Below, one piece after another: positions 1 through 64,000 of a DNA stretch of 64,000 bases. Source of the stretch: Planctomycetota bacterium (GTDB lineage Bacteria > Planctomycetota > SZUA-567 > H5-PLA8); the NCBI GenBank assembly GCA_038227875.1, contig JBBRPR010000003.1, positions 160,001 through 224,000 on the forward strand. Direction: 5' to 3'. The first letter of the stretch is position 1; every line of letters begins with the position of its first letter. Both the position numbers and the translations under genes were made by a program. The notes beneath the pieces are model-generated. The model worked only from the letters and a program-made list of their open reading frames with translations. It was not told the origin of the DNA and made no database searches.

Positions 1-15
1 ACGGACCATGTGGTC

Positions 16-1302
16 ATGGCCGAAATTTGTGTGATCGGGTTGGGGTATGTGGGGCTGCCGACGGCGAGCCTGCTGGCCACGGCCGGATTCCAGGTGCTGG
101 GCGTCGACGTCGATCTGGAACTCGTAGAGGGCCTGCGTTCGGGGAAGACACGCCTGGAAGAGGCGGGGCTGTCGACGCTGGTCTCGGCGGCCTGCCACAG
201 CGGGAACCTCACGGCGGCGACGAAGCCGGAACCGTCCGACACCTTCATCATCTGCGCGCCGACGCCGGTCACGGCCGATCACCATGTTGACTTGAGCATG
301 GTGGATGCGGCGGCGAATTCCATCAAGTCCGTGGTCAAGAAGGGCAACCTGGTCATTCTCGAATCGACGTCGCCCATCGGCACCACGCGCGGCACGGTCG
401 GTGGCGTGTTAAAGAAGGCGGGCTTCGAACCGGGCCGCGACGTCCATCTCTGCTACTGCCCCGAGCGCGTGCTGCCCGGCAATACGGTCGCCGAACTGGT
501 CAACAACGACCGCATCATCGGCGGATTGACCCTCGCGTGCGCCGAACACGCGCAGGAAATTTACGCGCGCTTCTGCCAGGGGAAAATCTCGCTCACGGAC
601 GATCTGACCGCGGAAATGTGCAAGCTGATGGAGAACACCTACCGCGACGTCAACATCGCCGTCGCCAATGTTTTCTCCCGCATCGCCGAAGATTCGGGCG
701 TGAACGTGTGGCGCGCGATCGAGCTCTCCAATCTGCATCCGCGCGTCAAGATTTTGAAGCCCGGGCCGGGCGTGGGCGGGCACTGCATTCCCGTCGATCC
801 GTGGTTTTTCGTCGATGCGTATCCCAACCACACCGGACTGCTGCGCGCGTCGCGGGAAGCCAACGACAGCCAGGCCACACGCATGCTCCAGCGCATGATG
901 GCGACTGGTCTGCTGAAGGCCGGCGACACGCTGGCGATTCTGGGCGCCGCGTACAAGGCCGACATCGACGACCCGCGCGAAAGTCCGGCGACGCTGCTGG
1001 CGCACGCGGCCGCGGCGGCAAAGATCAATGTGCGCGTTCATGATCCGCTGGTGCGCGCTGGCGATCACCACGGGCTGAACGTTTCGAACAATCTGGACGA
1101 ATGCCTGACCGGCGCCGCCGCCGCCGCGCTGCTGACGGAGCACAAATATTACCGTGGCCTCTCGTCGAAGGTTTTCGCGCAGCACATGAGCGGCAAACTG
1201 ATCTGCGACGCGCGCAACTGGCTCAACCACAAGTCGCTGTCGCTGGCGGGATTCACGGTGCTGCTGCTGGGCGATGGGAGTGCGCAAGCGACGCAACATT
1301 AA
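16..1302 (+). CDS. wecC: Nucleotide-sugar dehydrogenase (UDP-N-acetyl-D-mannosamine dehydrogenase-like)
   Basis: GLGYVGLP Rossmann motif, LESTSPIGTT, CPERVLPG, KLMENTYRDVNIA, catalytic GPGVGGHCIPVDP, and YKADIDDPRESP. Confidence 0.88.
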   Translation: MAEICVIGLGYVGLPTASLLATAGFQVLGVDVDLELVEGLRSGKTRLEEAGLSTLVSAACHSGNLTAATKPEPSDTFIICAPTPVTADHHVDLSMVDAAANSIKSVVKKGNLVILESTSPIGTTRGTVGGVLKKAGFEPGRDVHLCYCPERVLPGNTVAELVNNDRIIGGLTLACAEHAQEIYARFCQGKISLTDDLTAEMCKLMENTYRDVNIAVANVFSRIAEDSGVNVWRAIELSNLHPRVKILKPGPGVGGHCIPVDPWFFVDAYPNHTGLLRASREANDSQATRMLQRMMATGLLKAGDTLAILGAAYKADIDDPRESPATLLAHAAAAAKINVRVHDPLVRAGDHHGLNVSNNLDECLTGAAAAALLTEHKYYRGLSSKVFAQHMSGKLICDARNWLNHKSLSLAGFTVLLLGDGSAQATQH

Positions 1303-1311
1303 AACAAAACA

Positions 1312-1860
1312 TCACGCCCCTGTCAGCAAGCGCTTGCCCCCGAGAAACACCGTCCAGACAACGACCGTCGTCCAGTGCATCAGGATCGGCGGCCAGAGCG
1401 AACCGGACATCCGGTAAGCCAGCGTGCAGACCAGGCCCAGCAATCCGGCAAAGAATAGAAACAAGGGATTGCTGAAGACGGCGAATGCTTCGTGCCGCAG
1501 GAGGTAGCCGTTGAGCGGATGCATCGCGATAAATACGGCGAGGCTGAGCGTTGCGGTAATCCACACGCGCTGCGGCGTCGCGTTCTCCCGCGGATGGGGA
1601 AGCAGGATGGCGCGAAAGAACAGCTCCTCCACGACGGCCGGCCGAATGAAAATCAATAGCGGCACGATCAGAAACGCGCGCGCATTGCCGCTCATCACTT
1701 CGATGTGAAGAAAACCCGTCGCCAGACCGGCGCTCAAGACAATAGCGACGTACGCGGCATACAACGCGGCACAGCGAAGCCACCCCGGGCCTTCAGGCAC
1801 GCGTCGAAAGGCAAGTGCAACGCTGGTCAATCGCGTGCGGACTGGAGCGGGAATATTCAC
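1312..1860 (-). CDS. CPBP/CAAX-family intramembrane glutamic endopeptidase
   Basis: EELFFR motif, FIAMH, and SGSLWPPILMHW within hydrophobic helices. The start (GTG 1860) is uncertain. Confidence 0.8.
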   Translation of the reverse strand: MNIPAPVRTRLTSVALAFRRVPEGPGWLRCAALYAAYVAIVLSAGLATGFLHIEVMSGNARAFLIVPLLIFIRPAVVEELFFRAILLPHPRENATPQRVWITATLSLAVFIAMHPLNGYLLRHEAFAVFSNPLFLFFAGLLGLVCTLAYRMSGSLWPPILMHWTTVVVWTVFLGGKRLLTGA

Positions 1861-1882
1861 GGACGCGACGATAGCTGGAGTG

Positions 1883-2467
1883 TTAGCGCGCCTGCAACGG
1901 CAAATCCCCGCCCATCTCCTTGTATTCCTGAACAATGCGGTCGTTCACCTTCACGTTTTCGTCGAGCTTGGTGAGGTGCTGGCTGGTCAGCGTGGATTCG
2001 GTGACGCGGTTGTCGACGTATTCCATCGCTTGTTTCGTTGGCAGGTTGCGGACGTCGCGGACGAGCTGGATGGCTTCCTGGCGTTTCTTCTTGGCGATCA
2101 AAGTCGCGAGCGTCGATTCAAACGTGCGCTCGCGTTCGTCGGCCAGCCACTCGGCGAGCTCCTCGTTGCCGCTTTCGCGCGACTTGCTCGACGGCACGTG
2201 AATCGAAAAGGCGAACTTCCAGAAATTGAACGAATAGAACGAGTAGCGGTGATGCACCTGGAAGCTCAACGTCACCCGCGAAAATCCCAGCACCGGCGAG
2301 CCCCACGTCTGGCCTTCGACATCGACATCCGTGGGTTTGGCGACAGCGACGGGCGGGGCGTGTGAACTCTGCGCCGCCTTGTCGGAGACGATGGAGGTCC
2401 TCAGGCGCGTCAACGTCGCGAGCGCTTCGTCGACCAATGCGACGGATGGATGTCGGGGGTTTGCCAT
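1883..2467 (-). CDS. Hypothetical protein with a ribosomal L7/L12 C-terminal-like helical motif
   Basis: ORF 1883..2485, with ATG 2467 preferred. KKRQEAIQLVRDVRNLPTKQAMEYVD resembles the KIxAIKxxRxxxxxxLxEAKxxVD pattern. Confidence 0.55.
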   Translation of the reverse strand: MANPRHPSVALVDEALATLTRLRTSIVSDKAAQSSHAPPVAVAKPTDVDVEGQTWGSPVLGFSRVTLSFQVHHRYSFYSFNFWKFAFSIHVPSSKSRESGNEELAEWLADERERTFESTLATLIAKKKRQEAIQLVRDVRNLPTKQAMEYVDNRVTESTLTSQHLTKLDENVKVNDRIVQEYKEMGGDLPLQAR

Positions 2468-2611
2468 GGTCTGGGTGCTCCGCATATATAGGGTATGCGG
2501 CCGGAACGGAGCTGCCGCTATAAGTAGTAACGTTCGAGTGACGCTTTACTCCACTGAATGTCCGCAAAATGTCGAATTCTCATGTGCACGCGTTCGCTCA
2601 CCTGTTTTTCA

Positions 2612-2641
2612 TTGACGCAATCTTGAAAAGCCACGTATTCT
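2612..2641 (+). promoter_or_regulatory. Putative sigma70-type promoter
   Basis: TTGACG-N18-TATTCT, followed by GGAGG and the GTG at 2666. Confidence 0.35.
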
Positions 2642-2665
2642 GCCTCCGCTTCGGAGGGACTTATC

Positions 2666-4474
2666 GTGACTCAATCAACGCTCGTCTTCGTTGTCATCGT
2701 CGCACTCACCACATCAACCGCGTGGAGCGCGACCGCGGACAAGAACGCACCGATCATTCCCGACGACCGCCGCATGGACTGGAAGCCGGGCATCCCCGGC
2801 GGCATCCCGAAGTACCCGCCGTTCGCCAGCGTCAAAGATCCGGCCTACGGCGCGAAGGGCGATGGCAAAGTCGACGACACCGCCGCGATTCAGAAGGCCA
2901 TCGAAGCCTGTCCGCTGGGCAAGGCCGTGCTGATTCCGGCCGGAACGTACCGGCTGACGGGCCGCCTGAATCTGCTCAAGGGCATCGCCTTGCGCGGAGA
3001 AGGTCCCGACAAAACGCGGCTGAGCAACGAAGCGGAGAAGGACCACGTCATCGGCATGTGCAACTGGGATCAGGACAGCACGTCGCCGATCCTCAGCGGC
3101 TTTACGAAGGGCTCGACGGCGATCACGGTCGAAGATCCGTCGAAATTCAAAGTCGGCGAACTGCTGCTCGTCGACCAGCTCAACGATCCCGAGCTCGTCG
3201 ACATCGGCGGCGTCGAAGGCGTGTGCACGTTTGCCGGGCGCGAAGACGGCAAGCGCGCGATGGGCCAGTTGGTGCTGATCACGAAGAAGACTGGCGCCGT
3301 GCTGGAGCTCAGCCGGCCGCTCTACTATCCGTTTAAAGCGGAGTTCAAGCCCGAAGCCACGCGCAGCACCGACAAGACCATCGACAGCGCCGGCGTCGAG
3401 GACCTCTACATTGAAACAACGCGCCGCCGCACGGACGAAAGCTCGACCATCCGCATCTGGCAGGGCGTCCACTGCTGGGTGAAGAACGTCGAATCGTGCC
3501 GCGGCTGGATGTTCGGGCACGTCACCTTGCGCCGGTCGCTGGGCTGCGAAGTCCGCGACTGCTACATCCACCACAATCTTGGCTATGGCGCGGGGCAGGC
3601 GTACGGCGTGATCGTCAGCGGGCAGAGCACCGACTGTCTCGTCGAGAACTGCACGTTCTATTCGCTGAAGGCCGGCATGATGCTCGGATCGAGCGGGCCG
3701 GGAAATGTGTTCGCGTACAATTTTTCCACCGGCATCGTCGGCCGCGATTTTCCCAAGACGCAGTGGGCGCATCCCGACGTCTCGATCCACTCCCCGCATC
3801 CGTATCTGAATCTGTTTGAAGGTAATTATTTTTCGGTGAGCAACTTCGACTTCATCCACGGCTCGTCGAGCCACAACACGCTCTTCCGCAACTACGCCGA
3901 CATGGACCCGCACATGCCCGACGGCCGGCCGGAGCCCAGCAACATCAACGCGGTGCGTCTCGACAAGCGCAACTACTGCATCAATGTGGTGGGAAATGTC
4001 TTCGGACATGAAGGCATGAAGGCCGTCGCGGAGCAGGCGACGAAAATCAATTTCGATCAGGCCACGATCTGGAGTCTCGGCCACGACGGCGATCCGAAAG
4101 TCGCGCAGACGCTGCTGCGGCACGGCAACTACGATTTCATCAGCAAGCAGACACAATGGGATCCGAACATCGCCAATCACCAGCTTGTGCCGTCGCTTTT
4201 TCTGACGACGAAGCCCGCCTACTTCGGAAAGTTGCCATGGCCGCCAATTGGACCCGACGCCAACCCGCTGGTCACGAGCATCCCGGCGCGGGAGCGCTTC
4301 CTGAAAACTCCCGCCGCCGAGCGCGAGGCGCAGGACCTGCTGTATCTGGGCCAGTACCTCCGCGCCGAGAAAAACGACGCCGAAGCCAAAACCGCGCTGC
4401 AGCAGCTGGTGACGAAGTATCCGGCGAGCCCGCTGGCGAAGACTGCGGCCGCGGAATTGGAGCAAATGAAGTAA
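2666..4474 (+). CDS. Secreted right-handed beta-helix carbohydrate-active protein (pectate lyase 3/GH28-related) with C-terminal TPR-like hairpin
   Basis: Signal peptide; YGAKGDGKVDDTAAIQKAI and VLIPAGTYRL motifs; beta-helix-like repeats; C-terminal AKTALQQLVTKYPASPLA. Confidence 0.75.
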   Translation: MTQSTLVFVVIVALTTSTAWSATADKNAPIIPDDRRMDWKPGIPGGIPKYPPFASVKDPAYGAKGDGKVDDTAAIQKAIEACPLGKAVLIPAGTYRLTGRLNLLKGIALRGEGPDKTRLSNEAEKDHVIGMCNWDQDSTSPILSGFTKGSTAITVEDPSKFKVGELLLVDQLNDPELVDIGGVEGVCTFAGREDGKRAMGQLVLITKKTGAVLELSRPLYYPFKAEFKPEATRSTDKTIDSAGVEDLYIETTRRRTDESSTIRIWQGVHCWVKNVESCRGWMFGHVTLRRSLGCEVRDCYIHHNLGYGAGQAYGVIVSGQSTDCLVENCTFYSLKAGMMLGSSGPGNVFAYNFSTGIVGRDFPKTQWAHPDVSIHSPHPYLNLFEGNYFSVSNFDFIHGSSSHNTLFRNYADMDPHMPDGRPEPSNINAVRLDKRNYCINVVGNVFGHEGMKAVAEQATKINFDQATIWSLGHDGDPKVAQTLLRHGNYDFISKQTQWDPNIANHQLVPSLFLTTKPAYFGKLPWPPIGPDANPLVTSIPARERFLKTPAAEREAQDLLYLGQYLRAEKNDAEAKTALQQLVTKYPASPLAKTAAAELEQMK

Positions 4475-4662
4475 GCCGCGGCGCCTTGACATTTACCCTG
4501 CGCGTGGGGTTCAATGCAGAGCAAGGGAAAGACCGCCCGGCTATGATGGCGACTACGATGGACTACGGATATTGACTCTGTTCCCACCGTTTGCTTTCAC
4601 CCCTCTTATCACTTAAAAGCACCACTTCGGTTGGTGGTAAATTTTTCAGGAGTTCTCAGACG

Positions 4663-7557
4663 ATGGCGGCGGCGAAGTACGTACCTTCAGAAGTAGAGAA
4701 AAAGTGGCAGGAGTATTGGGCGAAAGAGCAGACCTTCCGCATCTCCAATCCCGGCGAACCCGGCTTTGATCCGGCCAAACCGAAATACTACATCCTCGAC
4801 ATGTTCCCGTACCCCAGCGGCGCGGGCATCCACGTCGGACATCCGGAAGGCTACACCGCCACCGATATTCTCACCCGCTGGAAGCGCATGCAGGGCTTCA
4901 ACGTGCTCCACCCGATGGGCTGGGACGCGTTCGGCCTGCCCGCGGAACAGTACGCCGTCCAGACCGGCACGCATCCGGCCGTCACGACGAAGAAGAACGT
5001 GGAGAACATCAAACGTCAGATTCAGTCGCTGGGATTCAGCTACGACTGGACGCGCGAAATCGACACGACCGATCCGCATTACTACAAGTGGACGCAGTGG
5101 ATCTTCCTGAAGCTCTTCAACAGTATCTTCGACACGCACCAGCAGACGGCGCGCGACGTCAACGACATCGTCGCCGACCTGAAGGCCGGCAAGCTGACGT
5201 TGAAGAACGGCAGCGCGATCGTCTTCGATCCCGCCGCGGCGTCGAAAAAAGAAGGCGCGCAGTGGAGCGACCTGAACGCCGATCAGCAGTGGAAAGTGCT
5301 GGCCGCGCACCGGCTGGCGTATGTCAGCGAAGCACCGGTGTGGTGGTGCGAAGCACTGGGCACCGTGCTGGCTAACGAAGAAGTGATCGACGGTCGCAGC
5401 GACCGCGGCGACTATCCGTGCGTCAAGAAACCGCTGCGCCAATGGATGCTGCGCATCACTGCGTACGCCGAACGCCTGCTGGCCGACCTGGAGCACATCG
5501 ACTGGCCCGAGCCGATCAAGCTGATGCAGCGCCATTGGACGGGACGGTCGGAAGGTGCCGAAGTCGATTTCGCAACGGAAAGCGGCAGCAAGATCCGCGT
5601 CTTTACGACGCGGCCGGACACGCTGTACGGCGCGACGTACATGGTGCTGGCGCCGGAACATCCGCTGGTCGCGCAGATCACGACCGCCGAACAGAAAGCG
5701 GCGATTGCCCAATATGTCTCCGCGGCCAGCAGCAAGAGCGACCTGGCGCGTACGGATCTGGCGAAGGACAAGTCCGGCGTCTTCACCGGCGCGTATGCGC
5801 TGAACCCGGTTTACGAAGCCAGCGACCCGCGCGCGAAGATTCCGATCTGGATCGCCGACTACGTGCTGATGAGCTACGGCACCGGCGCGATCATGGCCGT
5901 GCCGGCGCACGACGAACGCGACGCGGAATTCGCGGTGAAGTTCAAACTGCCGATCATCAGCGTGGTGATGCCGCCGGACGCGTGGCTGAAAAGCAACGCG
6001 AAGGAGCCATCCAAGGACGCTGCGGTGCTGCGGGAGCGCTTCACTGCCGATCCGCTGGCGTTCAAAGAGTTCTTCGTCGACGACGGCGTGGCGATGAAGT
6101 CGCCGTCGATCGACGGCCTGCCGACGCCGGAAGCCAAGGTCAAGATCACCGCATGGCTGGAAGGAAAAAAGATCGGCGAGAAGAAAATTACCTACCGCCT
6201 GCGCGATTGGCTCTTCAGCCGTCAGCGCTATTGGGGCGAACCGTTCCCAATTCTCTGGGACGAGCAGGGCCACGCCCGCGCGGTCTCCACCGAATCGCTG
6301 CCGGTGCTGCTGCCGGAGATGAGCGACTTCAAGCCGACCGGCACGCCTGAACCGCCGCTGAGCAAGGCCAAGGATTGGCTGAACGTGAAGATCGTCGTCC
6401 AACCGGACGGCACGGCGCGCATCGCCAAGCCGGGTGAGGCCGGCATCAACGCCCGCCGCGAAACGAACACGATGCCGCAGTGGGCCGGGTCGTGCTGGTA
6501 CTACCTGCGCTTCACCGACGCCAACAATCCGGACGCGGCGTACAGCAAAGCCGCCGAAGCGTACTGGATGGACGTCGATCTGTACGTCGGCGGCGCCGAA
6601 CACGCCGTGCTGCATCTGCTGTACAGCCGGTTCTGGCACAAGGTCCTGTATGATCACGGCTTGGTCCACAGTGCGGAGCCGTTTAAGAAACTGTTCAACC
6701 AGGGCCTGATCACCGGTTTCGCGTACAAAGACGAAACCGGCCGCCTGATTCCCAACGACGAAGTGGAAGACAAAGGCGACGGCGTGTACGTGGTCAAAGC
6801 CACGGGGAAACCCGCCACGCAGTTGGTCACCAAGATGTCCAAGTCGCTGAAGAACGTGGTCAACCCCGACGACGTGATCAACGAGTACGGCGCCGACACG
6901 CTGCGCCTGTACGAAATGTTCATGGGCCCGCTGGATGGCAGCAAGCCGTGGAATCCCCGCGACGTGCCGGGCATGTTCCGCTTCCTGCGCGACTGCTGGC
7001 GCGTCTTCATCGAGGAAGATGAGAGCAAACCCAACGCCGGCAACGTGCGTATGAACCTGTTGCCGTCAGCCTCGGAACTGATCGGCGACAAGAGCGAGTC
7101 TCTGGAGCGCGAGCTCCACAAGACGATCAAGGGCGTGACGCACGACTTCGAGCGCATGGCGTTCAATACGGCGATCAGCAAGCTGATGGTCTTCAAGAAC
7201 AAGGTCCAGGAAGACGTGACGTCGCTGACCCGTTCGCAGGCCAAGCGTTTCCTGCTGCTGCTGGCACCGCTGGCGCCGCACATCGCCGAGGAACTGTGGT
7301 CGCGCATGCGCCATCACCATTCGCTGGCCTACGAAGCGTGGCCGACGTTTGACGAAGCGCTGACGCAGGACGCGGTGAAGGAACTGGCCGTGCAGGTGAA
7401 CGGCAAAGTCAAATCTCGCATCAGCGTCGCCGCGACAGCCTCGGAAGAGGATGTGAAGAAACTGGCGCTCGAAGCCGTCGCCGCAGACGTCGCGGGAAAA
7501 ACGGTCGCCAAGGTGATCGTCGTGCAGGGGCGCTTGGTGAACATCGTCGTGAAGTGA
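4663..7557 (+). CDS. leuS: Leucine--tRNA ligase
   Basis: [14 protein letters not shown] (HIGH), [17 protein letters not shown] editing domain, KMSKS, and C-terminal VQVNGK. Confidence 0.97.
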
Positions 7558-7569
7558 GGCGGACGGACG

Positions 7570-7735
7570 GATGGCATCGGGGATCGGGCATCAGGCATCG
7601 GTTGATCAGTACGACCGTGCAAATGAGTGCACGCCGTTGCGCTGAAGAACCGTACAGCTAAAGTCAGAACGTGCGATTGCGCCAGTGGCAGCATTCCCAC
7701 TGACCGATGCCGGATGCCCGATCCCCGATGCCATC
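7570..7735. repeat. Inverted-repeat element built from heptamer GGCATCG/CGATGCC
   Basis: Arms 7570-7602 and 7703-7735 are reverse complements with 1 mismatch in 33 nt. Confidence 0.9.
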
Positions 7736-7760
7736 AGTTTGAAGTGATAGGATGTTCACC

Positions 7761-8183
7761 ATGGCCGACGAGTTGAAAGCCGCTGGAGCAATCTGCTATC
7801 TCCCTGACGGCAAGAAGACGTACTTCCTGATCCTGCGATCCGCCAAAACAGGGGAGTGGGGGCCGCCGAAGGGGCATTCGGAGGAAGGGGAGACGGAGCT
7901 GGAGACGGCCGTCCGGGAACTCTACGAAGAGGCCGGGGTGCGGCGGGTCAGTTTCACGCCGGGCTTTCGCGAAATTCTGAAGTACACCGTCGAAAAGAAA
8001 GGCAAGACCCTCAACAAGGAAGTCGCGCTGTACTTGTGCAAGCTCGACGACGACGACGTCCGCATCTCCCCCGAACACACCGAAGCCCATTTCGCCACAC
8101 TCGATGAAATCGAACAGCTCGTGCCGCACGAGGACCTGCGGGAGGTCTTCCGCCGCGCGGCCGCGTTCGTTAAAGCAAACTAA
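7761..8183 (+). CDS. NUDIX hydrolase (Ap4A hydrolase-like)
   Basis: WGPPKGHSEEGETELETAVRELYEEAG Nudix box and ISPEH. The start could instead be 7752. Confidence 0.88.
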   Translation: MADELKAAGAICYLPDGKKTYFLILRSAKTGEWGPPKGHSEEGETELETAVRELYEEAGVRRVSFTPGFREILKYTVEKKGKTLNKEVALYLCKLDDDDVRISPEHTEAHFATLDEIEQLVPHEDLREVFRRAAAFVKAN

Positions 8184-8191
8184 ACGGCTCG

Positions 8192-8328
8192 TCTCACGCA
8201 AAGCCGCGAAGCCGCTAAGAACAGCAACGGATTTGGGGTGAGGCGGGATAAGCTCAAGGCAATTCGCGAGACTCTCAGGAACTAAAACCTAAAGCCGTTC
8301 GTGCTGTTCTTTGCGGCTTTGCGTGAGA
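8192..8328. repeat. Inverted-repeat element, 9-nt-periodic family (TCTCACGCAAAGCCGC termini)
   Basis: Perfect 16-nt terminal inverted repeat, with the same termini as the 21581-21789 element. Confidence 0.88.
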
Positions 8329-8344
8329 TTAGAAGACGTAGACC

Positions 8345-9283
8345 ATGGGCGAACTCGATCTTCTCAAACAATTCCGCGCGCATGCGCCGACGCATCCGAG
8401 CGTCATCGTCGGTCCCGGGCAGGACTGTGCGATTTTGTGCTGGCCGGCGGGGCGTGATCTGGCTTTTAAGATCGACCAGATCGTCGAAGGCACGCATTTT
8501 TTGCGCAGCGGGCCGGAGGCGGCGTCGGCTAAACAAATTGGCTGGAAAGCGATGGCCAAGGCCTGTTCGGATATTGCGGCGACGGGATACTGGCCGGTCG
8601 CAGCGACCGTCGCGGTGAACCTGGCGAAAGGCACGCCGCCGAAAGTGGCGCTGGAACTTTACGACGGCATCTGCGCGTGCTGCAAACGCTTCGGCTTTGC
8701 GCTGGCCGGCGGGGACCTCAGCGTTTCGAAAAACAAATTGAGCGTCGTGGTCTCGCTGCTCGGCGACGGTCCGAAAGGAAAAGCCTGGCTGCGGCGCGGC
8801 GCGAAATCCGGCGATCTGCTGATGGTCACCGGAACGCTGGGCGGTTCGCGCGGAGGAAAACATCTGGACTTCGAACCGCGTTTGAAAGAAGCGCGCGAAT
8901 TGAGAAAACTGATTCCCAACGGCGTTCACGCGTGCATCGACATCACCGACGGGCTCAGCCGCGATCTGCATCACATCTGCGAGGAGAGCCGCTGCGGCGC
9001 GGAAGTCTTCGAGACGGAAATTCCGTACAGCCGCGACGCCCGGAAGGCAGAAAAATCCGGTCCGCGGTCCGCGCTGGATCACGTGCTTCGCGACGGCGAA
9101 GATTTTGAGCTGCTCATGGCCGTCGATCCACGCGCCGCGGCCACACTGCTGAAGCGGTGGAAGCTTAAAACAAAACTGAGCGTAATCGGAAGGATAACGC
9201 CCGCAAAATTCGGTTGTAAATTGGTTAGAAGGGATGGAACACATGGCGAAATGGCCGATATAGGATATGAGCATCGCGCTTGA
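8345..9283 (+). CDS. thiL: Thiamine-monophosphate kinase
   Basis: GPGQDCA, EGTHF, SDIAA, GGD, DITDGLSRDL and GEDFELL. Confidence 0.93.
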   Translation: MGELDLLKQFRAHAPTHPSVIVGPGQDCAILCWPAGRDLAFKIDQIVEGTHFLRSGPEAASAKQIGWKAMAKACSDIAATGYWPVAATVAVNLAKGTPPKVALELYDGICACCKRFGFALAGGDLSVSKNKLSVVVSLLGDGPKGKAWLRRGAKSGDLLMVTGTLGGSRGGKHLDFEPRLKEARELRKLIPNGVHACIDITDGLSRDLHHICEESRCGAEVFETEIPYSRDARKAEKSGPRSALDHVLRDGEDFELLMAVDPRAAATLLKRWKLKTKLSVIGRITPAKFGCKLVRRDGTHGEMADIGYEHRA

Positions 9284-9334
9284 AGTCGGCCTATTTCCAT
9301 GGGCATTTTGAATCAAAATGGTTAGAATGAAAAG

Positions 9335-9829
9335 ATGGCACAGTTGACCGAAGCCTTCTCGAGAAGCACCGCTTCCGCGGGCGAAACCGAAGATCTCGGC
9401 GCTTCACTCGCGCGCGGACTACGCGGCGGCGAATTGATTGTGCTCTCGGGGGAACTTGGCGCGGGAAAAACGGTCTTCGTACGCGGACTGGCGCGTGGCC
9501 TGAATTGCCCGCCCGGCGTCCGCGTCACCAGTCCCACCTACGTGCTGCAGCACGCGTACCGCGGCGGACGATTGGCGCTTTATCATATTGATGCTTACCG
9601 CATCGGCGGCGGAGCGGCGGAGTTCGAAGCCAGCGGACTGCGCGAATGCATGGACGATGCCGGCGGCGTCGTCTGCCTGGAATGGCCGGAACGGCTCGAC
9701 GACCTGCAGTGGCCAGGCGACCGCATTTTCGTGCAGATCGAACACGTCGATCCGCAGCACCGCCAGGTGACGCTGAAGCCCAGCGGCGCGCACTCGCAAC
9801 AGCTTTTGCAGTCGGCTTTCAGTCACTAA
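9335..9829 (+). CDS. tsaE: tRNA threonylcarbamoyladenosine biosynthesis ATPase
   Basis: GELGAGKT P-loop, VTSPTY, HIDAYR and EW. Confidence 0.95.
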   Translation: MAQLTEAFSRSTASAGETEDLGASLARGLRGGELIVLSGELGAGKTVFVRGLARGLNCPPGVRVTSPTYVLQHAYRGGRLALYHIDAYRIGGGAAEFEASGLRECMDDAGGVVCLEWPERLDDLQWPGDRIFVQIEHVDPQHRQVTLKPSGAHSQQLLQSAFSH

Positions 9830-9863
9830 CGCTCGCGCTGTTTTTAACGTTTCAATTCAGGAG

Positions 9864-11342
9864 ATGATCATGGCCCGCAAACCCGGCAAACGTGAAAAAG
9901 AGCTGGAGACCAACGGAGATAAGCCGGCTGTCGCGACGATCGAAGAGCACCCGGTTTCCGGAGCGAAGCGGCCGCCGAAAGTCGTCACGCCGGTCACGCC
10001 CGCTCTGCCGCACGTGCCGAAGCTCGATGCCTCGCTGCCCCCGGCCGATCCGCCGGCGCAGATGGAGCCGATGCACAAATCGAACACCGCGATTCTGCGC
10101 CGCCACGACATGTGGGACCAGGCGCTGCGCCAGCTCGACGAAGTCGCCGCGCTGATCAAGCTCGACAAGGATTCACACGTGCTGCTGCGCCATCCCAAGC
10201 GCACGCTGGAAGTCGCCGTGCCGGTGCGTATGGATGACGGTCACGTCGAAGTCTTCCAGGGCTACCGTGTCCACCACAACCAGTACCGCGGCCCGTGCAA
10301 AGGCGGTATCCGCTACCATCACGAAGTCAGCATGGATGAAGTCAAAGCGCTGGCGATGCTGATGACGTGGAAGTGCGCGCTGATGAACATTCCCTACGGT
10401 GGCGCGAAGGGCGGCGTGGTGGTCGATCCACGCAAGCTTTCCGAAAAGGAACTCGAACGCCTGACCCGGCGCTTCACGTCGGAAATCATGATCATCATCG
10501 GACCCGATCGCGACATCCCCGCGCCGGACATGGGCACCAACCAGCAGACCATGGCGTGGATGATGGACACCTACGCGATGACCACCGGACATTCCGTGCC
10601 GCAGATCGTGACGGGAAAACCCGTCTCCGTCGGCGGCTCGCTGGGCCGCATCGAAGCCACGGGGCGCGGCGTGAGCTACGTCACCGCCGCGGTCGTGCGT
10701 GAACTCGGCTTGGAAATGAAGGGCCTCCGCGTGGCCGTTCAGGGCGCCGGTAACGTAGGCTCAAATGCCGCCAAAGCGCTGCACGAACTCGGCGCAAAGA
10801 TCGTGGCGATCAGCGACGTCAAGGGCGGCGTCCACAACACGTCGGGCATCGATCCCTTCAAGCTCTTCGCCTCGATGGGCCCGAAGGATCTCGTCTCCGA
10901 TCACTGCCAGGGCGAAAAGGTCACCAACGAGCAGCTCCTGACGCTCGATTGCGACGTGCTGATCCCCGCGGCGCTGGGCGGCGTGATCACCGAAAACAAC
11001 GCCAAGGATGTCAAAGCGCGCATCATCGTCGAAGGCGCCAACGGCCCGACGACGCCCGACGCCGACACCGTTCTGAACAAGAAGGGCATCGTGGTGGTCC
11101 CGGACATCCTGGCCAACGCCGGTGGCGTGACGGTCAGCTACTTCGAATGGGTGCAGGGCATCCAGTACTACTTCTGGGAGCTCGATGAAATCAACACGCG
11201 CCTGCAGAAAGTGATGCTCAATGCCTTCAATTCGCTCTGGGCGCTCTCGCGGCGCGAACGCGTCTCGCTGCGCACCGCCGCGCTGATGATCTCGGTCAAA
11301 CGCGTCGCCGAAGCGTCGAAATCGCTGGGTCTGTTTCCCTAA
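9864..11342 (+). CDS. gdhA: Glu/Leu/Phe/Val dehydrogenase (glutamate dehydrogenase) with Pro-rich N-terminal extension
   Basis: KGGIRY, GGAKGG, DIPAPD, ATGRGV, EGANGP and PDILANAGGVTVSYFEW. Confidence 0.92.
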   Translation: MIMARKPGKREKELETNGDKPAVATIEEHPVSGAKRPPKVVTPVTPALPHVPKLDASLPPADPPAQMEPMHKSNTAILRRHDMWDQALRQLDEVAALIKLDKDSHVLLRHPKRTLEVAVPVRMDDGHVEVFQGYRVHHNQYRGPCKGGIRYHHEVSMDEVKALAMLMTWKCALMNIPYGGAKGGVVVDPRKLSEKELERLTRRFTSEIMIIIGPDRDIPAPDMGTNQQTMAWMMDTYAMTTGHSVPQIVTGKPVSVGGSLGRIEATGRGVSYVTAAVVRELGLEMKGLRVAVQGAGNVGSNAAKALHELGAKIVAISDVKGGVHNTSGIDPFKLFASMGPKDLVSDHCQGEKVTNEQLLTLDCDVLIPAALGGVITENNAKDVKARIIVEGANGPTTPDADTVLNKKGIVVVPDILANAGGVTVSYFEWVQGIQYYFWELDEINTRLQKVMLNAFNSLWALSRRERVSLRTAALMISVKRVAEASKSLGLFP

Positions 11343-11355
11343 CGGGAAACGGGAA

Positions 11356-11537
11356 AAGGGGTCAGGGTTCAGCGGAGAGGGGTCAGAAGCGAGCGAGCCG
11401 GCTGACGAGAGTGAATGTCGGTTGGCGAATGACGACAACGAACAGCAAGCACGAAAGATATGGAAATTGGCAAGGGGTTACGGTCCCGGGATCAGCGCAC
11501 CAAACTCTGACCCCTGGCCCCTGACCCCTGACCCCTT
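11356..11537. repeat. Inverted-repeat element, heptamer GGGTCAG/CTGACCC
   Basis: Degenerate left arm 11356-11387; right arm 11506-11537 reads TCTGACCCCTGGCCCCTGACCCCTGACCCCTT. Confidence 0.75.
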
Positions 11538-11549
11538 GAGGTCGTCAGG

Positions 11550-14012
11550 ATGAAGCTCTACTACTGCGACACTTGCGGGCTGCGCATCCCAGCCAACGAA
11601 ATTCCGCCGGATCAACCGGAGCCGGAAGACGGAAAGTATTATTGCGCGCAGCATCATCCTGCTCCGGTGCTGGCCAAGCCCTCCAAGTCTCCATCCGCGT
11701 CGGTGTTGCCTGTTCCGCTGCCGAACGCCGGCAGTGCACAATCACGAACCAAGATTCCCTCCGGCACGCGGGCGAGCATCCCGCGCATGACGCCGGCACA
11801 TCAACCCGCTGCGCACCAGACCCCGACGCATCCGCCCGGAAAAGCCGCCGGCAACAAGAACGTGATCATTTTCGGCTCGGCCGGCGCGGTCTTTGTCGTG
11901 CTGGTGGCCGTGATTGCGCTTTCGGGAAACAGCAAGCCCACGCACAGCCGCGAAACGCCGCAGACCGACGCTCCCGTTGCGGGCGACCTTCATCCGCCCA
12001 CGACGACGGCACTCGCCAACGCGACAACTACAACTTTGGAAAAGCCACCCCGTCCCGAACTGCCGCCGGGTCCGGGTTTTTTGACGCCAGATGGTCAAAG
12101 CACCGAACACCCGATCAGTTCCACCGGCGCAGGAAAAGGCCCGGGCGCTTCGGATGTCGTCGTCGCCGACCCACTCAGTGAAAAGTCGCCGCTCTCGAAA
12201 ACCCCGATCACCACGCCCGCCGTCCCGCCACCGGTCGCGCCGGCGGCCACTACTGAAGCCCTGGTTCCGGCGCCGCCGCCCAATCCGCTGAATCTGCTGA
12301 AAGATCCTGGATTCGAATCGGGCAGCGCCACCCTCTGGCTTCCTTACAACGATGCCAAAGTGATCGAAGATCCGGCCAAGGCGCACTCGGGAAAATTCTG
12401 CGCGCGCCTGCGCTTCAACAATGAACCGACGATGCGGCAGGTTGTAACGGGCCTGACGCCGGGGGGCCATTACATCGCCAGCGCCTGGATCAAAGGAACG
12501 CACGGCAGTCTGGGCGTGAAGGAATTCAGCAGCGCCACGGTTGAGACCGTGAAATTCGCCACCAGATCCGACGAATATCAACTCATCTCGATTCCCTTTA
12601 CGATGGGTCCCAATTACTCCTCGGTGAAGGTATTCTTCCGCTGTACCTGGAGCAAAGAGGACACCTTTTACGACGACGTGATGCTGGTGGCCGACACCCC
12701 TTCGCCCGACGTCACTACGCCGGCCAAGCCGCTCACCGACAAACCCGACAAGCCCTCAGGCACGACGGGCACGACGGGCACGACCACCGAAGTCAAACCG
12801 ACGGAACTCAGCATCGCTCAAAAAATGGAAGCCGTGCGCGAAAATACGTACACGCTGTTGCAGCAGAACAAGGCAGACGCGGCGCTCGCAGCGCTCGCAG
12901 AGGCCAAAGCCGACCCGCTTTTCTCCGCTCAATCCACCGATTTGGATTCCGCCACTGTTCTGGCCAGGAGTTACGACGCGACCGTCAACGCGGAAGCGGA
13001 TGGCTTGAAAAAACTGAGCGATGGCCGGGCGTTCGTCTTCAAGAAGAAAGCCGGCCGCGATATTCCCATCGGCGGCGCGACGAAAGCGTCGGTCTCGGAA
13101 TTCAAAGACGGCGAGATCGTGATCGAAACGAAAGATGGCGGCATGGTCGCCACCCAGAAGATTCTCCTCGACGAATTGACGCTTCAGTGCCGTCTCGATT
13201 TGTCCGCGCTGGCGCAGCCGTCCGGGGCCGAGTCGGAAATGAAGCTGGCGTTCGCGGAATTCATGCTGCTGCGCGCCGGCCGCGGCGGCAGTGTCGCCGG
13301 CATTCGCACGCGTCTGGAGCGCGCGAAGAAAGACTCCTCCGTCGCGCCCATTTTAGATTTCATGCTGCGCGAACTGGAGGCACTGGCGGTCAACCAGCGC
13401 ATCGACGGTGTAACTCAGAAGATCGACGCGCTGATTCAAGCGGGGAATCAGTCGCAGGTCTGGCCGATTTACAACAGTTTGAAAAAGGAATTTGGCGCCA
13501 CGCCGCCGCTGCATCTCAAGAAATTCATGGACGAACATATGAATCTCGAACTGGAGCCCGGACTGTGGGCCTCCTACTTTTCCGGGCCGGCTGGCAAGGA
13601 ATTCGAAAAGTACCATCTCTCACGCGTGGAGCCGAGAGTGGTCATCGACTGGGGCTTGAAATCGCCGGATCCGTCCGTGCCCGTGGACTATTTCACGGGA
13701 AAACTGTGCGGCATGCTGCGCGTGGAAAAGGCTGGCAATTATACGTTCATGTCGAAGACCGACGATCACATCGACTTTGCCGTGGACGGCCACCGGGTCC
13801 TCGTCAACGACTCCAATGCGTACGTGGAAGGCAAACTGACGCTGACAGCCGGGGACCATCCCATCCGCATTTACTTCCGTGAAGATGGCGGCGGCGCTTG
13901 CCTGTCACTGAAGTGGAAGTTGGAAGGCGCTTTCGACACGCAGGAAATCCCCGCCTCCGCGCTCTGGCACGAGCCGCAGATGAAAGAGCAATACCAGAAG
14001 CCGGGAAAGTAA
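11550..14012 (+). CDS. Membrane-anchored protein: N-terminal Zn finger, TM helix, carbohydrate-binding (CBM4/9-like) domain, C-terminal PA14 domain
   Basis: CDTC...CAQH; TM segment VIIFGSAGAVFVVLVAVIAL; NLLKDPGFESG...AHSGKF; PGLWASYF, TDDH and FREDGGGACLSLKW. Confidence 0.7.
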   Translation: MKLYYCDTCGLRIPANEIPPDQPEPEDGKYYCAQHHPAPVLAKPSKSPSASVLPVPLPNAGSAQSRTKIPSGTRASIPRMTPAHQPAAHQTPTHPPGKAAGNKNVIIFGSAGAVFVVLVAVIALSGNSKPTHSRETPQTDAPVAGDLHPPTTTALANATTTTLEKPPRPELPPGPGFLTPDGQSTEHPISSTGAGKGPGASDVVVADPLSEKSPLSKTPITTPAVPPPVAPAATTEALVPAPPPNPLNLLKDPGFESGSATLWLPYNDAKVIEDPAKAHSGKFCARLRFNNEPTMRQVVTGLTPGGHYIASAWIKGTHGSLGVKEFSSATVETVKFATRSDEYQLISIPFTMGPNYSSVKVFFRCTWSKEDTFYDDVMLVADTPSPDVTTPAKPLTDKPDKPSGTTGTTGTTTEVKPTELSIAQKMEAVRENTYTLLQQNKADAALAALAEAKADPLFSAQSTDLDSATVLARSYDATVNAEADGLKKLSDGRAFVFKKKAGRDIPIGGATKASVSEFKDGEIVIETKDGGMVATQKILLDELTLQCRLDLSALAQPSGAESEMKLAFAEFMLLRAGRGGSVAGIRTRLERAKKDSSVAPILDFMLRELEALAVNQRIDGVTQKIDALIQAGNQSQVWPIYNSLKKEFGATPPLHLKKFMDEHMNLELEPGLWASYFSGPAGKEFEKYHLSRVEPRVVIDWGLKSPDPSVPVDYFTGKLCGMLRVEKAGNYTFMSKTDDHIDFAVDGHRVLVNDSNAYVEGKLTLTAGDHPIRIYFREDGGGACLSLKWKLEGAFDTQEIPASALWHEPQMKEQYQKPGK

Positions 14013-14103
14013 CTCTCTGGAAATTCCGAATTTGAAAGTCAGAAACGGAGTGCCATGGCTTCCCGCCAGCGTTAAATTGACGGTGTAACGCGAGGAAGAA
14101 CCG

Positions 14104-15219
14104 ATGGCGCAATCCGTTGCAGGGAATTCGTCGACATCCCGCCATTTCACCACCGAGGTCGCACGCTGGCAGGCCATCGTCCGCTGCGACGCGCAGGCCG
14201 ATGGCGGTTTTGTTTACGCCGTAAAAACCACCGGAGTCTGCTGCCGCCCGAGTTGCCCCTCACGGCAACCGCGCCGTGAAAACGTATGCTTTTTCGATCA
14301 CACCCCGGACGCCCGGCGCGCGGGCTTCAGGCCGTGCAAACGCTGCAAGCCAGACGCATCATCCCCGCGTGAACATCTTCGTGCCGCCGTGTTAAAGGTG
14401 TGCGCTGTTCTGAAGGACTCCACCGAAGCCGCGCCGGACTTACCCACTCTCGCGCGGATGGCCGGTTTAAGCCCCTCACATTTTCAACGCACGTTCAAGG
14501 CGTTCACGGGAGTCACGCCGAAAGCCTACGCGACAGCCCAGCGCACGGACCGTGCGCGCAGCGCCTTGTCGACGTCGCCCTCGCAGTCCATCACTGCCGC
14601 GGCGTACTCCGCGGGGTTCAATTCCAGCGGGCGCTTCTACGCGTCTACGTCAAGGATGCTCGGCATGACCCCCACCGCATTTCGCGCTGCCGGAAAGGGC
14701 ACGCAGATCCGCTTCGCCCTCGGATCGTGTACGCTGGGCTCGATTCTCGTGGCGGCCAGCGACAAGGGCATCTGCGCCGTGGCGCTCGGCGATGACCCCG
14801 ATGCACTGCTGCGCGAATTGCAGGACCGTTTTTTCCACGCGGAATTGATCGGCGGCGATGCCGCGTTCGAAAAAACCGTCGCCCGCGTGATCGCCTTCGT
14901 CGAACGTCCATCCTCGGGACTCGAGCTGCCGCTGGATATTCAAGGCACCGCGTTTCAACAGCGCGTCTGGCAGGCGCTCCGTAAAATTCCATCGGGCCAG
15001 AGCATCACGTACTCGGAACTGGCCAAACGCATCGGCAAGCCCGCCGCCGTCCGCGCCGTAGCTAGCGCCTGCGCCGCAAACACGATCGCCGTTGCGATCC
15101 CCTGCCATCGCGTCGTGCGGCTTAACGGCACGCTCTCCGGATACCGCTGGGGCGTGGAGCGCAAGCGCTCCCTGTTGCTACGTGAACTGGGCTGTTCGGG
15201 CGATTGTGATTGCGTGTGA
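14104..15219 (+). CDS. ada: Bifunctional transcriptional activator / O6-methylguanine-DNA methyltransferase
   Basis: TTGVCCRPSC and FRPCKRC Zn site, AraC-type HTH, GTAFQQRVW, and active-site PCHRV. Confidence 0.95.
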   Translation: MAQSVAGNSSTSRHFTTEVARWQAIVRCDAQADGGFVYAVKTTGVCCRPSCPSRQPRRENVCFFDHTPDARRAGFRPCKRCKPDASSPREHLRAAVLKVCAVLKDSTEAAPDLPTLARMAGLSPSHFQRTFKAFTGVTPKAYATAQRTDRARSALSTSPSQSITAAAYSAGFNSSGRFYASTSRMLGMTPTAFRAAGKGTQIRFALGSCTLGSILVAASDKGICAVALGDDPDALLRELQDRFFHAELIGGDAAFEKTVARVIAFVERPSSGLELPLDIQGTAFQQRVWQALRKIPSGQSITYSELAKRIGKPAAVRAVASACAANTIAVAIPCHRVVRLNGTLSGYRWGVERKRSLLLRELGCSGDCDCV

Positions 15220-15236
15220 GAGAAGTGTTCCGCCGT

Positions 15237-16589
15237 TCAACCCAGCGCGTCAAAACTCTCCCGATACACCCGACCAAGCAGCTCGATCTCATCCAGCTCA
15301 ATCGTCAGCGGCGGAACGGCCAGCATCACGTTGCCGATCGCGCGCAGGTTTACGCCGCGTTTGCGCGCCGAGAGCACGACTTGGTGGCCCGCGCGCGCGG
15401 CGTAGTCGTACTCGCGGCCGGTCGACTTGTCAGCGACCAGTTCCATGCCGGCCATCATCCCGCGGCCGCGCAGGTTGCCGACGCGTTTGTGATCGCGGAG
15501 CGATTCGAGCATCGCCCAGAACGCCGGAATAGTCTGCTCGCGCAACTTCGTCTGAAATTCCGACGACGACAGAATCTCCAGCGAGGCCAATGCCGCCGCA
15601 CAGCCCAGCGCTGAACCGGTGAACGTATGGCCGTGATAGAACGTTCGCTTGTCGGCGATCGTGCCAAGGAACGCGTTGTATAGCCGATCCGAAGCGAGCA
15701 CCGCCGAAAGCGGCAGGATGCCGGCCGTCAGGCCTTTGGCCAGGCAGACCAGATCCGGCCGCAGTTCTTCGCTGAGCTGCTGAAACGCAAAGAGCGTCCC
15801 GAGCCGCCCCATGCCCACCGCCACTTCATCGAAGATCACCGTCACGCCATGCTTCTTCGCCGCTCTGACGATGCGCTCCAGGTAGTCCTTCGGCTGCGGA
15901 ATCACGCCGCCGGGCCCCAGCACAAACGGTTCGACGACGACAGCCGCCAGTGTCGGCGCGTGAGCGGCGATGGCCTGTTCGAACGCCCCTGCGCATTCCA
16001 GCGCGCAGGATTGCGGCTGCTTGTTCCACGGGCAGCGATAACAGTGCGGCGGCGGCACGCGGCGCACGGGGAAGAGCAGGGGACGGTAGGTGGCGTGAAA
16101 GAGATCGACGCCGCCGACGGCGACCGCGCCGAGCGTGTCGCCGTGGTAGGCCTCGCCCAGCGCCAGAAATTCGGAGCGCTCCGGGTGGCCGCTGAGCACC
16201 TGAAACTGATACGCGATCTTCAGCGATGCTTCGACGGCTTCCGATCCGGAGTCCGCGAAGAAGACATGCGAGAGCGGCGCGCCCGCCAGCTCGGTCAGCT
16301 TGCCCGCCAGCTCAATGGCCGGCGTGTGGCTGATGCCCAGCAACGTCGAATGCGAAAACCGTTCGAGCTGCCGCGCGACCGCTTGCTCCACCGCAGTGGG
16401 GCGACAGCCGAGCGCCAGGCACCAGTAGCCGCAGTTGGCGTCGAGATAGCGCTGGCCGTCGCTTGCGACCAGCCAGTTGCCATCCGCGCTGGTGATGATC
16501 GGCGGCGCGGGATCTTCTTTGGCGTACTCCGCCATCTGCGTGAACGGGTGCCAGAGCGCGGACGAATCGAGCTTGCGTAGATCGGACAC
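15237..16589 (-). CDS. bioA: Adenosylmethionine-8-amino-7-oxononanoate aminotransferase
   Basis: LWHPFTQM, DSGSEAVE, YHGDT, DEVAVGMGR, PLP Lys in AKGLTAG, and HGHTFTG. Confidence 0.92.
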   Translation of the reverse strand: MSDLRKLDSSALWHPFTQMAEYAKEDPAPPIITSADGNWLVASDGQRYLDANCGYWCLALGCRPTAVEQAVARQLERFSHSTLLGISHTPAIELAGKLTELAGAPLSHVFFADSGSEAVEASLKIAYQFQVLSGHPERSEFLALGEAYHGDTLGAVAVGGVDLFHATYRPLLFPVRRVPPPHCYRCPWNKQPQSCALECAGAFEQAIAAHAPTLAAVVVEPFVLGPGGVIPQPKDYLERIVRAAKKHGVTVIFDEVAVGMGRLGTLFAFQQLSEELRPDLVCLAKGLTAGILPLSAVLASDRLYNAFLGTIADKRTFYHGHTFTGSALGCAAALASLEILSSSEFQTKLREQTIPAFWAMLESLRDHKRVGNLRGRGMMAGMELVADKSTGREYDYAARAGHQVVLSARKRGVNLRAIGNVMLAVPPLTIELDEIELLGRVYRESFDALG

Positions 16590-16840
16590 GGTGATTCCTG
16601 GTTGGAGTGAGTGCTTGAATTCCTACATTACTTAAAGCTGATCGAACCGATGGTAGCACATCATTCGTCGCCGGACATGTGCGGCGCGTGTGCTGCTCAC
16701 GCGCAATTTCACTAAATATGCTCTATGCGTCTTGCCTGCCCTTGTGCAAGTAAAGATCTTTTTACAACTTCTTGCGCTCCTGCACTTCGTGTGATTGAGT
16801 AGAAACTGCCGTACTGCCGTTCACCTGGGGGGATTTTCCA

Positions 16841-17464
16841 ATGCCGGCTTCACGCTCACATCTTTTCCCTGCCACGCCTGCCGCAAAATCGGGTCTCTCC
16901 TCCGCCGCGCGGTCCTCCACGGCGCTGGCCACGGCGGCTCGCTCTTCCCAGTTGTTGCACCGCGTCGAATCCGATTTCGAATCGCAGCTCGCCTACAACA
17001 GTTGCCCCACGCTGTTCTACGGCGTTGGCGTGCTTGTCGTCGGCTTGGGTTTGCTCGCATTCGGTTTGATGAACATCGGGAAACTCAATTTTTTCGGTGA
17101 GAACGCGCTGCTACTTGATATCACCGGCGGCGCGCTGACGTTCGTCGGCATCGCGCTGATCCTTCTGCGCATGGGGCTGACTGTCGACCGCAAACTTCGG
17201 CGCGTGGTGAAGTGGCGCTGGTTCGGCATTCGTAAATCAGAAGGCGTTCACAACCTCACCGCGTTCGATTACCTCACGATCGGCCAGGCGGGGCTGGGCG
17301 CGAAAGCCAAATTCGAAATCTGTCTCAGCGACGCCAACGAAAACTTCAAGGTCGCAACTTTTCCGACGGAAAATGAAGCTCACGATTTCGCCAACGAAGT
17401 CGGCCGCTTCCTCAACGTCCGCGTGGTCGATTCGGTCTCCGGCGAGTGGGAAGCCGTGCGCTAA
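16841..17464 (+). CDS. Hypothetical membrane protein (2 TM helices)
   Basis: 207-aa ORF with two hydrophobic segments and an upstream GGGGGA RBS-like sequence. Confidence 0.65.
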   Translation: MPASRSHLFPATPAAKSGLSSAARSSTALATAARSSQLLHRVESDFESQLAYNSCPTLFYGVGVLVVGLGLLAFGLMNIGKLNFFGENALLLDITGGALTFVGIALILLRMGLTVDRKLRRVVKWRWFGIRKSEGVHNLTAFDYLTIGQAGLGAKAKFEICLSDANENFKVATFPTENEAHDFANEVGRFLNVRVVDSVSGEWEAVR

Positions 17465-17468
17465 GAGT

Positions 17469-18320
17469 TCAGCCCGGCCGCACGATCCGCTGCTGCTGCA
17501 GCCGGTACGCGCGCGGCGAGACGTTGAACTTCTTCTGCACGAGCTTGTAAAAGTGCCCCAGGTTTTCAAAGCCGCAATCGAGCGCAATGTCGACGATCCG
17601 TTCGCTGGTCGTCGCCAGGCGTGAAGCCGCGTACGCCAGCCGCGCGTCATTGACGATGTCCGTCGGCGTCTCGCCCAGCAGCCGGCGCGCTTCGCGAGCG
17701 ACGTGCTCGGGGCTCTTTCCGGCCAACTCCGCGAACGCCTGCGTCCCGCGCTCGAAGTTGCGGCCCTCACCAATCGTGCGGCAGGCCTTCTCGAGCCACT
17801 CCGGAATTGCGTTGGGCGCCTCGGGCGCGGTCACGGGGCGCAGCGCGCCGACCATCACCACGAGATTGACCAGGAAGCGCTCGATCGGCAACCGGTCGCG
17901 CGGCTGCGCGCCAAGCTCCCGGCCCATGCGGCGAAGCTCTGCGAACTCACCGGGCGGCACCAGGAACTCGCGGGTGCTCACGTGGCTGCGGCCGAAGAGA
18001 TCCGGACGGTGCTGAAAGTAGCGCTTGCGCAGAAACTCCCACGTCTGCACGCGAAAGGCGATGTTGACGATGCGCGCCACGCTTTGCGTGGCGGAGATGC
18101 ATTGGTGCGCGTCCGGTGCGCGGACAAAGACCAGGCCGCCGGGGCGCATCAGACGCTCTTCTCCATTGACGCGATGAGCGCACAACCCCTCGTCAACCCA
18201 GAATAATTCATGGAAGTCGTGCGTGTGCATCTCGAAGTGCTTCGCGGCGTACAACTCATGGTTGTTGAAGTGAAAATACTTGTCGGAAGGGATGAAACTG
18301 TCGACCCGCAGTCGTCTCAT
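17469..18320 (-). CDS. AraC-family regulator (cupin + HTH, ChbR-like)
   Basis: HTHDFHELFWV cupin motif; C-terminal IALDCGFENLGHFYKLVQKKFNVSPRAYR. Confidence 0.9.
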   Translation of the reverse strand: MRRLRVDSFIPSDKYFHFNNHELYAAKHFEMHTHDFHELFWVDEGLCAHRVNGEERLMRPGGLVFVRAPDAHQCISATQSVARIVNIAFRVQTWEFLRKRYFQHRPDLFGRSHVSTREFLVPPGEFAELRRMGRELGAQPRDRLPIERFLVNLVVMVGALRPVTAPEAPNAIPEWLEKACRTIGEGRNFERGTQAFAELAGKSPEHVAREARRLLGETPTDIVNDARLAYAASRLATTSERIVDIALDCGFENLGHFYKLVQKKFNVSPRAYRLQQQRIVRPG

Positions 18321-18433
18321 GGAATCAATATAACGTAAGAAAATAGCAATTAAAGATAAGATTCAAAAACCGCTCCGGGGTATTTTGACTCCCGTTGAAC
18401 GATTGCCCACTCCACTTAAAAGGATGATGCGAA

Positions 18434-19240
18434 ATGGCCCACACCGCCACCCAGTCCCGCCTGACCCCCGAACAGGTCGCGTTCTACAATCGCGAAGGTT
18501 ATTTGAAGTTTGAAGAACCAGTCTTCCCGCAGCCCAAATTCGATGGTCTCAAGAATCACTTTGAAGACATGCTCGCCAAGCTCCCCAGCGACGCGCGTCC
18601 GGAAGGCATGGACTGCCCGCATTTCGTCGACACGCAATTGTTCGAGTGGCTTTTCGCCGACGAAGTTCTCGACCTGGTTGAACCGCTGATCGGGCCGGAC
18701 ATCGCGCTGTTCGCCAGCCACTTCATCTGCAAGCCCAAGGGCAACGGCAAGCGCGTGCCGTGGCATGAAGACTCGGCGTATTGGGGCAAGACCTTCGATC
18801 CCATGAACGTAGCCACCGTCTGGCTGGCGATCGATCCGTCGACGCCGGAGAACGGCTGCATGAACGTGATCGCGCGCACGCACAGCAACGGCTACTCCGA
18901 CTACGATCCCGTCGACACCGCCACGCACGTCTTCGGTACGGAAGTCAAGCCGCACCAGGTCGACAAGACCAAGTCGGTGCCGATGATTCTCCAGCCCAAC
19001 CAGGCTAGCATCCATCACGCCAAGATGATTCACGGCAGCGAAGCCAACACCAGCAACATCCGCCGCTGCGGCTACACGATGCGCTACATCAGCACGCACT
19101 GCAAATACCAGCCGCACTTCAACCACCTGATCTACCTGGCGCGCGGCAAAGACCCGCTCGGCAACTGCAAAGGCGACCCGACGCAGTCGTATGAAGAGCT
19201 GCGCCGCTTCCGCCAGCTGCACGTCAAGAACGGGCACTGA
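18434..19240 (+). CDS. Phytanoyl-CoA dioxygenase (PhyH) family Fe(II)/2OG oxygenase
   Basis: PWHEDSAYW (HxD), WLAID, ENGCM and HGSEANTS..RR. Confidence 0.9.
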   Translation: MAHTATQSRLTPEQVAFYNREGYLKFEEPVFPQPKFDGLKNHFEDMLAKLPSDARPEGMDCPHFVDTQLFEWLFADEVLDLVEPLIGPDIALFASHFICKPKGNGKRVPWHEDSAYWGKTFDPMNVATVWLAIDPSTPENGCMNVIARTHSNGYSDYDPVDTATHVFGTEVKPHQVDKTKSVPMILQPNQASIHHAKMIHGSEANTSNIRRCGYTMRYISTHCKYQPHFNHLIYLARGKDPLGNCKGDPTQSYEELRRFRQLHVKNGH

Positions 19241-19281
19241 GGGCAAATGGGCAGGGCAGAGCTTGGAAACTGGCGCCAAAG

Positions 19282-19313
19282 TAATGCGGGTTTAGACACC
19301 CGCATTATTTTTT
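19282..19313 (+). terminator. Rho-independent terminator
   Basis: TAATGCGGGT-ttagac-ACCCGCATTA hairpin followed by a T run, just after the PhyH gene. Confidence 0.7.
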
Positions 19314-19480
19314 ACCAATACGAATCGCAACTTCAGGCAAGGATTGGTCTCGTGATCCGTTAGCTGGATATGGCAACTCGTAGAGAAAGAAATTCGTGCT
19401 ATGCGGCCGGTTTTCTTATTGGAGCCGGATTCTTTATACACAAAGCATTCGTCTCGGGTTGCGGGTGATACTGCGATCCT

Positions 19481-19981
19481 GTGCGGATCCTGTTGGTCAA
19501 CAGGACAGAAGGCTTCTTCCTCAATCTTGGAATTCGGATCGCGTGCTATGCGGGTCTGCTATTTCCGTGGGCGTTGGTAGCAATATGGAATGACGACGGC
19601 AGCGAACGGCACTGCCGCCCCGCGGAAGAGCCGAAACTGCAGCTTCATCTCGATACGTGCCTCGTATTGACGTTCCTTTTCGGAATGTCATTGCTTGCTA
19701 CATCGGGTTGGTGGGCATGGGAGGCAGTCGAAAATTACACAGTGGTCTTTGGGTCATTTGCGAGTCTGGCGCTACTCGTACTCGACATCTTCGAACTCGG
19801 CGCGCCGGACAGTATCCGCGTGCGCCAATATCGAGTGATCCAATGTTATCCTGAGTTAAAACGACCTCATCAACGCAGCATCAATCATCCAACTCAAAAA
19901 ATAAAAGCCGCACGGGAACACCAATTACGGCGCGCTCCCGTGCGGCCAGATCCGCGCGGCCAACCTTTCGGCGACCGTTAG
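19481..19981 (+). CDS. Possible small membrane protein (may be degenerate)
   Basis: Three hydrophobic segments, lower GC, and no recognisable family. Confidence 0.3.
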   Translation: MRILLVNRTEGFFLNLGIRIACYAGLLFPWALVAIWNDDGSERHCRPAEEPKLQLHLDTCLVLTFLFGMSLLATSGWWAWEAVENYTVVFGSFASLALLVLDIFELGAPDSIRVRQYRVIQCYPELKRPHQRSINHPTQKIKAAREHQLRRAPVRPDPRGQPFGDR

Positions 19982-20484
19982 CGGATCGGATTTTCCTTTT
20001 TAATTTCAGTATCGTTCTTCGTCGACGACATGTCCGTCCGCTGCTTCAGCTCTTCCGGGTTGGATTTCATCTTCGACGTCGGTTCCACCTGTTCGCCGGC
20101 AATCAGCCGCGGCGATGACGAACTGCGGTCGAGCTGCGGGCCCTGGCTGCCTTCGGACGGCTTCAGCGCCTCGGTCATGCGCGGGTGGTCGTCAGATGGC
20201 GGCGTCGAGCTCGCACGCTTTTCACCGGGTTCTTTCGGATCCGTTGCCGGCTTGGCGTTGTTGGTCTTCGGGTCCATGATCTGACCAGGCTGCGGGACTC
20301 CATTGGTTCTGGCGTCCGGCGTTTTTGGCGTGGTCTTCGTCGTGGTCTTGTCGCTGGTGTTCACCTGAGCCTGATTGGCCGGTTGCACCGACGTATTCTG
20401 AGGTGTCTCCGGCTGCGTTTCCGCAGCAGAAATCAAGCCGCACGCACCCAGACTCATCACCAGTACTGCCATCACATGTCTCAT
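19978..20484 (-). CDS. Hypothetical secreted, disordered protein
   Basis: AGGAGGA RBS before ATG 20484, a signal peptide, and a low-complexity P/T/K/S mature region. Confidence 0.65.
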   Translation of the reverse strand: MRHVMAVLVMSLGACGLISAAETQPETPQNTSVQPANQAQVNTSDKTTTKTTPKTPDARTNGVPQPGQIMDPKTNNAKPATDPKEPGEKRASSTPPSDDHPRMTEALKPSEGSQGPQLDRSSSSPRLIAGEQVEPTSKMKSNPEELKQRTDMSSTKNDTEIKKENPIR

Positions 20485-20739
20485 GATCATTCCTCCTGCG
20501 TTCCACACGTCACTTACTCACATGGAGGGTATCGCGATTGAGGTGCCAACTGTTACGACAGCTTCTCGCGCTATACACGGCGCATAATCGGGACTTCGCG
20601 CTGCTTGGAGCATATGAGAATAAATGTCAAAACAGCCATCATCTTTGTCATCCCTGCTATGGGCGATAGATGATTCACAGGATATATAGAGTGTCGTGCA
20701 AACGAATCCATTGTCAAAACATTCAAACTGGAGACATTC

Positions 20740-21558
20740 ATGAATCTGACCGACGCGCAGGTCCAGCAGTTCAAGACCCACGGATATTCAGTCGTCCCCA
20801 ACTTCTTTTCGACACGCGAAGTCGCAGCGCTGCGCGCCGATGTCGAGCGCCTGCAGTCGGCCGGTAAGCTCCGCAACGTCGCGACCGATGGCGACGGCAA
20901 AACGCACTCGGCTCAGAAAGCCAATCTCCAGATCTGCCCGATGTATCCCGAAAGCAACCTGATCCGCGCGCTGCCGTTCGTGCCGAAAGTGGTGACGGCC
21001 GTCTCGCAGCTCATCGGCGAGAACATCTTCCTGCATCTCGACCAGTGCTTCCTCAAACCCGGCCGCAACGGCGCGGGCACCAACTGGCACCAGGACAACG
21101 CCTACTTCAAAATTCCCGATCCGACCAAGGGCACTGCGATGTGGATCGCCGTCCACGACGCCACGATCGCCAACGGCACGATCCACGTCATCCCGAACAA
21201 GGTCCACGAAAAGTACGAACACAGCCGCGATCCGCAGAGCGATCATCACATCCGCTGCTACCCACCCGAAGAACTGGCCGTCCCATGCGAAGTCCCCGCC
21301 GGCGGCGCCGTCTTCTTCGCCTACGGCACGCCCCACTGCACGCTCGGCAACACCACCGACAAAGCCCGCGCCGGCATCGCGCTCCACTTCCTGCGCGAAG
21401 AATACGCCGCGCTCGCCCGCTCCGAACACGGCAAAGGCCAGCCCATCCTCTCCGGCCCCCACGCCACCGGCGGCGTCAAAGAATACGGAGAAACCGTCGC
21501 GGGAACGTGGGACGCGGAAATTGAGAAGCTGCTCAACAAGGAACTGGCGAAAGTCTGA
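20740..21558 (+). CDS. Phytanoyl-CoA dioxygenase (PhyH) family Fe(II)/2OG oxygenase
   Basis: WHQDNAYF, WIAVHDATIANG and HCTLGNTTDKAR. Confidence 0.9.
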   Translation: MNLTDAQVQQFKTHGYSVVPNFFSTREVAALRADVERLQSAGKLRNVATDGDGKTHSAQKANLQICPMYPESNLIRALPFVPKVVTAVSQLIGENIFLHLDQCFLKPGRNGAGTNWHQDNAYFKIPDPTKGTAMWIAVHDATIANGTIHVIPNKVHEKYEHSRDPQSDHHIRCYPPEELAVPCEVPAGGAVFFAYGTPHCTLGNTTDKARAGIALHFLREEYAALARSEHGKGQPILSGPHATGGVKEYGETVAGTWDAEIEKLLNKELAKV

Positions 21559-21580
21559 TCTTGCAAACCAACGGCTTCTA

Positions 21581-21789
21581 TCTCACGCAAAGCCGCTAAG
21601 TCGCAAAGAACACCTTACGGATATTTTTTGTTGTACGTGTGGAACCCTAGGACCAATAGGTCCTAGGGTTCTGTTCCAGATTTAAGAAGGTGAATGATCG
21701 ATTCTCGTTGATCGCACCAGACCCGTCGAACTCAACACTCAATACTTTAGCAGTTGCAGTTCTTTGCGTCTTAGCGGCTTTGCGTGAGA
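21581..21789. repeat. Inverted-repeat element, 9-nt-periodic family, with internal perfect hairpin
   Basis: Arms 21581-21611 and 21759-21789 have 1 mismatch in 31 nt. Internal hairpin GAACCCTAGGACC-aata-GGTCCTAGGGTTC. Confidence 0.9.
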
Positions 21790-21806
21790 CAAGAATTGCG
21801 TCCGTC

Positions 21807-22097
21807 TTACTTGTTCGGCACAACCTTCATCACGCCGTTCGTATTGAAGTACACGCGACCTTCCGGGTACTCCCACGCGTAGATGCCGCTGTCCATGCCC
21901 TGCAGGCCTTCTTCGTAGATTGGCGTGTAGTGCGAGCCCATGATGCGCAGGACGTCGTTGTTGCCCATGCCCTTGCGGATCTGGCCCATGTCGTGAAACA
22001 TGTTCGGGCCGGTCAGCGACGGCACATCCGGGCGCGCACAGCCAGTGGCGGCTCCGCAAAACAACGCGAGGAGACACAGGGAAATCATTCTGCGCAC
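21807..22097 (-). CDS. Small lipoprotein (SmpA/BamE-like motif)
   Basis: GGAGG RBS; hydrophobic stretch ending ATGC (lipobox-like); IRKGMGNNDVLRIMG...WEY...VYF. Confidence 0.6.
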   Translation of the reverse strand: MRRMISLCLLALFCGAATGCARPDVPSLTGPNMFHDMGQIRKGMGNNDVLRIMGSHYTPIYEEGLQGMDSGIYAWEYPEGRVYFNTNGVMKVVPNK

Positions 22098-22162
22098 AAT
22101 CCACCTCCTGAAAAACACCGTCGAATCTGAACTCGCATTAACTGTGACGCGGAAGGAATAGA

Positions 22163-22606
22163 TTATTCCTTTTTGTCCTTCGCGTCCAGTTCTTCATCGT
22201 CATCTTCGTCCGCATCGACGGGATCGGAAGGATCGGTCGTCGGCGCAGCCACGCCGCCGTCGGAATCCGAGGCGCGGGCTTCCTTGATCTTATTTAAGAC
22301 ACCAAACGAGCGTTCGATCGAATCGTCCAGGGCAATGCTCACCCGCGGCGTCACGCGCGTCTGCATGCGCTTGCCGATGCGCGACTGGATCAGGCCCTTG
22401 GCGTCGTTGAGCGCATGCATGGTCCGCGATTTCACGCCGTCTTCGCCCAGCACCGAAACATAAATCGTGCAATACGAGAGATCGTTAGTCAGCTCCACGC
22501 CGGTCACCGTGCAGAAGCCCAGGCGCGGATCCGAGAGATCGTGCAGGATCATCTCCGCCGCCTCTTCGCGAATGGCTTCCCGCAATTTATCATTCCGTAA
22601 CGACAT
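22163..22606 (-). CDS. rbfA: Ribosome-binding factor A
   Basis: DPRLGFCTVTGVELTNDLSYCTIYVS, RVTP...DDSIE, and an acidic tail. Confidence 0.92.
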   Translation of the reverse strand: MSLRNDKLREAIREEAAEMILHDLSDPRLGFCTVTGVELTNDLSYCTIYVSVLGEDGVKSRTMHALNDAKGLIQSRIGKRMQTRVTPRVSIALDDSIERSFGVLNKIKEARASDSDGGVAAPTTDPSDPVDADEDDDEELDAKDKKE

Positions 22607-22642
22607 CGTTCCACTCCTGTACGTCACATCACGTTCTTTAAC

Positions 22643-22975
22643 TTACGCACGCGGAACCAATTTCACGCGGACGTCGCGCACGTTCAATCCCGCCGCTCGA
22701 AAGCAGTCTATCAGATTATGCTTCTGAAACCCCTCCAGTTCCTGAAAGAGAACGCTGGAGTCCGTTTCAATCGTGACGATGCCCACCTTGACGCTCGCCA
22801 CCGTCGCCCGCCCGGCCCGCTCGCCCAGCTGCTTCTGCAAAGCATCCTGAGCCAACCGCCGCCCCTTGAGCACCGCGGGACGCGGTTTGGCATCCTTGAC
22901 GATTTTTTTGACAAGGTCGCCGAAGTTGAAAGGGTTAACGGAGTCATTGGTCATTGGGGATTGGTCATCGGTCAT
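22643..22975 (-). CDS. DciA/DUF721-like protein (start uncertain; annotated N-terminus overlaps a repeat arm)
   Basis: Lies directly downstream of dnaN; GIVTIETDSSVLFQELEGFQKHNLI...VRDVRVK fits the DUF721 pattern. Confidence 0.7.
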   Translation of the reverse strand: MTDDQSPMTNDSVNPFNFGDLVKKIVKDAKPRPAVLKGRRLAQDALQKQLGERAGRATVASVKVGIVTIETDSSVLFQELEGFQKHNLIDCFRAAGLNVRDVRVKLVPRA

Positions 22976-23128
22976 TTTTCATTTAACAGCGCTTCGCCCT
23001 AGGCACATTGTCGTTCTAATAATGCGCTCTTGGTTCAAGACAGTCCACCAAAAACAGACGCTTCGCATAAAGCGAAGCGCTGTTAAATGACCCATGAAAA
23101 ATGACCGATGCCCAATGACCAATGACTC
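22941..23128. repeat. Inverted-repeat element, heptamer GGTCATT/AATGACC
   Basis: Arms 22941-22997 and 23072-23128 share ATTTAACAGCGCTTCGC / GCGAAGCGCTGTTAAAT. A solo arm lies at 42901-42943. Confidence 0.88.
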
Positions 23129-23132
23129 TGTT

Positions 23133-24242
23133 CTAGTTACTCGGGTTCGCCGGCATGATCACATACAAAAATTCCTGCCCCTCGCGCAGCACGCCAGGCC
23201 GGGTCGCGTCTTTCAGTTCCACGCGGACGGTATCCGACGTCAGCACTTTCAGCGCATCCTGCAGCAGCTGCGGATTGAAGCCGACGGTCAGCGATTCGCC
23301 GTTGTATTCGGCTTCCAGCGTCACTGAGGCATGGCCCTTGTCCGGCGAACGCGCTTCGACCAGACACGTGCCGGGCGAGAACGTCAGCGAGACGATGCGG
23401 GTTTCGTCGCTGGTGAGGAACACGGCCTTGCGCAGCGCCTGGAGCAACGCGTCGCGCTTGAACGTGATTTCCTTGTCGGCGTCCTTCGGAATCACCTGCT
23501 GGTACTTTGGGAAAATGCCTTCGACCACCAGGCTCGAGAGCGTCACTGCGCTGCCGCAGACCAGCACAGAGCGCCCGCGGACGGCGATCTGCAGATCTTC
23601 GCCGCTGGGGACGTTGTCGCAGAGCTTCCGGATTTCCGACATCATCTTGATCGGAACGATGACGCCTTCTTCCAGTCCGCCGGCTCCCTTGAGCTTCTTC
23701 TTTGCATAAGCCAGGCGGCGGCCATCGGTGGCGACCACTTCAAGTACCTTGTCTTTGCACTGAATGAACACACCGTTGATCGCGTAACGACCCTGCTCGC
23801 GCGCGGCGGCGTAAATCGTGCGGTCGATCATCTTGGCCATTTCGGCCGCGGGGATCGAGAGCGTCGGGCCTTCGCCCATGCTTGGGACTTCCGGAAAATC
23901 TGACGACTCCTGGCCGAGTAATTCGAAGCGATCGCGGCCGACCGTAAGCAGACCCTTGGGTCCGGTGGTCTCCAGCGTCACGACGTCCTCGGTGCACTCT
24001 TTGAGTAGACCGGCGAGCGTGATACAGGGGAGGCACAGCGAAACGGGAGATTCCAGCGACTCGGCTTTCAGTCGATAACGCAGGCCGACTTCCATGTCGG
24101 TCGCCTGGATTTCGAGGTTGCCTTCGGCATCGCCGACCAGCAACGCGTTCTTCAAGCTCGGGCGCGCTCCGCGCAAAGGAACCACCGCGGCGGCTGCCGA
24201 CAGCGCTGCTGTAAAGGGTTCTCGCTTGACGACGACCTTCAT
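23133..24242 (-). CDS. dnaN: DNA polymerase III beta sliding clamp
   Basis: ATDMEVG, RYAINGV, VATDGRRLA, GIFPKYQQVIP, GFNPQLL and YVIMP; GGAGG RBS before ATG 24242. Confidence 0.96.
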   Translation of the reverse strand: MKVVVKREPFTAALSAAAAVVPLRGARPSLKNALLVGDAEGNLEIQATDMEVGLRYRLKAESLESPVSLCLPCITLAGLLKECTEDVVTLETTGPKGLLTVGRDRFELLGQESSDFPEVPSMGEGPTLSIPAAEMAKMIDRTIYAAAREQGRYAINGVFIQCKDKVLEVVATDGRRLAYAKKKLKGAGGLEEGVIVPIKMMSEIRKLCDNVPSGEDLQIAVRGRSVLVCGSAVTLSSLVVEGIFPKYQQVIPKDADKEITFKRDALLQALRKAVFLTSDETRIVSLTFSPGTCLVEARSPDKGHASVTLEAEYNGESLTVGFNPQLLQDALKVLTSDTVRVELKDATRPGVLREGQEFLYVIMPANPSN

Positions 24243-24923
24243 TTCTGACCTCCCATTATTAAATCTCTTCACCACCGTATGTTGGCGTCAAAGCTGTGAA
24301 CAACTTTATCTGGCGAGCGCTTAACTCTGTATACGACGAAGCTTCCACGCGATACAGCGCAGAACAAAGAGTGTCGATAACCTGTGGAAAATACAGAGTC
24401 AATTGGGAAAAGACAACAACCGCCTCGCGCCGAGAAACCACCAGCATTGGGGTCGCAAAAAGCAGCTCGCCGCGATAGCTGGGGCCAAGCAGGGAAATGA
24501 TAGGGAGTTTCCGTGACGCCACGATGTGCCTGGCAGTTGTGGGTGTCAGTGGAGAACCGGGAAGAGTAACCGACGGCCATTTCGGCGCCCCAGCCGTATG
24601 TTTTCCACTGTTTCCCCGGCGCGCAAAAACCAGCGCGATCATCAGAGCGGAGATCAATAGAGGTAGAAAAAATGCGGGCATAAGCGTTCTCGAAGATCAA
24701 CATCGGTTGCCTGTCGCGGCGAAAAATAGCACGATCGACGTCGAACTTCCGCCGGGCAGCGCGCGAGTGTAAGTGCTTTTCGGCGTCAGTCAAACACTCC
24801 GATTTCGCATTGGTAAATGGACGTCCGTTTGGAATACTGGCTGCGGCAAGAACGATCCAGAAAATTGGTCACGCGATCTGTCCCGAGCTTCGCATCGGAA
24901 CGGACTGAAAGGCGGAATTTCCC
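24243..24923. other. Candidate replication origin (oriC)
   Basis: Long intergenic region upstream of dnaN with DnaA-box-like 9-mers: TTTTCCACA (24383-24391, minus), TTATCGACA (24372-24380, minus), TTGTTCACA (24295-24303, minus) and TTTTCCACT (24601-24609, plus). Confidence 0.55.
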
Positions 24924-26966
24924 ATGATGCAATCCCCACGTTTCACCCGCGGCCTGCTGGCGCTGACGCTGGCCCTATCCGCCTGTGCGATTCCCGCGCG
25001 CTCTTTATTCGCTGAGGACGCCGCCGACGCATACTCCGAAGAAAAGATCAAAGGGTACATCGGTGATCTCGGCAACGAAGACTTCGCCAAGCGCCAGGCC
25101 GCCGAGAAGGAACTGGGCAAGGCCGGCGTCAAAGCGCAGAAGCAGCTTGAAGCCGTCAAGGATTCCACCGACGTTCAGGTCAAGACCACCGCGCAGCACC
25201 TGCTTTCAAAATTGAAATTCGCCGCGCTGCCGCCCGTCGACTACCTGGACCTGTTGCCGGCCAAGAGCGTCGTGGTGTTGCGTGCCGCCAATCTGGCGGG
25301 AACCGTTGAGAACGCAAAGAAGAGCGCCATCGCGCGCATGTTCGATCTGCCTGCGTTCGAACCGTTCAAAAAGAAGTTCAAGGACCAGATGGATAAGAAG
25401 CCCGACGCCGAAAAAATGGTCGACGGCTGGATCAAGCGTTTCAGCGGCCAGTTCGCCGCCGCGATCCTGGAGATCAACCCCCTCGCGCAGGACGTGAAGA
25501 TGGCCGCGATCGCGGAAATTACCGATCCGGATCCGAGCAAAGTCTACGCAGAAATGCTTACTGAAATTCACCTCGAAGGCCAGGCCAGCTCCTACGGTGA
25601 CGTCGACTACATCGAAGGCCCCAACAACCAGGGCGCCGCCGCGCTGCTGGGCAAGCACGTGATCCTGGCCAACAATGTCGGCGCGCTGAAAATGATCGTC
25701 GACGCCTTCACCACGCCGGGAAAGTACAGCACGTCCGACAACTTCGCCAAGGTCAAGCCCTCACTCGGCGCCAAGCCCGAATTGCTGGCCACCGTCGACA
25801 TCGAAAGCCTGATCAAAACGCTCAGCGCCGTTCCGCTACCGTTCTCGATCGACGAAATCCTCTCGACCAGCGGCCTGAAGAATTTGAAGTACGCCGCCTA
25901 CGCCAGCAACATCGCCACCGATAGCTTTGAAGACCGCATCGTCCAGGTCCTCAATGGCCCTCCGACCGGCATGAACGCCGCCTACGTGGCCCCCGCCGGC
26001 ATTGCCCCGCTCAACGCCGCCGCGCTGGCCCCGCAGAACGCCATCGCCATCGCCGCGATCTTCTTCGACGGCGCGAAGTTTCATGCCGGCATGATGGAAT
26101 ACCTCGCCTCGATGCGCAAAATGAAAGAGAACATCCAGAACATGGGCGGCATGCCCCCGGACAACGCCAACGATCCGGAAGCGCAGTTGAAGAAATTCGA
26201 AGAAACCACCGGGCTGAAAGTCGCCGACCTCGCCGCCACGATTAAAGGCGAAGCCGCCATCTGGGTCGTCCCCGCCACGGGTGCCATTCCCGGCGCGCCG
26301 GACATCGGCGGCGTGATCACCTGCGACAGCCCCGAAAAAGCCGCCGTCCTCAGCGACGCCCTGATCAAGATCGCGAACTTTGGCCGCGAGAAGGACAAGT
26401 CCGTCGTCACCGACAACCCCTATAAGAACCGCGTCATCCACCAGGTCGACGTCGCCGCGCTCAACCCCAACACGCCCAAGGAAATTCCCTACGTCCCCGC
26501 GTGGACCGTCGACGCCAACCGCATCTACGTCGGCTCGACGCCCGCCGTGCTGCAAAAGCAGATCTCCAACATCGACACCAAGGCGCCTGGCCTCCTGACC
26601 CAGCAGGACTTCGTCAAAGCGATCGGCACGCTGACCGAAGAGGAACGCAAAGGCTCAATGCTCTATGTCGACGCCAAAACGCTCCTGACGATGGGCGCGA
26701 CAATCGGCCTGCCGCTGCTCCAGGTTCAGAGCAAGGATGAAGTCCTGAAGAAAGCGCTCGCCGCCCTGCCGCCGGCCGCCGACCTCTTCAAAGACATCCC
26801 GCCGCTGATCGGATCCAGCGTGATAAACGGCACCGACTCCAAAGTCCTGCTCCGCGCCCCGGTCCCGCCCATTCCGACCCTGATCACCGCCCTGATCGCC
26901 ATGACCCTCTTCAACAACCGCGAACTGCTGGGCCTGGGCGATATGCTCCCGGACGAGGGGAAGTAA
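24924..26966 (+). CDS. Hypothetical exported protein with N-terminal HEAT-like helical module
   Basis: Signal peptide; IGDLGNEDFAKRQAAEKELGKAG...DVQVKTTA; codon usage typical of the window. Confidence 0.75.
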   Translation: MMQSPRFTRGLLALTLALSACAIPARSLFAEDAADAYSEEKIKGYIGDLGNEDFAKRQAAEKELGKAGVKAQKQLEAVKDSTDVQVKTTAQHLLSKLKFAALPPVDYLDLLPAKSVVVLRAANLAGTVENAKKSAIARMFDLPAFEPFKKKFKDQMDKKPDAEKMVDGWIKRFSGQFAAAILEINPLAQDVKMAAIAEITDPDPSKVYAEMLTEIHLEGQASSYGDVDYIEGPNNQGAAALLGKHVILANNVGALKMIVDAFTTPGKYSTSDNFAKVKPSLGAKPELLATVDIESLIKTLSAVPLPFSIDEILSTSGLKNLKYAAYASNIATDSFEDRIVQVLNGPPTGMNAAYVAPAGIAPLNAAALAPQNAIAIAAIFFDGAKFHAGMMEYLASMRKMKENIQNMGGMPPDNANDPEAQLKKFEETTGLKVADLAATIKGEAAIWVVPATGAIPGAPDIGGVITCDSPEKAAVLSDALIKIANFGREKDKSVVTDNPYKNRVIHQVDVAALNPNTPKEIPYVPAWTVDANRIYVGSTPAVLQKQISNIDTKAPGLLTQQDFVKAIGTLTEEERKGSMLYVDAKTLLTMGATIGLPLLQVQSKDEVLKKALAALPPAADLFKDIPPLIGSSVINGTDSKVLLRAPVPPIPTLITALIAMTLFNNRELLGLGDMLPDEGK

Positions 26967-27080
26967 AGAAAAACGGGGTTCGCCGAAGCGGATTCGCGGC
27001 GAATCCCGACTCCCGAATTCCCATTCCCGCTGTTGCCGTAGCTGTTCTTTGCGTCGTTGCGTCTTTGCGAGAGATTAGAA

Positions 27081-27368
27081 ATGGGACGCTTGGTGATCCG
27101 CCCGGGCCTCTACAACGGTGACGTCCCGCCGACCAAGAGCGTCCTGCTGGTCCTGATGGAACAGCGCTACCCCATCCATTTCTCCTGCCGGCGCGGCTTG
27201 TGCGGGCAGGATCTGATCCGCATCATCAGCGGTTGGGAATTCCTGAATCCCATCGGGGATCTGGAAGACGGCACGCTGACTCTGCTCCGCGCCAAGGATT
27301 CCCCCATGCGCATGGCCTGTTGTGCTAAAGTGATCGGCGAAGGGGAAGTGGTCGTCGAAGTGGTCTAA
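27081..27368 (+). CDS. 2Fe-2S ferredoxin-like protein
   Basis: FSCRRGLCGQD...RMACCAKV (fer2-type spacing, third ligand Asp). Confidence 0.75.
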   Translation: MGRLVIRPGLYNGDVPPTKSVLLVLMEQRYPIHFSCRRGLCGQDLIRIISGWEFLNPIGDLEDGTLTLLRAKDSPMRMACCAKVIGEGEVVVEVV

Positions 27369-27386
27369 CTAGAGGGAGATTCAATC

Positions 27387-28334
<948 letters not shown>

Positions 28335-28368
28335 AACAGAGTCATCGGTCAATCCGGGAGCCGCATAC

Positions 28369-29169
28369 ATGTCTCAGTTCCGCCTGATGTCCTTCAATCT
28401 TCGCGGTTCGTTCCTCAAGCACGATGGCGAGAATATCTGGGAGAAGCGGGCGGAGCTGAACATCGAAACCGTGCGCCACGCCGCGGCGCACCTGATCGCC
28501 TTCCAGGAATTGCAGCTCGGCAATCTGCAGGCGTACGAACGCGCGCTGCCGGAGTACGAATTTCTGCTCGGCCCCAAATACAACAACCACGCGCCGTATT
28601 GCTACCTGTCCGTATTCTGGCGGCCGCAGACGCTCGCCAAAATCGCCAGCGGCGAATTCTGGATCAGCGAAACCCCTGAACGTCATTCCGGCGGGTGGGA
28701 CACGGAATACATCCGCGCTGCGCATTGGGTGCGCTTCCGCACCCAGGCCGGCGGGCACGAATTCGTCTTCATCAACACTCACCTGGACAACACCGGCGAG
28801 CGTGCGCGCAGCGAAGGCGCCCGCATTATCCTGGAACAGCTCCCGAAATTCGCGCCCAGTCCGCTGCCCGTGATCATCGCCGGCGACTTCAACTGCAACC
28901 CCGGCAGCGATCCCTACCAGCGCTTCATAAAAGGCGGATTCGCCGACACGTTCCGCGTCTCCGGACTGCAGGACGGCGAGCAGACGATTACGTTCCACGC
29001 CTTCAAGGGAGCATTTAACGGCCGCGATTCGCGCATCGACTGGATCCTGACGCGCGATGGCACATCGAAAATCAAGCCCACGCAATTTCAGATCGTAACC
29101 ACCGCCAAACCGCCACTCTACCCCAGCGACCACTACCCGATTCACACGGATCTGGAGTGGGTTCAATAG
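28369..29169 (+). CDS. Endonuclease/exonuclease/phosphatase family protein
   Basis: MSFNLR, FQE, NTHLD, GDFN, RIDWI and SDHYP. Confidence 0.92.
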   Translation: MSQFRLMSFNLRGSFLKHDGENIWEKRAELNIETVRHAAAHLIAFQELQLGNLQAYERALPEYEFLLGPKYNNHAPYCYLSVFWRPQTLAKIASGEFWISETPERHSGGWDTEYIRAAHWVRFRTQAGGHEFVFINTHLDNTGERARSEGARIILEQLPKFAPSPLPVIIAGDFNCNPGSDPYQRFIKGGFADTFRVSGLQDGEQTITFHAFKGAFNGRDSRIDWILTRDGTSKIKPTQFQIVTTAKPPLYPSDHYPIHTDLEWVQ

Positions 29170-29221
29170 CCCGCAGAGACGTCAGCGTCTCGTGTTTCGC
29201 GGTTCTAATCGTCGTCGCGAT

Positions 29222-30613
29222 CTACGGCTTGTCGGCCTTTTTTTCAATCTGTGAAACGCCCAGATCGTCAATGTAAAAGGTGAGCGGCTGCGCTCGATCG
29301 GTCGTGATCTTCACGCTCTTCAATTCCTTGAACTGCGCCAGTTCGGGCACACTCTTGAATAGGGCTCGATTTCCGGCACCGTTTATGACTTCGCTCACCC
29401 GAGCTTGTTTGCCGCCGTCTCCGTTAAGCTCAAAGTTCAAGGTCATCGGCGCCTTATCGAGTTCGTCGAAATAAACCTGGCAACCGAATAAATTACGATC
29501 GGTATCGACAACGATTGAGTTTCCCGCCGGAGCGGTGTACAGCAGCGAGCCGCCCGGATTCAATTTCACCTCCAAACTGTGCGACCCGAAGCCAGCCCAT
29601 TTGGTGCTCAGCGCAATCGAGCCGTCGCTGACTTTCCAGTACGCCACATCCGCATCCGTTTCCACATCGCCGCCGGGAAGCGCGGGGACGCTGCGCCACG
29701 AACGTTTCGCCCGCCCGCCGGGCGTCGACCCCAGCACGGAAGACAATTCAATCTGCGTGTCGCCGTGAATCCAATTCAGATAGTCCACGACCGACGCCAG
29801 GTAGTACTGCATCGGCGTGTAGAGATCGCCGTCCATATTCGGATACGCCGACGCATCCGCGACGAAGATGCGAATCTGCCCGGCTTTCTCCGCCTCTTCC
29901 AGCGGCTTGAACTCCGCGGGCTCCAGGGCCTGGTCGCTCGGTTGGTCCTGGATCTTGATGCCGCGCCGCGATTGCGCTCCCTCCGGCAGGACCATCTTGA
30001 ACCCCGTCCCGGTCTTCTCATCAAAGCCGTCCGCCTGGAATTTATACCCCGCTCCTTCGACGCTGACGCCCGCTTTCAATTCAATGCCGTACAACGCGAA
30101 CAATTTGATCGTCGCCGCTCTGGCCGCCTCGGTGTCAAAGATGCCCACATAGGAATTGCCGTAGCTGATGGGGATATGCGGATACTTGACGGGGGGATTG
30201 ATGGCCAGTTCGCGATGAAGATTGATGGTGGTCTCCCCACCCCAGTTGCTCTTGCCCGCAGCACCCAGCACCTCCGTGACCAGCTGATCGACCTTGGCTT
30301 TGAACGCCGCATCGCTGTGCGTCGTCGGGTGAGCCGCCAATGGCGCAAGTGGCGCGCGCGACACGCGAGGCGCGTCCGTCGCCGTCGGCGCGGGATCCGT
30401 GGGCGGCGGAACTCCAGGCGTCGGAGGCGGCGTGGTTACCGGCGGTTTCTGGCTCACGCCGCAACCCGTCAGCAGCACCGCGCCCACCAGCAGCGTTTTC
30501 GATGAGAAACGCTTAAATAGGCTGGGCCGCAGTAACTCATGGATCTCCTGCGCTGTCAGCGTCCGCGGATAGCCGGGCACATAGTCAGGCTTTACGGGCG
30601 ATAGCTGGCTCAT
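29222..30613 (-). CDS. Lipoprotein with unusually long N-terminal leader, radical SAM-associated
   Basis: Lipobox LLTGC at about residue 50, after the leader PVKPDYVPGYP; Pro-rich linker; CBM-like C-terminus ending FYIDDL; overlaps the rSAM gene end. Confidence 0.7.
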   Translation of the reverse strand: MSQLSPVKPDYVPGYPRTLTAQEIHELLRPSLFKRFSSKTLLVGAVLLTGCGVSQKPPVTTPPPTPGVPPPTDPAPTATDAPRVSRAPLAPLAAHPTTHSDAAFKAKVDQLVTEVLGAAGKSNWGGETTINLHRELAINPPVKYPHIPISYGNSYVGIFDTEAARAATIKLFALYGIELKAGVSVEGAGYKFQADGFDEKTGTGFKMVLPEGAQSRRGIKIQDQPSDQALEPAEFKPLEEAEKAGQIRIFVADASAYPNMDGDLYTPMQYYLASVVDYLNWIHGDTQIELSSVLGSTPGGRAKRSWRSVPALPGGDVETDADVAYWKVSDGSIALSTKWAGFGSHSLEVKLNPGGSLLYTAPAGNSIVVDTDRNLFGCQVYFDELDKAPMTLNFELNGDGGKQARVSEVINGAGNRALFKSVPELAQFKELKSVKITTDRAQPLTFYIDDLGVSQIEKKADKP

Positions 30614-31739
30614 GTTCTGCCTCCAGAGATTCGATCAGTTTCTCGACGCTCGATAACATGTTGAAACTCGCGCTGTATTGCCGCAGCAGAAACTCCGGCG
30701 TCTTTTCCGTGTAGAGCGCCGCGGCCACCGCATCGATGATGAACAGCGTCTGCTGTTCGGTCAGGCACAAGCTCTCGGGCGGCTGATTGGCCTTCCCCGT
30801 TGTGCGCAGGTTGACGCAGGCGCAATTGTTGTTGCAGCGCTCGCGCACGCCGCAGCCGCTGCACTCCTCGGGCAGCCCGCCGCGTTCGCTGGCCATGGCG
30901 CGAACGCTCGGCGCATCCAGCCAGCTCGCGGCGCTGCCCAGTGGATGCAGCCGCCGGTAAAAATATTCCACACAGCCATAAAGCGTGCCGTCCGGCCCGA
31001 CCGTCACCTGCGAAATTCCCGGGCAGCAGCGCTGCCAGTCCTTGGGGCGCGTGTGCTGGGATATGCGTGAGTCAAACGGTTCAAAATGGAAATGCTCCCG
31101 CTGCCGCAGCAGCTGCCGGTAAAATTGAGCGATCACTGCATACTGCTTTCGCAACGCGTCGATGCTCGCCGCATCCCACCGCGCGGTGTAATCCAGCGCG
31201 CTGACGAAAATGCGCGCCCCCTCGTCCCACAGGAATTGCCGCGACTGCGCAAACCAGCGCGCGTTCTGCGGCGTGACCACGGAATACACACCAAAGGGCC
31301 GTCGCGCCGCCACCAGCCGCCGCAACGCCGCCAGCGCCGCTTCGTAACTGCTCGTTCCATCCGGCCGCACGCGTCCGGCATCCTGAGCCTGGCGGATGCC
31401 ATCGAAACTCAACGAAACAAACAAGCCCCACCGTCCCGCTTCCTCAATGATCGCGTCGTCGAGCAGCAATCCATTGGTCGGAACTTTGGCCGTGATCGGA
31501 ATTCCACTTCGCCGCTCCAGCGTGCGGGCATAGCGCAACACCTCGAAGAGCCGCTCCGCGCGCAACAGCGGTTCGCCGCCGAAAAACGTCAGCGAAAGCC
31601 GCTCCGAACTGCGCGACACCGCTGAATTCAACGCCGACATCGCAATCTCCAACGGCATTTCCGTACGGATAAAATCCTTCTGATAGCAATAACGGCATCG
31701 CAGATTGCAGTCTTCGGTCATGATCAAGGTTAAGTCCAT
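30585..31739 (-). CDS. Radical SAM / SPASM-domain protein
   Basis: CNLRCRYC and FFGGEPLL; SPASM-type cysteines CCPG...DGTLYGC...CSGCGVRERCNNNCAC...C. Confidence 0.92.
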   Translation of the reverse strand: MDLTLIMTEDCNLRCRYCYQKDFIRTEMPLEIAMSALNSAVSRSSERLSLTFFGGEPLLRAERLFEVLRYARTLERRSGIPITAKVPTNGLLLDDAIIEEAGRWGLFVSLSFDGIRQAQDAGRVRPDGTSSYEAALAALRRLVAARRPFGVYSVVTPQNARWFAQSRQFLWDEGARIFVSALDYTARWDAASIDALRKQYAVIAQFYRQLLRQREHFHFEPFDSRISQHTRPKDWQRCCPGISQVTVGPDGTLYGCVEYFYRRLHPLGSAASWLDAPSVRAMASERGGLPEECSGCGVRERCNNNCACVNLRTTGKANQPPESLCLTEQQTLFIIDAVAAALYTEKTPEFLLRQYSASFNMLSSVEKLIESLEAEHEPAIARKA

Positions 31740-32067
31740 AAAGGCACTCCACTGAGCCCGTTTGAAAAGCTCTATACCGCCAGGTTTCCCCGAGCTGCTA
31801 CATGTTGCTTACGTCTTGTAAGATGCTTTCTGGTACTGAAAGTTGCTAAAAACTCTTTTTTCAGTCCAACGGAAGTGCACGTATGCAGGCGCGTTCCCAA
31901 TGAATGGTGTCCCTAAAGATTCGGACTTCGACTCAGAAAGCCATCCATTTGATATTTGAGGGACCGGTTTGTTGCGCAGCGGTGCCGGTTTCTTGCTGCT
32001 TCTACTTCATTTCGAGATAGTGTTTATACAAATTGAATACCGATCCTTCTTTTACGTGGAACTCGTT

Positions 32068-33207
32068 ATGAAATTCGTCCCACTCTTCTTTTGTATTCTC
32101 GCGTGCTGGGTGTGCGCGGAAGAGGATCCGATGCAGAAAGTGCCGGAATACACACGAGACATTTGGCTTCGGGGTTCCGTCTCGGAGACAGACTTGGTTG
32201 TACGCGGTACACCCCACGCCATCCCCGGGATCGCTCAAGACGGACACAGCCAGACAACAGGACAACTCGCTGTCCAGGAGACGCTCTTCGGAACGGTTGA
32301 TCCCGCATGGCGTGACAATAAAGGCAATTTGATCCTGATCGAACCGTTTCGATGTACATGGGAACGCGAGGGAATATGGATTCTACTAAAAACAACAAAG
32401 GGCTATTTCGTAATCAACCCCGACTTCACTCCGCTTACTGGAACCGAATGGCCGAAAATTAATGATCGGCTGAAAGTAAAGCCGGCGCCTCCCGCGATAC
32501 TGAAAGCACACGTCTCGGAAACGTCGATTTATCACACGTACATGCTGCACGAGAATGAAACGTGGCATGGCACGAATGTGTTCAGGTACGCAGACAACGT
32601 CTGTTCGGAAGTATTCGTCAAGGGTGAGCGTGTGGGCTGCCGCAGTTGGGATTCAGCGGGAAGATTGTGCGCCATTTTCGTCTCTGGTTTAGGCGAAAGC
32701 TTGGACCGTGGCTTCTCCTTGGATTTCCACCTCGGAAAAGTGCGGAGCTTTGCGCATTTTAAGAATGGAAAAAAGGAAGGACTATCCTGCATCTATACGA
32801 CGAACGAAGCACAGCTCCGAGAAGAATCGCAATGGCACGCCGGATTGCGTCACGGCCGAACGAGGATCTGGGACCACGCCGGAATTCTTGAAAGCGACCT
32901 TGTTTACGAAGATGGACTTATCACCCCGATCATTCACCACGTTGGCGCTCAGCAACCGCAAGCAGAAGTATTCAGGAGTGAATTTGGAGTCGATTACTCC
33001 GCGCCGCGGGAGATCGTGGATCAGCTGCTGGTAGGAATGAATACCAACGACGTCTCCAATCTGATACGAACGGATTTTTCTGAGCGCAGCGGCTTGACGT
33101 TCAATTTTTATGGCTTTGAAACCCGACTACAGATTGTTTTCAAAGACGGCAAAATCAGCGAGCGAAAAGAAACCTGGAACGGCACCTGCCACACATTGCG
33201 GAAGTAG
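32068..33207 (+). CDS. Hypothetical exported protein with MORN/YwqK-like repeats
   Basis: Signal peptide at ATG 32068; HFKNGKKEGLSCIY, WHAGLRHGRTRIW and YEDG repeats; lower GC. Confidence 0.65.
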   Translation: MKFVPLFFCILACWVCAEEDPMQKVPEYTRDIWLRGSVSETDLVVRGTPHAIPGIAQDGHSQTTGQLAVQETLFGTVDPAWRDNKGNLILIEPFRCTWEREGIWILLKTTKGYFVINPDFTPLTGTEWPKINDRLKVKPAPPAILKAHVSETSIYHTYMLHENETWHGTNVFRYADNVCSEVFVKGERVGCRSWDSAGRLCAIFVSGLGESLDRGFSLDFHLGKVRSFAHFKNGKKEGLSCIYTTNEAQLREESQWHAGLRHGRTRIWDHAGILESDLVYEDGLITPIIHHVGAQQPQAEVFRSEFGVDYSAPREIVDQLLVGMNTNDVSNLIRTDFSERSGLTFNFYGFETRLQIVFKDGKISERKETWNGTCHTLRK

Positions 33208-33273
33208 GCTCAAGGCGACTGAGCGTTAACGTCTCATTTGTCCCTGCAGGCCCGGATCGCCGCGGTGTAACGG

Positions 33274-34824
33274 TCACTTCCCCAAGAAGAAATCCGTTAC
33301 TGCCGTCTCGCTGAGCAACGGCGTCCCGTCATACGACGGATTGGATTGAAGGCTCTTAACGAATCCCCCCGGCACCTCCAGCGAATACCAGAAGGTGGAT
33401 TGAAAAGCATTTTCCCCACCCCGCAGGATTTGCTCCTCTTTGACGCACTTAACCGGCTTGCCGCCAATCTGGACCACGTCATTCAAATCCACCACGCGCC
33501 GTACTATCGAACAGCGCTGTGCGTCCACCGCAAGACTGACTGTTTGTTTTCCCAAGCGGATGACCATCAGCTGGCTGTCCAAATAGCGTTCGGGCAGAGT
33601 TACCGCAGGGCAACTTCCCACGGTGACTTTCCATGGCCGCGCCCATTGATCCTGGCCCGAGTACGTTTTGTCTGCGCACGAAATTTCAGCGGCCGCCACT
33701 TTCATCGTCGACGCTCGCTCCGTCTGCAGTTTCGCGTTCATGTCGGTGACCTCCGGTGGAGGCAGATCGAGCGAAGTGGTAGCGACTCCGGAAGCCGTGT
33801 CACCCAATTCCATGTGTTCAAGTACTGCATACCCATCTGGCGTAAACCCGAGCAGCGTCTGCCGCGACTTGACACTTTTGCCCGAAGTCAGGTTCTTCGA
33901 GATTTGTTCCGTCCACGCACCCATGGCTGCGCCGGCCCACGCCCCGACTTTACTTTTGACCTGATCCGGCGGAAGTGGATCACCCCCGACTTTAAAATCG
34001 ACCACGGTTTCCCCGCCGACGATCTGATCACTCCCCGCCTTCCGTCGCTCACATTTCGCTTTTCTGCCGGGAATTTCGTCGCTGAGCCAGTAGGTCTGAT
34101 TCATGCCTGCCGCTGTTGTTTTCCACGTCACGCATGCGATCGTCTTGTCACCGATTTTCAGCGTCTCATCAAGCGAGTCCGCGCGACCTGTCACCGGAGC
34201 GGCGGAGCCTTTCTTCCAAATCACCTGGACGACATCCGGTTCGGGGTAAAGAGTCAGTTCGCTGTGTCCGAAGAATTCCAGATGCCCGGGAACATGTACT
34301 TTTGCTCCACGCCAGAGGGTCACGCTCGCTTGGTTTTCGCCTGTACCGTTCGTCCACACCCACACCTGGCAATGCACCGTCTGAGTGCCGATTTTCAAAT
34401 CTTCGTCGTCCTTCTTCTCGCCCTTCCATTCGGCCAGTTGCACAAATTTTTGTACTTTGCCGTCCTCGAAGATGATTTGTTCGGCATCGGGATTGGCTAG
34501 AAACCCGGCAGGAGTAATACGCGCCCCTGTTCCCGAATTTGAAGCGTAATCTTCCCGAATCCAATGGTTGTCCGACTGCCGGAAGTTTTGCATACTGACG
34601 GCGCCATTTGCCGCAATCCCGGTGACCATCAATTTCATTCGCCGGGATGTAGTCTTCCCGTCTTGCGTCGAGATTGCCTCTTCGTCCGTCCACGATCCGA
34701 CCGGAAATCCGCTCCATTGATTGTTGCTGGGCGGATGCTTCGCCTCTGGTTTCGCCTCCGCGGCGTGACTGGTGAAGTTCATCAACAATACAAGAACAAC
34801 AGCCGCCCTGTGTAAGGTTTGCAT
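33274..34824 (-). CDS. Hypothetical secreted protein with two-fold internal duplication
   Basis: Signal peptide. Paired motifs WSGFPVGSW / WAGAAMGAW, KIGDKTIAC / QIGGKPVKC and YWLSDEIPG / FWYSLEVPG. Confidence 0.72.
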   Translation of the reverse strand: MQTLHRAAVVLVLLMNFTSHAAEAKPEAKHPPSNNQWSGFPVGSWTDEEAISTQDGKTTSRRMKLMVTGIAANGAVSMQNFRQSDNHWIREDYASNSGTGARITPAGFLANPDAEQIIFEDGKVQKFVQLAEWKGEKKDDEDLKIGTQTVHCQVWVWTNGTGENQASVTLWRGAKVHVPGHLEFFGHSELTLYPEPDVVQVIWKKGSAAPVTGRADSLDETLKIGDKTIACVTWKTTAAGMNQTYWLSDEIPGRKAKCERRKAGSDQIVGGETVVDFKVGGDPLPPDQVKSKVGAWAGAAMGAWTEQISKNLTSGKSVKSRQTLLGFTPDGYAVLEHMELGDTASGVATTSLDLPPPEVTDMNAKLQTERASTMKVAAAEISCADKTYSGQDQWARPWKVTVGSCPAVTLPERYLDSQLMVIRLGKQTVSLAVDAQRCSIVRRVVDLNDVVQIGGKPVKCVKEEQILRGGENAFQSTFWYSLEVPGGFVKSLQSNPSYDGTPLLSETAVTDFFLGK

Positions 34825-34932
34825 TCTTCCCCCTTTTTATAAGGTCTAAATGGCGCTGAGAACGTATCGCGAGAAGAAACGCGCTGCAATTGACGACGTG
34901 AGCCCCCGTGCGCCCAGAACGCGCCGCCCCCT

Positions 34933-35027
34933 CCAGCCCAACGGGCTGAAATGCGAAAGCCCGGGGCAACGCCCCTGGAACCAATCCGTGCGATTTTCAG
35001 AAGCTCTGAAAGAGCGACATCGAAGCC
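34933..35027 (+). repeat. REP-like three-hairpin element, copy A
   Basis: CAGCCC-aac-GGGCTG, GGGGC-aac-GCCCC and GCTCT-gaa-AGAGC; direct repeat of 37541-37634. Confidence 0.85.
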
Positions 35028-35157
35028 GCGCGCGAACCCCGATCATGGTTAAAGTTGGCGGCTGGCCTCGCTCAAGAAACACCGCTCTCGTCTTGCTCCC
35101 AAAACGTGGGTGCCATGCGTCTGAGGCCGTTTTCAGACGCATGCGTTGAGCGTTGCC

Positions 35158-37458
35158 TCACCCCGGCAGGAAAATCCACGGCAGCCAGCGCAGCATCACT
35201 TCCTGCCACGGCATCAGTTTCGCCCGGCCTCGGGCTTCGCGTTGCTCATTGATCACTTCGACCAGTTCTGGCCATTGCCGCTCCGCCAGCAGCAGCACCG
35301 TGAATTGCTTTAGATTTTGAGCCTGCAGCGGATCCTGAGCCGCCACCACTGCCCGATCGATCTTCAGCGCCTGCCGCAGCAGCGGAATCGCAAGGTCATG
35401 GCGCATCTGCGCGGCATACATGTTTCCGAGGTTGCGCGCGCACTCCGCACAAATGCGGCTCTGCGGCCCAATCCGCTGAAAAATCGCAAGCGCCTCCTTC
35501 AGTCGCGGTTCAGCCTGATCGAAGTCACGTTTTTTCGCGTGGAGATTACCGAGTCCGTTGAGACACACCGCATAGTCGTGGTGCTCTTTCCCCAGATTCT
35601 TTTCGCATACCGCCAGACCTTCCCGCAAAAGCGGTTCAGCCTTTTCGAACTGGCGAATTTGTACATACAAGAAGGCCAGGTTGTTCAGAGCGACGATGCA
35701 ATTGGGATGCGCGGCCCCCAGCGACGTTTGGCGCACCCGCAAAGACTCTTCCCTCAACGCGAGCGCTTTTCGGGTCTCGCCCATGCCGTTATAGACATTG
35801 GATAGGTTGTTGCTGAACTTCGCAAATTTCGGGTGCGCCCCACCGAGCGACTTTTTCACAATGTCACACGCGTTTTCCAGTAATGGCTGAGCGTCCTTGA
35901 ACCGGCGTCGGGCGTACAGGTTGGTGGCCAGATTATTCAGCGCGTCCGCATAGTCGACATGCCACTCGCCCAGCGCCGCTTTCTTGACAATCACCGCCTC
36001 AGTGAACAGGCGTTCGGCCTTGTCATAATCTCCCTGTTTTTGATAGTACGCCGCCAGATTATTCAAACTCATGCCGTACTCGGCATGCGAAACACCAAGC
36101 ACTCGTTTTCGAATCTCCAGCGCTTTCTGATGCAATTCTTCAACGCGGGTGAGATCGCCACTCTTTTCGAGATACTGTGCGAGATTGTTGATCCCGGTGG
36201 CATACAGCGGATGTTCGTGACCGGTCGACTTTTCGATGATGGCAAGAGCTTCGTGATTCGTCACAATGGCTTTTGAATACTGCGCCATCTTGAAATACAC
36301 ACAAGCGAGATTGATCAGAACGGGGGCCAGCTCCGGATGCTGCATCCCCAGCGCCCGTTTTTTTACGTCGATTGACCGTAGCAGCATGGTTTCTGCTTTG
36401 GCGTATTCGCCCCTGTTATCATGAATCATTGCCAAATTGCTCAGCGTGGCAGCATACCCGGGATGCTCGACGCCCAGCGTTCGTTCTTTCACGTTCAAAC
36501 ATTCCTCATACCGATCCACGGCAGCCGCATAATTGCCCATCATTCCATTCAGCACAGCTAGATTGTTCAGCAGGGTCGCGTATTTGGGATGCTCAGCGCC
36601 GACGACGGCCTTCAGAATCCGGAGGGATTCAACGTACAAAGTTTCAGCCCGTTTGTATTCGCCCTTTCCCTGGTACATGCCCGCCAGATTGACCAACCCC
36701 ACCGCCACATCCACATGCAATCCGGCGTAGCAGGATTGCCAGATCTCAACTGCTTGTAGAAAAAGCGGCTCCGCGGCGGCGAACCGCGCTGCCGCATAGT
36801 GAAGAAGTGCCAGTTCATTAAGCGCGCCGGCGAATTCAGGATGCGCTTTGCCCAGCGCCTCTTCACGAATTTTCAACACTTCTTCGGCGGCCGGGAGCGC
36901 CGCGCTGGATTTCGCCAATTTCAGAAGCACCACTTTGACCATCAAACTGCGCGCGTACTCCTGCGGGTCTTTCCGCGCACTGGCCGCGTGAAGGCTCAAG
37001 GCCTCATCATTCAATTCAGCCGCGCGATCGGGATGAGCGAGTTCCAATTGGATCTGCGCCATGACCCGCAAGCTTTCGGCCAGAGCGATCGGGCTTTCGC
37101 CGGCCCATTTTCTCCGCAGCTCCAGCGCCTGGTTGCAGAAGGATTCCGCTTGCGCGTAGTGCCCCAGTCCCACGTGGCATTCTGCCAGCCCGTTCAGCGT
37201 CCGCGCCGTCTCCGCGTGCCCCAACCCGAGGTGCTGCTGTTGCAGTGCCAGCGCCGCGTTGAAATTCTGTTGAGCAGGAGTGTACTGCTCCAATTTGCGC
37301 TGAACTTCCGCGAGAAAAAACAGGCGCGCCGCAAATCCAGCAGGATCCGCCTGCGCCCCCGCTGCAGCCGCATCAACCCGCTTTTGCGCCAGCGGCAACA
37401 ATTCAACAAACTTGCCCTGGCGAAAGAGCACTTCGCTCGATTCGAAACTGCTGTCCAT
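35158..37458 (-). CDS. Tetratricopeptide repeat protein (42-aa kinesin-light-chain type repeats)
   Basis: Many LGxxHPxxAxxLNNLA repeats along the whole length. Confidence 0.9.
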   Translation of the reverse strand: MDSSFESSEVLFRQGKFVELLPLAQKRVDAAAAGAQADPAGFAARLFFLAEVQRKLEQYTPAQQNFNAALALQQQHLGLGHAETARTLNGLAECHVGLGHYAQAESFCNQALELRRKWAGESPIALAESLRVMAQIQLELAHPDRAAELNDEALSLHAASARKDPQEYARSLMVKVVLLKLAKSSAALPAAEEVLKIREEALGKAHPEFAGALNELALLHYAAARFAAAEPLFLQAVEIWQSCYAGLHVDVAVGLVNLAGMYQGKGEYKRAETLYVESLRILKAVVGAEHPKYATLLNNLAVLNGMMGNYAAAVDRYEECLNVKERTLGVEHPGYAATLSNLAMIHDNRGEYAKAETMLLRSIDVKKRALGMQHPELAPVLINLACVYFKMAQYSKAIVTNHEALAIIEKSTGHEHPLYATGINNLAQYLEKSGDLTRVEELHQKALEIRKRVLGVSHAEYGMSLNNLAAYYQKQGDYDKAERLFTEAVIVKKAALGEWHVDYADALNNLATNLYARRRFKDAQPLLENACDIVKKSLGGAHPKFAKFSNNLSNVYNGMGETRKALALREESLRVRQTSLGAAHPNCIVALNNLAFLYVQIRQFEKAEPLLREGLAVCEKNLGKEHHDYAVCLNGLGNLHAKKRDFDQAEPRLKEALAIFQRIGPQSRICAECARNLGNMYAAQMRHDLAIPLLRQALKIDRAVVAAQDPLQAQNLKQFTVLLLAERQWPELVEVINEQREARGRAKLMPWQEVMLRWLPWIFLPG

Positions 37459-37540
37459 GCCCCGATTCTAAAAGATCCCTGCGAACCGAAACAGATGTAA
37501 TTCGTTGTAAAATATGCACCAGTTCGGTATTCCACCTACG

Positions 37541-37634
37541 CCAGCCCAACGGGCTGAAATGCGAAAGCCAGGGGCGCCGCCCCTGGAAAATAATCCGCGC
37601 AATTCAAAAGCTCTGAAAGAGCGAAATCGAAGCC
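37541..37634 (+). repeat. REP-like three-hairpin element, copy B
   Basis: First 29 nt are identical to copy A, with the same three hairpins. Confidence 0.85.
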
Positions 37635-37637
37635 ACC

Positions 37638-38096
37638 TCAAAACTTAAGATTCATTTCCCGTATCATTTGAAGTATAGAAATACATTGTACCTTCCTTGC
37701 ACGACAGACGTCTGGAATTCGGACACGTGATCCTCCAGATCCTTCTTCGCTAACAACAACTGCATTAGCAGCCTCCGCTTGCGCAATCACCCAAGGATCA
37801 GCTCCGCTACGATTTTTTTTAGCATCCACCAATTTCGGGTGGTTATGCATAATCTCTCGAAGAATTACTTGCACGCCATCATCCGGCGCTCGAAAAAAAT
37901 TGTCTTTCCGATCTTTAGCCCAAGTAAGAAGTCCGTCTTCGACCCTTGTAAGTTCATCGAAGACCTGATCCGTGCAAACAATTCGGCCTTGCGCCGCAAA
38001 CGCATCAATTCCTTCCCAGTACCCTGGAAAGACATCTATCGGATACCGCCGATGCCATGGTTCAATGAATGCGTTAGTGTCGAGACAAAAAACCAT
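37638..38096 (-). CDS. PIN-domain protein (DUF4411 family)
   Basis: FCLDTNAFI, YPIDVFPGYW, ADPWVIAQA, VVSEE and RIPDVC. Confidence 0.85.
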   Translation of the reverse strand: MVFCLDTNAFIEPWHRRYPIDVFPGYWEGIDAFAAQGRIVCTDQVFDELTRVEDGLLTWAKDRKDNFFRAPDDGVQVILREIMHNHPKLVDAKKNRSGADPWVIAQAEAANAVVVSEEGSGGSRVRIPDVCRARKVQCISILQMIREMNLKF

Positions 38097-38097
38097 T

Positions 38098-39276
38098 CTA
38101 TTCCCCGACGGAAATCGTGTTCTTCATCTCTTCAAAATATTTAAGTTTCAAATCCAGTAATCCGACCACATCTCCCGTACTCACTAACTCATCTGCGTAG
38201 GCTTGGAACACCAAGCGCGGAAAAGCGCGGCCTGTATCCCTAAGCACCATGGTCACGCGTGGGATTCGCAATTCTTTGACAGACTCTTTCCTGCGGCTGA
38301 CGAATTCCGCATACTGTTTTCGGTTAAACTCACGCGCGTCGACGAAGTCGTCCCACTCGATCATGTGTGCTTGCAACATTCGGCGCGCGATAACGTCTCG
38401 ACTTACGGAATACAGCCCCGCAAGACCATCTATCGCCGCTCGCAAGTTTCCACTCCAGTCAAATCTTTGCGCCTCTTCATTAAAATCTTCAAGCGGGACC
38501 AAGCACTCAGCCGCAACAGCATTGCAGAAAGTTTCGATTTTCTGAACTTCCGTGCTGGGCTGAAAAACTGGCGTCATATCGGACACACCATCAATTCCCA
38601 AAAAGATGTGGCAAAGCTCATGCATGAGTGTGAAGAGACGTCCAGCGTTCGCATCCTGCGAGTTGACCAATACAGCCGGAGCAAATTCGTCTGCGATCGC
38701 AAAGCCTCGCATTTCGTCTATAGCCACTGTACTTGATTGAAAGACGAGAATCCCTTTAGCCTCTACCGCTTTCTGCCATGTCCGGAAACTATTTTCTACG
38801 CTTCTCCACGACTTCTGTTCGGCGATGTGAATCCCAAACGTTTTGCGCATTCGTTGCGCTAACTGGGTTATTGTTTCTGACTCCGGGCTGCTACCAACAA
38901 AAGAACAAACACCAACCGCCATCTCTTTTCTTAGTTCATGCGCCCATTCCTGCCGTTCCTTTACGCGCCTGATCAAAAATAAAAGTGCCGGTGAAAATTC
39001 GACAGGCTCTCCGTCAGGAAGCCGCCTAAAATCACGAATTGTATCAAATCCACTAGGGGGTTCAGCGAGGTAAAAGACTGCAATTGGACGATGATATAGA
39101 GACGCGATCCGCTTCAGTTCGCTAAACGTAACCGCTTTTTCACCAGACTCCCATTGTTGTAAAATCACCGTTGAAACTTTAAGTTTTTCGGCCGCCGTTA
39201 CGGTACTAAATCCAGCAGTCTCGCGTCCCCAAATCAGAAGATCGGGCGTAATTAGCGCTTTGATCGACTTGGCCAT
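38098..39276 (-). CDS. XRE-HTH + ImmA/IrrE (peptidase M78) metallopeptidase
   Basis: N-terminal HTH (LIWGRETAGFS...QQWESG), DFR, RLFTLMHELCH (HExxH) and ETFCNAVAAECLVP. Confidence 0.9.
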   Translation of the reverse strand: MAKSIKALITPDLLIWGRETAGFSTVTAAEKLKVSTVILQQWESGEKAVTFSELKRIASLYHRPIAVFYLAEPPSGFDTIRDFRRLPDGEPVEFSPALLFLIRRVKERQEWAHELRKEMAVGVCSFVGSSPESETITQLAQRMRKTFGIHIAEQKSWRSVENSFRTWQKAVEAKGILVFQSSTVAIDEMRGFAIADEFAPAVLVNSQDANAGRLFTLMHELCHIFLGIDGVSDMTPVFQPSTEVQKIETFCNAVAAECLVPLEDFNEEAQRFDWSGNLRAAIDGLAGLYSVSRDVIARRMLQAHMIEWDDFVDAREFNRKQYAEFVSRRKESVKELRIPRVTMVLRDTGRAFPRLVFQAYADELVSTGDVVGLLDLKLKYFEEMKNTISVGE

Positions 39277-39613
39277 ATTACTCACGATATCGACTTCCTC
39301 AGGTAATTCCATAAGAACAAACTTTTACAGACGTCTGTAAAAAAGCATACGCACTCGGTAGGAACTAAACGGGGTGATGGGGACCATTTTCTATTAATTC
39401 AGAGCTGGTGACGAACGCCCTTCGTGCGAATTTTCAGGCACGCGCGCGAGTAAAGCTTCGTCTGAGAAATCAGAGAGGCGGATAGACTGCGCGGTGGCCA
39501 TCGATCGGTCTGTGCGCGCGGGCGTTGCTTCAGCGATCGGCAGCTTAAGCCCGGCGGGTGACCAACTATCGCGGGTTCTGATAACACCATACACAATTTC
39601 CCAGAGCTAGTTC

Positions 39614-39700
39614 GGGCCTTCAGCCCTAAACCGAGACGGATGGAGCGATAGGCTCTGGGGCGTTGCCCCAGTCTGGTATAGCGCCGGGCCTTCGGCCCTC
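39614..39700 (-). repeat. REP-like three-hairpin element, diverged inverted copy C
   Basis: Minus strand reads GGGCC-gaa-GGCCC, CTGGGGC-aac-GCCCCAG and GGGC-tgaag-GCCC. Confidence 0.65.
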
Positions 39701-40446
39701 AGTCCGGCTAAAGGTTGTCGGTGGTCGGTCGGGGGTTCCGGCGTAGACGTCCGCACTATGGCTGCGTAGTTCCTCGTCCGAGTTCAACCACCGATCCGAC
39801 CAAAAGTGGTCGGTAACAGCATCATCCGCGCTTCGCGTCCAGCATAGCCAAAAACGCGTCCGCAGAAGCCTCTGCGCCACTCCGCAACCTCAACCCGATG
39901 GAAATGCCATTCGACACCTCAACCCCTCCCCAGCCCCACAGAACGCAAATCACGCGATCCCCCGAAGGAATTCAAACTACCCCAAATCGCCCGCACCTCG
40001 AGCACCCGCTGCATCACCTATCTTATAAAATCTTTTTATCAAATCTTCAAAATAACACTTGACTTTTGCATTCAATGACCGCTTATATAGTATAGGAAAT
40101 TATGCGATGCTCTCTTTCAAACGTGCCTGCCAATAGTCGGGACATCGATTTATCGCAACGCTGCTACCGACAACTTTTAGCCGGACTCATCGTTCGAACT
40201 CGCGAACGCCCGCACGTCAAGGATTCCGCTCTGCATATGCAGTACGCTCCCAACCGACCACCGACCACTTTCGCCGGACGGATCTGGACAAGTCAAACCA
40301 CCGTTGCATGCTCGATGTGCATCTATGAAGGAGGCCCAAATCCGGTAACATTTTGTAACATTCTGTCACATGCACCGCGTTCTTCCCCGCGAGGTGCACG
40401 ATCTTCAACCTTGACAGGCTCGCGAAAGAAGCTTAAACCACTACCT

Positions 40447-41898
40447 ATGGCAACGTCCGTTCCCACCGAACAGATTCAATTCGCGCAAGTCGCGGCCAGC
40501 CAGCATTTTGTCACGCCCGAACAGGTCCGCGCCGGCATCGCGCTCTACCAGCGCTACGTCAACGCCGGGGGCGAAGTGCCCTCCATGGCGCGCATCCTCG
40601 TCGGCAAGGGCTGGCTCAGCGCCTCGCAAGGCACCATGGTCCTCCGCCACCTGATGGAAGGCGGAGCGTTGCCCGTGCAGGTCCAGAACGGCAATGGGCA
40701 CAACGGCCTCCACGGCAGCAACCCCGACGAATCCGTCGACGCGCCGATGGAAATCGAAACCGACGAACCGCCCCAGGCGGCCATCGCGTCGGGCGAAGTC
40801 CCGCAGATCGGTTCGGCCGACTTCGAAGCCATGGACGACCTGGGACTCGAACCGCCCGGCTCGAACATCGACCTCCCTGTCAGCTCCGGCGTCGCCGCGC
40901 CCGTGGTCGACGAACGCCAGGCGCTGATCCAGGGCCTCGGTGCAACGGTGCTCCGCAAAGAACTCAAAGACATCAAGGGCTACAAGATCACCCAGGTGAT
41001 CGGCGAAGGCTCGATGGGCATCGTCTACAAAGCGCATCAGATCTCCATGGACCGCACCGTCGCGCTGAAAGTGCTGCCGGCGGAGAAGACCAAGGACCAG
41101 CGCTTCGTCGAAGAATTCCTGACGCAGGCTCGAGCCATGGGCCGCTTGAATCATCCGAATCTGATCCGCGTGCATGAAGTCGGCAAGAGCGGCGAGACGT
41201 ACTACTACTCGATGGAATACGTCGACGGCCAGCGCCTCGACGAATGGATGGACGAATGCGAAGGCGGACGGCTGGACGCGAAGGAGGCCGTGAAGGTCTT
41301 CGTCCAGATTGCCGCGGCGCTGGACTACGGTTTCCGCGCCGGCGTGATCCACCGCGAAATCCGCCCCAACTCGGTGCTCGTCGGCGACGACGGGCAGGCG
41401 AAGCTCTCCGAACTGGGACTGACCAAGGACGAACACACCCGCTTCCTCGACGGCGAGAACGCATACTACGTCGCGCCCGAACAGGCCAAGGGCCTGCCGG
41501 TCAACACGCAAGCGGACATCTACTCGCTGGGCTGCTGTCTCTTCCACTGCCTCACCGGCGAGCCGCCATTCCAGGGTGGCAGCCCCAAGGAAGTGCTCTC
41601 GCGCCGCCTGGTCGCCGTCACGCCCGACCCGCGCGAACTGAATCCGGATCTGCCGCAGAGTCTCGCGGACGTGGTGATGCGGATGATGGCGCGCGAATCC
41701 AAGGAGCGTTTCCAGACGCCCGCCGAAATCGCCGAGGCGCTGAAGAAGGTGCAGTTCGGATTGAGCTCCATCGCCAAAAAACCGCAGGTCGGCCAGATCA
41801 AGCGCCCCCTGCGTCCCGGCCAGCGCCGCCCGCTCGGTGGGGCCAACGGCCGGCGGCCGAACCGGTCGGGGAATCGGAATAATAAGTATCGACGATAG
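40447..41898 (+). CDS. Hanks-type Ser/Thr kinase-fold protein, probable pseudokinase
   Basis: GEGSMG, VALK, LNHPNL, APE and DIYSLG are present, but HRD is HRE and DFG is ELG. Basic C-terminal tail. Confidence 0.88.
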   Translation: MATSVPTEQIQFAQVAASQHFVTPEQVRAGIALYQRYVNAGGEVPSMARILVGKGWLSASQGTMVLRHLMEGGALPVQVQNGNGHNGLHGSNPDESVDAPMEIETDEPPQAAIASGEVPQIGSADFEAMDDLGLEPPGSNIDLPVSSGVAAPVVDERQALIQGLGATVLRKELKDIKGYKITQVIGEGSMGIVYKAHQISMDRTVALKVLPAEKTKDQRFVEEFLTQARAMGRLNHPNLIRVHEVGKSGETYYYSMEYVDGQRLDEWMDECEGGRLDAKEAVKVFVQIAAALDYGFRAGVIHREIRPNSVLVGDDGQAKLSELGLTKDEHTRFLDGENAYYVAPEQAKGLPVNTQADIYSLGCCLFHCLTGEPPFQGGSPKEVLSRRLVAVTPDPRELNPDLPQSLADVVMRMMARESKERFQTPAEIAEALKKVQFGLSSIAKKPQVGQIKRPLRPGQRRPLGGANGRRPNRSGNRNNKYRR

Positions 41899-42043
41899 GA
41901 CGAGGATTGAGATACCGCACGAAGCTATTGCCGTTCCATAATTTTTGACACATTCAAAGGGATTCCTTAAGCACGGTTTCCGTTCAGGCCTGAGCGCGAA
42001 CCTCAGTCCTCGGCCCTCAGTCCTTCTGTTAGGAGCGCAGCGA

Positions 42044-42844
42044 ATGAAGCCCGGCATCACCCAACTCTGCCTGCCCCGCAAGAACTTTCAGGAAGACCTC
42101 CAGCAGGCGAAATCCTGCGGCTACGAAGCGATCGAGCTGGTCTTCTCCGACGACAAAAATCACGCCGGACCGTCGATCGACGCGTCGCCTCAAGAACTAA
42201 AAGACGTCAAGAAAGCCTGCGACGCGGCGGAACTGGAAATCTGTTCGCTCATCGCCACGCGTACCGACTCCGGATCCCTGCTCTCGCCCAAAGAGAGCGA
42301 ACGTGAAAAGCGCAGCGCGGTTTTAAGGCGCGGACTGGAGATCGCCCAGGCGCTGAAGATCGACGGGATGCTCCTCCATCCGGGCATGCTGGAAGCGGCC
42401 GACACCTACGAACGCGCCTGGAACGACTGCCGCGACGCGTTGAAGAAACTCGCCCCTGTCGCCGAAAAAAGCGGCTGCGCCATCGCGATCGAAAACGTCT
42501 GGAACAAATTCCTGCTCTCGCCCCGCGAAGCGCGCCAGTTCATCGATGACGTCGGCTCGCCGTGGATCGGCTTCTACCTCGACACCGCCAATCTGCTCCA
42601 CTACGGCTTCACCGAGATGTGGATCAAGGAACTCCAGCACCGCATCAAAAAAGTTCACGTCAAGGAATACAAACGCCAGGGCGCGCAGTGGCTGCAGCTG
42701 ATGGACGGCGACTGCAACTGGAAAGCGACGATGACCGAACTGCGCGCCATCGGCTTCGATGGCGCCTTGGTCAGCGAAGTCGGCGGCGACGTGGAGAAGC
42801 AGACGGAGACGGTGAACCGGATACGGAAGATTATGGCTCTCTGA
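42044..42844 (+). CDS. Sugar phosphate isomerase/epimerase (xylose-isomerase-like TIM barrel)
   Basis: IENVWNKFLLSP, DTAN, VHVKE and SE metal-ligand pattern; AGGAG RBS. Confidence 0.88.
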   Translation: MKPGITQLCLPRKNFQEDLQQAKSCGYEAIELVFSDDKNHAGPSIDASPQELKDVKKACDAAELEICSLIATRTDSGSLLSPKESEREKRSAVLRRGLEIAQALKIDGMLLHPGMLEAADTYERAWNDCRDALKKLAPVAEKSGCAIAIENVWNKFLLSPREARQFIDDVGSPWIGFYLDTANLLHYGFTEMWIKELQHRIKKVHVKEYKRQGAQWLQLMDGDCNWKATMTELRAIGFDGALVSEVGGDVEKQTETVNRIRKIMAL

Positions 42845-43271
42845 AGAAAGTATCTGTTTTGAATATCAGCGCAATTTTTAAGGAGGTACATTAGCCAACG
42901 GCGAAGCGCCGTTAAATGAAAAATGACCGATGACCCATGACTCATTTCCGTTTATCGCGTCGGCAATACGTCCCTTATTGGACCAATTAGCTTCTCGTTA
43001 GTAAGGTTATAAGCGGTGCAGGTTGCGACAGTTGTGCCGCGGGAATGGCCGATAATATTTTTATTGCACGTAGCGCATTGACCCAGACCAACTTACCGAA
43101 TACGATATGCACAATGTGTTGTTGGCGCACGGCGTTTGCTTTTTACGTTTGCCGACACGGCACCTTGAAGACGCACAAGCAGGTTTTTCCGGTCTTGTGA
43201 ATCGTGGAAGCTGTGTAGGATCAGCGGCTTACGTTTTAAGCTATCCGCAACGCGGACGGGACGGTGATGTG

Positions 43272-44891
43272 ATGGCTGCAATGGACGGCGACGAAACAAA
43301 GAAGGCGGCGCAGAGCGCCGTGGAGTCGGGGCTCTCTCCGGCGGTGCCGGGGGAACTGGCACCCGTGAACGCCGATGCGGAAGCCGAGGCGAAAGCCAAA
43401 GCGCGCAGCGGACGCTCGTCGTCGCTGCCGGCCAGCCTGCGCGTCTCCCCTCAGTTGAACGCCCTCTGCCAGCGCGCCGCCACCGGTGCCTCCGAAGACA
43501 TCAAGCGCCTGGCGCAGTGGTCGGCCCTGGTCGAACACGAAGCGGAAATCCTGCGCAAACGCCTGCGCAAGCAGCAGCACGATTTCGCGACACTTTTTGA
43601 AATCGTCGGCCAAACCTCGGCTCGAGCCCTGGACGTGGCGGCGATGCAGACTTATCTCCTCCGCACCGTCTCCGGACATTTCGCCACGCCGCGGTTGCTG
43701 ATCGTACGGAGGCTCCTGGCCGAAGACCGAGCGCTGACCTGTTCAGCGGCTCAGGGGGTGCGCGACGCCAAGGTGACGCTGCCCACCGACGGGCTGCTGT
43801 GCCAGTTTGCACTGGAACGCCGCTTCTGTTTCTTCCTCAATGAAGTGCCCAAGGCCGCGCTGGAATCCCCCGACGCCGCGGGCCTGAAAGACCTGGGACT
43901 CGACCTGGTCGTGCCGCTGGTTCAGGACGTCGAAGCGCCCGGCGCGGTGCTGGAAGGATTGCTGCTACTGGGGCCGCGGCTCTCGCGCCAGCCGTTCACC
44001 GAAGAGGACCTGGAGTTTCTGAACATCCTGGCCAAGATGCTGGCCATCTGCCTGCGCAACGAAGCGCTCTACCGCCGTTCGATCATCGACGACCTGACCG
44101 GCGTGGCCTCCCGCGGCCACTTCGAAGCGCAGCTCTCGCAGGAACTCAACCGCATCGCCACCTACGGCCACCGCAGCCTGGGGCTGGTGCTGCTGGACAT
44201 CGATCACTTCAAGAACGTCAACGACACGCACGGTCACCAGAGCGGCGATCGGGTCTTGCAGGAACTTTCGCGGCTGCTGGTGCGCCAGGTCCGCACCGTC
44301 GATCTCGTGGCGCGCTACGGCGGCGAAGAGTTCGCGGTGATCCTGCTGGAAATCGACCGGCCCAAGGTGCTGGAAGTCGCCGGGCGTCTGCGCCAGGCCG
44401 TGGAGGATTTGAAAATCCAGTCGGCTCAAGGGGTGGATTTACAGATTACCGCCAGTTTCGGCCTGGCCTGTTTCCCCGACGACGCGACCGACCGCGGCAT
44501 GCTGATTCAACTGGCCGACGAGGCGCTGTACAAATCCAAGAGCGGCGGGCGTAACCGCGTGACGATGACCGAACCGGGGTCGGGCTTGAACCGCTCCATG
44601 GCCAACCAAGTCCGGCCCATCGCCGTGCCGCTCTCGATGGGGGCGGGCGTCGGAGCTCCCCGGTTGCCGGGAATTCCGGGAGCGGCTCCGGCCGGCACCT
44701 TCGGCGCGCGCTCACGGCCGCAGGCGTCGCCCTCCGGCGGCGACGACATGGCGCGTCTGAAACAGGAACGCGACGCGCTACTGCTGACCTCCGGCCAAGC
44801 GGCCGCTCAGGCGGAGCTGACCATCGTTCCGAGCACGCCCGGTCCGCCGCGCAAGCGCTCGGGATCCGAACGGCGCCGGCGGAAGGGATAG
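43272..44891 (+). CDS. GAF-domain diguanylate cyclase
   Basis: DDLTG, DIDHFKNVNDTHGHQSGD, RxxD I-site (RTVD) and GGEEF. The start is approximate. Confidence 0.92.
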   Translation: MAAMDGDETKKAAQSAVESGLSPAVPGELAPVNADAEAEAKAKARSGRSSSLPASLRVSPQLNALCQRAATGASEDIKRLAQWSALVEHEAEILRKRLRKQQHDFATLFEIVGQTSARALDVAAMQTYLLRTVSGHFATPRLLIVRRLLAEDRALTCSAAQGVRDAKVTLPTDGLLCQFALERRFCFFLNEVPKAALESPDAAGLKDLGLDLVVPLVQDVEAPGAVLEGLLLLGPRLSRQPFTEEDLEFLNILAKMLAICLRNEALYRRSIIDDLTGVASRGHFEAQLSQELNRIATYGHRSLGLVLLDIDHFKNVNDTHGHQSGDRVLQELSRLLVRQVRTVDLVARYGGEEFAVILLEIDRPKVLEVAGRLRQAVEDLKIQSAQGVDLQITASFGLACFPDDATDRGMLIQLADEALYKSKSGGRNRVTMTEPGSGLNRSMANQVRPIAVPLSMGAGVGAPRLPGIPGAAPAGTFGARSRPQASPSGGDDMARLKQERDALLLTSGQAAAQAELTIVPSTPGPPRKRSGSERRRRKG

Positions 44892-45190
44892 AAAAGAGCT
44901 GCAATCGCTTTTGCTTTTGAAGGCTGAGTGTGCAGGCGGTGGCACGAGGACTTCGGCGGTTCACACGTGCGTAGAATTTTGAATGCGTGGCGTTGAAATG
45001 AGTGTTTTTGATTTCTAATTCTTAGACTTTAAATTACTCTAACGTTTGCTGTTAGAACTCGCGGAAGAACAGATTGCGCGTCGCGCGCCACACAGTGCGC
45101 GTGATGGTTGATGATGCTTGAAAAAGTGCAGGCTCGTGAAGCGCCGGTGAAAATCGGCACAGCCTGATCAGGGAGGTCGAAAAAAAGTCC

Positions 45191-47176
45191 GTGGCACTGT
45201 CGCGCCGCAGCACCAAAACGGGACACAAGCCCGCTCCCGCCGCCCCTGCCGCTCCGGCCGCTGATGACAGCGAAGTCGAAGAAGTCTCGTCGGCCGACGA
45301 AATCAGCTCCGAGCCCGAAGAAGTGATGGCCCCGGCTCCTGCGCCCGCTCACGGAAACAATCCCCGCGCAGCTCGAGCCAGTGGTGCGACGGCGCAGCCG
45401 CGGACCACCCCCTCGATGCGCCCGCCCAAACGCAAATCCCCCAGCGGCCGGCGCAAGGAAACTCCCTCTCACGGCGGTGAAGACGGTGGCAGCGAAGGCT
45501 TGACGCGCTCGGCCCGCAGCACCACGCGCGGCGGGGCCGGAAGAGAAGGGGAATCGATCGGAGCTCTGCGGCGGCGCGGCTGGTCGCTGGCGATGAAATT
45601 CTCGATCTTCACCCTGCTGGTCTCCGTCCTGATCACCATGCTCTTTGGCGTCTTCTCGATCCGCGACCTGCGCGCTCACATGCTCGAAGAAATCATCCGT
45701 TCCGGCTACCAGGACGTGCTGGTCCTGAACGCCTTCGGCCAGCACGTGGTCAAGGACATGATCGGCAAACGCGACGCGGAATTTTCCAGCCTCGTCGGCC
45801 GCTACCGCGACCCGGCCAATCCCGAGTACAAAAAGGACCGCGATTACCTGCGCCGCATCCGCGACGGCGACCCGCGCATCCAGGACGTGGCCATCTTCGG
45901 ATCGGCCAGCGCCTCAAACGACCCGGCCTCGCCGATCGTGCGCGCCTCCGACGGCGACGCCACGCCTTCCACGGCCAACAGTTTCACTCACGGGCAGCTG
46001 GTGCAGACCAACTACGCCGACAAGGGTGCCAACGTCTACTGGATCGAATACGGCGGCAAGAGCTGCCTGCTGTTCCGCGTGCCGCTGGAACCCGCTCCGG
46101 GCACCGATTCCGAAAAGATGTATTCGTCTGCCAGCATTGTGCTCTCGGCCAGCGCCATCGATGAAGAGGTGGGCAAGCTGACTAAAAATCTGGTCATGGT
46201 CGGGCTGCTGTTTGTCGGCGCCGGCGTGGGCCTCTCGATGGCGATGGGCTTCCGCATCACCCAGCCGATCAACGGCCTGGTCGAAGACATCAACATCGTC
46301 TCGCAGGGCGACCTGGACCACGAGAGCACCGTGCCCAGCGAAACGCAGGACGAAATCGGACTGCTGGCGATGGCCTTCAACCGCATGACGCGCAACCTGC
46401 GCGAAGCCCGCGAGAAGGAACGCGATTCGGAGCGCATCGCCAGCGAACTGAATACGGCTCAGGCCATTCACGCCAAGCTGATGCCTGAAAAACTGCCCAA
46501 CCTGCCGGGCATCGACATCTCCACCGCCTACCACTGCGCCAAGGAAGTGGGCGGCGACTACTACGATTTCATCCCCGTCGGCGACGCCGAACATCTGGCC
46601 TTCGTGGTGGCCGACGTGGCCGGCAAGGGCATCCCCGGCTCGATGGTGATGGGGCAGATGCGCACGGTCCTGCGCATGATGGCCGTCAACAACATGTCGG
46701 CGATGGATGTGCTTTCCAAGACCAATTTCCACGTCGCGCGCGACATCAAGCGCGGCATGTTCGTCACCGCCATGTACGCGATTTTAAATCTGCGCACCCG
46801 CGACATGACCGTGGCCTCCGCCGGCCACAACCCGATGCTGATCTGGCGCGCCGCCACCAACACGATCGAAAAAGTGCGCCCCAACGGCATCGCTTTAGGG
46901 TTCGACAAGGGTCCCGTCTTCAACCGCACCATCCGCGAACAAAAGGTGAGGTTGCTCCACGGCGACCGCGTGGTGCTCTATACCGACGGCGTGGTCGAAG
47001 CGATGAACGAAGACCGCGACGAATGGGGCGACGAAGCGCTCGACGCCTTTACTCTGAAATACGCCACCGCCCCGTCGAACGAATACGTGCGCTTGCTGGT
47101 CAAAGCGCTGGAAGACCATAAAGGCCGCGCCGAACAGCACGATGATATTACGATCACCACGTTCCGCATCGTGTAA
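45191..47176 (+). CDS. Membrane HAMP + SpoIIE/PP2C phosphatase (RsbU-like)
   Basis: Two TM helices, HAMP motif DEIGLLAMAFNRM, VGGDYYD, DVAGKG, SAGHNP, YTDGVVEA and DDIT. Confidence 0.92.
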   Translation: MALSRRSTKTGHKPAPAAPAAPAADDSEVEEVSSADEISSEPEEVMAPAPAPAHGNNPRAARASGATAQPRTTPSMRPPKRKSPSGRRKETPSHGGEDGGSEGLTRSARSTTRGGAGREGESIGALRRRGWSLAMKFSIFTLLVSVLITMLFGVFSIRDLRAHMLEEIIRSGYQDVLVLNAFGQHVVKDMIGKRDAEFSSLVGRYRDPANPEYKKDRDYLRRIRDGDPRIQDVAIFGSASASNDPASPIVRASDGDATPSTANSFTHGQLVQTNYADKGANVYWIEYGGKSCLLFRVPLEPAPGTDSEKMYSSASIVLSASAIDEEVGKLTKNLVMVGLLFVGAGVGLSMAMGFRITQPINGLVEDINIVSQGDLDHESTVPSETQDEIGLLAMAFNRMTRNLREAREKERDSERIASELNTAQAIHAKLMPEKLPNLPGIDISTAYHCAKEVGGDYYDFIPVGDAEHLAFVVADVAGKGIPGSMVMGQMRTVLRMMAVNNMSAMDVLSKTNFHVARDIKRGMFVTAMYAILNLRTRDMTVASAGHNPMLIWRAATNTIEKVRPNGIALGFDKGPVFNRTIREQKVRLLHGDRVVLYTDGVVEAMNEDRDEWGDEALDAFTLKYATAPSNEYVRLLVKALEDHKGRAEQHDDITITTFRIV

Positions 47177-47191
47177 GCGCGGCGCGCTGGC

Positions 47192-47448
47192 GCGCGAGGG
47201 GTTAGGGGTCAGGGGCCAGGGGTCAGAAGTGAGCGCGGTAGATGGGATGAAGTGCGCGCAGGGCGGTTGAGTGGAATGAACGAGAAGTAAGAGAAGAGAG
47301 AGAAGTGAGAGAAGTAACGGAAAGACGAAGGGGCTAAAGGAGGGGCACGGTCGAGTTGCGTTAGATCCGACGAAGGGCGAAAAACAGTGTTCCGGCGACG
47401 GGCGGTCGAACTTCTGACCCCTGGCCCCTGACCCCTGGCCCCTCGCGC
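47192..47448. repeat. Inverted-repeat element, heptamer GGGTCAG/CTGACCC, with internal GAGAAGNNA 9-mers
   Basis: Arms 47192-47230 and 47410-47448 have 2 mismatches in 39 nt. Four GAGAAG-based 9-mers lie at about 47282-47317. Confidence 0.9.
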
Positions 47449-47475
47449 TTTAGCGCGCCGCACTGGGAATCAGCC

Positions 47476-47952
47476 ATGTCGAAGCTCATTCACCGCGAAC
47501 TGTCCGTACCGGCCAACACCAGTTATCTGGCTCAGGTCCGGCAGGCTGTCACCGAGGTGCTCGGGAAGGACATGTTCACGCCCGTCAAGGCCAACCTCGT
47601 CGCGCTGGCCGTCGACGAAGCCGTCGCCAACATCATGGAACACGCCTACGAACACCTGGAAGCTCATGCGCGCGTGACCAAGGACGTCCAGGTGATCCTC
47701 GATGCCACCCCCGAACGGTTGCTGGTGATTATCCGCGACCACGGCATGGCCTTCGATCCGCGCAAGGCCCCCGACGTCGACATGCGCGAACACGTCAAGA
47801 AGGGCAACACCGGCGGCTTAGGCATTTTCCTGATGCGCCGGATCATGGACGAAATTCACTACACCTACAAGCAGGGCGTTCACAACGAACTGAAGATGGT
47901 GAAGTATGTGGACCGGACGACGGCGGCGACGGTGGCGCCAGTGAAGAAGTGA
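47476..47952 (+). CDS. Anti-sigma factor kinase (RsbW-like HATPase)
   Basis: LAVDEAVANIMEHAY, IRDHGMAFDP and GGLGIFLMRRIMDE. Confidence 0.92.
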   Translation: MSKLIHRELSVPANTSYLAQVRQAVTEVLGKDMFTPVKANLVALAVDEAVANIMEHAYEHLEAHARVTKDVQVILDATPERLLVIIRDHGMAFDPRKAPDVDMREHVKKGNTGGLGIFLMRRIMDEIHYTYKQGVHNELKMVKYVDRTTAATVAPVKK

Positions 47953-47964
47953 AGTTGGGAACGG

Positions 47965-48078
47965 CGGGATTCGGGAATCGGGAATCGTAACAGCGGGAAA
48001 TCGAAAAACGGGGGAAGCGGGAACTGGGATGGGGAATCGTGAAGGCGGGGCGCGGCGAATGCCGATTCCCGAATCCCG
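47965..48078. repeat. Inverted-repeat element, heptamer GGGAATC/GATTCCC
   Basis: CGGGATTCGGGAATCGG (47965-47981) and its exact reverse complement (48062-48078). Confidence 0.8.
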
Positions 48079-48178
48079 ATTACCGCTTTTCGGATTCCAG
48101 TTTTGCGATCTAGAGTTGGACGGTAGGCACCTTTGATGCTACTTAAAGGAATGGAATTTTCGGGAGGAGTCAACGACG

Positions 48179-48532
48179 ATGGCCGTCGACGAATTTAAAA
48201 TCGGAACGCAGTTGCTGCCGGAAAAGGGCGTGGTGATGGTCACCTTGAGCGGCTATCTGGATGCGCACACCTTTGAACGGCTGGAAGAGACGATCGCGGA
48301 CCTCTTTACGCAGAACCGCTACAAGATTGTCGTCGACCTCTCGGAAGTGGAATATATTTCGTCCGCCGGAGCCGGCGTCTTCATCGGAGCTCTCTCGGAA
48401 GCGCACGAACACAAGGGCAACATCGTGCTGATGAACCCCACCGCCAACGTGCGCGAAGTCTTCGACCTGCTGGGATTGACACAGATCTTCCAGGTCGTCG
48501 ACGACAAGGCGACGGCGTTGGGCGTGTTCTGA
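48179..48532 (+). CDS. STAS anti-anti-sigma factor (RsbV-like)
   Basis: LSGYLDAHT, VDLSEVEYISSAG (phospho-Ser motif) and VREVFDLLGL. Confidence 0.93.
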   Translation: MAVDEFKIGTQLLPEKGVVMVTLSGYLDAHTFERLEETIADLFTQNRYKIVVDLSEVEYISSAGAGVFIGALSEAHEHKGNIVLMNPTANVREVFDLLGLTQIFQVVDDKATALGVF

Positions 48533-48573
48533 GCACCCCGCGAATACGACGCGCGGGTTGCAAGAGGCGGTGG

Positions 48574-48769
48574 GAATTCAAAATTCAAAATTATAAATTC
48601 AAAAACGCACGCGGTCCTTAGCGTGTGTTTGAATGAAGTGAGCACCCGACTCCAATAGGGGTCAAAAAAGCCTCAAAAAAAGACCATGGTATTCCCGGCC
48701 CTTCCGGTAAAACGGAAGGCAGTCCAATCCGCGTGCGTTTTTGAATGTTTACTTTTAAATTTTGAATTC
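48574..48769. repeat. Inverted-repeat element, heptamer AAATTCA/TGAATTT
   Basis: Arms 48574-48614 and 48729-48769 share TTCAAAAACGCACGCGG / CCGCGTGCGTTTTTGAA. Confidence 0.85.
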
Positions 48770-48776
48770 ACACCCG

Positions 48777-51071
48777 ATGCCCAACACCGCCGACCTCGAC
48801 CTTGCGCTGACCACCGACACCGGTCCGCTCATCCGCGTGCTGCCTCCGGCGGTGACCTCCCGCATTGCCGCCGGCGAAGTGGTCGAACGCCCCGCTAGCG
48901 TGGTGAAAGAACTGGTCGAAAACGCCCTCGACGCGGGAGCCGCCCGGATCACCGTCGATATCGCCGGCGGCGGCCTGGATCTCGTGCGGGTCAGCGACGA
49001 CGGCCGGGGCATGTCCCCCGCCGACTTGAAATTGTGCGTGCTCGAACACGCCACCTCCAAGATCCGCAGCGCCGACGAACTGCCCCTGCTGACTACGCTG
49101 GGCTTCCGCGGCGAAGCCCTCCCCTCGATCGCGTCGATCGCGCACTTCTCCATCACCACGCGCACGCGCCAGGCCTTAAGCGCCAGCCGCATCGAAATCG
49201 ACGGCGGCGAGCCGGCTCAGCCGGAGGTCAAAGACGCCGCCGGAGCCTACGGCACGACGGTGGAAGCCCGCGACCTGTTTTACAATCTGCCCGCTCGAAA
49301 GAAGTTCCTCAAAGGCCCCGGTTCAGAAGCCGCCGCCTGCACCGACACGCTCCTGAGATTGGCCCTGACCCGCCCCGACGCCGGCTTTACCCTGCTGCAA
49401 GACCGCCGCGAAGTCTTCTCCGTCGCCCCGGTCTCTCCAGTCACTTCCGGCACGCCGGACGCAATCGCCGCCGCCGCGTCAGCGCTTCGACATTCGACAT
49501 TCGACATTCGGCATTACGTGAAGCGCGCCCGCGAACTGCTCGGCCGTTCCAACACCGAACAGTTGTTGGAACTCGATGCGATCGGCACCGCCCGCGAGAT
49601 CCCCGGCGAGAGCGTGGATGAAAAAATCCAGCTCCCGCCTGGCGCCATCGACCTGCCCGAAATTCCCGCCGGCTACCGCGTCTATGGCCTGATCTCGCCC
49701 CCGGCGATCACGCGTCCCAACCGTTCGGCCGTGTACCTGACCGTCAACGGCCGCCCCGTCAAAGACCGCACCCTGACCAGCGCTCTGATGGAAGCCTACC
49801 GCCATCTGCTCCCGCCCAAGCGCTACCCCCTGGCGGTGCTCTTTTTCGAACTCCCCGGCGCCGACGTCGACGCCAACGTTCATCCGACGAAAACCGAAGT
49901 CCGCTTCCGCATCCCCGGCCTGGTCTACGCGCTGCTCCACCACGCCATCCGGCGCGCGTGCGGCAACGAGGGAATCTCTGCCTTCCGGCGCAGTGAATCC
50001 GCCGTGCCGGCTCAGCCGCATGTGCCGCTGGGCGCGCCGCGCGTGGACGAGCGGCAGCAGACGTTTGATCTGTGGCCGCGCGCGGACGACGGACAGAATT
50101 GCGGATTGCGGATTGACGGGCCGGACGTGCTGGCCGCAAAGCCTGCGGTTCAAAATTCGGCCGGTTGCGGATTGCGGATTGCGGATTGCGGATTGGCGGG
50201 GGACGCACCCGGCAAAGTCGCACCGATGTCCGGCGGGGACATGGTTGCTGGGACGGTTGCGACGAGTGGAACTTCTGCTGAGGCGCCTGGAACCGTTCAC
50301 GAAGCAGCGGCGCCGTATTCAGCGCCCGCAACGGCCAAATTCAATCCGCCCTTGCCGTCGCTCAATGCAGCGGCGCGCATTCCCACCGCCGCGCTTACGC
50401 CGTCTAATCCGCAATCCGCAATCCGCAATCCGCAATCACCTCCGCCCAAACCGCCCGCCCCTTTCCGCGTGCTGGGTCAGGCGGGCGGCGCGTACATCGT
50501 CCTGGAAGACGACACCGGCGTGAAGCTGATCGACCAGCATGCGCTCCACGAACGCGTGCTCTTTGAAGTGTTCCTGAAGAAAGCCCACAGCACCGCCCAG
50601 GGCGAAGCTCAAGGGCTGCTCGTCCCTCAGGTTTTCGACCTGACCCCCGTCCAGCTTTCCGTTTTCACTCAGGATGATGCCGCTCAGCAGTTGCTTTCCC
50701 ATCTGGGCTTCAGCGTCGATCTCTTCGGCGACCGCGCCATCGCCGTGCGCGCCGTCCCGGCGCTGTTCCGTTCGGCCAGCAAAGCCGCGCTGGTGTTGGA
50801 TGTGCTCGACGCCTTAAGTGAAACCTCCGACGCCGATCCGTCTTTAACGCGCGCCAAGCACCGCTACAGCTTCCGCGAAAAGGCCGCGTACATGCTGGCC
50901 TGCAAAGGCGCGCTGAAAGCCGGCGAACGCCTGACGATCGAACAGATGACGGCTCTGGTGGAAGATTACCGCCGCTGCGCCGGACCTCATGGGTTCACCT
51001 GCCCGCACGGCAGGCCTGTGGCGCTGGAGCTGGGATGGGACGAGTTGGAGAAGGCGGTGGGCCGGGTGTAA
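48777..51071 (+). CDS. mutL: DNA mismatch repair endonuclease MutL
   Basis: IAAGEVVERPASVVKELVENALDA, HATSK, GFRGEAL, DANVHPTK, DQHALHE, QGLLVP, ACK and CPHGRP. Confidence 0.96.
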   Translation: MPNTADLDLALTTDTGPLIRVLPPAVTSRIAAGEVVERPASVVKELVENALDAGAARITVDIAGGGLDLVRVSDDGRGMSPADLKLCVLEHATSKIRSADELPLLTTLGFRGEALPSIASIAHFSITTRTRQALSASRIEIDGGEPAQPEVKDAAGAYGTTVEARDLFYNLPARKKFLKGPGSEAAACTDTLLRLALTRPDAGFTLLQDRREVFSVAPVSPVTSGTPDAIAAAASALRHSTFDIRHYVKRARELLGRSNTEQLLELDAIGTAREIPGESVDEKIQLPPGAIDLPEIPAGYRVYGLISPPAITRPNRSAVYLTVNGRPVKDRTLTSALMEAYRHLLPPKRYPLAVLFFELPGADVDANVHPTKTEVRFRIPGLVYALLHHAIRRACGNEGISAFRRSESAVPAQPHVPLGAPRVDERQQTFDLWPRADDGQNCGLRIDGPDVLAAKPAVQNSAGCGLRIADCGLAGDAPGKVAPMSGGDMVAGTVATSGTSAEAPGTVHEAAAPYSAPATAKFNPPLPSLNAAARIPTAALTPSNPQSAIRNPQSPPPKPPAPFRVLGQAGGAYIVLEDDTGVKLIDQHALHERVLFEVFLKKAHSTAQGEAQGLLVPQVFDLTPVQLSVFTQDDAAQQLLSHLGFSVDLFGDRAIAVRAVPALFRSASKAALVLDVLDALSETSDADPSLTRAKHRYSFREKAAYMLACKGALKAGERLTIEQMTALVEDYRRCAGPHGFTCPHGRPVALELGWDELEKAVGRV
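50165..50435. repeat. Intragenic inverted-repeat element, heptamer GATTGCG/CGCAATC, inside mutL
   Basis: 50165-50194 and 50406-50435 are perfect 30-nt reverse complements. An extra partial arm lies at 50098-50115. Confidence 0.92.
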
Positions 51072-51204
51072 AGCGCGTTCGGCGGGTTGCTGGCTGATGC
51101 GCTTCTTTCAAAGTGCTCAAGTCTGTCCGGCTAAAAGTCGTCGGTGGTCGGCAACGGCAACGGCAATCACGGTCGGCAGATTCATTTCTTGATCGGCGGC
51201 CACT

Positions 51205-52122
51205 TTGGATACGCCTCCAGACACTTCGCCTGTCAACGCATCACGGTACGGTCTGGCGGAACCGGCGACGTTTGTGCTCATGTCGGTGTTGCTGTGGCCG
51301 CTTCTCGAACAGGACATGTATTGGATCGCACGGGCCATGGCCCAGCCACCGAGCCGCCCCCTAGTGACACCGATGGGCAGCTCCATCATAGCAACCGCGA
51401 GCGTATTGATGTTGGGCTTTCAACTGGCCGTGGCGTACGTCCTCGCGTTCGTTGTCTGTTTCTGTGTGCACCGGGATCATTTCAAGTTAAGCCTGCAACG
51501 CATTCATCTGGCCACGGGGCTGCTGCTGATGTTCACGGCCAGCGTCATCGTCGGCCTGTTAATCGCAGCACAACGCACGGCGATACAATCCCAGGATACG
51601 TTGCGCATCGCAGTGACACTTTGGAATGCCGCGCCGCCGGTGCTGGCGCTGCTGCTAGGCGTGAGCTTCGCCAGCGAGGCGTGGATGGCGCGAAAGCATC
51701 CCCAATCCATCCCGGTTTCTCCTCAAGCGCCACTTTCTGTTCAAACGTCACCCTTCGCTCCAACATGGCTGGCGGGCGTACCCACAACACGCGATCGCAT
51801 CGTGTTTGCGCTGCCACTGATCGTGATAGGTCTCGTCTCTGTGCTCGGTTTCTGGGCTGTGGATACGCTTAATTTTCAAGCGTTGCGCATAGAACTATCA
51901 CTACCGGGAAAGGGGATCTATTACCTCACCCGCCATGCGGAGCGGTTCTATGCGGTCCTGCTTATTGTCAGTGGCGTCTACATCGCATGGATCAGCCGGA
52001 GTCGCCGGCGCATGCTTATTAGCGGAGTACTACTGAGTGCCGTGCTGTTTTTGAGCTTTTTTGCTCTACTACAGACGCTTCTGCTGCCGTTGCATATCCA
52101 GGACCATCTACTCAAGAAATGA
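51205..52122 (+). CDS. Hypothetical multi-pass membrane protein
   Basis: About 7 hydrophobic segments and no recognised family. Confidence 0.55.
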   Translation: MDTPPDTSPVNASRYGLAEPATFVLMSVLLWPLLEQDMYWIARAMAQPPSRPLVTPMGSSIIATASVLMLGFQLAVAYVLAFVVCFCVHRDHFKLSLQRIHLATGLLLMFTASVIVGLLIAAQRTAIQSQDTLRIAVTLWNAAPPVLALLLGVSFASEAWMARKHPQSIPVSPQAPLSVQTSPFAPTWLAGVPTTRDRIVFALPLIVIGLVSVLGFWAVDTLNFQALRIELSLPGKGIYYLTRHAERFYAVLLIVSGVYIAWISRSRRRMLISGVLLSAVLFLSFFALLQTLLLPLHIQDHLLKK

Positions 52123-52267
52123 CGCAGCCGCGTGACGCCACACCCGAACTTTTCCCGTCCGGGGTTGCGGAAGAAATGAGGGTGCGGCGATGCGGCGTAG
52201 CGAATCTTGAATTTAATCTTCAATCCGTTGGCCGTTCTTTGCGTCTTTGCGCGAGATTTAAAACCCG

Positions 52268-52588
52268 TCAGCTCTTGTAGGCGATCCCATGCTTCTTCAT
52301 CCACGTCTTCAAATCCGCTTCGCGAATGGCAACCAGTGTTCCTAATGTCACACTGGGCATGCCTTCTTCGCGCCAGAGGCGGACCTGTTCGGTGGTCAGG
52401 TCGTACTTGCGCCGCGCGTCGCCGATCGAGAGGGTGCCTTTGGGGCGCTTGAGCTTTCCCTTGGGGCGGCCGGGGTTTTTGGAGATGAAGTACGGGCTTT
52501 CCGTGTGGTGCCACTGCACCAGCTTCTCAGCGGCAATGCCGGTGGATTGAGCGATCTTCAGCAGGTCTTTGTAATCCATCGTGTCCAA
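52268..52588 (-). CDS. Small putative DNA-binding protein (excisionase/MerR-like HTH)
   Basis: GRPKG plus LSIGDARRKYDLTTEQVRLWREEGMP...IREADLKTW. Confidence 0.55.
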   Translation of the reverse strand: MDTMDYKDLLKIAQSTGIAAEKLVQWHHTESPYFISKNPGRPKGKLKRPKGTLSIGDARRKYDLTTEQVRLWREEGMPSVTLGTLVAIREADLKTWMKKHGIAYKS

Positions 52589-52718
52589 GGTCCAGGCGAC
52601 TTAAAGCGAAGATGCGGGTCAGAGTGTTCACCGCACCGAAACTAGACGCCTGTAGCCTACAAAACCTGCTCGAAATTCGCACGAGTAATTTGGTGAGATT
52701 TTTAATTAATCGTCTGGA

Positions 52719-53756
52719 TCAGTAAAATTCGTTCAAATGAACCGTGCCGTTGGGCGCCGACTTCACCGCATCGACCACGCGCAAGGCCGCCACCGCAGCG
52801 TCATTCCCATTGCTGGGAATTCGATGCTCTACAATCGCGTCGGCGAATTCGCGGATCTCTCCGGCGTAACCGTTGAGGAAAAGCGAATTCTGGCCCATGT
52901 TCGGGAGGGCAAAATCCGGCCGCCAGATTTTGATGTCGGCGAGCTCGAACTCCGGCCGGATCGCAGCCAGTTCCGGCGCCAGCACGTCGACGCCGCTTAA
53001 ACCGGCCGTGTGCACTTCCAGTTGCGTGACGTTGTCGACATAAATACAGCCGTCCTTCCCGCCGATCACGCCGTTGAGCTCCACGCGTTCCTGGATGCGC
53101 GGGCCGTGGCAGCCGAGCATCAACTGCGCCCACTTGCCGGAAGTGAAGTGCAGAGTCAGGCCCAGCGACAGGGCTTTGCCGCTGTCGTAGCTGACCGAAG
53201 TCACGCTCTGGACGTCGCCGAAGATGCTGATGGCCAGATCGATCGGGTGGATGGCCATGAACAGCAGCAGGCCGTTGAGGTTGTTGCCGGCCCAATGCGT
53301 GTAGCGAAAGGACCCGCTGGAGGGCACGCATTCTCCGGACGCGATCATGCTTAGGATTTTGGCGTAGGTCAGCGCGAAGCGTTTCATGAAGCCGGCCATG
53401 ATGAAGGTGTCGTGCGCTTTGGCCAGCGCCACCAGTTCCGCGGCCAGGCGCGCGCTGGGGGCGGGCGGTTTTTCCACAAAAAGGGGAATCCCGCGCGCGA
53501 GCACTTTCTTTCCCAGCTCGTAATGGAGCGAATCAGCGCCGACGATCAGGACGCCATCGAGCGATTCGTCGGCCAGCATCTTCTCGGCATCGGTGTAGAC
53601 GTTGGGCGCGCCGAAGATTCGCGCGTTGCGTCGCGCCAGATCTTCATTGAGATCGCAGACGGCCTGCAATTGGCAGCGGGCGTATTTCAGAGCGGGGTAG
53701 ATGTTGTTCGTCGAATGCGTGCCACAGCCGATGAAGCCGAGTTTTGCCACAGACAT
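52719..53756 (-). CDS. Gfo/Idh/MocA oxidoreductase
   Basis: GFIGCG, AVCD, FVEKP, GFMKRF and HPID. Confidence 0.9.
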   Translation of the reverse strand: MSVAKLGFIGCGTHSTNNIYPALKYARCQLQAVCDLNEDLARRNARIFGAPNVYTDAEKMLADESLDGVLIVGADSLHYELGKKVLARGIPLFVEKPPAPSARLAAELVALAKAHDTFIMAGFMKRFALTYAKILSMIASGECVPSSGSFRYTHWAGNNLNGLLLFMAIHPIDLAISIFGDVQSVTSVSYDSGKALSLGLTLHFTSGKWAQLMLGCHGPRIQERVELNGVIGGKDGCIYVDNVTQLEVHTAGLSGVDVLAPELAAIRPEFELADIKIWRPDFALPNMGQNSLFLNGYAGEIREFADAIVEHRIPSNGNDAAVAALRVVDAVKSAPNGTVHLNEFY

Positions 53757-53793
53757 GGTGTTTGCCTTTCAGTAGAGAGAGTCAGAACGGGAG

Positions 53794-54585
53794 TCAGGAT
53801 TCGTGATTTTGTTTCAGCAGCCGCTGGAGGTACTCCCGACCGTCCCGCGCGTAGCGGTCGGCGTTTTCCGTGTCGTGGACTTCCAGTTCCTGGCTGAAAA
53901 ACCCGCGGTACCCGGCGGCGGTAAGTTCCCGCACGACGCCGGCGTTGTCGGTCTCGCCGGCGCCCAGCGCGACGGATTGCGTGCCGAGGTGATCTTTGAC
54001 GTGGACGTGAAAAACCCGCGGCGCAAACCGGCGCGCGATGGCGACGGGGTCGACGCGGGCGGAGGTGAAATGGCCGGTATCCAGCGTCATGCCGATCTGC
54101 GGCGAGGGGCAGTGCGCGAAGAGACGCTCGTAGTCTGCGGCGAACTGGATCGAATTGCCGTACTGGTTTTCCAGCGCGAGCTTGACGGACGTGCCTTCCA
54201 GGCAGCGCGCCAGTTCGTCCAGCGATTCGAGAAACGGTTCGAACGGTTCGCTGGCGCGATCCGGCCCGCCTTCGACCAGGATTTCGCAGTGGAGCTGCTG
54301 CGCAAAATCGAGAGCGAGCTTGGCGTAATCGGTGAGCGTGCGGCGGCGCGCTTCGGTGGGCGTCATGATCGCGCCGAGGTGGATGGCCGCCAGGGACAGG
54401 CCCGCGTCGGAAAGTTCTCCGGCCAGATCGCCGGGCTGGAAAGTGCGCAGATCGCCATGGATGCTCCAGACTTCCACCGGCATCAGCAGCAGCTCGATCG
54501 CGTCGAAGCCGGCGGCCTTCGCTTTTTTCAGCACCGTGGCGCGATCGTCGCGAGCCCAGCAGATGGAAGAGGCGGCAATTTTCAT
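53794..54585 (-). CDS. Sugar phosphate isomerase/epimerase (TIM barrel)
   Basis: GFDAIEL, LALEN, LDTGHF, HVHVKD, LGAG and GYRGFFSQELE. Confidence 0.88.
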   Translation of the reverse strand: MKIAASSICWARDDRATVLKKAKAAGFDAIELLLMPVEVWSIHGDLRTFQPGDLAGELSDAGLSLAAIHLGAIMTPTEARRRTLTDYAKLALDFAQQLHCEILVEGGPDRASEPFEPFLESLDELARCLEGTSVKLALENQYGNSIQFAADYERLFAHCPSPQIGMTLDTGHFTSARVDPVAIARRFAPRVFHVHVKDHLGTQSVALGAGETDNAGVVRELTAAGYRGFFSQELEVHDTENADRYARDGREYLQRLLKQNHES

Positions 54586-54605
54586 GGGGTGAAGCTCCTG
54601 AGAGG

Positions 54606-54683
54606 GCGGGATTCGGGAATCGGGATTCGGCATTCGAAACGGCGGGGAGCGGCGAATCCCGATTCCCCACTCCCGAATCCCGC
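54606..54683. repeat. Inverted-repeat element, heptamer GGGAATC/GATTCCC
   Basis: GCGGGATTCGGGA...TCCCGAATCCCGC in the divergent promoter gap. Confidence 0.8.
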
Positions 54684-54707
54684 TTCTCGATCCATATCTT
54701 CCCTTGC

Positions 54708-55550
54708 ATGGCGTTCAGCGAACAGAATCACGATACCCCATGGACATTCGTCCCGTCCATGGTTGCGCTTGCACGGAACATATATAAAATTGCGGTGATG
54801 AAAAAGCGCGCGGCCGAACCACATCCGGATTTCAGCTTTGTGGCGTATGCCACGATCACGCACCACCGCGGCTGGCGCTACCCGTTTCACCGTCACGCAC
54901 ACCACGAAGTGATCGCCGTGGAGAGCGGCGCGATGACCGTGGAGATGAATGGAACGCTCTACCGCGCCCGCGCCGGCGATGTCCTCTTCTACCGCGCGGG
55001 GATGGCTCACAAGGAGGACGCCGAGGTCAAGGCGCTGGCGACGACGCTGTGCCTGTCCTATTCCGGTGAAGCGTTCGTTGGTGAGATTCTTCCGCAGACC
55101 AAAGACCGCTCCGGCCGCGTGCGCCAGATGCTGCGCTGGATCCACGACGACATGAACCTGCCCGCCGAATCTCGCGGCGCGCGTGGCACGGCCCTGATCG
55201 CCGCTCTCGTCGCCGAACTCGCGTTTCTAGCTCAGCCCCGCGATGACCCGCTGGTTGAAGGCACTCGCCGCTACGCCCGCGAACACCTGGCGGAAAAAAT
55301 CACGCTCGACGACCTGGCCTTGCAGGCCGGCATGAGCAAATACCACTACCTGCGCCGCTACCACGCGCTGACCGGCCTGACCCCGATGCTCGACGTCCGC
55401 CGCCAGCGCCTGGAACACGCCCGCAACCTGATCGTCTCCACGTCCTGGCCCTTGCGCGTGATCGCCGATCGCGCCGGTTTCAACACCGAATTCCACCTCG
55501 CCAAGCTCTTCCGGCAGCATCTGGGGATCACACCGAGTTCCCTGCGGTAG
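54708..55550 (+). CDS. AraC-family transcriptional regulator (start uncertain)
   Basis: HRHAHHE cupin motif; ITLDDLALQAGMSKYH...IADRAGF...GITP. Confidence 0.88.
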   Translation: MAFSEQNHDTPWTFVPSMVALARNIYKIAVMKKRAAEPHPDFSFVAYATITHHRGWRYPFHRHAHHEVIAVESGAMTVEMNGTLYRARAGDVLFYRAGMAHKEDAEVKALATTLCLSYSGEAFVGEILPQTKDRSGRVRQMLRWIHDDMNLPAESRGARGTALIAALVAELAFLAQPRDDPLVEGTRRYAREHLAEKITLDDLALQAGMSKYHYLRRYHALTGLTPMLDVRRQRLEHARNLIVSTSWPLRVIADRAGFNTEFHLAKLFRQHLGITPSSLR

Positions 55551-55676
55551 CCGGATAGCAAGGGTTTAAAAAAGTATACAATCGTAGCCCGAAAAAAATC
55601 GCCCGCGGATTTCGCTCAAGGATTAAACGTTTTTAAACGATTCCTTACTTTAAGCTTTAACCTGCGAGGATCCGCC

Positions 55677-56300
55677 ATGGCCGACGTTCAGCTCCGCACG
55701 TACTGTTTTCTCGACAGCATGCAGCCCCAGTTCGCATCGCTGGAAGCCTCGACGGCTCAGGGCTTTCTCCCCGTCACCGGCCAGGCGGCGCTCTATGTTG
55801 AAGTCGGCCCGGGCATGGCCGTGCAGCGGCTGATGGACATCGCCTGCAAATCCACGGCGGTGATGCCCGGCACGCTGGTGGTCGAGCGCTCCTTTGGGCT
55901 GATGGAAGTCCATCACGACGACCAGGGCGAAGTGCAGCAGGCCGGCGCGGCGGTGCTTGCGGCGCTGGGCTTGAAGGAAATTCAACGCATCAAGCCGCGC
56001 GTGACGACCAGCACGATCATCCGCAAGGTCACCGATTACCACACGATGCTGATCAACCGTTCGCGCCGCGGCAACATGCTGCTCGGCGGCCAGACGCTTT
56101 ACATTTTGGAAGTCGAACCCGCCGCGTACGTGACGCTGGCGGCCAACGAAGCGGAAAAAGCCAGCCACGTCAACCTGCTGGAACTGCGCGGCGTCGGCGC
56201 CTTCGGCCGCTTGTTCCTCGGCGGTGATGAAGCCGACGTCGTCGTCGCCGCGGAAGCCGCGGAAGCGGCGATCAAGGCGGTGACGGGAGCGGAGAAGTGA
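55677..56300 (+). CDS. BMC shell protein, tandem-domain BMC-T (CcmP-like)
   Basis: LRTYCFLDSMQPQ, EVGPG, VVERSFGLME, AANEAEKA and GAFGRL. Confidence 0.93.
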   Translation: MADVQLRTYCFLDSMQPQFASLEASTAQGFLPVTGQAALYVEVGPGMAVQRLMDIACKSTAVMPGTLVVERSFGLMEVHHDDQGEVQQAGAAVLAALGLKEIQRIKPRVTTSTIIRKVTDYHTMLINRSRRGNMLLGGQTLYILEVEPAAYVTLAANEAEKASHVNLLELRGVGAFGRLFLGGDEADVVVAAEAAEAAIKAVTGAEK

Positions 56301-56396
56301 AGGACTGAGGACTGAGGAGAACCGCCGCTGACGCGGGTTTTTCCAACCGGGAAATTTTTAAGCGAAGCGCCGCGCTGTAACCTCAGTCCTTCTGTT
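56301..56396. repeat. Inverted-repeat element, heptamer ACTGAGG/CCTCAGT
   Basis: AGGACTGAGGACTGAGG...CCTCAGTCCT. A related solo arm lies at 42001-42030, sharing CCTCAGTCCTTCTGTTA. Confidence 0.7.
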
Positions 56397-56437
56397 AAAA
56401 ACGACAAAGTGCACCACAAACACGGGAGACACACCAC

Positions 56438-56728
56438 ATGGCAGACGCCCTCGGCATGATCGAAACGCGCGGATTCGCGGCGCTGGTGGAAGCCAGCGAT
56501 GCGATGGTCAAGGCGGCGAAGGTCGACTTGATTGGCTTTGAAAAAATTGGCGGCGGCTACGTCACGGCCATCGTGCGCGGCGATGTCGCGGCGGTCAAGG
56601 CGGCGACGGAAGCCGGCGCGCGGGCGGCGGAAGCCATCGGCGAAGTCGTCAGCGTCCACATCATCCCGCGGCCGCACGTCAACGTCGACGAGGTCCTGCC
56701 GCTGGGCCGCAAGTCCGCCAAGAAGTAA
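56438..56728 (+). CDS. BMC shell hexamer BMC-H (EutM/PduA/CcmK family)
   Basis: [32 protein letters not shown] and IPRPH. Confidence 0.97.
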
Positions 56729-56816
56729 GACTGGCTTCCGCTGCGTGTCAGTCTGACTTTCGGGCCACGTGGCCCGAAGGTCGGGCCGCTGTGTCACCGG
56801 ACTTCCGAGGTGTTCG

Positions 56817-58448
56817 ATGCAACTGGACGACAGCAAAGTCGCGGAACTGGTCTCACGCGTGGTGGCTCGCTTGAAGCAAAACGGGGCGGCGCCATCGCTG
56901 GCCAAGGCGCCAGCACCGAAAGTCGCACACGCTCCGGCAGCGGAGCACACCGGGAGTACCAACTGGGTGCGTTCCAAACCCGCGCGTGCCGACGATCGGC
57001 CCATCCAGCGCAAGACGGGTTTCTCGTCCTCAGGACCCACTCCCGCGGTCGCGAAAAAAACGGCTGCGCCTGCTTCGACGTCAGCACCCACGGTCGCGAA
57101 GGCTGCTCCGGCCACCGGCGACGGCGTGTATACCGATGTCGATGCCGCCTGCCGCGCGGCCGAACGTTCCTATCAGGAACTCACCAAGCTCGGCTTCAAC
57201 GCGCGCTTCAAACTGATCGAAGTTTTCCGCGCCGCGGCGCTGGCCAACATCGAACGCTGGTCGGTGGAAGCCGCGCGCGAAACCGGCATGGGCCGCGCTG
57301 AGGACAAGCTCAAGAAAAACCGTCTCGTCACGCTGCGCACGCCCGGCCCGGAAATCCTGGTCAACCCCACGACCTTCGCCGGCAGCGACGGCATCACCAG
57401 CATCCGACTCGACCCCTGGGGCGTGATCGCCTCGATCATTCCCTGCACCAATTCCACCGAGACGGTGATCAACAACGGCATCGGAATGCTCGCCGCCGGC
57501 AACGCGGTGGTCTTCAATCCGCACCCGGTCGCGAAGAAAATTTCCTGCGACGCCGTCCGGACGCTCAACCAGGCATTGTCCGCCGCCGGATTTCCCAAGG
57601 AACTGCTCTGCATCCTCGCCGAACCGACCGTCGAGTCGGCAAACGCGCTGATGAAACACCCGCTCACGGGCATGGTCCTGGTCACTGGCGGCGGAGCCGT
57701 CGTCGACGTGGCGATGAAGTGCGGCAAGCGTGCCGTCTGCGCCGGGCCGGGCAACCCGCCCTCGGTGGTCGACGAAACCGCGTGTCTCGACCGCGCCGCC
57801 AAGGCGCTGGTCTCCGGCGCCTCGCTGGACAACAACGTCGTCTGCACCGACGAGAAAGCCGTCATCGCCGTCGCCTCCATCGCCGACGCGCTGAAACAGA
57901 AAATGCTCGCCCGGGATTGCGTCGAAGTCACTGGCGCGAACATCGAAAAGCTGACGAAGATCATCCTGAGCGATCCGGGCAGCCCGACGCATCACGGTAT
58001 GACCAACAAGAAATTCGTCGGCAAGAATCCCTCGGTGATCCTGCGCGAAATCGGCATGAACGTCGACGACCGCGTGCGCCTGGCGATCGTCGACGTCGAG
58101 AAGGATCACCCGTTGATCTGGACCGAGCAGCTGATGCCCGTGCTGCCGATCTGCCGCGTCAAGGACGCCGACGAGGCGATCACCTTCGCCGCCGCCGTCG
58201 AAGGTGGACGCCGCCACACCGCGTCGATCCATTCGCAGCGATTGGACCGCATCACGCGCTTCGCCAACACGCTGAACTGCTCGATCTGCGTCGCCAACGA
58301 TTCCAACTACGCGGGCTTGGGGCTCAACGGCGAGGGCTACACCAGTTTCTCGATCGCCACGCCGACGGGCGAAGGCCTGACGACCGCGCGCACGTTCTGC
58401 CGCGAGCGGCGGCTGGCGGTGTGCGGGGGAGGGCTGGGGAGGGGCTAA
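56817..58448 (+). CDS. BMC-type acylating aldehyde dehydrogenase (EutE/PduP family) with N-terminal encapsulation peptide
   Basis: [43 protein letters not shown] and TPTGEG; N-terminal [12 protein letters not shown]. Confidence 0.93.
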
Positions 58449-58450
58449 CA

Positions 58451-58615
58451 GCATTGCGGATTTCGGATTGCGGATTGCGGATTGGACGGCGCCGCTCGGT
58501 TGTGTGTCCGGACGCCGAAGCTTTGAGAGGACGGATTTGTGGAACGTAAAAGCGCTGTGAAGTTTTCGACTCTCGCGGTTCCAATCCGCAATCCGCAATC
58601 CGAAATCCGCAATGC
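58451..58615. repeat. Inverted-repeat element, heptamer GATTGCG/CGCAATC
   Basis: Perfect 36-nt arms at 58451-58486 and 58580-58615. Confidence 0.95.
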
Positions 58616-58618
58616 CCT

Positions 58619-59152
58619 TCAAGCCACTGCCACCACGACAATGGACGCAATCAGAATGACCAGCGCCACCGACAACTTCACCGCGACGCCGACGGCTCGG
58701 CCGAGTACCGCGCCGAAGGCGACCTGCAGGTTGGGGTCGAGTTTTTTCTGGTGGCGCATTTCGCCGAGGATCGCGCCGACGAAGGTGCCGATGAACGAGG
58801 CGACGACCGAACCGATCACGGGAATTGGCACCAGCCCGCCGAAGAAGGCTCCACCAAAGCCGCCGATCAGCGCGCCCCACGCGGCGGATTTCGAACCGCC
58901 GAATTGCTTCGAACCGAATTGGCCGGCCAGCAGATCGATGCCTTCAGCGACCAGACCGACGAGAAAAAATCCGGCCACCCAGTACCACGGCATCATTTTA
59001 CCGCTAGTGCCCATGCAGAGGATAAACGCGGCGGCGGCCTGCACCAGCGGACCGGGCAGACCGAAGGGCACGATGAAAACGCCGGCGAGCTGCACCAGGA
59101 AGAAGCCGATCAGCGCGAGGCTGCCGGCGAGTACGTGGAGGAAGTTTTGCAT
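58619..59152 (-). CDS. DUF456-family membrane protein
   Basis: PFGLPG, KQFGGSKSAAWGALIGG, PIPVIGS and GAILGE. Confidence 0.8.
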   Translation of the reverse strand: MQNFLHVLAGSLALIGFFLVQLAGVFIVPFGLPGPLVQAAAAFILCMGTSGKMMPWYWVAGFFLVGLVAEGIDLLAGQFGSKQFGGSKSAAWGALIGGFGGAFFGGLVPIPVIGSVVASFIGTFVGAILGEMRHQKKLDPNLQVAFGAVLGRAVGVAVKLSVALVILIASIVVVAVA

Positions 59153-59240
59153 CGTCGTCGCTGCCCGAATGGAACCTTACGCAGAGTACCGCCGCCCGGG
59201 CCGCTCACCAACTGGAATTAACGGAAGCTGGAATTAACAG

Positions 59241-60014
59241 ATGTCGCTGACCCAAGTTCCCTGGACCGAACGCGAACTGCGCAAGCAGATCGTCAAAGCG
59301 TGCACCGCTCTGGCGCGCAAGAATCTTGTCGCGGCCACCGATGGCAACGTCTCCGCGCGGCTGGGCTACGACCGGGTGCTGGTGACGCCGTCGAACGTCA
59401 ACAAAGGCGAAGTCGGCGAGCTCGACATTCTGCTCTGCGACATGGACGGCCGCAAAGTCCGCGGGCGCGGCGAGTCGAGCAGCGAAGTCCACGTCCATCT
59501 CGCCGCTTACCGCAACCGCGAAGACATCCACGCCGTGGTTCATGCGCATCCACCGGTCGCCACCGCGTTCACCTTCGCGGGCCTGGCGGAAATCTTTCGC
59601 ACGCCGATCATCCCGGAGGTCGTAGCGCAGATCGGCCCGATTCCGTGCGTACCCTACATTCAGCCCGGCACGCGCGAACTGGCGGAAGCCGTGGGCAAGG
59701 CCTTTCGCGATTGCGACATCGTGATGATGGCTCAGCACGGCGCGGCCACCGGCGCGAAGGATCCGTGGTCGGCCTACCTGCGCATGGAGAAGCTCGAACA
59801 CTTCGCCACCATTGTGAAAACCGCGCGCGAACTGGCCGCCAGCGCCGGGCAGGAGATCCGGACCTTGAGCGACGCGCAGGTCGACGCGCTGCGCGCCGGG
59901 TACGGAAAAGGGAAATTGAAAAGCAGTAGTGTCCCAACGGAAGTAAGCAGCGATGCGATGGTCGAACGAATCGCCGCCGCTGTTCTTGCAAGGATGGGAA
60001 GGGCGGCCGGTTGA
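59241..60014 (+). CDS. Class II aldolase/adducin family (FucA-like) with C-terminal encapsulation peptide
   Basis: DGNVSAR, TPS, SSE..H, VVHAHPP and QHG; C-terminal MVERIAAAVLARM. Confidence 0.92.
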   Translation: MSLTQVPWTERELRKQIVKACTALARKNLVAATDGNVSARLGYDRVLVTPSNVNKGEVGELDILLCDMDGRKVRGRGESSSEVHVHLAAYRNREDIHAVVHAHPPVATAFTFAGLAEIFRTPIIPEVVAQIGPIPCVPYIQPGTRELAEAVGKAFRDCDIVMMAQHGAATGAKDPWSAYLRMEKLEHFATIVKTARELAASAGQEIRTLSDAQVDALRAGYGKGKLKSSSVPTEVSSDAMVERIAAAVLARMGRAAG

Positions 60015-60163
60015 GAATTGGTGCCAGTGTGATCGCGCGAGAATGGAACTCGGTTGTGTGGCGTTGTGATCGGGAAGTTCGCGAACGACAGCGTTGGATA
60101 CATTCATGAGAACCCGCCCTATGCGAAGCTCCAAAGAACATCCGCTCTCGGAACGCGCCACTC

Positions 60164-60597
60164 CCAAGAGCCAAGAGCCAGGAGCCAAGAGCTGCCCCAC
60201 AATCATGACCATCGAACAGGTCGCCGCCTATCTGCAGCTCCATCCGCAGGTCGTTTACCGCCACGTGCGTGCCGGGACTCTGCCAGCCAGCCGCATTGGG
60301 CGGACGATCCGATTTAAGAAGTCGGTGCTCGACGAATTTCTGGAAAAAGGCGCGTGGGAATTTGCTCATCAGTATCTTACGTACCTGGCGCGCGTGAAGT
60401 CCGGCAGCGTGTCCGTTGCCGGTGAGATGCCGAAACCCGCGACCCTCACTGCCCGCGCCACTAGCGCCGCCGTGCCGATGGCATCACAGACTCCGCCGGA
60501 AATTCCGGACGCACTCAAGCAATTCTCCGCGGACATCGACTAACCATGGCGCACCGCCCAGCCACCCCCAAAAGCCAAGAGCCAAGAGCCAGGAGCC
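60164..60597 (+). repeat. Two direct arrays of heptamer CCAAGAG bracketing the HTH gene
   Basis: Four units at 60164-60192 and four units at 60568-60597. Confidence 0.85.
60205..60543 (+). CDS. Excisionase-type HTH (HTH_17) DNA-binding protein
   Basis: MTIEQVAAYLQLHPQVVYRHVRAGTLPASRIGRTIRFKKSVLDEFL. Confidence 0.85.
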   Translation: MTIEQVAAYLQLHPQVVYRHVRAGTLPASRIGRTIRFKKSVLDEFLEKGAWEFAHQYLTYLARVKSGSVSVAGEMPKPATLTARATSAAVPMASQTPPEIPDALKQFSADID

Positions 60598-60603
60598 ACC
60601 CAC

Positions 60604-60864
60604 ATGATCCTCGGTAAAATCGTCGGCACCGTCACCTCCACGCGTAAACAGGAGACGCTGGGCGGCTTCAAATTCCTGCTGATCCAGAAGCGCATGAAGC
60701 AGGGCGACGGCGATGCCGCGCTGGGCGAAATGTTCGTCGCGGTGGACCTCACCGGCGCGGGCACCGGCGAAGAAGTCATCGTCGCCACCGGCCGCGCCGC
60801 GCGCATCGCGATGGGCAAGGAGGATCTGCCAATTGACGCCGCGGTGATTGGGATTGTGGATTAG
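60604..60864 (+). CDS. BMC vertex pentamer BMC-P (EutN/CcmL family)
   Basis: MILGKIVGTVTSTRK, VAVDLTGAGTGE, GRAAR and PIDAAVIGIVD. Confidence 0.96.
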   Translation: MILGKIVGTVTSTRKQETLGGFKFLLIQKRMKQGDGDAALGEMFVAVDLTGAGTGEEVIVATGRAARIAMGKEDLPIDAAVIGIVD

Positions 60865-61028
60865 CGGCGCGAAAATCTTCCGCCGCCGCCGCGACCGCCT
60901 TGCACAGTCAAGAGTTCTCCCTGCTCATGCGGCGGCCTGATTGCATACGCACGCGTCCCGAATCCCGTATCCCCAATCACGGCCGTTATTCACTTCACCC
61001 CGCGCGCATTTTCGATAAGACATTCCCC

Positions 61029-61631
61029 ATGCATGTCATGACTGAAAACGAGATCCGCAATGTCGCCAGCCGTATCGAAGCGGGTGGGACCTTCACTGTT
61101 CCGCCGGAGACGATCCTGACGCCGCTGGCGCGCGATTACCTCCATGGGCGCGGGATTCAGGTCGTCGATCAGCACGGCGGAAAGTCGCACGCAAAGCCCG
61201 CCGCGTCCGCGCCGTCGTCCGATGACGCGCTGGTCAGCGCCGTCGCCGACGAAGTCAGCCGCATCCTTCGCGAACAGCAGGCGCCGCAGGGAAAGTCAGC
61301 CGCGCCCGCCGATCCCGCAGCCGTGGTGGCGCGCAAGACCATCGCCGGTGAAGGCACGTCCAACCGCGCCGTAGTCTGGGCGATCGGCGGCGACCGGCCG
61401 GGCATTCTCGCCGACGTCGCGGAACTCCTCAGTCGCCACAAGGCCAACATTCTCGAAATCAACCAGACCATCCTCAGCGGCGTCTTCGCCATGGTCGTAA
61501 TCGTGGACCTCAAAGGCGTCACGCTGGCCTTCGCGGAATTCAAGGCGGAGCTCGAAGCGCTCGGCAAGAAGCTGGGTGTGAATCTCTCGGCGCAGCGGGA
61601 TGAGATTTTTCAGTACATGCATCGAGTGTGA
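61029..61631 (+). CDS. ACT-domain protein (UPF0237/COG3830-type) with BMC-type N-terminal extension
   Basis: C-terminal GGDRPGILADV...NILEINQTI...FAM...QRDEIFQYMHRV; N-terminal MTENEI...ILTPLARD; amphipathic LVSAVADEVSRIL. Confidence 0.85.
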   Translation: MHVMTENEIRNVASRIEAGGTFTVPPETILTPLARDYLHGRGIQVVDQHGGKSHAKPAASAPSSDDALVSAVADEVSRILREQQAPQGKSAAPADPAAVVARKTIAGEGTSNRAVVWAIGGDRPGILADVAELLSRHKANILEINQTILSGVFAMVVIVDLKGVTLAFAEFKAELEALGKKLGVNLSAQRDEIFQYMHRV

Positions 61632-61636
61632 CGGGG

Positions 61637-61722
61637 AGTTTTGAAATTTGAGTTTTCAGTTTTGAGTTGTGTGGCGACCGGCGATAGCACAACTCAAAAC
61701 TAAAAACTCACAACTAAAAACT
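61637..61722. repeat. Inverted-repeat element, heptamer GAGTTTT/AAAACTC
   Basis: Arms 61637-61671 and 61688-61722. Confidence 0.85.
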
Positions 61723-61807
61723 GCCCTACCGATCCCGCACTGGGTTTGTGCGGCGTATGGAGTAATCTATTTTCATGCGCGCAGGATGGCGTTTGGGAGC
61801 GGAAACT

Positions 61808-63262
61808 ATGCTTAAAGCACGGCAGGCGTCCTTGATTGTCGGTGAAACCAGCTCCTCGCGGCTGCTGGAAGGAATCGGCGTCAACTGGTGCGACGCGTTT
61901 GGACTCGGCGGCGAGACCGGGATGGGGCAGCGCGGGATGCCGCTCAACACGCCGGCCATTCCGCTGCTCGACAATATTTCCGGCTGGGAGACGGTGCTCG
62001 ATGAGCTGACCGTGCTCAAGGCCGGCTGCATCCGCTTCATGCTGCCGCCCGAAGGCTTCATCACCAAGCGCGGCACGATGGATTTCGACTGCCCGCACTT
62101 TCAGCGCCTCGAGCGCCTGAACGCGTGGGCCGGAGCCAATGGCGCGAGCATCATTCTCGATACGATTCACGTGCCGCATCATCTTCAGGTCAAGGGCGAG
62201 GACGGTCCCGGCGTGGCGCTGAACAACCGCGCGGCGCTCGACCCGACGACCTTCGCCGAGAAATTTGCCGGTCCGCTCTTGGATTACTGTCTTTCCGAGC
62301 GCGGCTGGAACCAGATCCGCTACTACAGCCCGATCAACGAGCCGCTCTACGGCGGCATCTACCACCATCCCAAGGGCGACACCTACCGCGCGTACGCCGG
62401 GCTGATGGCTTCGCTGCGCAAGGAACTGGTCGACCGCGACCTGGTGCCGCAGCGCATTTCGCTGATCGGACCGTCGGCGCCGTCGGTGCAGCAGTGGCCG
62501 GTTCCCGACCTGCACGCGCGCGGGCTGGACATCGACCCGCTGCTCGACGCTTACGATCAGCACGAATATTCCGCACGCTTCGACGGCGATCCGCCGAATT
62601 CGAACGGGGATTCGATTCCGATGAGCGAACTGATCGAGCGGCATCTCACGCCGCACGTCAAGTACGCCGAATCGCGCGGCAAGCCGTTTCTCATCACGGA
62701 AATGAAGCACTCCTATTTTGGCGCCAAGCAGGGCGATCCCAACGGCCCCGCCACGCATGACGCGTTTCTGCTCGACGCCGAATTCGCGATCCGCGCGATC
62801 AACGCCGGTGTGCAGGGGTTGATGCGCTGGAGCTTCCTCAACCCCGGCGACATCGACGGCCACTGGCAGTTTTTGGAAACGGCGGATAATTCGTACCGGC
62901 GCTGCGAGAACACGTTCTACGGTTACGCCACGCTGATCCGCTACGCGCGCCCGCACGCGGATGTGCTGCAGAGTTCCGTGCAGAGCAATTTCTACCCGTG
63001 GCCGCACGTCCACGCCTGCGCGTTGCGCAAGTCGCCGCAGGGCGATGTGACGGTGCTGGTCGTCAACGACCATCCCAGCGAGCAGATCGAACTGAACGTG
63101 AAGCTGCCCGCCTCGCTACGCAAGAAGGTCAACGTGATTCGCAACGACCGCACCTTGAAGCACGCCAAGGTCGACGAAGTGAAACGCGAATTCACCGACC
63201 GCCTCCCGCCGCGCAGCCTGACGGCGTATACGACCTTGGAGTACGATCCGTTGACTCGTTGA
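61808..63262 (+). CDS. Clan GH-A-like glycoside hydrolase (TIM barrel + beta-sandwich), no signal peptide
   Basis: YSPINEP (putative acid/base), PFLITE (putative nucleophile), and C-terminal VTVLVVN...LPPRSLT. Confidence 0.65.
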   Translation: MLKARQASLIVGETSSSRLLEGIGVNWCDAFGLGGETGMGQRGMPLNTPAIPLLDNISGWETVLDELTVLKAGCIRFMLPPEGFITKRGTMDFDCPHFQRLERLNAWAGANGASIILDTIHVPHHLQVKGEDGPGVALNNRAALDPTTFAEKFAGPLLDYCLSERGWNQIRYYSPINEPLYGGIYHHPKGDTYRAYAGLMASLRKELVDRDLVPQRISLIGPSAPSVQQWPVPDLHARGLDIDPLLDAYDQHEYSARFDGDPPNSNGDSIPMSELIERHLTPHVKYAESRGKPFLITEMKHSYFGAKQGDPNGPATHDAFLLDAEFAIRAINAGVQGLMRWSFLNPGDIDGHWQFLETADNSYRRCENTFYGYATLIRYARPHADVLQSSVQSNFYPWPHVHACALRKSPQGDVTVLVVNDHPSEQIELNVKLPASLRKKVNVIRNDRTLKHAKVDEVKREFTDRLPPRSLTAYTTLEYDPLTR

Positions 63263-63272
63263 TAGCTTTGCT

Positions 63273-63359
63273 GGGTAGTTTTTAGTGATGAGTTTTGAGT
63301 TTTGAATTGATCTTCTGCAACACAACTCAAAACTAATAACTCAAAACTCAAAGCTACCC
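63273..63359. repeat. Inverted-repeat element, heptamer GAGTTTT/AAAACTC
   Basis: Arms 63273-63309 and 63323-63359, with GGGTAG...CTACCC termini. Confidence 0.85.
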
Positions 63360-63457
63360 TTCATACTTCGTATCCACCTTCAGTGAACTTGCACCGAAGC
63401 TCACTTCACTCCAAAATCTCTCCCTTCATTCATTCAACAGGACTACAGGAACCGCTC

Positions 63458-64000
63458 ATGTCGCTTTCGTTTGAAGAAATTTTCGAAACCATCCGCATGA
63501 TCGGGATGGAACATCTCGATATTCGCACCACGACGCTGGGCATTTCATTGCTGGATTGCGCCACGGGGTCGGGGGAATCGACGGCGCGCAATGTTTACGA
63601 GAAGGTCGTGCGCATCGGTTCGGCGCTGGTGCCGGCGGCCAAGCAGATTGAGCTGGAACACGGCATCCCGATCATCAACAAGCGCGTCTCGATCACGCCC
63701 GTGGCGCTGCTGGGTGTCGCCGATCCGCTGCCGATCGCGCTGGCGCTCGACCGCGCCGCGACGGAGATCGGCATCGATTTCCTCGGCGGCTACACGGCGC
63801 TGGTCCACAAGGACGTCTCCGCGCCGGACAAGGCGCTGATCGCGTCGCTGCCGGAAGCGCTTTCGCGCACCAACCGCCTCTGCGGGTCGGTCAACGTCGG
63901 CGATTCGCGCACGGGCCTGAACATGGACGCCTGCTTTTCGCTCGGCCGGATGTTGAAGGCCCTGGCCGAAGCGACGCGCGAGAAGGACGGGCTGGGCTGC
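63458..64000 (+). CDS. DUF711/UPF0210 'PFL family' protein, 5' part (runs off window; absent from the ORF track)
   Basis: Manual translation gives MSLSFEEIFETIRMIGMEHLDIRTTTLGISLLDC...GIPIINKRVSITP...LDRAATEIGIDFLGGYTALVHK...SVNVG...GLNMDA. Confidence 0.9.
   Translation, partial: MSLSFEEIFETIRMIGMEHLDIRTTTLGISLLDCATGSGESTARNVYEKVVRIGSALVPAAKQIELEHGIPIINKRVSITPVALLGVADPLPIALALDRAATEIGIDFLGGYTALVHKDVSAPDKALIASLPEALSRTNRLCGSVNVGDSRTGLNMDACFSLGRMLKALAEATREKDGLGC

Follow-up and report, generated by a model that had tools for sequence, protein, structure and literature searches.

Convergent heptamer-array half-elements inserted at gene ends of a planctomycete genome, possible counterparts of a PF05635 cassette

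Introduction

A 64,000-nt stretch of the genome of a Planctomycetota bacterium (positions 160,001 to 224,000 of contig JBBRPR010000003.1; hereafter the window) carries inverted repeats whose arms are tandem 7-nt units, one architecture recurring with many different heptamers. What are these elements, how did they reach their positions, and what is conserved in them? A preliminary description, made from the sequence alone, had proposed that they spread by a mechanism keyed to the 7-nt periodicity, either as non-autonomous mobile elements or as RNA-structure or processing signals; this interpretation is partly supported by the analysis reported here.

Results

Tandem Repeats Finder returned 78 rows for the window, 33 of them with period 7, and together with direct reading of the sequence it confirmed the elements of the preliminary description at every coordinate. 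The window holds 12 complete (paired) and seven single-armed copies. All 12 pairs fold into long hairpins, with z-scores of −2.8 to −15.8 against dinucleotide shuffles and spacers of 16 to 210 nt. The expected preference for period 7 was borne out genome-wide: at a strict threshold (at least 3.5 copies, score at least 40), 549 arrays have period 7, versus 48, 18, 48 and 34 with periods 6, 8, 9 and 10, respectively, and 2.83 Mb of real sequence contains 206 strict period-7 arrays versus none in a third-order Markov simulation of the same sequence. The full population comprises about 1000 arrays (1019 in the placement count) in about 12 heptamer families, with a length peak at 29–32 nt, that is, four full heptads and the beginning of a fifth.

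The leftmost element is a GGCATCG/GGGGATC composite hairpin (7573..7732; arms 7573-7601 and 7704-7732, spacer 102 nt, z −9.4) between two plus-strand genes, 15 nt past the stop codon of the upstream one. It is followed by a GGGGTCA hairpin (11357..11536; arms 11357-11386 and 11507-11536, spacer 120 nt, z −4.4) and by a GGTCATT hairpin with outer AACGGA/AACAGA motifs (22943..23126; arms 22943-22976 and 23086-23126, spacer 109 nt, z −15.8). Three single arms come next: a GGGAATC-type arm with AACAG at its outer end (27000..27029), an ACTGAGG arm (at about 42001..42031) sharing its AACAG-containing terminal sequence with the right arm at 56380, and a GGTCATT arm with an outer AACGG motif (42923..42945). 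A second GGGGTCA hairpin (47176..47464; arms 47197-47226 and 47414-47443, spacer 187 nt, z −9.7), flanked immediately outside each arm by a small GC-rich stem-loop, fills the junction between a gene ending at 47176 and an anti-sigma-type gene (47476-47952). Beyond the latter lies a GGGAATC hairpin (47965..48085; arms 47965-47987 and 48062-48085, spacer 74 nt, z −2.8), and an AAATTCA hairpin, which is not G-rich (48575..48768; arms 48575-48604 and 48739-48768, spacer 134 nt, z −6.6), is found immediately upstream of mutL (48777..51071, plus strand).

The mutL gene itself has in-frame heptamer arrays in the linker between its domains: a single TTCGACA array of 4.3 units (49486..49515) and a set of ATTGCGG arrays (50098..50437) consisting of a short array (50098-50115) and a hairpin (arms 50165-50195 and 50406-50437, spacer 210 nt, z −6.8). 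Further on, a GGGATTC/GGGAATC hairpin (54607..54691; arms 54607-54636 and 54653-54691, spacer 16 nt, z −5.3) sits between divergent genes, an ACTGAGG hairpin (56301..56397, z −4.2) pairs a left arm at 56301-56318 with a short right arm at about 56380-56397, and an ATTGCGG hairpin (58453..58613; arms 58453-58484 and 58582-58613, spacer 97 nt, z −9.3) shows ATTTCGG as its second unit, the variant usual for this family, and an outer AACAG motif. Two single CCAAGAG arrays in the same orientation (60164..60192 and 60568..60598) lie 12 and 5 nt upstream of start codons, and a single GGGAATC-type arm (60956..60978) has an outer AACGG motif. Two tight GAGTTTT hairpins, a family that is not G-rich, close the series (61636..61722, arms 61636-61668 and 61691-61722, spacer 22 nt, z −7.3; 63277..63352, arms 63277-63305 and 63324-63352, spacer 18 nt, z −3.8).

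One build is common to the roughly 12 families, as had been proposed. A complete element consists of two family-specific half-elements of 45–70 nt in convergent orientation around an unrelated, non-palindromic centre. From outside to inside, each half-element has an end that is often (G/T)AACNG, then about 4.3 heptads whose variants occupy fixed positions, and lastly a short inner flank specific to the family. The words are indeed many, but calling them unrelated went too far: GGCATCG and GGGGATC co-occur in one composite arm, GGGATTC and GGGAATC differ only as variants of each other, and AACNG stands just outside the arms in 36–88% of copies in seven family labels, against a background of 5.6% (five or six distinct families, because two labels make one composite arm). 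Nearest-neighbour array pairs are inverted in 194 cases and direct in 19; same-family pairs at most 250 nt apart comprise 104 convergent, no divergent and one tandem case, and beyond 700 nt the orientation classes are random. Copies of a family have position-specific variant units and conserved non-repeat flanks in common; the arms are copies of family-specific modules, not free-running repeats. An arm is as similar to the arms of other elements as to its own partner (for example, identities of 0.886 to the partner and 0.890 to others, 0.976 and 0.973, 0.899 and 0.898), and what is conserved is arm sequence, not pairing. The 160 centres compared are mostly non-homologous, and any sharing of centre sequence is confined to about 8–10 pairs of elements, which argues against copying of whole elements, since that should leave common centres among the copies.

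The arrays are mostly intergenic (893 of 1019). Gene 3′ ends face elements 206 times, with the stop codon less than 20 nt from the array in 144 of these cases; convergent junctions are over-represented among the elements (49 of 173, baseline 17%) and divergent ones under-represented (19 of 173). The comparison of orthologous loci that the preliminary description had called for revealed empty sites. The junction held by element 47176..47464 measures 7–13 nt in seven of ten relatives, and the one holding element 47965..48085 measures 3 nt in three relatives. Taken together, the two junctions flanking the anti-sigma gene, with the upstream gene and with the antagonist gene, span 3–13 nt in six sister genera (G002, G004, G006, G010, G012 and G014), versus 226–299 nt in this genome, and other heptamer families occupy them in four (G001, G003, G008 and G015). 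Likewise, the heptamer-coded stretches of MutL are inserts missing from four other planctomycete MutL proteins. The elements are therefore gained rather than fixed, having inserted in a lineage-specific manner at gene ends and into a protein linker that tolerates them. We saw no target-site duplication, no excision or insertion event and no enzyme for the spread of the heptamer elements, and found no link between them and the reverse transcriptases of this genome. Its four full Y1 transposase genes are flanked by other palindromes and represent a separate REP-like system, none of them having a heptamer array within 1 kb.

The association of such arrays with four-helix-bundle genes of the PF05635 family, raised in the preliminary description, proved correct. 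The genome (G000), whose assembly is 88% complete, has one PF05635 gene (C9:108976-109365), in a cassette (C9:108834-109377) with AGGGGTC x4 and CTGACCC x4 arms whose inner flanks resemble those of gene-less copies. These arms belong to the same GGGGTCA family as the window elements at 11357 and 47197, and sequence comparison thus identifies window-element arms as homologous to the arms of a PF05635 cassette in the same genome. Both arms are present at 31 of 43 PF05635 loci in relatives. Among 32 PF05635 proteins (496 pairs), the mean BLAST score declines with heptamer distance from 0 to 5 (138, 74.5, 62.5, 47.4, 45.4 and 18.3 bits), and the observed correlation was reached by one of 5000 label permutations, although co-inheritance alone can yield such a correlation. 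GGTTGCT arrays are present in three genomes (G014, G028 and G021) that all have a PF05635 gene between GGTTGCT arms, and were not found in G000 or G008. Four genomes without a PF05635 hit have 0–1.7 strict arrays per 100 kb, versus 2–23 in six genomes with hits. These patterns indicate joint movement and joint divergence of PF05635 genes and their heptamer words. Two observations count against the link: G014 has 11 PF05635 hits yet only 2 arrays per 100 kb, and two genes with GGGGTCA-type arms (L119 and L128) are not each other's nearest relatives.

Most families of this genome are orphans, a PF05635 gene being present for only one of about 12 in this assembly; sister genera contain cognates for two of them (GCTCTTG in G008, TTGTCAT in G003). 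ATTGCGG arrays, including the second-unit variant, are abundant in G000, G001 (112 pattern matches), G003 (240) and G008 (294), yet ATTGCGG arms are missing from all 22 PF05635 genes examined there. A cognate in the same genome is thus not needed for the abundance and conservation of a family.

Discussion

We give about even chances to an explanation in which the inserted, gene-less half-element pairs are counterparts of the PF05635 heptamer-armed cassette, carry putative binding arrays and spread as DNA. In the cassette counterpart, the loop carries the gene of an S23p (23S-rRNA-IVS) protein, an Avd-like, pentameric four-helix bundle; the PF05635 protein matches the pentameric S23p structure of X. 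campestris (2gsc, E 5.8e-23). The arms may be sequence-specific binding arrays with one heptad per protein subunit, for which the PF05635 pentamer would be the prime candidate binder, and such subunit-per-heptad binding would explain why arm sequence is kept and the centre is free; the array-length peak at four heptads and the start of a fifth counts in favour of this explanation. Spread would occur at the DNA level by a route needing no transposase of a known family. If transcribed, the 25–45 bp stems would probably be cut by RNase III like homologous rRNA intervening sequences, as a side effect and not as the reason for the elements' existence.

REP and Correia-type elements act as mRNA-stabilising or processing hairpins, and by analogy the heptamer elements could be host-selected RNA elements, transcribed hairpins that stabilise upstream mRNA or provide RNase III sites uncoupling the genes of an operon. 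The intergenic, post-stop placement, the bias towards convergent and away from divergent junctions, the long, stable stems and the RNase III cleavage of homologous rRNA intervening sequences (PMC4990558) all agree with this idea, which we nevertheless consider unlikely. Wobble-compatible arm mismatches show no strand asymmetry (sense versus antisense, 29 versus 35 for ++ and 33 versus 29 for −−), transversions are about twice as frequent as transitions among arm mismatches, and there is no element-specific compensation between arms. U-tracts are no feature of the elements (sense side 8%, antisense side 7%), and among 208 solo arms neither orientation relative to gene direction is preferred (65 versus 63). 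The RNA-signal alternative of the preliminary description thus finds no support in wobble bias, U-tracts or solo-arm orientation; in addition, copies lie within the mutL coding region, and sister genera have no element at all at the same junctions.

The omega repressor of plasmid pSM19035 binds 7-bp heptads, and the arrays might similarly be iteron-like double-stranded DNA sites of host proteins for nucleoid organisation or regulation, with PF05635 genes as frequent passengers. The conservation of arm sequence instead of pairing, the dyad symmetry unlinked to transcription direction, and the retention of the orphan ATTGCGG family with its variant unit in four genera would fit, and global-regulator sites were also the reading of such arrays by the Geobacter authors (PMC2700814). 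We hold this to be quite improbable: about 12 words would require about 12 host proteins, none of which was identified; divergent (promoter) regions are avoided, not favoured; and one junction holds different words or none across genera, unlike a conserved regulatory site.

Ordinary simple-sequence repeats, arising by polymerase slippage that favours 7-nt units (put forward by Mrazek et al. 2007, according to PMC4679880 and PMC4692102) and persisting when G-rich because four G-tracts form a quadruplex (PMC4692102), would account for the variation in unit number among copies (2.5–18.9), the lack of one 7-nt unit at 60962 in one metagenome contig (weak, at depth 2.6) and the preference for about four units, which fits the quadruplex requirement (PMC4692102). 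As a sufficient explanation, this is contradicted and very remote: copies share variant units and flanks, orientation is strictly convergent, several abundant families cannot make four G-tracts (GAGTTTT, 81 arrays; GGTCATT, 57; AAATTCA, 50; GCGGATT, 78), and whole half-elements stand at junctions of only 3–13 nt in relatives.

Among known systems, REP/BIME elements with their RAYT transposase and Correia-type MITEs are small intergenic hairpin repeats in hundreds of copies, located after stop codons and depleted at promoters, with ends common to gene-bearing and gene-less forms. The heptamer elements resemble them in all these traits of size, folding, placement and shared ends. In contrast to REPs and MITEs, they have no conserved interior, visible target duplication or known transposase, and the associated gene encodes a non-enzymatic-looking four-helix bundle, unlike RAYT. 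The STRR heptamers of heterocystous cyanobacteria (Mazel et al. 1990) reportedly also comprise various tandem heptamers scattered through a single genome, as here, and are said to be direct arrays used for fingerprinting, not paired half-elements; one STRR unit is presumably identical to the GGTCATT-family unit, an identity for which a literature search gave no confirmation.

Heptamer arrays with convergent pairs are already in print for Xanthomonas and Geobacter, as are heptamer-bearing rRNA intervening sequences, so that part of the present repertoire belongs to described families. Rehm et al. 2015 (PMC4692102) describe GGGAATC and GGGGA(C/T)T arrays of Xanthomonas and Nostoc; these prefer about four units, are about 90% intergenic, rare between divergent genes and nearer to the preceding stop codon than to the following start, with 70–75 convergent inverted pairs per Xanthomonas genome. 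Our arrays agree in tandem 7-nt units, preferred number, intergenic position after stop codons, rarity between divergent genes and convergent pairing, and include the GGGAATC family. Whereas that work deals with one G-rich word per genome and a quadruplex explanation (PMC4692102), about 12 words coexist here, including non-G-rich ones, in modular arms that have variant units at fixed places and outer motifs in common; the PF05635 link is not mentioned in the accessible part of that paper. The multicopy heptanucleotide elements of Geobacter metallireducens (Aklujkar et al. 2009, PMC2700814) are described as a class that occurs mostly in pairs. Four GGACCGG-type heptamers make up each of 49 elements, located both between and within genes, and five MTYCTGA heptamers are present at each of 15 sites; as here, more than one family shares one genome. 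They were interpreted either as regulatory RNA elements or as binding sites of regulators, and the account, in its available text, gives no comparative insertion evidence or protein-family link of the kind presented here (PMC2700814).

A parallel to the cassette is provided by the 23S rRNA intervening sequences with an S23p gene of Coxiella burnetii and Leptospira (PMC4990558). The Coxiella sequence carries heptamers in tandem (3 plus 1 units), with differences in number from strain to strain, and in ORF-bearing intervening sequences a terminal-inverted-repeat stem, cut by RNase III, encloses the PF05635-family gene (PMC4990558). The 23S gene is absent from the present assembly, and rRNA copies are thus outside this comparison. 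Unlike those intervening sequences, the window elements are gene-less and are located within protein-coding genes or in the gaps between them instead of in rRNA; like them, this genome has one PF05635 gene placed between heptamer arms.

Results

Heptamer arrays across the window and the genome

Tandem Repeats Finder and direct reading of the sequence bear out all coordinates at which a preliminary description had placed inverted repeats of differing 7-nt units across the window, where 33 of the 78 Tandem Repeats Finder rows have a period of 7. Twelve inverted pairs have arms starting at 7573/7704, 11357/11507, 22943/23086, 47197/47414, 47965/48062, 48575/48739, 50165/50406, 54607/54653, 56301/~56380, 58453/58582, 61636/61691 and 63277/63324, and seven single arms start at 27000, ~42001, 42923, 49486, 60164, 60568 and 60956. 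The spacers of the pairs measure 16–210 nt, and all twelve pairs fold into a long hairpin (z −2.8 to −15.8 against dinucleotide shuffles); the window gave no Rfam match at gathering score. In metagenome DNA contigs (four runs, short contigs) the same arms were seen with other centres, and one low-depth contig lacks one 7-nt unit at window 60962. Contigs matching the ATTGCGG arms of window 49708–51009 and 58171–58821 reach a summed depth of ~200–1290 in three sediment metagenome runs; they hold other centres between the arms, and their depth represents many loci or organisms, not copy number. It follows that ATTGCGG is a very common word in these sediment communities.

The genome under study (G000), in which the window spans C3:160001–224000, is a metagenome-assembled draft of 9.34 Mb in 176 contigs, with 59.6% G+C, 88% completeness and a contamination estimate of 4%; the MutL protein of the window groups with Planctomycetota (closest match 53% identical). 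With thresholds of at least 3.5 copies and a score of at least 40, G000 contains 549 arrays of period 7, versus 48, 18, 48 and 34 for periods 6, 8, 9 and 10, and 2.83 Mb of its sequence yields 206 such arrays versus none in a third-order Markov simulation, so that period 7 is strongly enriched genome-wide. After removal of overlaps, 1019 arrays of at least 2.5 copies were retained. Their length peaks at 29–32 nt (373 of 1019) and their median is 4.3 copies, the mode of about four units being that of the heptamer arrays of Rehm et al. 2015. Most arrays come from about twelve words, which in canonical rotation include ACCCCTG (87 arrays), AAAACTC (81), AATCCGC (78), AATGTCG (69), AAGAGCC (61), AATGACC (57), AATCCCG (55), AAAATTC (50), ATCGGGC (50), ACTGAGG (41) and AAAATGG (34); family labels are Tandem Repeats Finder consensus units.

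Conserved arms and unique centres

Among nearest-neighbour arrays up to 1.5 kb apart, 194 are inverted with the same word, 19 are direct and 155 are unrelated, and the inverted pairs have a median spacer of 78 nt. Same-family pairs up to 250 nt apart comprise 104 convergent, no divergent and one tandem arrangement, those 250–700 nt apart eight, none and three, and beyond 700 nt the orientations occur in random proportions. Left-arm orientation is constant within each family (25 of 25, 22 of 22, 21 of 21, 16 of 16, 13 of 13 and 11 of 11). In G000, 181 of 186 elements and 29 of 30 family labels are G+T-rich on the strand running 5' to 3' from the outside to the centre, and the same inward polarity is found in 28 of 31 independent cassettes of relatives, in which a PF05635 gene lies between heptamer arms.

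The arms are not free-running repeats, because copies have position-specific variant units and family-specific inner flanks in common; the variant is fixed at the second unit in the ATTGCGG family and at the third in the GGGGTCA family. In the GGGGTCA family, the outer side of each arm directly adjoins a small stem-loop that is GC-rich and variable in sequence. The motif AACNG occurs immediately outside the first heptad in 88% of GGTCATT, 71–82% of GGCATCG and GGGGATC, 51–52% of GGGAATC and GGGATTC, 43% of ATTGCGG, 38% of CCATTTT and 36% of ACTGAGG arms, compared with 5.6% of intergenic 17-mers and 0–23% on the inner side; GGGGTCA (9%) and GAGTTTT (12%) show no such enrichment. Convergent half-elements are about 90% complementary (4281 of 4776 aligned arm-to-arm positions match), and the number of units can differ between the two arms of an element. 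Arm identity to the own partner versus other elements of the family is 0.886/0.890, 0.976/0.973, 0.899/0.898 and 0.837/0.835.

The 160 spacers are mostly non-homologous, with real centre sequence common to only about 8–10 pairs. A snap-back origin through palindromic centres was rejected: left-versus-right identity is 0.497, 0.451 and 0.434, against 0.479, 0.437 and 0.463 for non-partners, and the mean fold z is −0.84. In four families, centres of 490–620 nt contain open reading frames, at loci L082 (159–632, +; G000 C18:30413), L086 (199–591, +; C50:7865), L087 (195–665, −; C59:21212) and L089 (234–626, +; C7:197415). They encode 157, 130, 156 and 130 aa with a GC3 of 0.44–0.51 and have no match in Pfam or NCBIfam; no homologue of those at L082 and L089 turned up among 30 relatives, and atlas leads, to unnamed or immunity-like clusters, are weak. 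These frames may be alternative cargo genes, or not genes. Host genes between same-family arrays 0.9–1.25 kb apart (an AraC-type regulator, two PhyH, AXE1, a xylose-isomerase-like gene, a CAAX protease and COX3) were rejected as cargo and attributed to chance, because orientations more than 700 nt apart occur in random proportions.

Insertions at orthologous sites

Ten relatives, which belong to the same family and to different genera, retain synteny for an operon of geneA, an anti-sigma-type gene, an antagonist gene and mutL, at 72–80% identity of the coding DNA. The preliminary description had proposed a comparison of orthologous loci for empty sites, and these exist, as junctions of 3–13 nt. 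The first junction measures 7–13 nt in seven relatives (G002, G004, G006, G008, G010, G012 and G014), 299 nt in G000, where a GGGGTCA element occupies it, and 96 nt in G015, where it holds a different heptamer hairpin. At the second, 3 nt in G006, G012 and G014 correspond to 226 nt with a GGGAATC element in G000 and to 122 nt with yet another word in G015. At the third, G001 and G008 carry ATTGCGG arrays that start at the stop codon, G003 carries a GGATTTT pair and G000 an AAATTCA element. As the relatives compared belong to other genera, the exact insertion edges are not readable.

Elements also enter coding sequence. In the 764-aa MutL of G000, the stretches encoded by arrays (49486, 50098, 50165 and 50406) lie in insertions missing from four planctomycete MutL proteins. 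The MutL of G001 has a similar arm-encoded peptide at the matching place, with another element at a second linker position, and the mutL genes of G008 and G015 also contain arrays. The elements are thus insertions with lineage-specific turnover. They enlarge operon junctions of otherwise 3–13 nt by 100–300 nt, add in-frame peptides to MutL and are likely to mislead gene callers and metagenome assemblers.

Placement relative to genes

Our own heuristic caller predicted 6572 genes in G000 (84.6% coding), and 893 of the 1019 arrays are wholly intergenic. The 175 short pairs occupy 105 co-directional, 49 convergent and 19 divergent junctions, the remaining two lying within a gene and at the edge of a contig; the baseline over all junctions is 4271, 1066 and 1059, respectively. 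Of 206 gene 3' ends facing an element, 144 have a stop-to-array distance below 20 nt, 47 of them in a peak at 3–5 nt, and only 22 of 143 facing 5' ends are closer than 20 nt. The stop codon overlaps AACNG, as TAAC or TGAAC, in 77 of 223 motif-bearing arms. Like the arrays of Rehm et al. 2015, the elements are mostly intergenic, lie near an upstream stop, are rare at divergent junctions and form convergent pairs. Two same-orientation CCAAGAG arrays (window 60164–60598) contrast with this usual position after a stop: they end 5–12 nt before ATG codons at 60205 and 60604 and bracket a small ORF (60205–60543).

Association with PF05635 genes

A link to PF05635 genes, which encode the S23p (23S-rRNA-IVS) protein, an Avd-like four-helix bundle, had been put forward in the preliminary description, and it is real: G000 has one cassette with both arms, and both arms are present at 31 of 43 PF05635 loci of relatives by one fixed rule. 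The two PF05635 matches of G000 lie outside the window, at C9:108976–109365 and C10:24118. The C9 gene, whose translated flanks read as a murB-like gene and ddl, sits between AGGGGTC (×4.3) and CTGACCC (×4.3) arrays in an intact cassette (C9:108834–109377), and its protein matches the pentameric X. campestris protein (PDB 2gsc, E 5.8e-23). Gene-less GGGGTCA elements and this cassette have heptads, third-unit variant and inner flank in common. Just inside the left arm, a window GGGGTCA element has a purine-rich tandem repeat in its centre (47282–47317; 9-nt unit, four copies) and the cassette has another upstream of the start codon (C9 ~108917–108950; 8-nt unit, ~4 copies); the two are not mutually alignable. 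The second gene, C10:24118–24432 (−), is a distant PF05635 homologue (E 1.9e-13) in an open frame of 183 aa without adjoining heptamer arrays, the nearest being a GAGTTTT hairpin 1.8 kb away.

PF05635 matches occur in 19 of 30 relatives, and in the second batch of the 43 loci all 14 have arrays, on both sides at 13. Almost every relative's locus uses its own word. For 32 proteins with a word, a set that includes L133 from G017 and gives a result not dependent on it, the mean BLAST score at heptamer distances of 0 to 5 is 138, 74.5, 62.5, 47.4, 45.4 and 18.3 bits, and the observed mean at a distance of at most 1 was reached by one of 5000 label permutations. Loci L119 and L128 use the same word and are not nearest relatives. 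GGTTGCT arrays are present in many places in the genomes G014, G028 and G021, all three with a PF05635 gene flanked by arms of this word, and are absent from G000 and G008. The arms of the elements are thus homologous to those of PF05635 cassettes, and gene and word are co-inherited. In one cassette, L123 (G008:C10:333532–336849), the left arm shifts at positions 1420–1471, inside a single array, from a 7-nt unit to GGGTTA, a 6-nt unit present four times.

In 60–100 kb samples, the density of strict arrays per 100 kb is 0, 0, 1.0 and 1.7 for four genomes that lack a PF05635 match, and 2.0, 2.0, 5.9 (G000, whole genome), 10, 13.8 and 23 in genomes with 4, 11, 2, 9, 8 and 11 matches; the samples from relatives are small, and because the genomes are related and non-independent this comparison is not a statistical test. 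G014 has eleven PF05635 genes but few arrays. Decayed PF05635 genes in the centres were rejected, as the 160 spacers genome-wide hold no remnant (tblastn and profile search), and so were cassettes hidden in assembly gaps, since the excess of arrays less than 150 nt from a contig end is only mild (11 versus 5.8 expected).

Candidate enzymes and rRNA

The RVT_1 and Y1 transposase genes of G000 yielded no candidate enzyme for the heptamer elements. Both RVT_1 genes belong to type XIII retron defence systems, each adjoining a SWIM_XIII gene, and a reverse transcriptase link was rejected on this account. They lie outside the window at C83:9500–15500 (locus L204; genes at 2507–3895 and 4120–5838, both −) and C4:143500–150000 (L205; 2698–4338 and 4618–6318, both −), with E values of 2e-160 and 2e-158 for RT_XIII and 1e-177 and 2e-184 for SWIM_XIII. 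Eight Y1_Tnp matches comprise four partial and four full IS200/RAYT-like genes, the latter outside the window at contig coordinates C72:36122–36574, C9:158288–158740, C79:186–632 and C3:47816–48160. No heptamer array lies less than 1 kb from any of the four full genes, and each of these has, to its left and right, short palindromes that are GC-rich and unlike heptamer arms; a RAYT link was therefore rejected, and genes and palindromes together look like a separate REP/RAYT-type system. Ku is present in G000. A 23S rRNA gene, sought for an rRNA copy of the element, is lacking from the assembly.

Discussion

The heptamer arrays of G000 represent a population of inserted elements in many families, which form hairpins and consist of conserved half-elements. 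G000 is a good test case because about twelve families coexist in it. Common to them are the 7-nt period, about 4.3 units, a strictly convergent polarity with the G/T-rich strand pointing inward and placement against stop codons, together with an AACNG end in many families, though not all; the heptamer word and the centre are free to vary.

Ordinary copy-and-paste of complete elements does not account for three observations, namely orphan families, unique centres and an arm similarity that is equal for partners and non-partners. These agree either with long-lived elements whose arms are under selection or, more boldly, with arms made anew at each insertion. Our main reading, to which we give an even chance as a whole, is that (i) it is for their sequence that the arms are maintained, as putative binding arrays with one heptad per subunit, for which the PF05635 pentamer would be the prime candidate; (ii) the elements would spread at the DNA level by a transposase-free route; and (iii) RNase III cleavage would be a secondary consequence of transcription through them.

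Elements selected by the host for their RNA, in line with the RNA-structure or processing signals considered in the preliminary description, are an unlikely alternative. Long hairpins and positions after stop codons are what such elements might show, but three tests for a role in RNA were negative. Wobble-compatible mismatches show no excess on the transcribed strand (29 sense versus 35 antisense for plus-strand genes, 33 versus 29 for minus-strand genes), and transversions in the arms are about twice as frequent as transitions, so selection on an RNA strand was not seen. Intrinsic termination was rejected, since among 106 elements between co-directional genes a run of at least four T follows the hairpin in 8% in the sense and 7% in the antisense direction. 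The 296 unpaired arrays of the main families include 88 with a degenerate partner and 208 true solos, and between co-directional genes the solos show no preferred orientation (65 with, 63 against).

That the arms are DNA sites for host proteins is quite unlikely. Several findings, the few arrays of G014 and the word common to L119 and L128 among them, speak against a simple model of one word and one protein gene. Only one of the ~12 families of G000 has its own PF05635 gene. Cognate genes for two orphan families were found in sister genera only (GCTCTTG/CAAGAGC in G008 for CCAAGAG; TTGTCAT/AATGACA in G003 for GGTCATT-like arrays), and none was found for ATTGCGG. This is the best conserved family (97% between arms) and, with the same variant unit, abundant in three relatives (112 pattern matches in G001, 240 in G003, 294 in G008), while absent from G015 and G009. 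All 22 PF05635 genes inspected in G000, G001, G003 and G008 lack ATTGCGG arms, with one weak G008 match outside this set. The orphan families limit a simple model of one word and one protein gene, because the most conserved of them is an orphan in four genera.

The bolder version of the DNA-level reading, which we regard as highly improbable, is that arms are written, not copied. A template-directed polymerase would extend both 3' ends of broken or opened DNA with a G/T-rich module, guided by a family-specific factor, most obviously the candidate Avd-like pentamer of PF05635, and the ends would then be joined with filler DNA, like two telomere-like tracts fused head to head. Such writing would account for the inward G/T polarity, the arm similarity, the unique non-palindromic centres and the unequal unit numbers, which ordinary transposition does not. 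However, the only reverse transcriptases of G000 are the two retron defence genes, the fixed variant units and non-repeat flanks demand a template of 45–70 nt, and we know of no polymerase of the required kind. If it were true, and coupled to a protein-to-heptad code, it would represent a transposase-free, programmable repeat-writing system. Slippage or G-quadruplexes alone are extremely improbable as an explanation, as four G-tracts are found in GGGGTCA and GGGAATC only and GAGTTTT, AAATTCA, GGTCATT, GCGGATT and CCAAGAG lack any 3-G tract.

An excess of heptamers has long been noted in Xanthomonas, Nostoc, Geobacter and Beggiatoaceae, and PF05635/S23p is a large, structurally solved family that has a homologue in the accessory protein of diversity-generating retroelements. 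The heptamer excess, the origin of rRNA intervening sequences and the function of PF05635/S23p may be three loose ends of one phenomenon.

Several known systems invite comparison. Literature searches, with subscription journals outside their coverage, found no paper joining dispersed heptamer arrays with PF05635 genes. REP/BIME elements with RAYT differ in that none of the four full Y1 transposase genes of G000 is flanked by heptamer repeats. MITEs have terminal inverted repeats, as the G000 elements do, whereas the latter lack a conserved interior, a link to Y1 transposases and target-site duplications, no direct duplication being seen at their ends. Published accounts describe 49 four-heptamer elements and 15 five-heptamer sites in Geobacter metallireducens (Aklujkar et al. 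2009, PMC2700814), TAACTGA direct repeats (MacGregor 2015, PMC4679880) and, in Coxiella, a 23S intervening sequence with terminal inverted repeats, an S23p ORF and strain-variable tandem heptamers, which is excised by RNase III (Warrier et al. 2016, PMC4990558, where the pentameric X. campestris S23p structure is also cited). The window elements lack the gene that the PF05635/S23p cassette carries in its loop, and the arms of the GGGGTCA family are homologous to those of the cassette. For the GGGAATC arrays of Xanthomonas, Rehm et al. 2015 (PMC4692102) report a preference for four units, ~90% intergenic location near an upstream stop, under-representation between divergent genes and 70–75 convergent pairs per genome, interpreted through G-quadruplexes. 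Most G000 families differ from G-quadruplex repeats, being without four G-tracts, but in unit number and placement the G000 elements match these arrays.

What the first reader, a model, noticed from the sequence alone, without database searches (positions are those of the whole stretch)
55677..64000. Microcompartment locus extending into an ACT + DUF711 (PFL-like) module: candidate uncharacterised metabolosome
Seen: co-oriented BMC-T, BMC-H, acylating aldehyde dehydrogenase, class II aldolase, HTH, BMC-P, an ACT protein, a GH-A-like enzyme and a DUF711 gene. Established: metabolosomes pair an aldehyde-generating signature enzyme with AldDH, and the COG3830 ACT / COG2848 DUF711 pair is a widespread two-gene unit of unknown function. 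Not seen in the window: the PduL, acetate kinase, alcohol/lactate dehydrogenase and DeoR genes expected for the classical planctomycete fucose/rhamnose PV-BMC. From memory, the shell proteins resemble Haliangium-type shells. Inference: this BMC may have recruited the orphan ACT/DUF711 enzyme as part of its core chemistry.
Basis: partly seen in the sequence, partly recalled or inferred. Interest (0 to 1): 0.85.

Follow-up and report, generated by a model that had tools for sequence, protein, structure and literature searches.

The report
Microcompartment locus carrying tagged GlyXS/GlyXL
This is a small bacterial protein-organelle gene cluster whose extra passenger appears to be the newly named glyoxylate-forming enzyme pair GlyXS/GlyXL (ACT + DUF711), which gives a testable idea of what several "function unknown" microcompartments do.

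Summary
In detail: all nine named genes are there, plus a missed DUF456 gene on the opposite strand.

ACT/DUF711 is no longer an orphan. It is GlyXS/GlyXL, tied by genetics to glyoxylate and glycine synthesis (PLoS Genet 2026), a paper that never mentions microcompartments.

GlyXS here carries a 47-residue N-terminal module plus an encapsulation-peptide-like helix. It stays in the shell operon in 3 of 5 same-family genomes with this locus type. GlyXL lies next to it only in this genome, behind a repeat-flanked GH5-like insertion. In those three relatives GlyXL sits 133 kb or 533 kb away, or on another contig.

Across the phylum the link is strong: 21 of 45 GlyXS-anchored loci read shell genes, GlyXS, GlyXL, in MIC3-type loci. 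In a second phylum, 9 of 28 GlyXL loci sit beside shell and AldDh genes.

The 2021 BMC catalogue lists an ACT model for ACI/MIC3 types. It never names DUF711.

Best reading (about 0.5): GlyXS tethers GlyXL to the organelle, and glyoxylate is the guarded aldehyde.

This scan reached the same idea earlier on other genomes.

Verdict: new variant of a known kind; interest 0.72.

The parts
54708..55550 (+). AraC-family regulator directly upstream of the shell genes
   Evidence: PF00165, PF12833 and PF02311
55677..56300 (+). BMC-T, a tandem-domain CcmP-like shell trimer protein
   Evidence: NF053796 CcmP, E 3.9e-82 over residues 4-206, below the equivalog cut-off. 73-80% identical copies occur in 5 same-family genomes.
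56438..56728 (+). BMC-H shell hexamer protein
   Evidence: PF00936, 102 bits. 80-86% identical to BMC-H of Polyangia loci.
56817..58448 (+). Acylating aldehyde dehydrogenase. It has an N-terminal encapsulation-peptide-like helix (about 56817-56885) and a linker of roughly 80 residues.
   Evidence: PRK15398, 555 bits. The N-terminal helix is conserved in relatives.
58619..59152 (-). DUF456 membrane protein on the opposite strand, inside the operon
   Evidence: PF04306, 83 bits. Also present in L007 and L061.
59241..60014 (+). Class II aldolase (FucA/OtnC-like) with a C-terminal encapsulation-peptide-like helix (about 59946-60011)
   Evidence: PF00596, 155 bits. No NCBIfam equivalog cut-off was reached. 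The C-terminal helix is conserved in 6 of 6 relatives.
60094..60543 (+). HTH_17 / excisionase-type DNA-binding protein, conserved in this locus type
   Evidence: PF12728, 59 bits. Present in L008-L010 and L061.
60604..60864 (+). BMC-P shell pentamer protein, the only one in the genome
   Evidence: PF03319, 93 bits
61029..61631 (+). GlyXS, 200 aa. Its parts are an N-terminal module (61029-61169), an EP-like helix (61218-61277) and a UPF0237-type ACT domain (61365-61628).
   Evidence: PRK00194, 92 bits against a cut-off of 74. Alignment A1. AF2 model: N-module pLDDT about 94, helix 64-83, ACT about 95. N-module HMM hit, E 5.8e-7.
61632..61725 (.). REP-like palindromic hairpin directly after glyXS
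   Evidence: RNA fold -44.3 kcal/mol. The core 11-mer occurs 189 times in the genome.
61775..63262 (+). GH5-like conserved hypothetical protein. It is probably an insertion and not part of the system.
   Evidence: No Pfam family. 31 close homologues at 63-83% identity; the four that carry an organism name are all Planctomycetota. Three distant homologues at 27-29%, two of them PF00150. Absent beside GlyXS or GlyXL in relatives.
63268..63360 (.). Second REP-like hairpin, after the GH5-like gene
   Evidence: RNA fold -34.5 kcal/mol, same core motif
63458..64000 (+). GlyXL (DUF711/UPF0210). It is cut by the window end and is complete at window-equivalent 64807.
   Evidence: PF05167, 564 bits. PDB 2HA9, E 1.5e-144, full length, no extension. 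R23, R76, E334 and R398 are invariant in 34 sequences.

Best explanation

Its core cargo is an acylating aldehyde dehydrogenase and a class II aldolase. Each carries an encapsulation-peptide-like helix.

Its extra cargo is GlyXS. GlyXS is the ACT-domain partner of GlyXL (DUF711), the pair recently linked by genetics to glyoxylate formation.

GlyXS here has three parts:
- a compact 47-residue N-terminal module, of a kind found at the ends of the microcompartment proteins PduM, EutQ and eut_hyp;
- a linker holding an encapsulation-peptide-like helix;
- the ACT domain.

Inferred mechanism:
1. The module and helix fix GlyXS to the shell or to the cargo core.
2. The ACT domain holds GlyXL, which has no tag of its own, so GlyXL rides in piggyback.
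3. Glyoxylate, a reactive aldehyde, is then made or consumed inside the shell, next to the aldehyde dehydrogenase.

Shown: the gene content, the tags, their conservation and their distribution. Inferred: binding, encapsulation and the chemistry.
For: (1) GlyXL identity. PF05167 scores 564 bits. PDB 2HA9 matches at E 1.5e-144 over the full length. R23, R76, E334 and R398 are invariant in 34 sequences. Their offsets are consistent with the pocket R22/R75/E339/R403 of Price et al..

(2) One GlyXS per genome. G000, G006, G012 and G014 each hold one GlyXL and one PRK00194-type ACT above cut-off. That ACT is the one in the BMC locus.

(3) Conserved tags. The N-module and the helix are conserved in 4 of 4 family copies. 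The helix resembles the AldDh N-terminal and aldolase C-terminal helices. AF2 gives the N-module a pLDDT of about 94 and predicts helix 64-83.

(4) The module resembles BMC proteins. Of 38 module copies, 28 match PduM TIGR04493, 22 PduM NF011957, 15 eut_hyp, 12 EutQ and 4 EutT. All hits are weak (best E 1.7e-5). They map to EutQ profile positions 1-53 and to the PduM and eut_hyp C-termini. EutQ residues 9-41 bind the shell (PMC12487888, passages).

(5) Phylum survey. Of 45 GlyXS-anchored loci outside the family, 34 carry the module and 24 of those lie with shell genes. In 21, GlyXL follows directly. All 34 of 34 module-bearing genomes have BMC-P, against 0 of 8 genomes whose GlyXS lacks the module.

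(6) Genome-level association. GlyXL genomes have BMC-P in 43 of 51 cases, against 99 of 350 genomes without GlyXL. In a second phylum the figures are 34 of 36 against 126 of 265.

(7) Second phylum, locus level. 9 of 28 GlyXL loci sit inside shell + AldDh clusters. GlyXS there carries a two-helix N-terminal tag instead. The planctomycete module sits on the AldDh C-terminus in 8 of those 9 loci.

(8) The same enzyme triad recurs. The MIC3-like genomes checked have a BMC-P + class II aldolase satellite in 7 of 7 cases. So the triad of AldDh, aldolase and GlyXS/GlyXL occurs there too.

(9) Predicted binding. The co-fold of GlyXL with the ACT domain gives weak support: ipSAE 0.50, best control 0.00. 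That mark was reached by 116 of 157 solved complexes and 2 of 215 mismatched pairs. At 0.60 or under, only 18 of those solved complexes and both mismatches passed. The runs agree in at least 92% of contacts, and the partner pLDDT is at least 79.

(10) Not needed for glycine. G000 has glyA, so GlyXL is not required for glycine synthesis here.
Against: - In the three nearest relatives that keep GlyXS in the locus, GlyXL lies 133 kb or 533 kb away, or on another contig.
- Two same-family genomes with the same BMC type (G001, G015) show no GlyXS and only a 28%-identical DUF711 paralogue. The BMC subtype can therefore exist without the pair.
- In this genome a GH5-like gene flanked by two strong hairpins separates glyXS from glyXL. 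No RNA data exist.
- None of 80 loci anchored on relatives of this AldDh has GlyXS or GlyXL within 10 kb.
- Five module-bearing GlyXS-GlyXL pairs have 6-10 kb of upstream sequence without a shell gene.
- All module-to-family hits fall below curated cut-offs. The model is beta-alpha-beta-beta-alpha-beta, not two helices as described for EutQ H1/H2. Foldseek found no PDB match.
- The co-fold pass is only weak.
- GlyXL's substrate is unknown and its function rests on genetics alone. An acylating AldDh acting on glyoxylate would give oxalyl-CoA, which has no evident fate in the locus.
- The genomes counted are kin, so the counts overstate independence.
Confidence: 0.5

Rival explanations
1. GlyXS alone is the microcompartment component, and GlyXL stays in the cytosol. 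GlyXS would act as a linker or scaffold, or as an amino-acid-sensing regulator fixed to the shell, much as EutQ and PduM bridge shell and cargo. The glyXS-glyXL adjacency would then be a leftover of their ancestral operon.
For: - Only GlyXS carries tags. GlyXL has no extension relative to 2HA9.
- GlyXS stays in the locus while GlyXL has moved away in G006, G012 and G014. GlyXL has also moved away in G284 and G379.
- The module resembles linker-type proteins.
- The catalogue lists the ACT model for ACI/MIC3 but no DUF711 model.
Against: - Each of these genomes has a single GlyXS and a single GlyXL, so the tagged protein is also GlyXL's only partner.
- GlyXL follows GlyXS within -35 to +110 bp in 21 of 24 shell-linked loci.
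- GlyXL lies between shell genes in 6 loci of a second phylum.
- GlyXL presence tracks BMC-P presence in two phyla.
- The co-fold gave a weak pass.
- The pair also works while unlinked in Methanococcus.
Confidence: 0.25
2. This is an ordinary neighbourhood. GlyXS/GlyXL is a cytosolic glycine-biosynthesis pair that merely lies beside an HO/PVM-like aldolase metabolosome for sugar-derived aldehydes. The extensions on GlyXS would serve something else.
For: - The published role is glycine synthesis.
- Two relatives with the BMC type lack the pair.
- Hairpins and an inserted gene break the operon here.
- 0 of 80 AldDh-anchored loci have the pair.
- Some module-bearing pairs are not shell-linked.
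Against: - The module is found only in genomes with BMC-P: 34 of 34 against 0 of 8.
- The same module sits on the AldDh C-terminus in another phylum.
- Its best family hits are all microcompartment proteins.
- Operons are tightly packed, for example 11 and 15 bp gaps in L021.
- glyA is present.
- The association recurs in two phyla.
Confidence: 0.15

Closest known systems
MIC3 metabolosome type of Planctomycetes (Sutter et al. 2021, PMC8217296; supplementary descriptions and HMM table read)
   Same: - Same phylum.
- CcmP-clade BMC-T (44-63% identical).
- No PTAC.
- An ACT-domain protein directly after the shell genes. The catalogue lists the model HMM01842act_1_acimic3.
- A class II aldolase belongs to the consolidated locus.
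- I find GlyXL right after the ACT gene in 21 MIC3-like loci.
   Different: - The AldDh is of another clade: 27-34% identical, with an N-terminal EP instead of a C-terminal linker plus 4-Cys domain.
- One BMC-P instead of five.
- No BMC-Ts and no second BMC-H.
- The aldolase is in the main locus and carries an EP.
- GlyXS has an extra EP-like helix.
- The catalogue text and HMM table never name DUF711. Its locus pictures could not be read.
HO (Haliangium ochraceum) type and its AldDh relatives (SPU5/7, MIC7)
   Same: - AldDh with an N-terminal EP.
- pfam00596 aldolase, sometimes with a C-terminal EP.
- The nearest AldDh relatives outside the phylum are in Polyangia, Eisenbacteria, Holophagaceae and Spirochaetes loci at 44-51%.
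- BMC-H is 80-86% identical to Polyangia copies.
- Function unknown.
   Different: [quoted passage not shown] This locus has one P and one T.
- 0 of 80 such loci carry GlyXS or GlyXL.
- Different phylum.
- No tree was built, so the relationship rests on identities only.
GlyXL-GlyXS, the glyoxylate route to glycine (Price et al., PLoS Genet 2026, PMC13759103; section 6 read)
   Same: - DUF711 plus a UPF0237-type ACT protein on the same strand within 5 kb.
- GlyXL matches 2HA9 over its full length, and the proposed pocket residues are conserved.
   Different: - GlyXS here has about 110 extra N-terminal residues with microcompartment-type tags and sits in a shell operon.
- glyA is present.
- The paper does not mention microcompartments.
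- The function of this copy is untested.
EutQ N-terminal region and encapsulation peptides of Eut/Pdu cargo (Sci Adv 2025, PMC12487888; passages read)
   Same: - A terminal tag, then a flexible linker, then a folded domain.
- The GlyXS module aligns weakly to EutQ profile positions 1-53, which include the shell-binding H1/H2.
- Piggyback encapsulation of untagged partners is established for Eut cargo.
   Different: - The hits are below cut-off (best E 0.0015 for EutQ).
- The predicted fold contains strands.
- No cupin domain.
- Binding to any shell protein is untested.

Membership tests
Metabolosome (aldehyde-oxidising BMC) | Shell genes of the BMC-H (PF00936) and BMC-P (PF03319) families | tested here: met
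   102 bits and 93 bits, both above the cut-offs. There is also a tandem BMC-T that aligns to CcmP over residues 4-206.
Metabolosome (aldehyde-oxidising BMC) | Acylating aldehyde dehydrogenase with an encapsulation peptide | tested here: met
   PRK15398, 555 bits against a cut-off of 403. A conserved N-terminal amphipathic-looking helix plus linker is present. Its targeting function was not tested.
Metabolosome (aldehyde-oxidising BMC) | Complete core with phosphotransacylase (PduL, PF06130) | tested here: not met
   No PF06130 match in the 88%-complete genome. By the catalogue's naming this is an incomplete core.
PVM type (fucose/rhamnose BMC of Planctomycetes) | BMC-P triplet, two BMC-H, PTAC, with the class II aldolase as signature enzyme | tested here: not met
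   The aldolase is present. However there is only one BMC-P and one BMC-H in the genome, and no PTAC.
HO type | [quoted passage not shown] | tested here: not met
   One BMC-P and one BMC-T in G000. The same-family genomes G001, G006, G012 and G014 also have one BMC-P each.
HO type | AldDh of the HO/SPU5/SPU7 clade with an N-terminal EP | tested here: inconclusive
   The N-terminal EP-like helix is present. The best hits outside the phylum are Polyangia and allied loci at 44-51%. No phylogeny with typed references was built.
MIC3 type | AldDh with a long C-terminal linker and a roughly 40-aa four-cysteine domain; two BMC-P in the main locus plus a triplet satellite | tested here: not met
   The window AldDh ends without an extension and is 27-34% identical to MIC3-like AldDh. 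The 4-Cys tail is seen in L021 but not here. The genome has a single BMC-P.
MIC3 type | ACT-domain protein in the locus (catalogue model act_1_acimic3) | tested here: met
   The ACT protein follows BMC-P here and in L008-L010. The catalogue's own HMM could not be run.
GlyXL (DUF711/UPF0210) | Full-length PF05167 domain, likeness to 2HA9, and conserved Arg/Arg/Glu/Arg pocket | tested here: met
   564 bits. 2HA9 at E 1.5e-144 over residues 4-449. R23, R76, E334 and R398 are invariant in 34 sequences. Their mapping to the paper's numbering is inferred from consistent offsets.
GlyXS (UPF0237 ACT) | PRK00194-type ACT domain encoded near GlyXL on the same strand | tested here: met
   92 bits against a cut-off of 74. 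It lies 1.8 kb upstream of glyXL on the same strand, and it is the only such gene in the genome.
GlyXL-GlyXS function | Supports glycine prototrophy / forms glyoxylate | not testable with these tools
   Genetic evidence exists only for Bifidobacterium, Methanococcus and Streptococcus.
Encapsulation peptide | Amphipathic helix of about 18 residues, set off by a poorly conserved linker, that targets cargo to the shell | tested here: inconclusive
   A helix at residues 64-83 is predicted with pLDDT 68-77, flanked by low-confidence linkers. It is conserved in 4 of 4 copies and resembles the AldDh and aldolase helices. Targeting was not tested.
EutQ/PduM-type shell-binding module | Sequence and fold likeness to EutQ N-terminal H1/H2 | tested here: inconclusive
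   12 of 38 copies hit EutQ positions 1-53 and 28 of 38 hit the PduM C-terminus, all below cut-offs. The predicted fold is beta-alpha-beta-beta-alpha-beta. No PDB match.

The most novel reading that the evidence does not exclude
GlyXL/GlyXS is the missing signature enzyme of a cross-phylum family of 'function unknown' metabolosomes: the MIC3 type of Planctomycetota, the ACI-like AldDh satellite of Acidobacteria, and this hybrid locus. Glyoxylate would be the aldehyde they sequester, and the shell-bound AldDh would convert it to, or from, oxalyl-CoA. GlyXS would have evolved at least two different targeting tags independently to carry GlyXL inside.
Probability: 0.3. Interest if true: 0.85.

Novelty: new variant of a known kind. 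Interest (0 to 1): 0.72.

Why it matters
The 2021 catalogue counts 125 ACI, 11 MIC3 and 41 HO loci, all without an assigned aldehyde-generating enzyme. Separately, the reaction catalysed by GlyXL is unknown, and its link to glyoxylate rests on genetics alone.

Each of these open problems now informs the other. If GlyXL is microcompartment cargo, that is independent support that it handles a reactive aldehyde. It would also give these organelles a candidate chemistry that can be tested with a handful of clones.

The portable 47-residue module sits on GlyXS in one phylum and on AldDh in another. That makes it a candidate new targeting tag for shell engineering.

Tried and rejected
- Plus-strand ORF 58539-59237. 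It has no family. The real gene is DUF456 on the other strand.
- Satellite BMC loci in the genome. None found: PF00936 and PF03319 match only this locus.
Not found.
- ESM Atlas on the N-module. Best score 0.76, below the 0.9 lead threshold, so no lead.
- Profile of the N-module against PDB sequences. Only a repeat-protein artefact (ELYS) and a marginal E2 peripheral-subunit-binding-domain hit at E 0.058.
- Foldseek of the N-module model against the PDB. No match at E <= 0.001. The VIA-align searches were not run.
- Public sequencing runs.
- Promoter and terminator scan. Counts were at shuffle level: 1 promoter-like site against 1.7 expected, and 12 terminator-like sites against 12.2 expected. 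It missed the two REP hairpins, which lack a T tract.
- GFO/IDH/MocA gene that follows GlyXS in L009 and L010. The long N-terminal part of its ORF shows no EP-like helix and is probably an over-extended start.
- Literature searches that found no paper linking the two topics:
  - 'bacterial microcompartment' + 'DUF711': 0 papers.
  - DUF711/UPF0210/COG2848/PF05167: 7 papers, of which only one passage (PMC4390871) was read; judged from titles and abstract openings, none is a functional study of the family.
  - GlyXL/GlyXS: one relevant paper, with no mention of microcompartments.
  - microcompartment + glyoxylate + Planctomycetes + MIC3: nothing relevant.
- BMC Caller and the catalogue's own HMMs could not be run.

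Full report
**What is in the window**

The window is G000:C3:160001-224000 of a 9.3-Mb, 88%-complete assembly.

Family scans give this gene map:
- AraC regulator, 54708-55550.
- BMC-T, 55677-56300. It aligns to the CcmP model over residues 4-206 (E 3.9e-82, below the equivalog cut-off).
- BMC-H, 56438-56728.
- Acylating AldDh, 56817-58448.
- DUF456 membrane protein on the minus strand, 58619-59152.
- Class II aldolase, 59241-60014.
- HTH_17 protein, 60094-60543.
- BMC-P, 60604-60864.
- ACT protein, 61029-61631.
- Pfam-less 484-495 aa protein, 61775-63262.
- DUF711, starting at 63458.

Beyond the window end (locus L001), DUF711 is complete at 449 aa (PF05167, 564 bits). The cluster then stops against a convergent nusB-ribH-PPIase operon.

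The exceptions are the missed opposite-strand gene and a spurious plus-strand ORF over it.

The genome has no second shell locus and no PduL.

**The pair is no longer an orphan**

I read its section 6 and further passages.
- DUF711 plus the UPF0237 ACT protein are named GlyXL and GlyXS there.
- Mutants of the pair need glycine in Bifidobacterium and Methanococcus.
- The Bifidobacterium pair rescues an E. coli glyA mutant aerobically.
- The authors infer that the product is glyoxylate. They propose a pocket of R22, R75, R403 and E339.
- The paper does not contain the word microcompartment.

The window's protein matches the S. pneumoniae structure 2HA9 at E 1.5e-144 from end to end, with no extension. 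R23, R76, E334 and R398 are invariant in 34 planctomycete sequences. Their offsets from the paper's numbering are consistent, but that mapping is my inference.

G000 also has glyA.

**The ACT protein is tagged**

Alignment with three relatives shows four segments:
- a conserved N-terminal module of about 47 residues;
- a variable linker;
- a conserved helix of the type DDALV.AVA.EVSR.L;
- a second linker followed by the ACT domain.

The AldDh N-terminus and the aldolase C-terminus carry similar helices in all relatives examined.

AlphaFold2 with 38 sequences gave the following:
- a compact beta-alpha-beta-beta-alpha-beta module, pLDDT about 94;
- a helix at residues 64-83, pLDDT 68-77;
- a confident ACT domain.

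I scanned 38 copies of the module one by one against NCBIfam. The recurring hits were all microcompartment proteins:
- PduM TIGR04493, 28 of 38;
- PduM NF011957, 22 of 38;
- eut_hyp, 15 of 38;
- EutQ, 12 of 38;
- EutT, 4 of 38.

All of these are weak and below the curated cut-offs. They fall on EutQ profile positions 1-53 and on the C-termini of PduM and eut_hyp.

Passages of a 2025 study (PMC12487888) show that EutQ residues 9-41 bind the shell and residues 62-99 bind cargo peptides.

No structural match for the module was found in the PDB.

**Close relatives**

The BMC-T gene occurs in 5 of 16 same-family genomes.
- G006, G012 and G014 keep the order T-H-AldDh-aldolase-HTH-P-GlyXS. They have neither the GH5-like gene nor GlyXL there. 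Their single GlyXL (76-77% identical) lies 133 kb or 533 kb away, or on another contig, with no ACT gene beside it.
- The only ACT above the PRK00194 cut-off in G000 and in these three genomes is the one in the BMC locus.
- G001 and G015 have the BMC type but no GlyXS, and only a 28%-identical DUF711 paralogue.

In G000, glyXS and the GH5-like gene are each followed by a REP-like hairpin (-44.3 and -34.5 kcal/mol). The core 11-mer of that hairpin occurs 189 times in the genome.

The GH5-like protein has 31 close homologues at 63-83% identity. The four that carry an organism name are all Planctomycetota. Three distant homologues reach 27-29%, and two of them carry PF00150. It looks like an insertion.

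No RNA run holds this DNA.

**The phylum**

In a 401-genome sample of the phylum:
- GlyXS-like matches occur in 49 genomes;
- GlyXL occurs in 51;
- BMC-P occurs in 142.

I fetched all 45 non-family GlyXS places and compared them with the window's proteins. I also searched them with an HMM of the module built from 21 shell-linked copies.

Of the 45 loci, 34 carry the module. Thirteen of those 34 were not used to build the HMM.

Of the 34 module-bearing loci:
- 24 lie in one direction with shell genes.
- In 21 of those 24, GlyXL follows GlyXS within -35 to +110 bp.
- In one (L059), GlyXL is 5 kb further on.
- In two (L045, L049), GlyXL is elsewhere in the genome.
- 10 show no shell gene. Five of those 10 had less than 4 kb of upstream sequence, and the other five had 6-10 kb.

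The remaining 11 of the 45 break down as follows:
- 8 are GlyXS-like copies without the module.
- 2 are longer proteins that are not GlyXS.
- 1 is unresolved.

The typical shell-linked order is (H)-AldDh-H-T-P-P-Ts-GlyXS-GlyXL, with gaps as small as 11 and 15 bp. This shell make-up, the long AldDh tail ending in four cysteines (seen in L021) and five BMC-P per genome all fit the catalogue's MIC3 description. Seven of seven such genomes checked also have the BMC-P + class II aldolase satellite.

At genome level:
- 34 of 34 module-bearing genomes have BMC-P, against 0 of 8 genomes whose GlyXS lacks the module.
- 43 of 51 GlyXL genomes have BMC-P, against 99 of 350 others.

Six of those eight module-less genomes belong to one family. 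Kinship therefore inflates these contrasts.

**A second phylum**

I searched 301 genomes of the phylum of G419. The record behind that handle is titled 'Acidobacteria bacterium'.
- GlyXL occurs in 36 genomes and BMC-P in 160. The 160 includes one genome flagged unpublished, G574, from which nothing else is used.
- 34 of the 36 GlyXL genomes have BMC-P, against 126 of 265 others.

I fetched 28 of the 36 GlyXL places and left out eight that had truncated matches or too little upstream sequence.
- Nine of the 28 lie in shell clusters. Six read H-AldDh-P-GlyXS-small ORF-GlyXL-H, and three read H-AldDh-GlyXS-GlyXL.
- All 27 GlyXS copies found there carry a different tag, an N-terminal extension with two helix-like segments.
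- The planctomycete module HMM instead hits the C-terminus of the AldDh in 8 of the 9 shell-linked loci, at E 1.7e-7 to 9e-4.

So the module is portable between cargo proteins, and GlyXS has been tagged in two different ways.

**What type of BMC is this?**

The AldDh's nearest relative is a Planctomycetota MAG at 70% identity. That locus is of the same type and ends at BMC-P.

After that come Polyangia, Eisenbacteria, Holophagaceae, Krumholzibacteriia and Spirochaetes loci at 44-51%. None of the 80 loci returned has GlyXS or GlyXL.

Identities to the window's proteins:
- BMC-H: 80-86% to Polyangia copies.
- BMC-T: 53-57% to Polyangia copies, and 44-63% to MIC3-like copies.
- AldDh: 27-34% to MIC3-like copies.

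The locus thus combines an HO-like AldDh, aldolase and BMC-H with the MIC3-like position of GlyXS after BMC-P. It fails the triplet criterion of HO, PVM and MIC3. I built no trees.

**What the catalogue says**

From Sutter et al. 2021 I read:
- passages of the main text;
- supplementary file 4, parts 2, 3, 5 and 6 in full, and passages of the rest;
- the whole HMM table.

The table lists a PF01842 ACT model named for ACI and MIC3. A search of the seven readable supplementary files found no occurrence of PF05167, 05167 or DUF711.

Two supplementary archives were too large to read, and the locus diagrams are pictures. A DUF711 box in a diagram therefore cannot be excluded.

[quoted passage not shown] That may be the module described here.

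**Binding test**

I co-folded GlyXL (34-row alignment) with the ACT domain (30 rows). The result was weak support:
- ipSAE 0.50, best control 0.00.
- The mark was reached by 116 of 157 solved complexes and 2 of 215 mismatches.
- At 0.60 or under, only 18 of those solved complexes and both mismatches passed.
- The runs agree in at least 92% of contacts, and the partner pLDDT is at least 79.

Genetics and operon structure already make binding likely, so this adds only a little.

**Reading**

- I hold it likely (about 0.8) that GlyXS is a microcompartment-associated protein.
- I hold it moderately likely (about 0.55) that it brings GlyXL along.
- It is uncertain (about 0.35) that glyoxylate is the sequestered aldehyde.

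For this particular genome the case is weaker than for the MIC3-like loci. The nearest relatives have GlyXL unlinked. Two relatives lack the pair altogether. Hairpins interrupt the operon here.

The catalytic-residue motifs of the AldDh (Cys in NVVCTDEK) and of the aldolase (His pairs) are recognised from recall only and were not tested.

Noticed in passing
window 61632-61725 and 63268-63360: Two copies of a REP-like palindromic element (-44.3 and -34.5 kcal/mol) flank the GH5-like gene. The core 11-mer occurs 189 times in the genome, so this is a dispersed repeat family.
   Followed up: partly
window 58619-59152 (minus strand): A DUF456 membrane protein gene lies on the opposite strand between AldDh and aldolase. 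It is also present in L007 and L061, but not in the three genus-g7 relatives.
   Followed up: partly
L008:10302-11369: In one relative (G014) a Memo-like gene (PF01875) is inserted between the HTH_17 gene and BMC-P.
   Followed up: no
L149:8533-10299 and the AldDh genes of L150, L152, L153, L154, L171, L166, L167: In the second phylum the AldDh carries, at its C-terminus, an EP-like helix followed by the same roughly 40-residue module that sits on GlyXS in Planctomycetota. [quoted passage not shown]
   Followed up: partly
L149:11280-11912 and the matching gap in L150, L152, L153, L154, L171: A small ORF lies between glyXS and glyXL in these loci. In L149 it encodes 210 aa with a CxxC...CxxC zinc-ribbon-like start and a C-terminal hydrophobic segment.
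   Followed up: no
L038 about 9286-9411: The module HMM gives a second, weaker hit (E 2.6e-5) in another reading frame, between BMC-Ts and glyXS. It could be a degenerate extra copy or a frameshift.
   Followed up: no
L021:557-3238: A xylose-isomerase-like TIM barrel gene and an FGGY sugar kinase gene lie directly upstream of one MIC3-like operon. This hints at a sugar-phosphate feed into the aldolase.
   Followed up: no
L001:15078-19052 (window-equivalent 70078-74052): A 1324-aa Ser/Thr kinase with leucine-rich repeats and a C-type lectin domain lies downstream of the locus.
   Followed up: no

Follow-up and report, generated by a model that had tools for sequence, protein, structure and literature searches.

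A EutQ-type N-terminal module on a GlyXS-type ACT protein suggests a microcompartment-linked DUF711 enzyme pair in Planctomycetota

We found that a gene at positions 61029-61631 (plus strand) of the 64,000-nucleotide stretch of planctomycetal DNA analyzed here (the window) encodes a 200-aa fusion protein, in which a 46-aa N-terminal module homologous to the start of the microcompartment protein EutQ and a conserved amphipathic helix are placed ahead of a GlyXS-type ACT domain. This architecture was established from the translation, profile searches, an alignment of homologues, and an AlphaFold2 model. GlyXS is the name given to the UPF0237 ACT protein and GlyXL that given to DUF711/UPF0210, with which it forms a pair (PMC13759103, PLoS Genet 2026). 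As judged from the sequence, the presence of a EutQ-type module, a predicted anchor to the shell of a bacterial microcompartment (BMC), on a GlyXS-type ACT domain suggests that the pair acts at a BMC or within it. Our preferred reading, to which we assign a probability of about 60%, is that the gene encodes a microcompartment-adapted GlyXS, whose module would go to the shell, whose helix would go to the cargo peptides, and whose ACT domain would hold GlyXL.

The translation begins with MHVMTENEI and its last residues are IFQYMHRV. A first-pass annotation of this DNA had recognized an ACT domain at this C-terminus, and three comparisons agree with it. Pfam ACT_6 matches residues 115-187 (E 3.5e-11); the NCBIfam equivalog for UPF0237 ACT proteins, PRK00194 (NF001220), matches residues 112-200 over profile positions 2-90 of 90 with 92.5 bits against a cut-off of 74, which places the domain within this family; and the closest solved structure is 1zpv_A, a 91-aa stand-alone ACT protein. 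The protein departs from the stand-alone form of the family, which has about 90 aa, by an extension of 112 aa. The annotation had put this extension at about 110 aa, and it is kept in the 35 full-length homologues of 187-222 aa that were recovered by a word-indexed search from metagenomes or Planctomycetota MAGs. Where these relatives have names, they are called "ACT domain-containing protein" and nothing more.

An alignment of 23 homologues divides the protein into a conserved N-module (residues 1-46; 61029-61166), a variable linker rich in Ala, Pro, and Ser (residues 47-63; 61167-61217), a conserved helix motif (residues 64-83; 61218-61277), a second variable linker rich in Ala and Pro (residues 84-112; 61278-61364), and the ACT domain (residues 113-200; 61365-61628), all on the plus strand. 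In the AlphaFold2 model, built on a 50-sequence alignment with a mean pLDDT of 85.8, the N-module is a compact beta-alpha-beta-beta-alpha-beta unit with a pLDDT of about 95 (strands at 2-4, 21-23, 28-30, and 44-46; helices at 6-13 and 32-40), residues 64-83 form a lone helix (block-mean pLDDT 74-87), and residues 113-199 adopt the ACT fold, while both linkers are modeled with low confidence (block-mean pLDDT 52-65). A promoter and terminator scan returned a single terminator-like site, which lies within the coding region and is uninformative.

To characterize the N-module, we used a profile, A2, made from an alignment of 41 module copies taken from the window and the fetched loci described below. 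This profile matched residues 2-49 of Escherichia coli EutQ with 26.9 bits (E 1.7e-10 for a single target), and hhalign gave a probability of 93.4% for the same pair; a narrower profile, A1, gave 35% by hhalign (E 4e-4). The likeness to EutQ ends after residue ~50, with no sequence match further on. Two other families were matched over short stretches. PF15953 (PDU_like), the PduM homologue according to the HMM table of the BMC catalogue (PMC8217296), was matched by 20 of the 41 modules, always at profile positions 113-152 of 153 and always at 13-19 bits, below the gathering cut-off of 27; the window's own module had no PF15953 match, and full-length membership in that family does not apply to it. 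TIGR02536, an eut-operon protein, showed a weak match in which residues 3-46 align with profile positions 164-205, the last 42 (E 0.0074).

The matching region of EutQ has been characterized experimentally. In Salmonella EutQ, residues 9-41 (H1/H2) bind the shell, residues 42-61 are a flexible linker, and residues 62-99 (H3/H4) bind the encapsulation peptides of EutC and EutE (PMC12487888, 2025). The same study found residues 1-99 sufficient for bringing GFP into Eut compartments, and the first 100 residues of EutQ are required for EutM binding (PMC4827028). Searching PDB sequences with the module profile yielded only chance matches (KRas and an ELYS repeat), and structural searches with the module model returned no relative that would confirm a binding role, the best VIA-align (wide) score being Z 4.3 with none at Z>=5 and Foldseek against the pdb set giving none at E<=1e-3.

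When searched against 1.84 billion representative proteins, the A2 profile gave 1967 matches at E<=1e-3. We scanned 91 of the best 150 of these with Pfam, the omitted ones being mostly fragments under about 100 aa. Among the 91, the module was joined to RpiB/LacAB in 18, to ACT in 15, to the EutQ cupin in 3, to a flavoprotein in 2 (with the module at the C-terminus), and to a class II aldolase and a cobalamin adenosyltransferase in 1 each, with further single fusions to a trypsin-like peptidase, DUF3830, and MazG_C. Many of the scanned proteins consisted of the module with no other Pfam domain, some of them with two or three copies. The suggestion in the first-pass annotation that the N-terminal motif recurs in BMC proteins is thus borne out by matches to EutQ, to PduM-type proteins, to RpiB, and to an aldolase.

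The host genome is that of a planctomycete, 9.3 Mb and 88% complete. Upstream of the ACT fusion, and on the same strand, are found in order an AraC regulator, a 207-aa BMC-T-like protein whose BMC domain is weak and which all related loci conserve (55677-56300), a BMC-H shell gene with no second strong copy found in the genome (56438-56728), an aldehyde dehydrogenase (AldDH) with an N-terminal encapsulation peptide (56817-58448), a class II aldolase with a C-terminal encapsulation peptide (59241-60014), an HTH_17 gene, and the only BMC-P (EutN) vertex gene found in the genome (60604-60864), which is directly upstream of the fusion. A DUF456 gene on the opposite strand lies between AldDH and the aldolase. 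Downstream, a strong palindromic hairpin belonging to a repeat family directly follows the stop codon (61632-61725, plus strand; -39.6 kcal/mol, z -7.6), and it is followed by a conserved 495-aa gene with no Pfam match, a second copy of the palindrome, and a DUF711/UPF0210 (GlyXL-type) gene, the 5' part of which lies in the window (63458-64000, plus strand; Pfam DUF711 E 2.2e-169). The full DUF711 gene encodes 449 aa and extends to window-equivalent position 64807; its start, placed by alignment, is 1.8 kb downstream of the ACT fusion on the same strand, with the 495-aa gene and the two hairpins between. The genome has one copy of the N-module, the one on the ACT fusion, and also contains glyA. 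In this genome and in three relatives, DUF711 and UPF0237 ACT are each present once, the ACT being the fused one.

Close relatives of the fusion were present in only three species genomes, all of which place it after EutN. The gene order in this close clade is BMC-T-like, BMC-H, AldDH, aldolase, HTH_17, (Memo), EutN, and ACT fusion, and the fusion comes right after EutN in all five close-clade loci with enough upstream DNA to show BMC genes (the window, L005-L007, and the metagenome contig L022). In three other metagenome contigs (L020, L021, and L023), the available 2.9-9 kb upstream of the fused gene show no BMC gene. DUF711 does not adjoin the fusion in three of the four close-clade genomes, lying 128 kb away, 526 kb away, or on another contig. 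Among the 33 module-ACT loci that we fetched from other clades, DUF711 is directly 3' of the ACT gene in 29, and shell genes are within view in 24. Their usual order is BMC-H, AldDH, BMC-H, BMC-T-like, EutN, EutN, (tandem BMC), ACT, and DUF711, and they resemble the catalogue type MIC3, with an AldDH that has a long C-terminal extension. Metagenome loci with a plain ACT gene have DUF711 directly downstream in 37 of 40 cases and a shell gene in the flanks in 0 of 40. In three metagenome ACT matches, L027, L029, and L057, the match begins ahead of the ACT domain.

The separation of the two genes in the close clade bears on an alternative, in which the protein would be a shell-cargo organizer like EutQ or PduM. 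In such an organizer, the N-module would bind the shell and the helix the encapsulation peptides of the aldolase and AldDH, the ACT domain would serve for dimerization and perhaps ligand sensing, and DUF711 would be cytosolic. That the gene keeps its place in the BMC locus, with DUF711 far off in three of the four genomes, speaks for this alternative, as do the fusion's position as the sole carrier of a EutQ-type module in this genome and the order of module, flexible linker, helix, and dimeric domain, which copies EutQ 1-99 and its cupin dimer (PMC12487888). However, the tight linkage to DUF711 in the other clades argues against it, the ACT domain still matches UPF0237 well, exceeding the curated cut-off, and exactly one ACT and one DUF711 in each of the four genomes are what would be expected of a working pair. 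We therefore consider an organizer that leaves DUF711 in the cytosol rather unlikely and favor a microcompartment-adapted GlyXS.

To see how far the extension goes with microcompartments across the phylum, we examined 401 sampled Planctomycetota genomes. Of these, 54 have DUF711 and 51 have a UPF0237-type ACT (E<=1e-12), a few of the latter belonging to another family with frames of about 300 aa and no DUF711; the background frequency of BMC-H is 141 of 401. We fetched 40 ACT regions and located the ACT gene by tblastn in 35, among which 33 encode proteins with the N-module, of 155-253 aa. For 31 of these calls, the close-clade profile gave a score above 0 bits, and two (L094 and L099) were accepted from the alignment. 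The two plain ACT proteins among the 35 have 94 and 96 aa, and both come from BMC-negative genomes. In five further regions (L087-L091), the ACT gene was missed by tblastn with the window's ACT, and their status was assigned from open frames of 103-115 aa and a negative module search.

With the four close-clade genomes and one more (G253) added to the 33 fetched ones, BMC-H is found in 38 of 38 module-ACT genomes versus 0 of 8 plain-ACT genomes, across at least eleven families, a comparison that overstates independence in that the genomes are related and a single family accounts for six of the eight with a plain ACT. Seven of these eight genomes are 98-99% complete. A search for the N-module anywhere in the eight genomes that have DUF711 and ACT without BMC-H did not find it. 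The first-pass annotation had proposed, as a check, that extended ACT proteins should occur only in BMC-encoding genomes, and this pattern held throughout the sample. Conversely, two BMC-positive genomes of the window's own family, G301 and G407, have no UPF0237 ACT over the cut-off, and G301, which was also searched for the module, has none. A shell thus does not need a module-ACT protein, and that these two genomes possess shell genes also weighs against the organizer described above.

A link between the extension and microcompartments is therefore strongly supported by comparative genomics together with homology to an experimentally characterized shell-binding region. The opposite possibility is that the extension has nothing to do with microcompartments and that its adjacency to EutN reflects chance or a lineage-specific gene order. 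The three contigs with no BMC genes in their available flanks (L020, L021, and L023) would fit such an account, but the co-occurrence across at least eleven families, the homology to the shell-binding region of EutQ, and the fusion of the same module to other BMC enzymes make it very improbable. The connection of DUF711 itself to microcompartments, also put forward in the first-pass annotation, is well supported by genome comparison through both co-occurrence and synteny.

The helix is a more restricted feature. The highest helical hydrophobic moment of the protein falls at residues 68-82 (0.72; mean 0.25, sd 0.13), and the linkers on each side are variable, which agrees with the earlier description of an amphipathic helix set between Ala/Pro linkers. 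That description went further and matched the helix to the encapsulation peptides of both AldDH and the aldolase. Aligned by hhalign, the family profile has its best match to the aldolase C-terminal peptide at exactly residues 60-83, a weak one (E 1.1e-4, probability 56%), whereas no match to the AldDH peptide was obtained (probability 1.3%), so the claim survives in a weak form for the aldolase and fails for AldDH. A helix profile run against the 53,153 six-frame ORFs of the genome returned the self-match alone. Measured against the published description of encapsulation peptides (PMC4594438), residues 64-83 form an amphipathic alpha-helix of the expected size (~18 residues) and are joined to the functional domain by a poorly conserved linker, with variable linkers on both sides; however, such peptides are N- or C-terminal, and this helix is internal, between the N-module and the ACT domain.

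The helix motif is limited to the window's family-level clade and is missing from the module-ACT proteins of other clades, in which the linkers have a Pro/Asp-rich motif in one family and are long and Cys/His-containing in another. Classical encapsulation peptides are carried by AldDH and the aldolase in the very clade that has the helix, and the helix is missing from the loci that resemble MIC3, for which the catalogue text reports no such peptides; this distribution would also suit a shell-cargo organizer. The first-pass annotation had called the helix a putative encapsulation peptide. The general BMC-linked element is the folded N-module, a EutQ-type predicted shell anchor, rather than the helix, which is internal and restricted to one clade. 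The helix may be an internal encapsulation-type peptide or a binder of cargo peptides like EutQ H3/H4.

A microcompartment-adapted GlyXS could act in three steps. The 46-aa N-module would bind the shell, as expected from its homology to the H1/H2 region at the N-terminus of EutQ. In this clade, the helix would then join the cargo condensate formed by the aldolase and AldDH through their encapsulation peptides or, alternatively, would bind those peptides in the way EutQ H3/H4 does. Finally, the ACT domain would hold GlyXL, and the extension-less DUF711 protein would thereby piggy-back into the metabolosome. DUF711 proteins have 445-462 aa with no extension in BMC-positive and BMC-negative genomes alike, and the lack of an extension of its own makes piggy-backing via the ACT partner a reasonable idea. 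Counting against this reading are the distant DUF711 in three of the four close-clade genomes, the three contigs with no BMC gene in their available upstream DNA, the two shell-bearing genomes with no UPF0237 ACT over the cut-off, the restriction of the helix to one clade and its lack of a match to the AldDH peptide, the relatedness of the compared genomes, and the negative structural searches with the N-module.

The function of the pair has been studied in other organisms. GlyXS and GlyXL are both required for glycine-free growth in Bifidobacterium breve and Methanococcus maripaludis, the two genera to which the genetic evidence is confined, and under aerobic conditions an E. coli glyA mutant can be rescued with the pair from B. 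breve. The authors proposed that the pair makes glyoxylate from an unknown substrate, and they termed GlyXS the regulatory component (Table 1, PMC13759103). The available text of that paper makes no mention of microcompartments or Planctomycetes. The residues R23, R76, E334, and R398 are invariant in 37 aligned DUF711 proteins of our set, and by numbering alone they resemble the predicted glyoxylate pocket of B. breve GlyXL (R22, R75, E339, and R403; PMC13759103). An older paper notes that DUF711 is classed in ECOD together with the ribonucleotide reductases and the glycyl-radical enzymes, although it has no radical glycine (PMC4390871).

The regulatory label raises another possibility, that the protein is a shell-docked, metabolite-sensing regulator, whose ACT domain would bind glycine or another small molecule and modulate a shell pore or AldDH while carrying no enzyme. 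ACT domains commonly bind amino acids, GlyXS has been called a regulatory component (PMC13759103), and the module would place the protein at the shell. Nevertheless, we found no evidence for a target besides GlyXL, and the strong conservation of the ACT-DUF711 operon, in plain as well as module-bearing loci (37 of 40 and 29 of 33), argues against a regulator that carries no enzyme; we consider it improbable.

Under the preferred reading of a microcompartment-adapted GlyXS, the question is what the pair would do there. Glyoxylate is an aldehyde, and metabolosomes serve to confine aldehydes. The presence of glyA in the genome means that a role of the GlyXS-GlyXL pair in glycine supply is not required, and a proposed glyoxylate-forming pair whose GlyXS bears the module and stands beside an acylating AldDH is consistent with a catabolic role tied to the compartment. 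BMC phosphotransacylase (PTAC, PF06130) was found in 0 of 14 module-ACT genomes versus 9 of 11 BMC-positive genomes without module-ACT. We count this difference in support of a broader and more tentative proposal, possible rather than probable, that GlyXL-GlyXS may be the true cargo of the widespread PTAC-less, MIC3-like planctomycetal metabolosomes and maybe their missing aldehyde-generating signature enzyme, that the sequestered aldehyde would be glyoxylate, and that the ACT protein would have evolved a EutQ-type anchor for the entry of the enzyme. If this were true, a function would be assigned to an orphan type of organelle, and there would be independent support for DUF711 making or handling an aldehyde.

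The two PTAC-less exceptions among the 11 are G301 and G407, of the window's own family. The simpler idea that DUF711 merely replaces PTAC is weakened by these two genomes, which have BMC genes with neither PTAC nor a UPF0237 ACT over the cut-off.

These findings link two results that have stood unconnected, the EutQ N-terminus as a shell-cargo coupler (2025) and the DUF711/ACT pair as a proposed glyoxylate-forming one (2026). Our literature search found no publication that has DUF711 and microcompartments together, and none joining microcompartments, the ACT domain, and Planctomycetes. Our findings also point to the 46-aa EutQ-type module, for which Pfam has no model of its own, as a portable BMC tag, and they single out a specific candidate enzyme for those metabolosomes of Planctomycetota in which no signature enzyme is recognized. 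Residues 1-46 or 1-112 would make a compact candidate tag for cargo loading in engineered shells.

The components have several known relatives. The BMC catalogue contains an ACT HMM for ACI/MIC3 loci (HMM01842act_1_acimic3), a FRAG4 protein whose C-terminal domain is ACT and whose N-domain is unknown, and EutQ-like extensions on other enzymes (PMC8217296 supplements), and its text reports no encapsulation peptides for MIC3 and names no signature enzyme for it (PMC8217296). By these descriptions, to which our likening is confined, ACT is a recurrent component of BMC loci, planctomycetal ones included. The available catalogue text on the ACT proteins draws no link to DUF711, EutQ, or GlyXS (PMC8217296), and PF05167 and DUF711 are absent from the text of seven of its supplements, the locus diagrams of which are pictures and may show DUF711 beside ACT.

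With GlyXS (PMC13759103; 1zpv), the protein shares an equivalog-level PRK00194 ACT domain and a genome with a single DUF711 gene. It differs in its size, 200 aa instead of about 90, in having a predicted BMC anchor, and in its place within a BMC locus; moreover, GlyXS is usually in an operon with glyXL, whereas here the 495-aa gene intervenes before DUF711. PduM-type proteins (PF15953) and TIGR02536, both BMC-associated, match the N-module with their last ~40 profile positions, but only this short stretch matches, it scores below gathering, and the position of the module differs, at the C-terminus in those families and at the N-terminus in our protein. Classical encapsulation peptides (PMC4594438) share with helix 64-83 an amphipathic helix of ~18-20 aa, flanking linkers that are rich in small residues and poorly conserved, and absence from homologues in BMC-less genomes; in contrast to those terminal peptides, the helix is internal, confined to one clade, and unlike the AldDH peptide. 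RpiB of the SPU type carries the same N-terminal module (18 of the 91 scanned proteins); its extension has been described as a helix-type encapsulation peptide with a linker (PMC11585597), whereas the module here is modeled as a small alpha/beta domain.

The closest parallel is EutQ itself (residues 1-99 in Salmonella and E. coli; PMC12487888 and PMC4827028), which is likewise encoded in a BMC locus, is homologous over the first ~46 residues, and has the same order of a small N-module, a flexible linker, a helical segment, and a dimerizing C-terminal domain. The two differ in that the C-terminal domain is a cupin in EutQ and a UPF0237 ACT here, and in that H3/H4 of EutQ are replaced by one helix. 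Compared with these systems, the kinds of component are already known, and what is new is a predicted EutQ-type anchor on a new, putatively cargo-associated subunit.

Between the fused ACT gene and its GlyXL-type partner gene DUF711 (window 63458 onward), we found a forward-strand ORF of 495 aa (window 61775-63262) that had a weak NCBIfam match to the arabinofuranosidase ArfA (E = 0.0017) and no match in Pfam; its product is possibly a glycoside hydrolase. In two related loci, L020 (76% identity) and L024 (71% identity), the fused ACT gene likewise has a counterpart of the ORF downstream, and this conservation marks the ORF as a real gene. The gene is flanked on both sides by copies of one palindromic element, the first at window 61632-61725 (fold of -39.6 kcal/mol, z = -7.6) and the second at window 63291-63355, and a 14-mer of the palindrome was observed nine times in the window versus 0.32 matches expected. 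In two close relatives, L025 and L026, the ACT gene is followed by approximately 540 bp and then by DUF711, with the 495-aa gene missing between them. This absence, together with the bracketing palindrome copies, suggests an insertion.

In the bacterial microcompartment (BMC) locus, a protein of approximately 205 aa (window 55677-56300, forward strand), possibly a shell protein that has diverged or been permuted, had only a weak C-terminal match to the BMC domain (E = 4e-4) and was found at the same position in every related BMC locus, with 44 to 73% identity (L005 to L007 and 24 loci from the phylum). A DUF456 membrane-protein gene (window 58619-59152, reverse strand) lies inside the locus on the strand opposite to the BMC locus genes, with AldDH on one side and the aldolase on the other. 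The BMC loci of the sister genus carry a Memo-like gene, with HTH_17 on one side and EutN on the other (L006:4184-5158; L007:8634-9524; a remnant at L005:8931-9422), which is absent from the window locus.

The fused ACT gene was also seen, as one copy, directly after a sugar-acid catabolic cluster in a metagenome locus (L023:901-8978; GH4, two mannitol-dehydrogenase-like genes, an FGGY kinase, an SDR, an MR/MLE dehydratase, and a DHDPS-family aldolase). The 9 kb available for this locus contains no BMC gene.

The EutQ-type module itself occurs in further proteins. Five of them (P0037, P0040, P0071, P0107, and P0159; 160 to 255 aa) have two or three module copies each and no other Pfam domain, and are possible multivalent shell-binding scaffolds. 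Two planctomycetal proteins, one of 228 aa with the module mid-protein (L072:1324-2007, genome G210) and a module-only one of 109 aa adjoining a tandem BMC gene (L071:1495-1821, G278), gave no Pfam match, and both have shell genes within a few kilobases or less.

A search for the BMC phosphotransacylase (PF06130) detected it in none of the 14 genomes with a module-bearing ACT protein (G000, G069, G157, G331, G149, G074, G058, G392, G243, G185, G233, G253, G340, and G259), but in 9 of the 11 BMC-positive genomes without one (G046, G176, G193, G120, G175, G006, G273, G399, G333, G301, and G407). Where present, its gene adjoins BMC-H.
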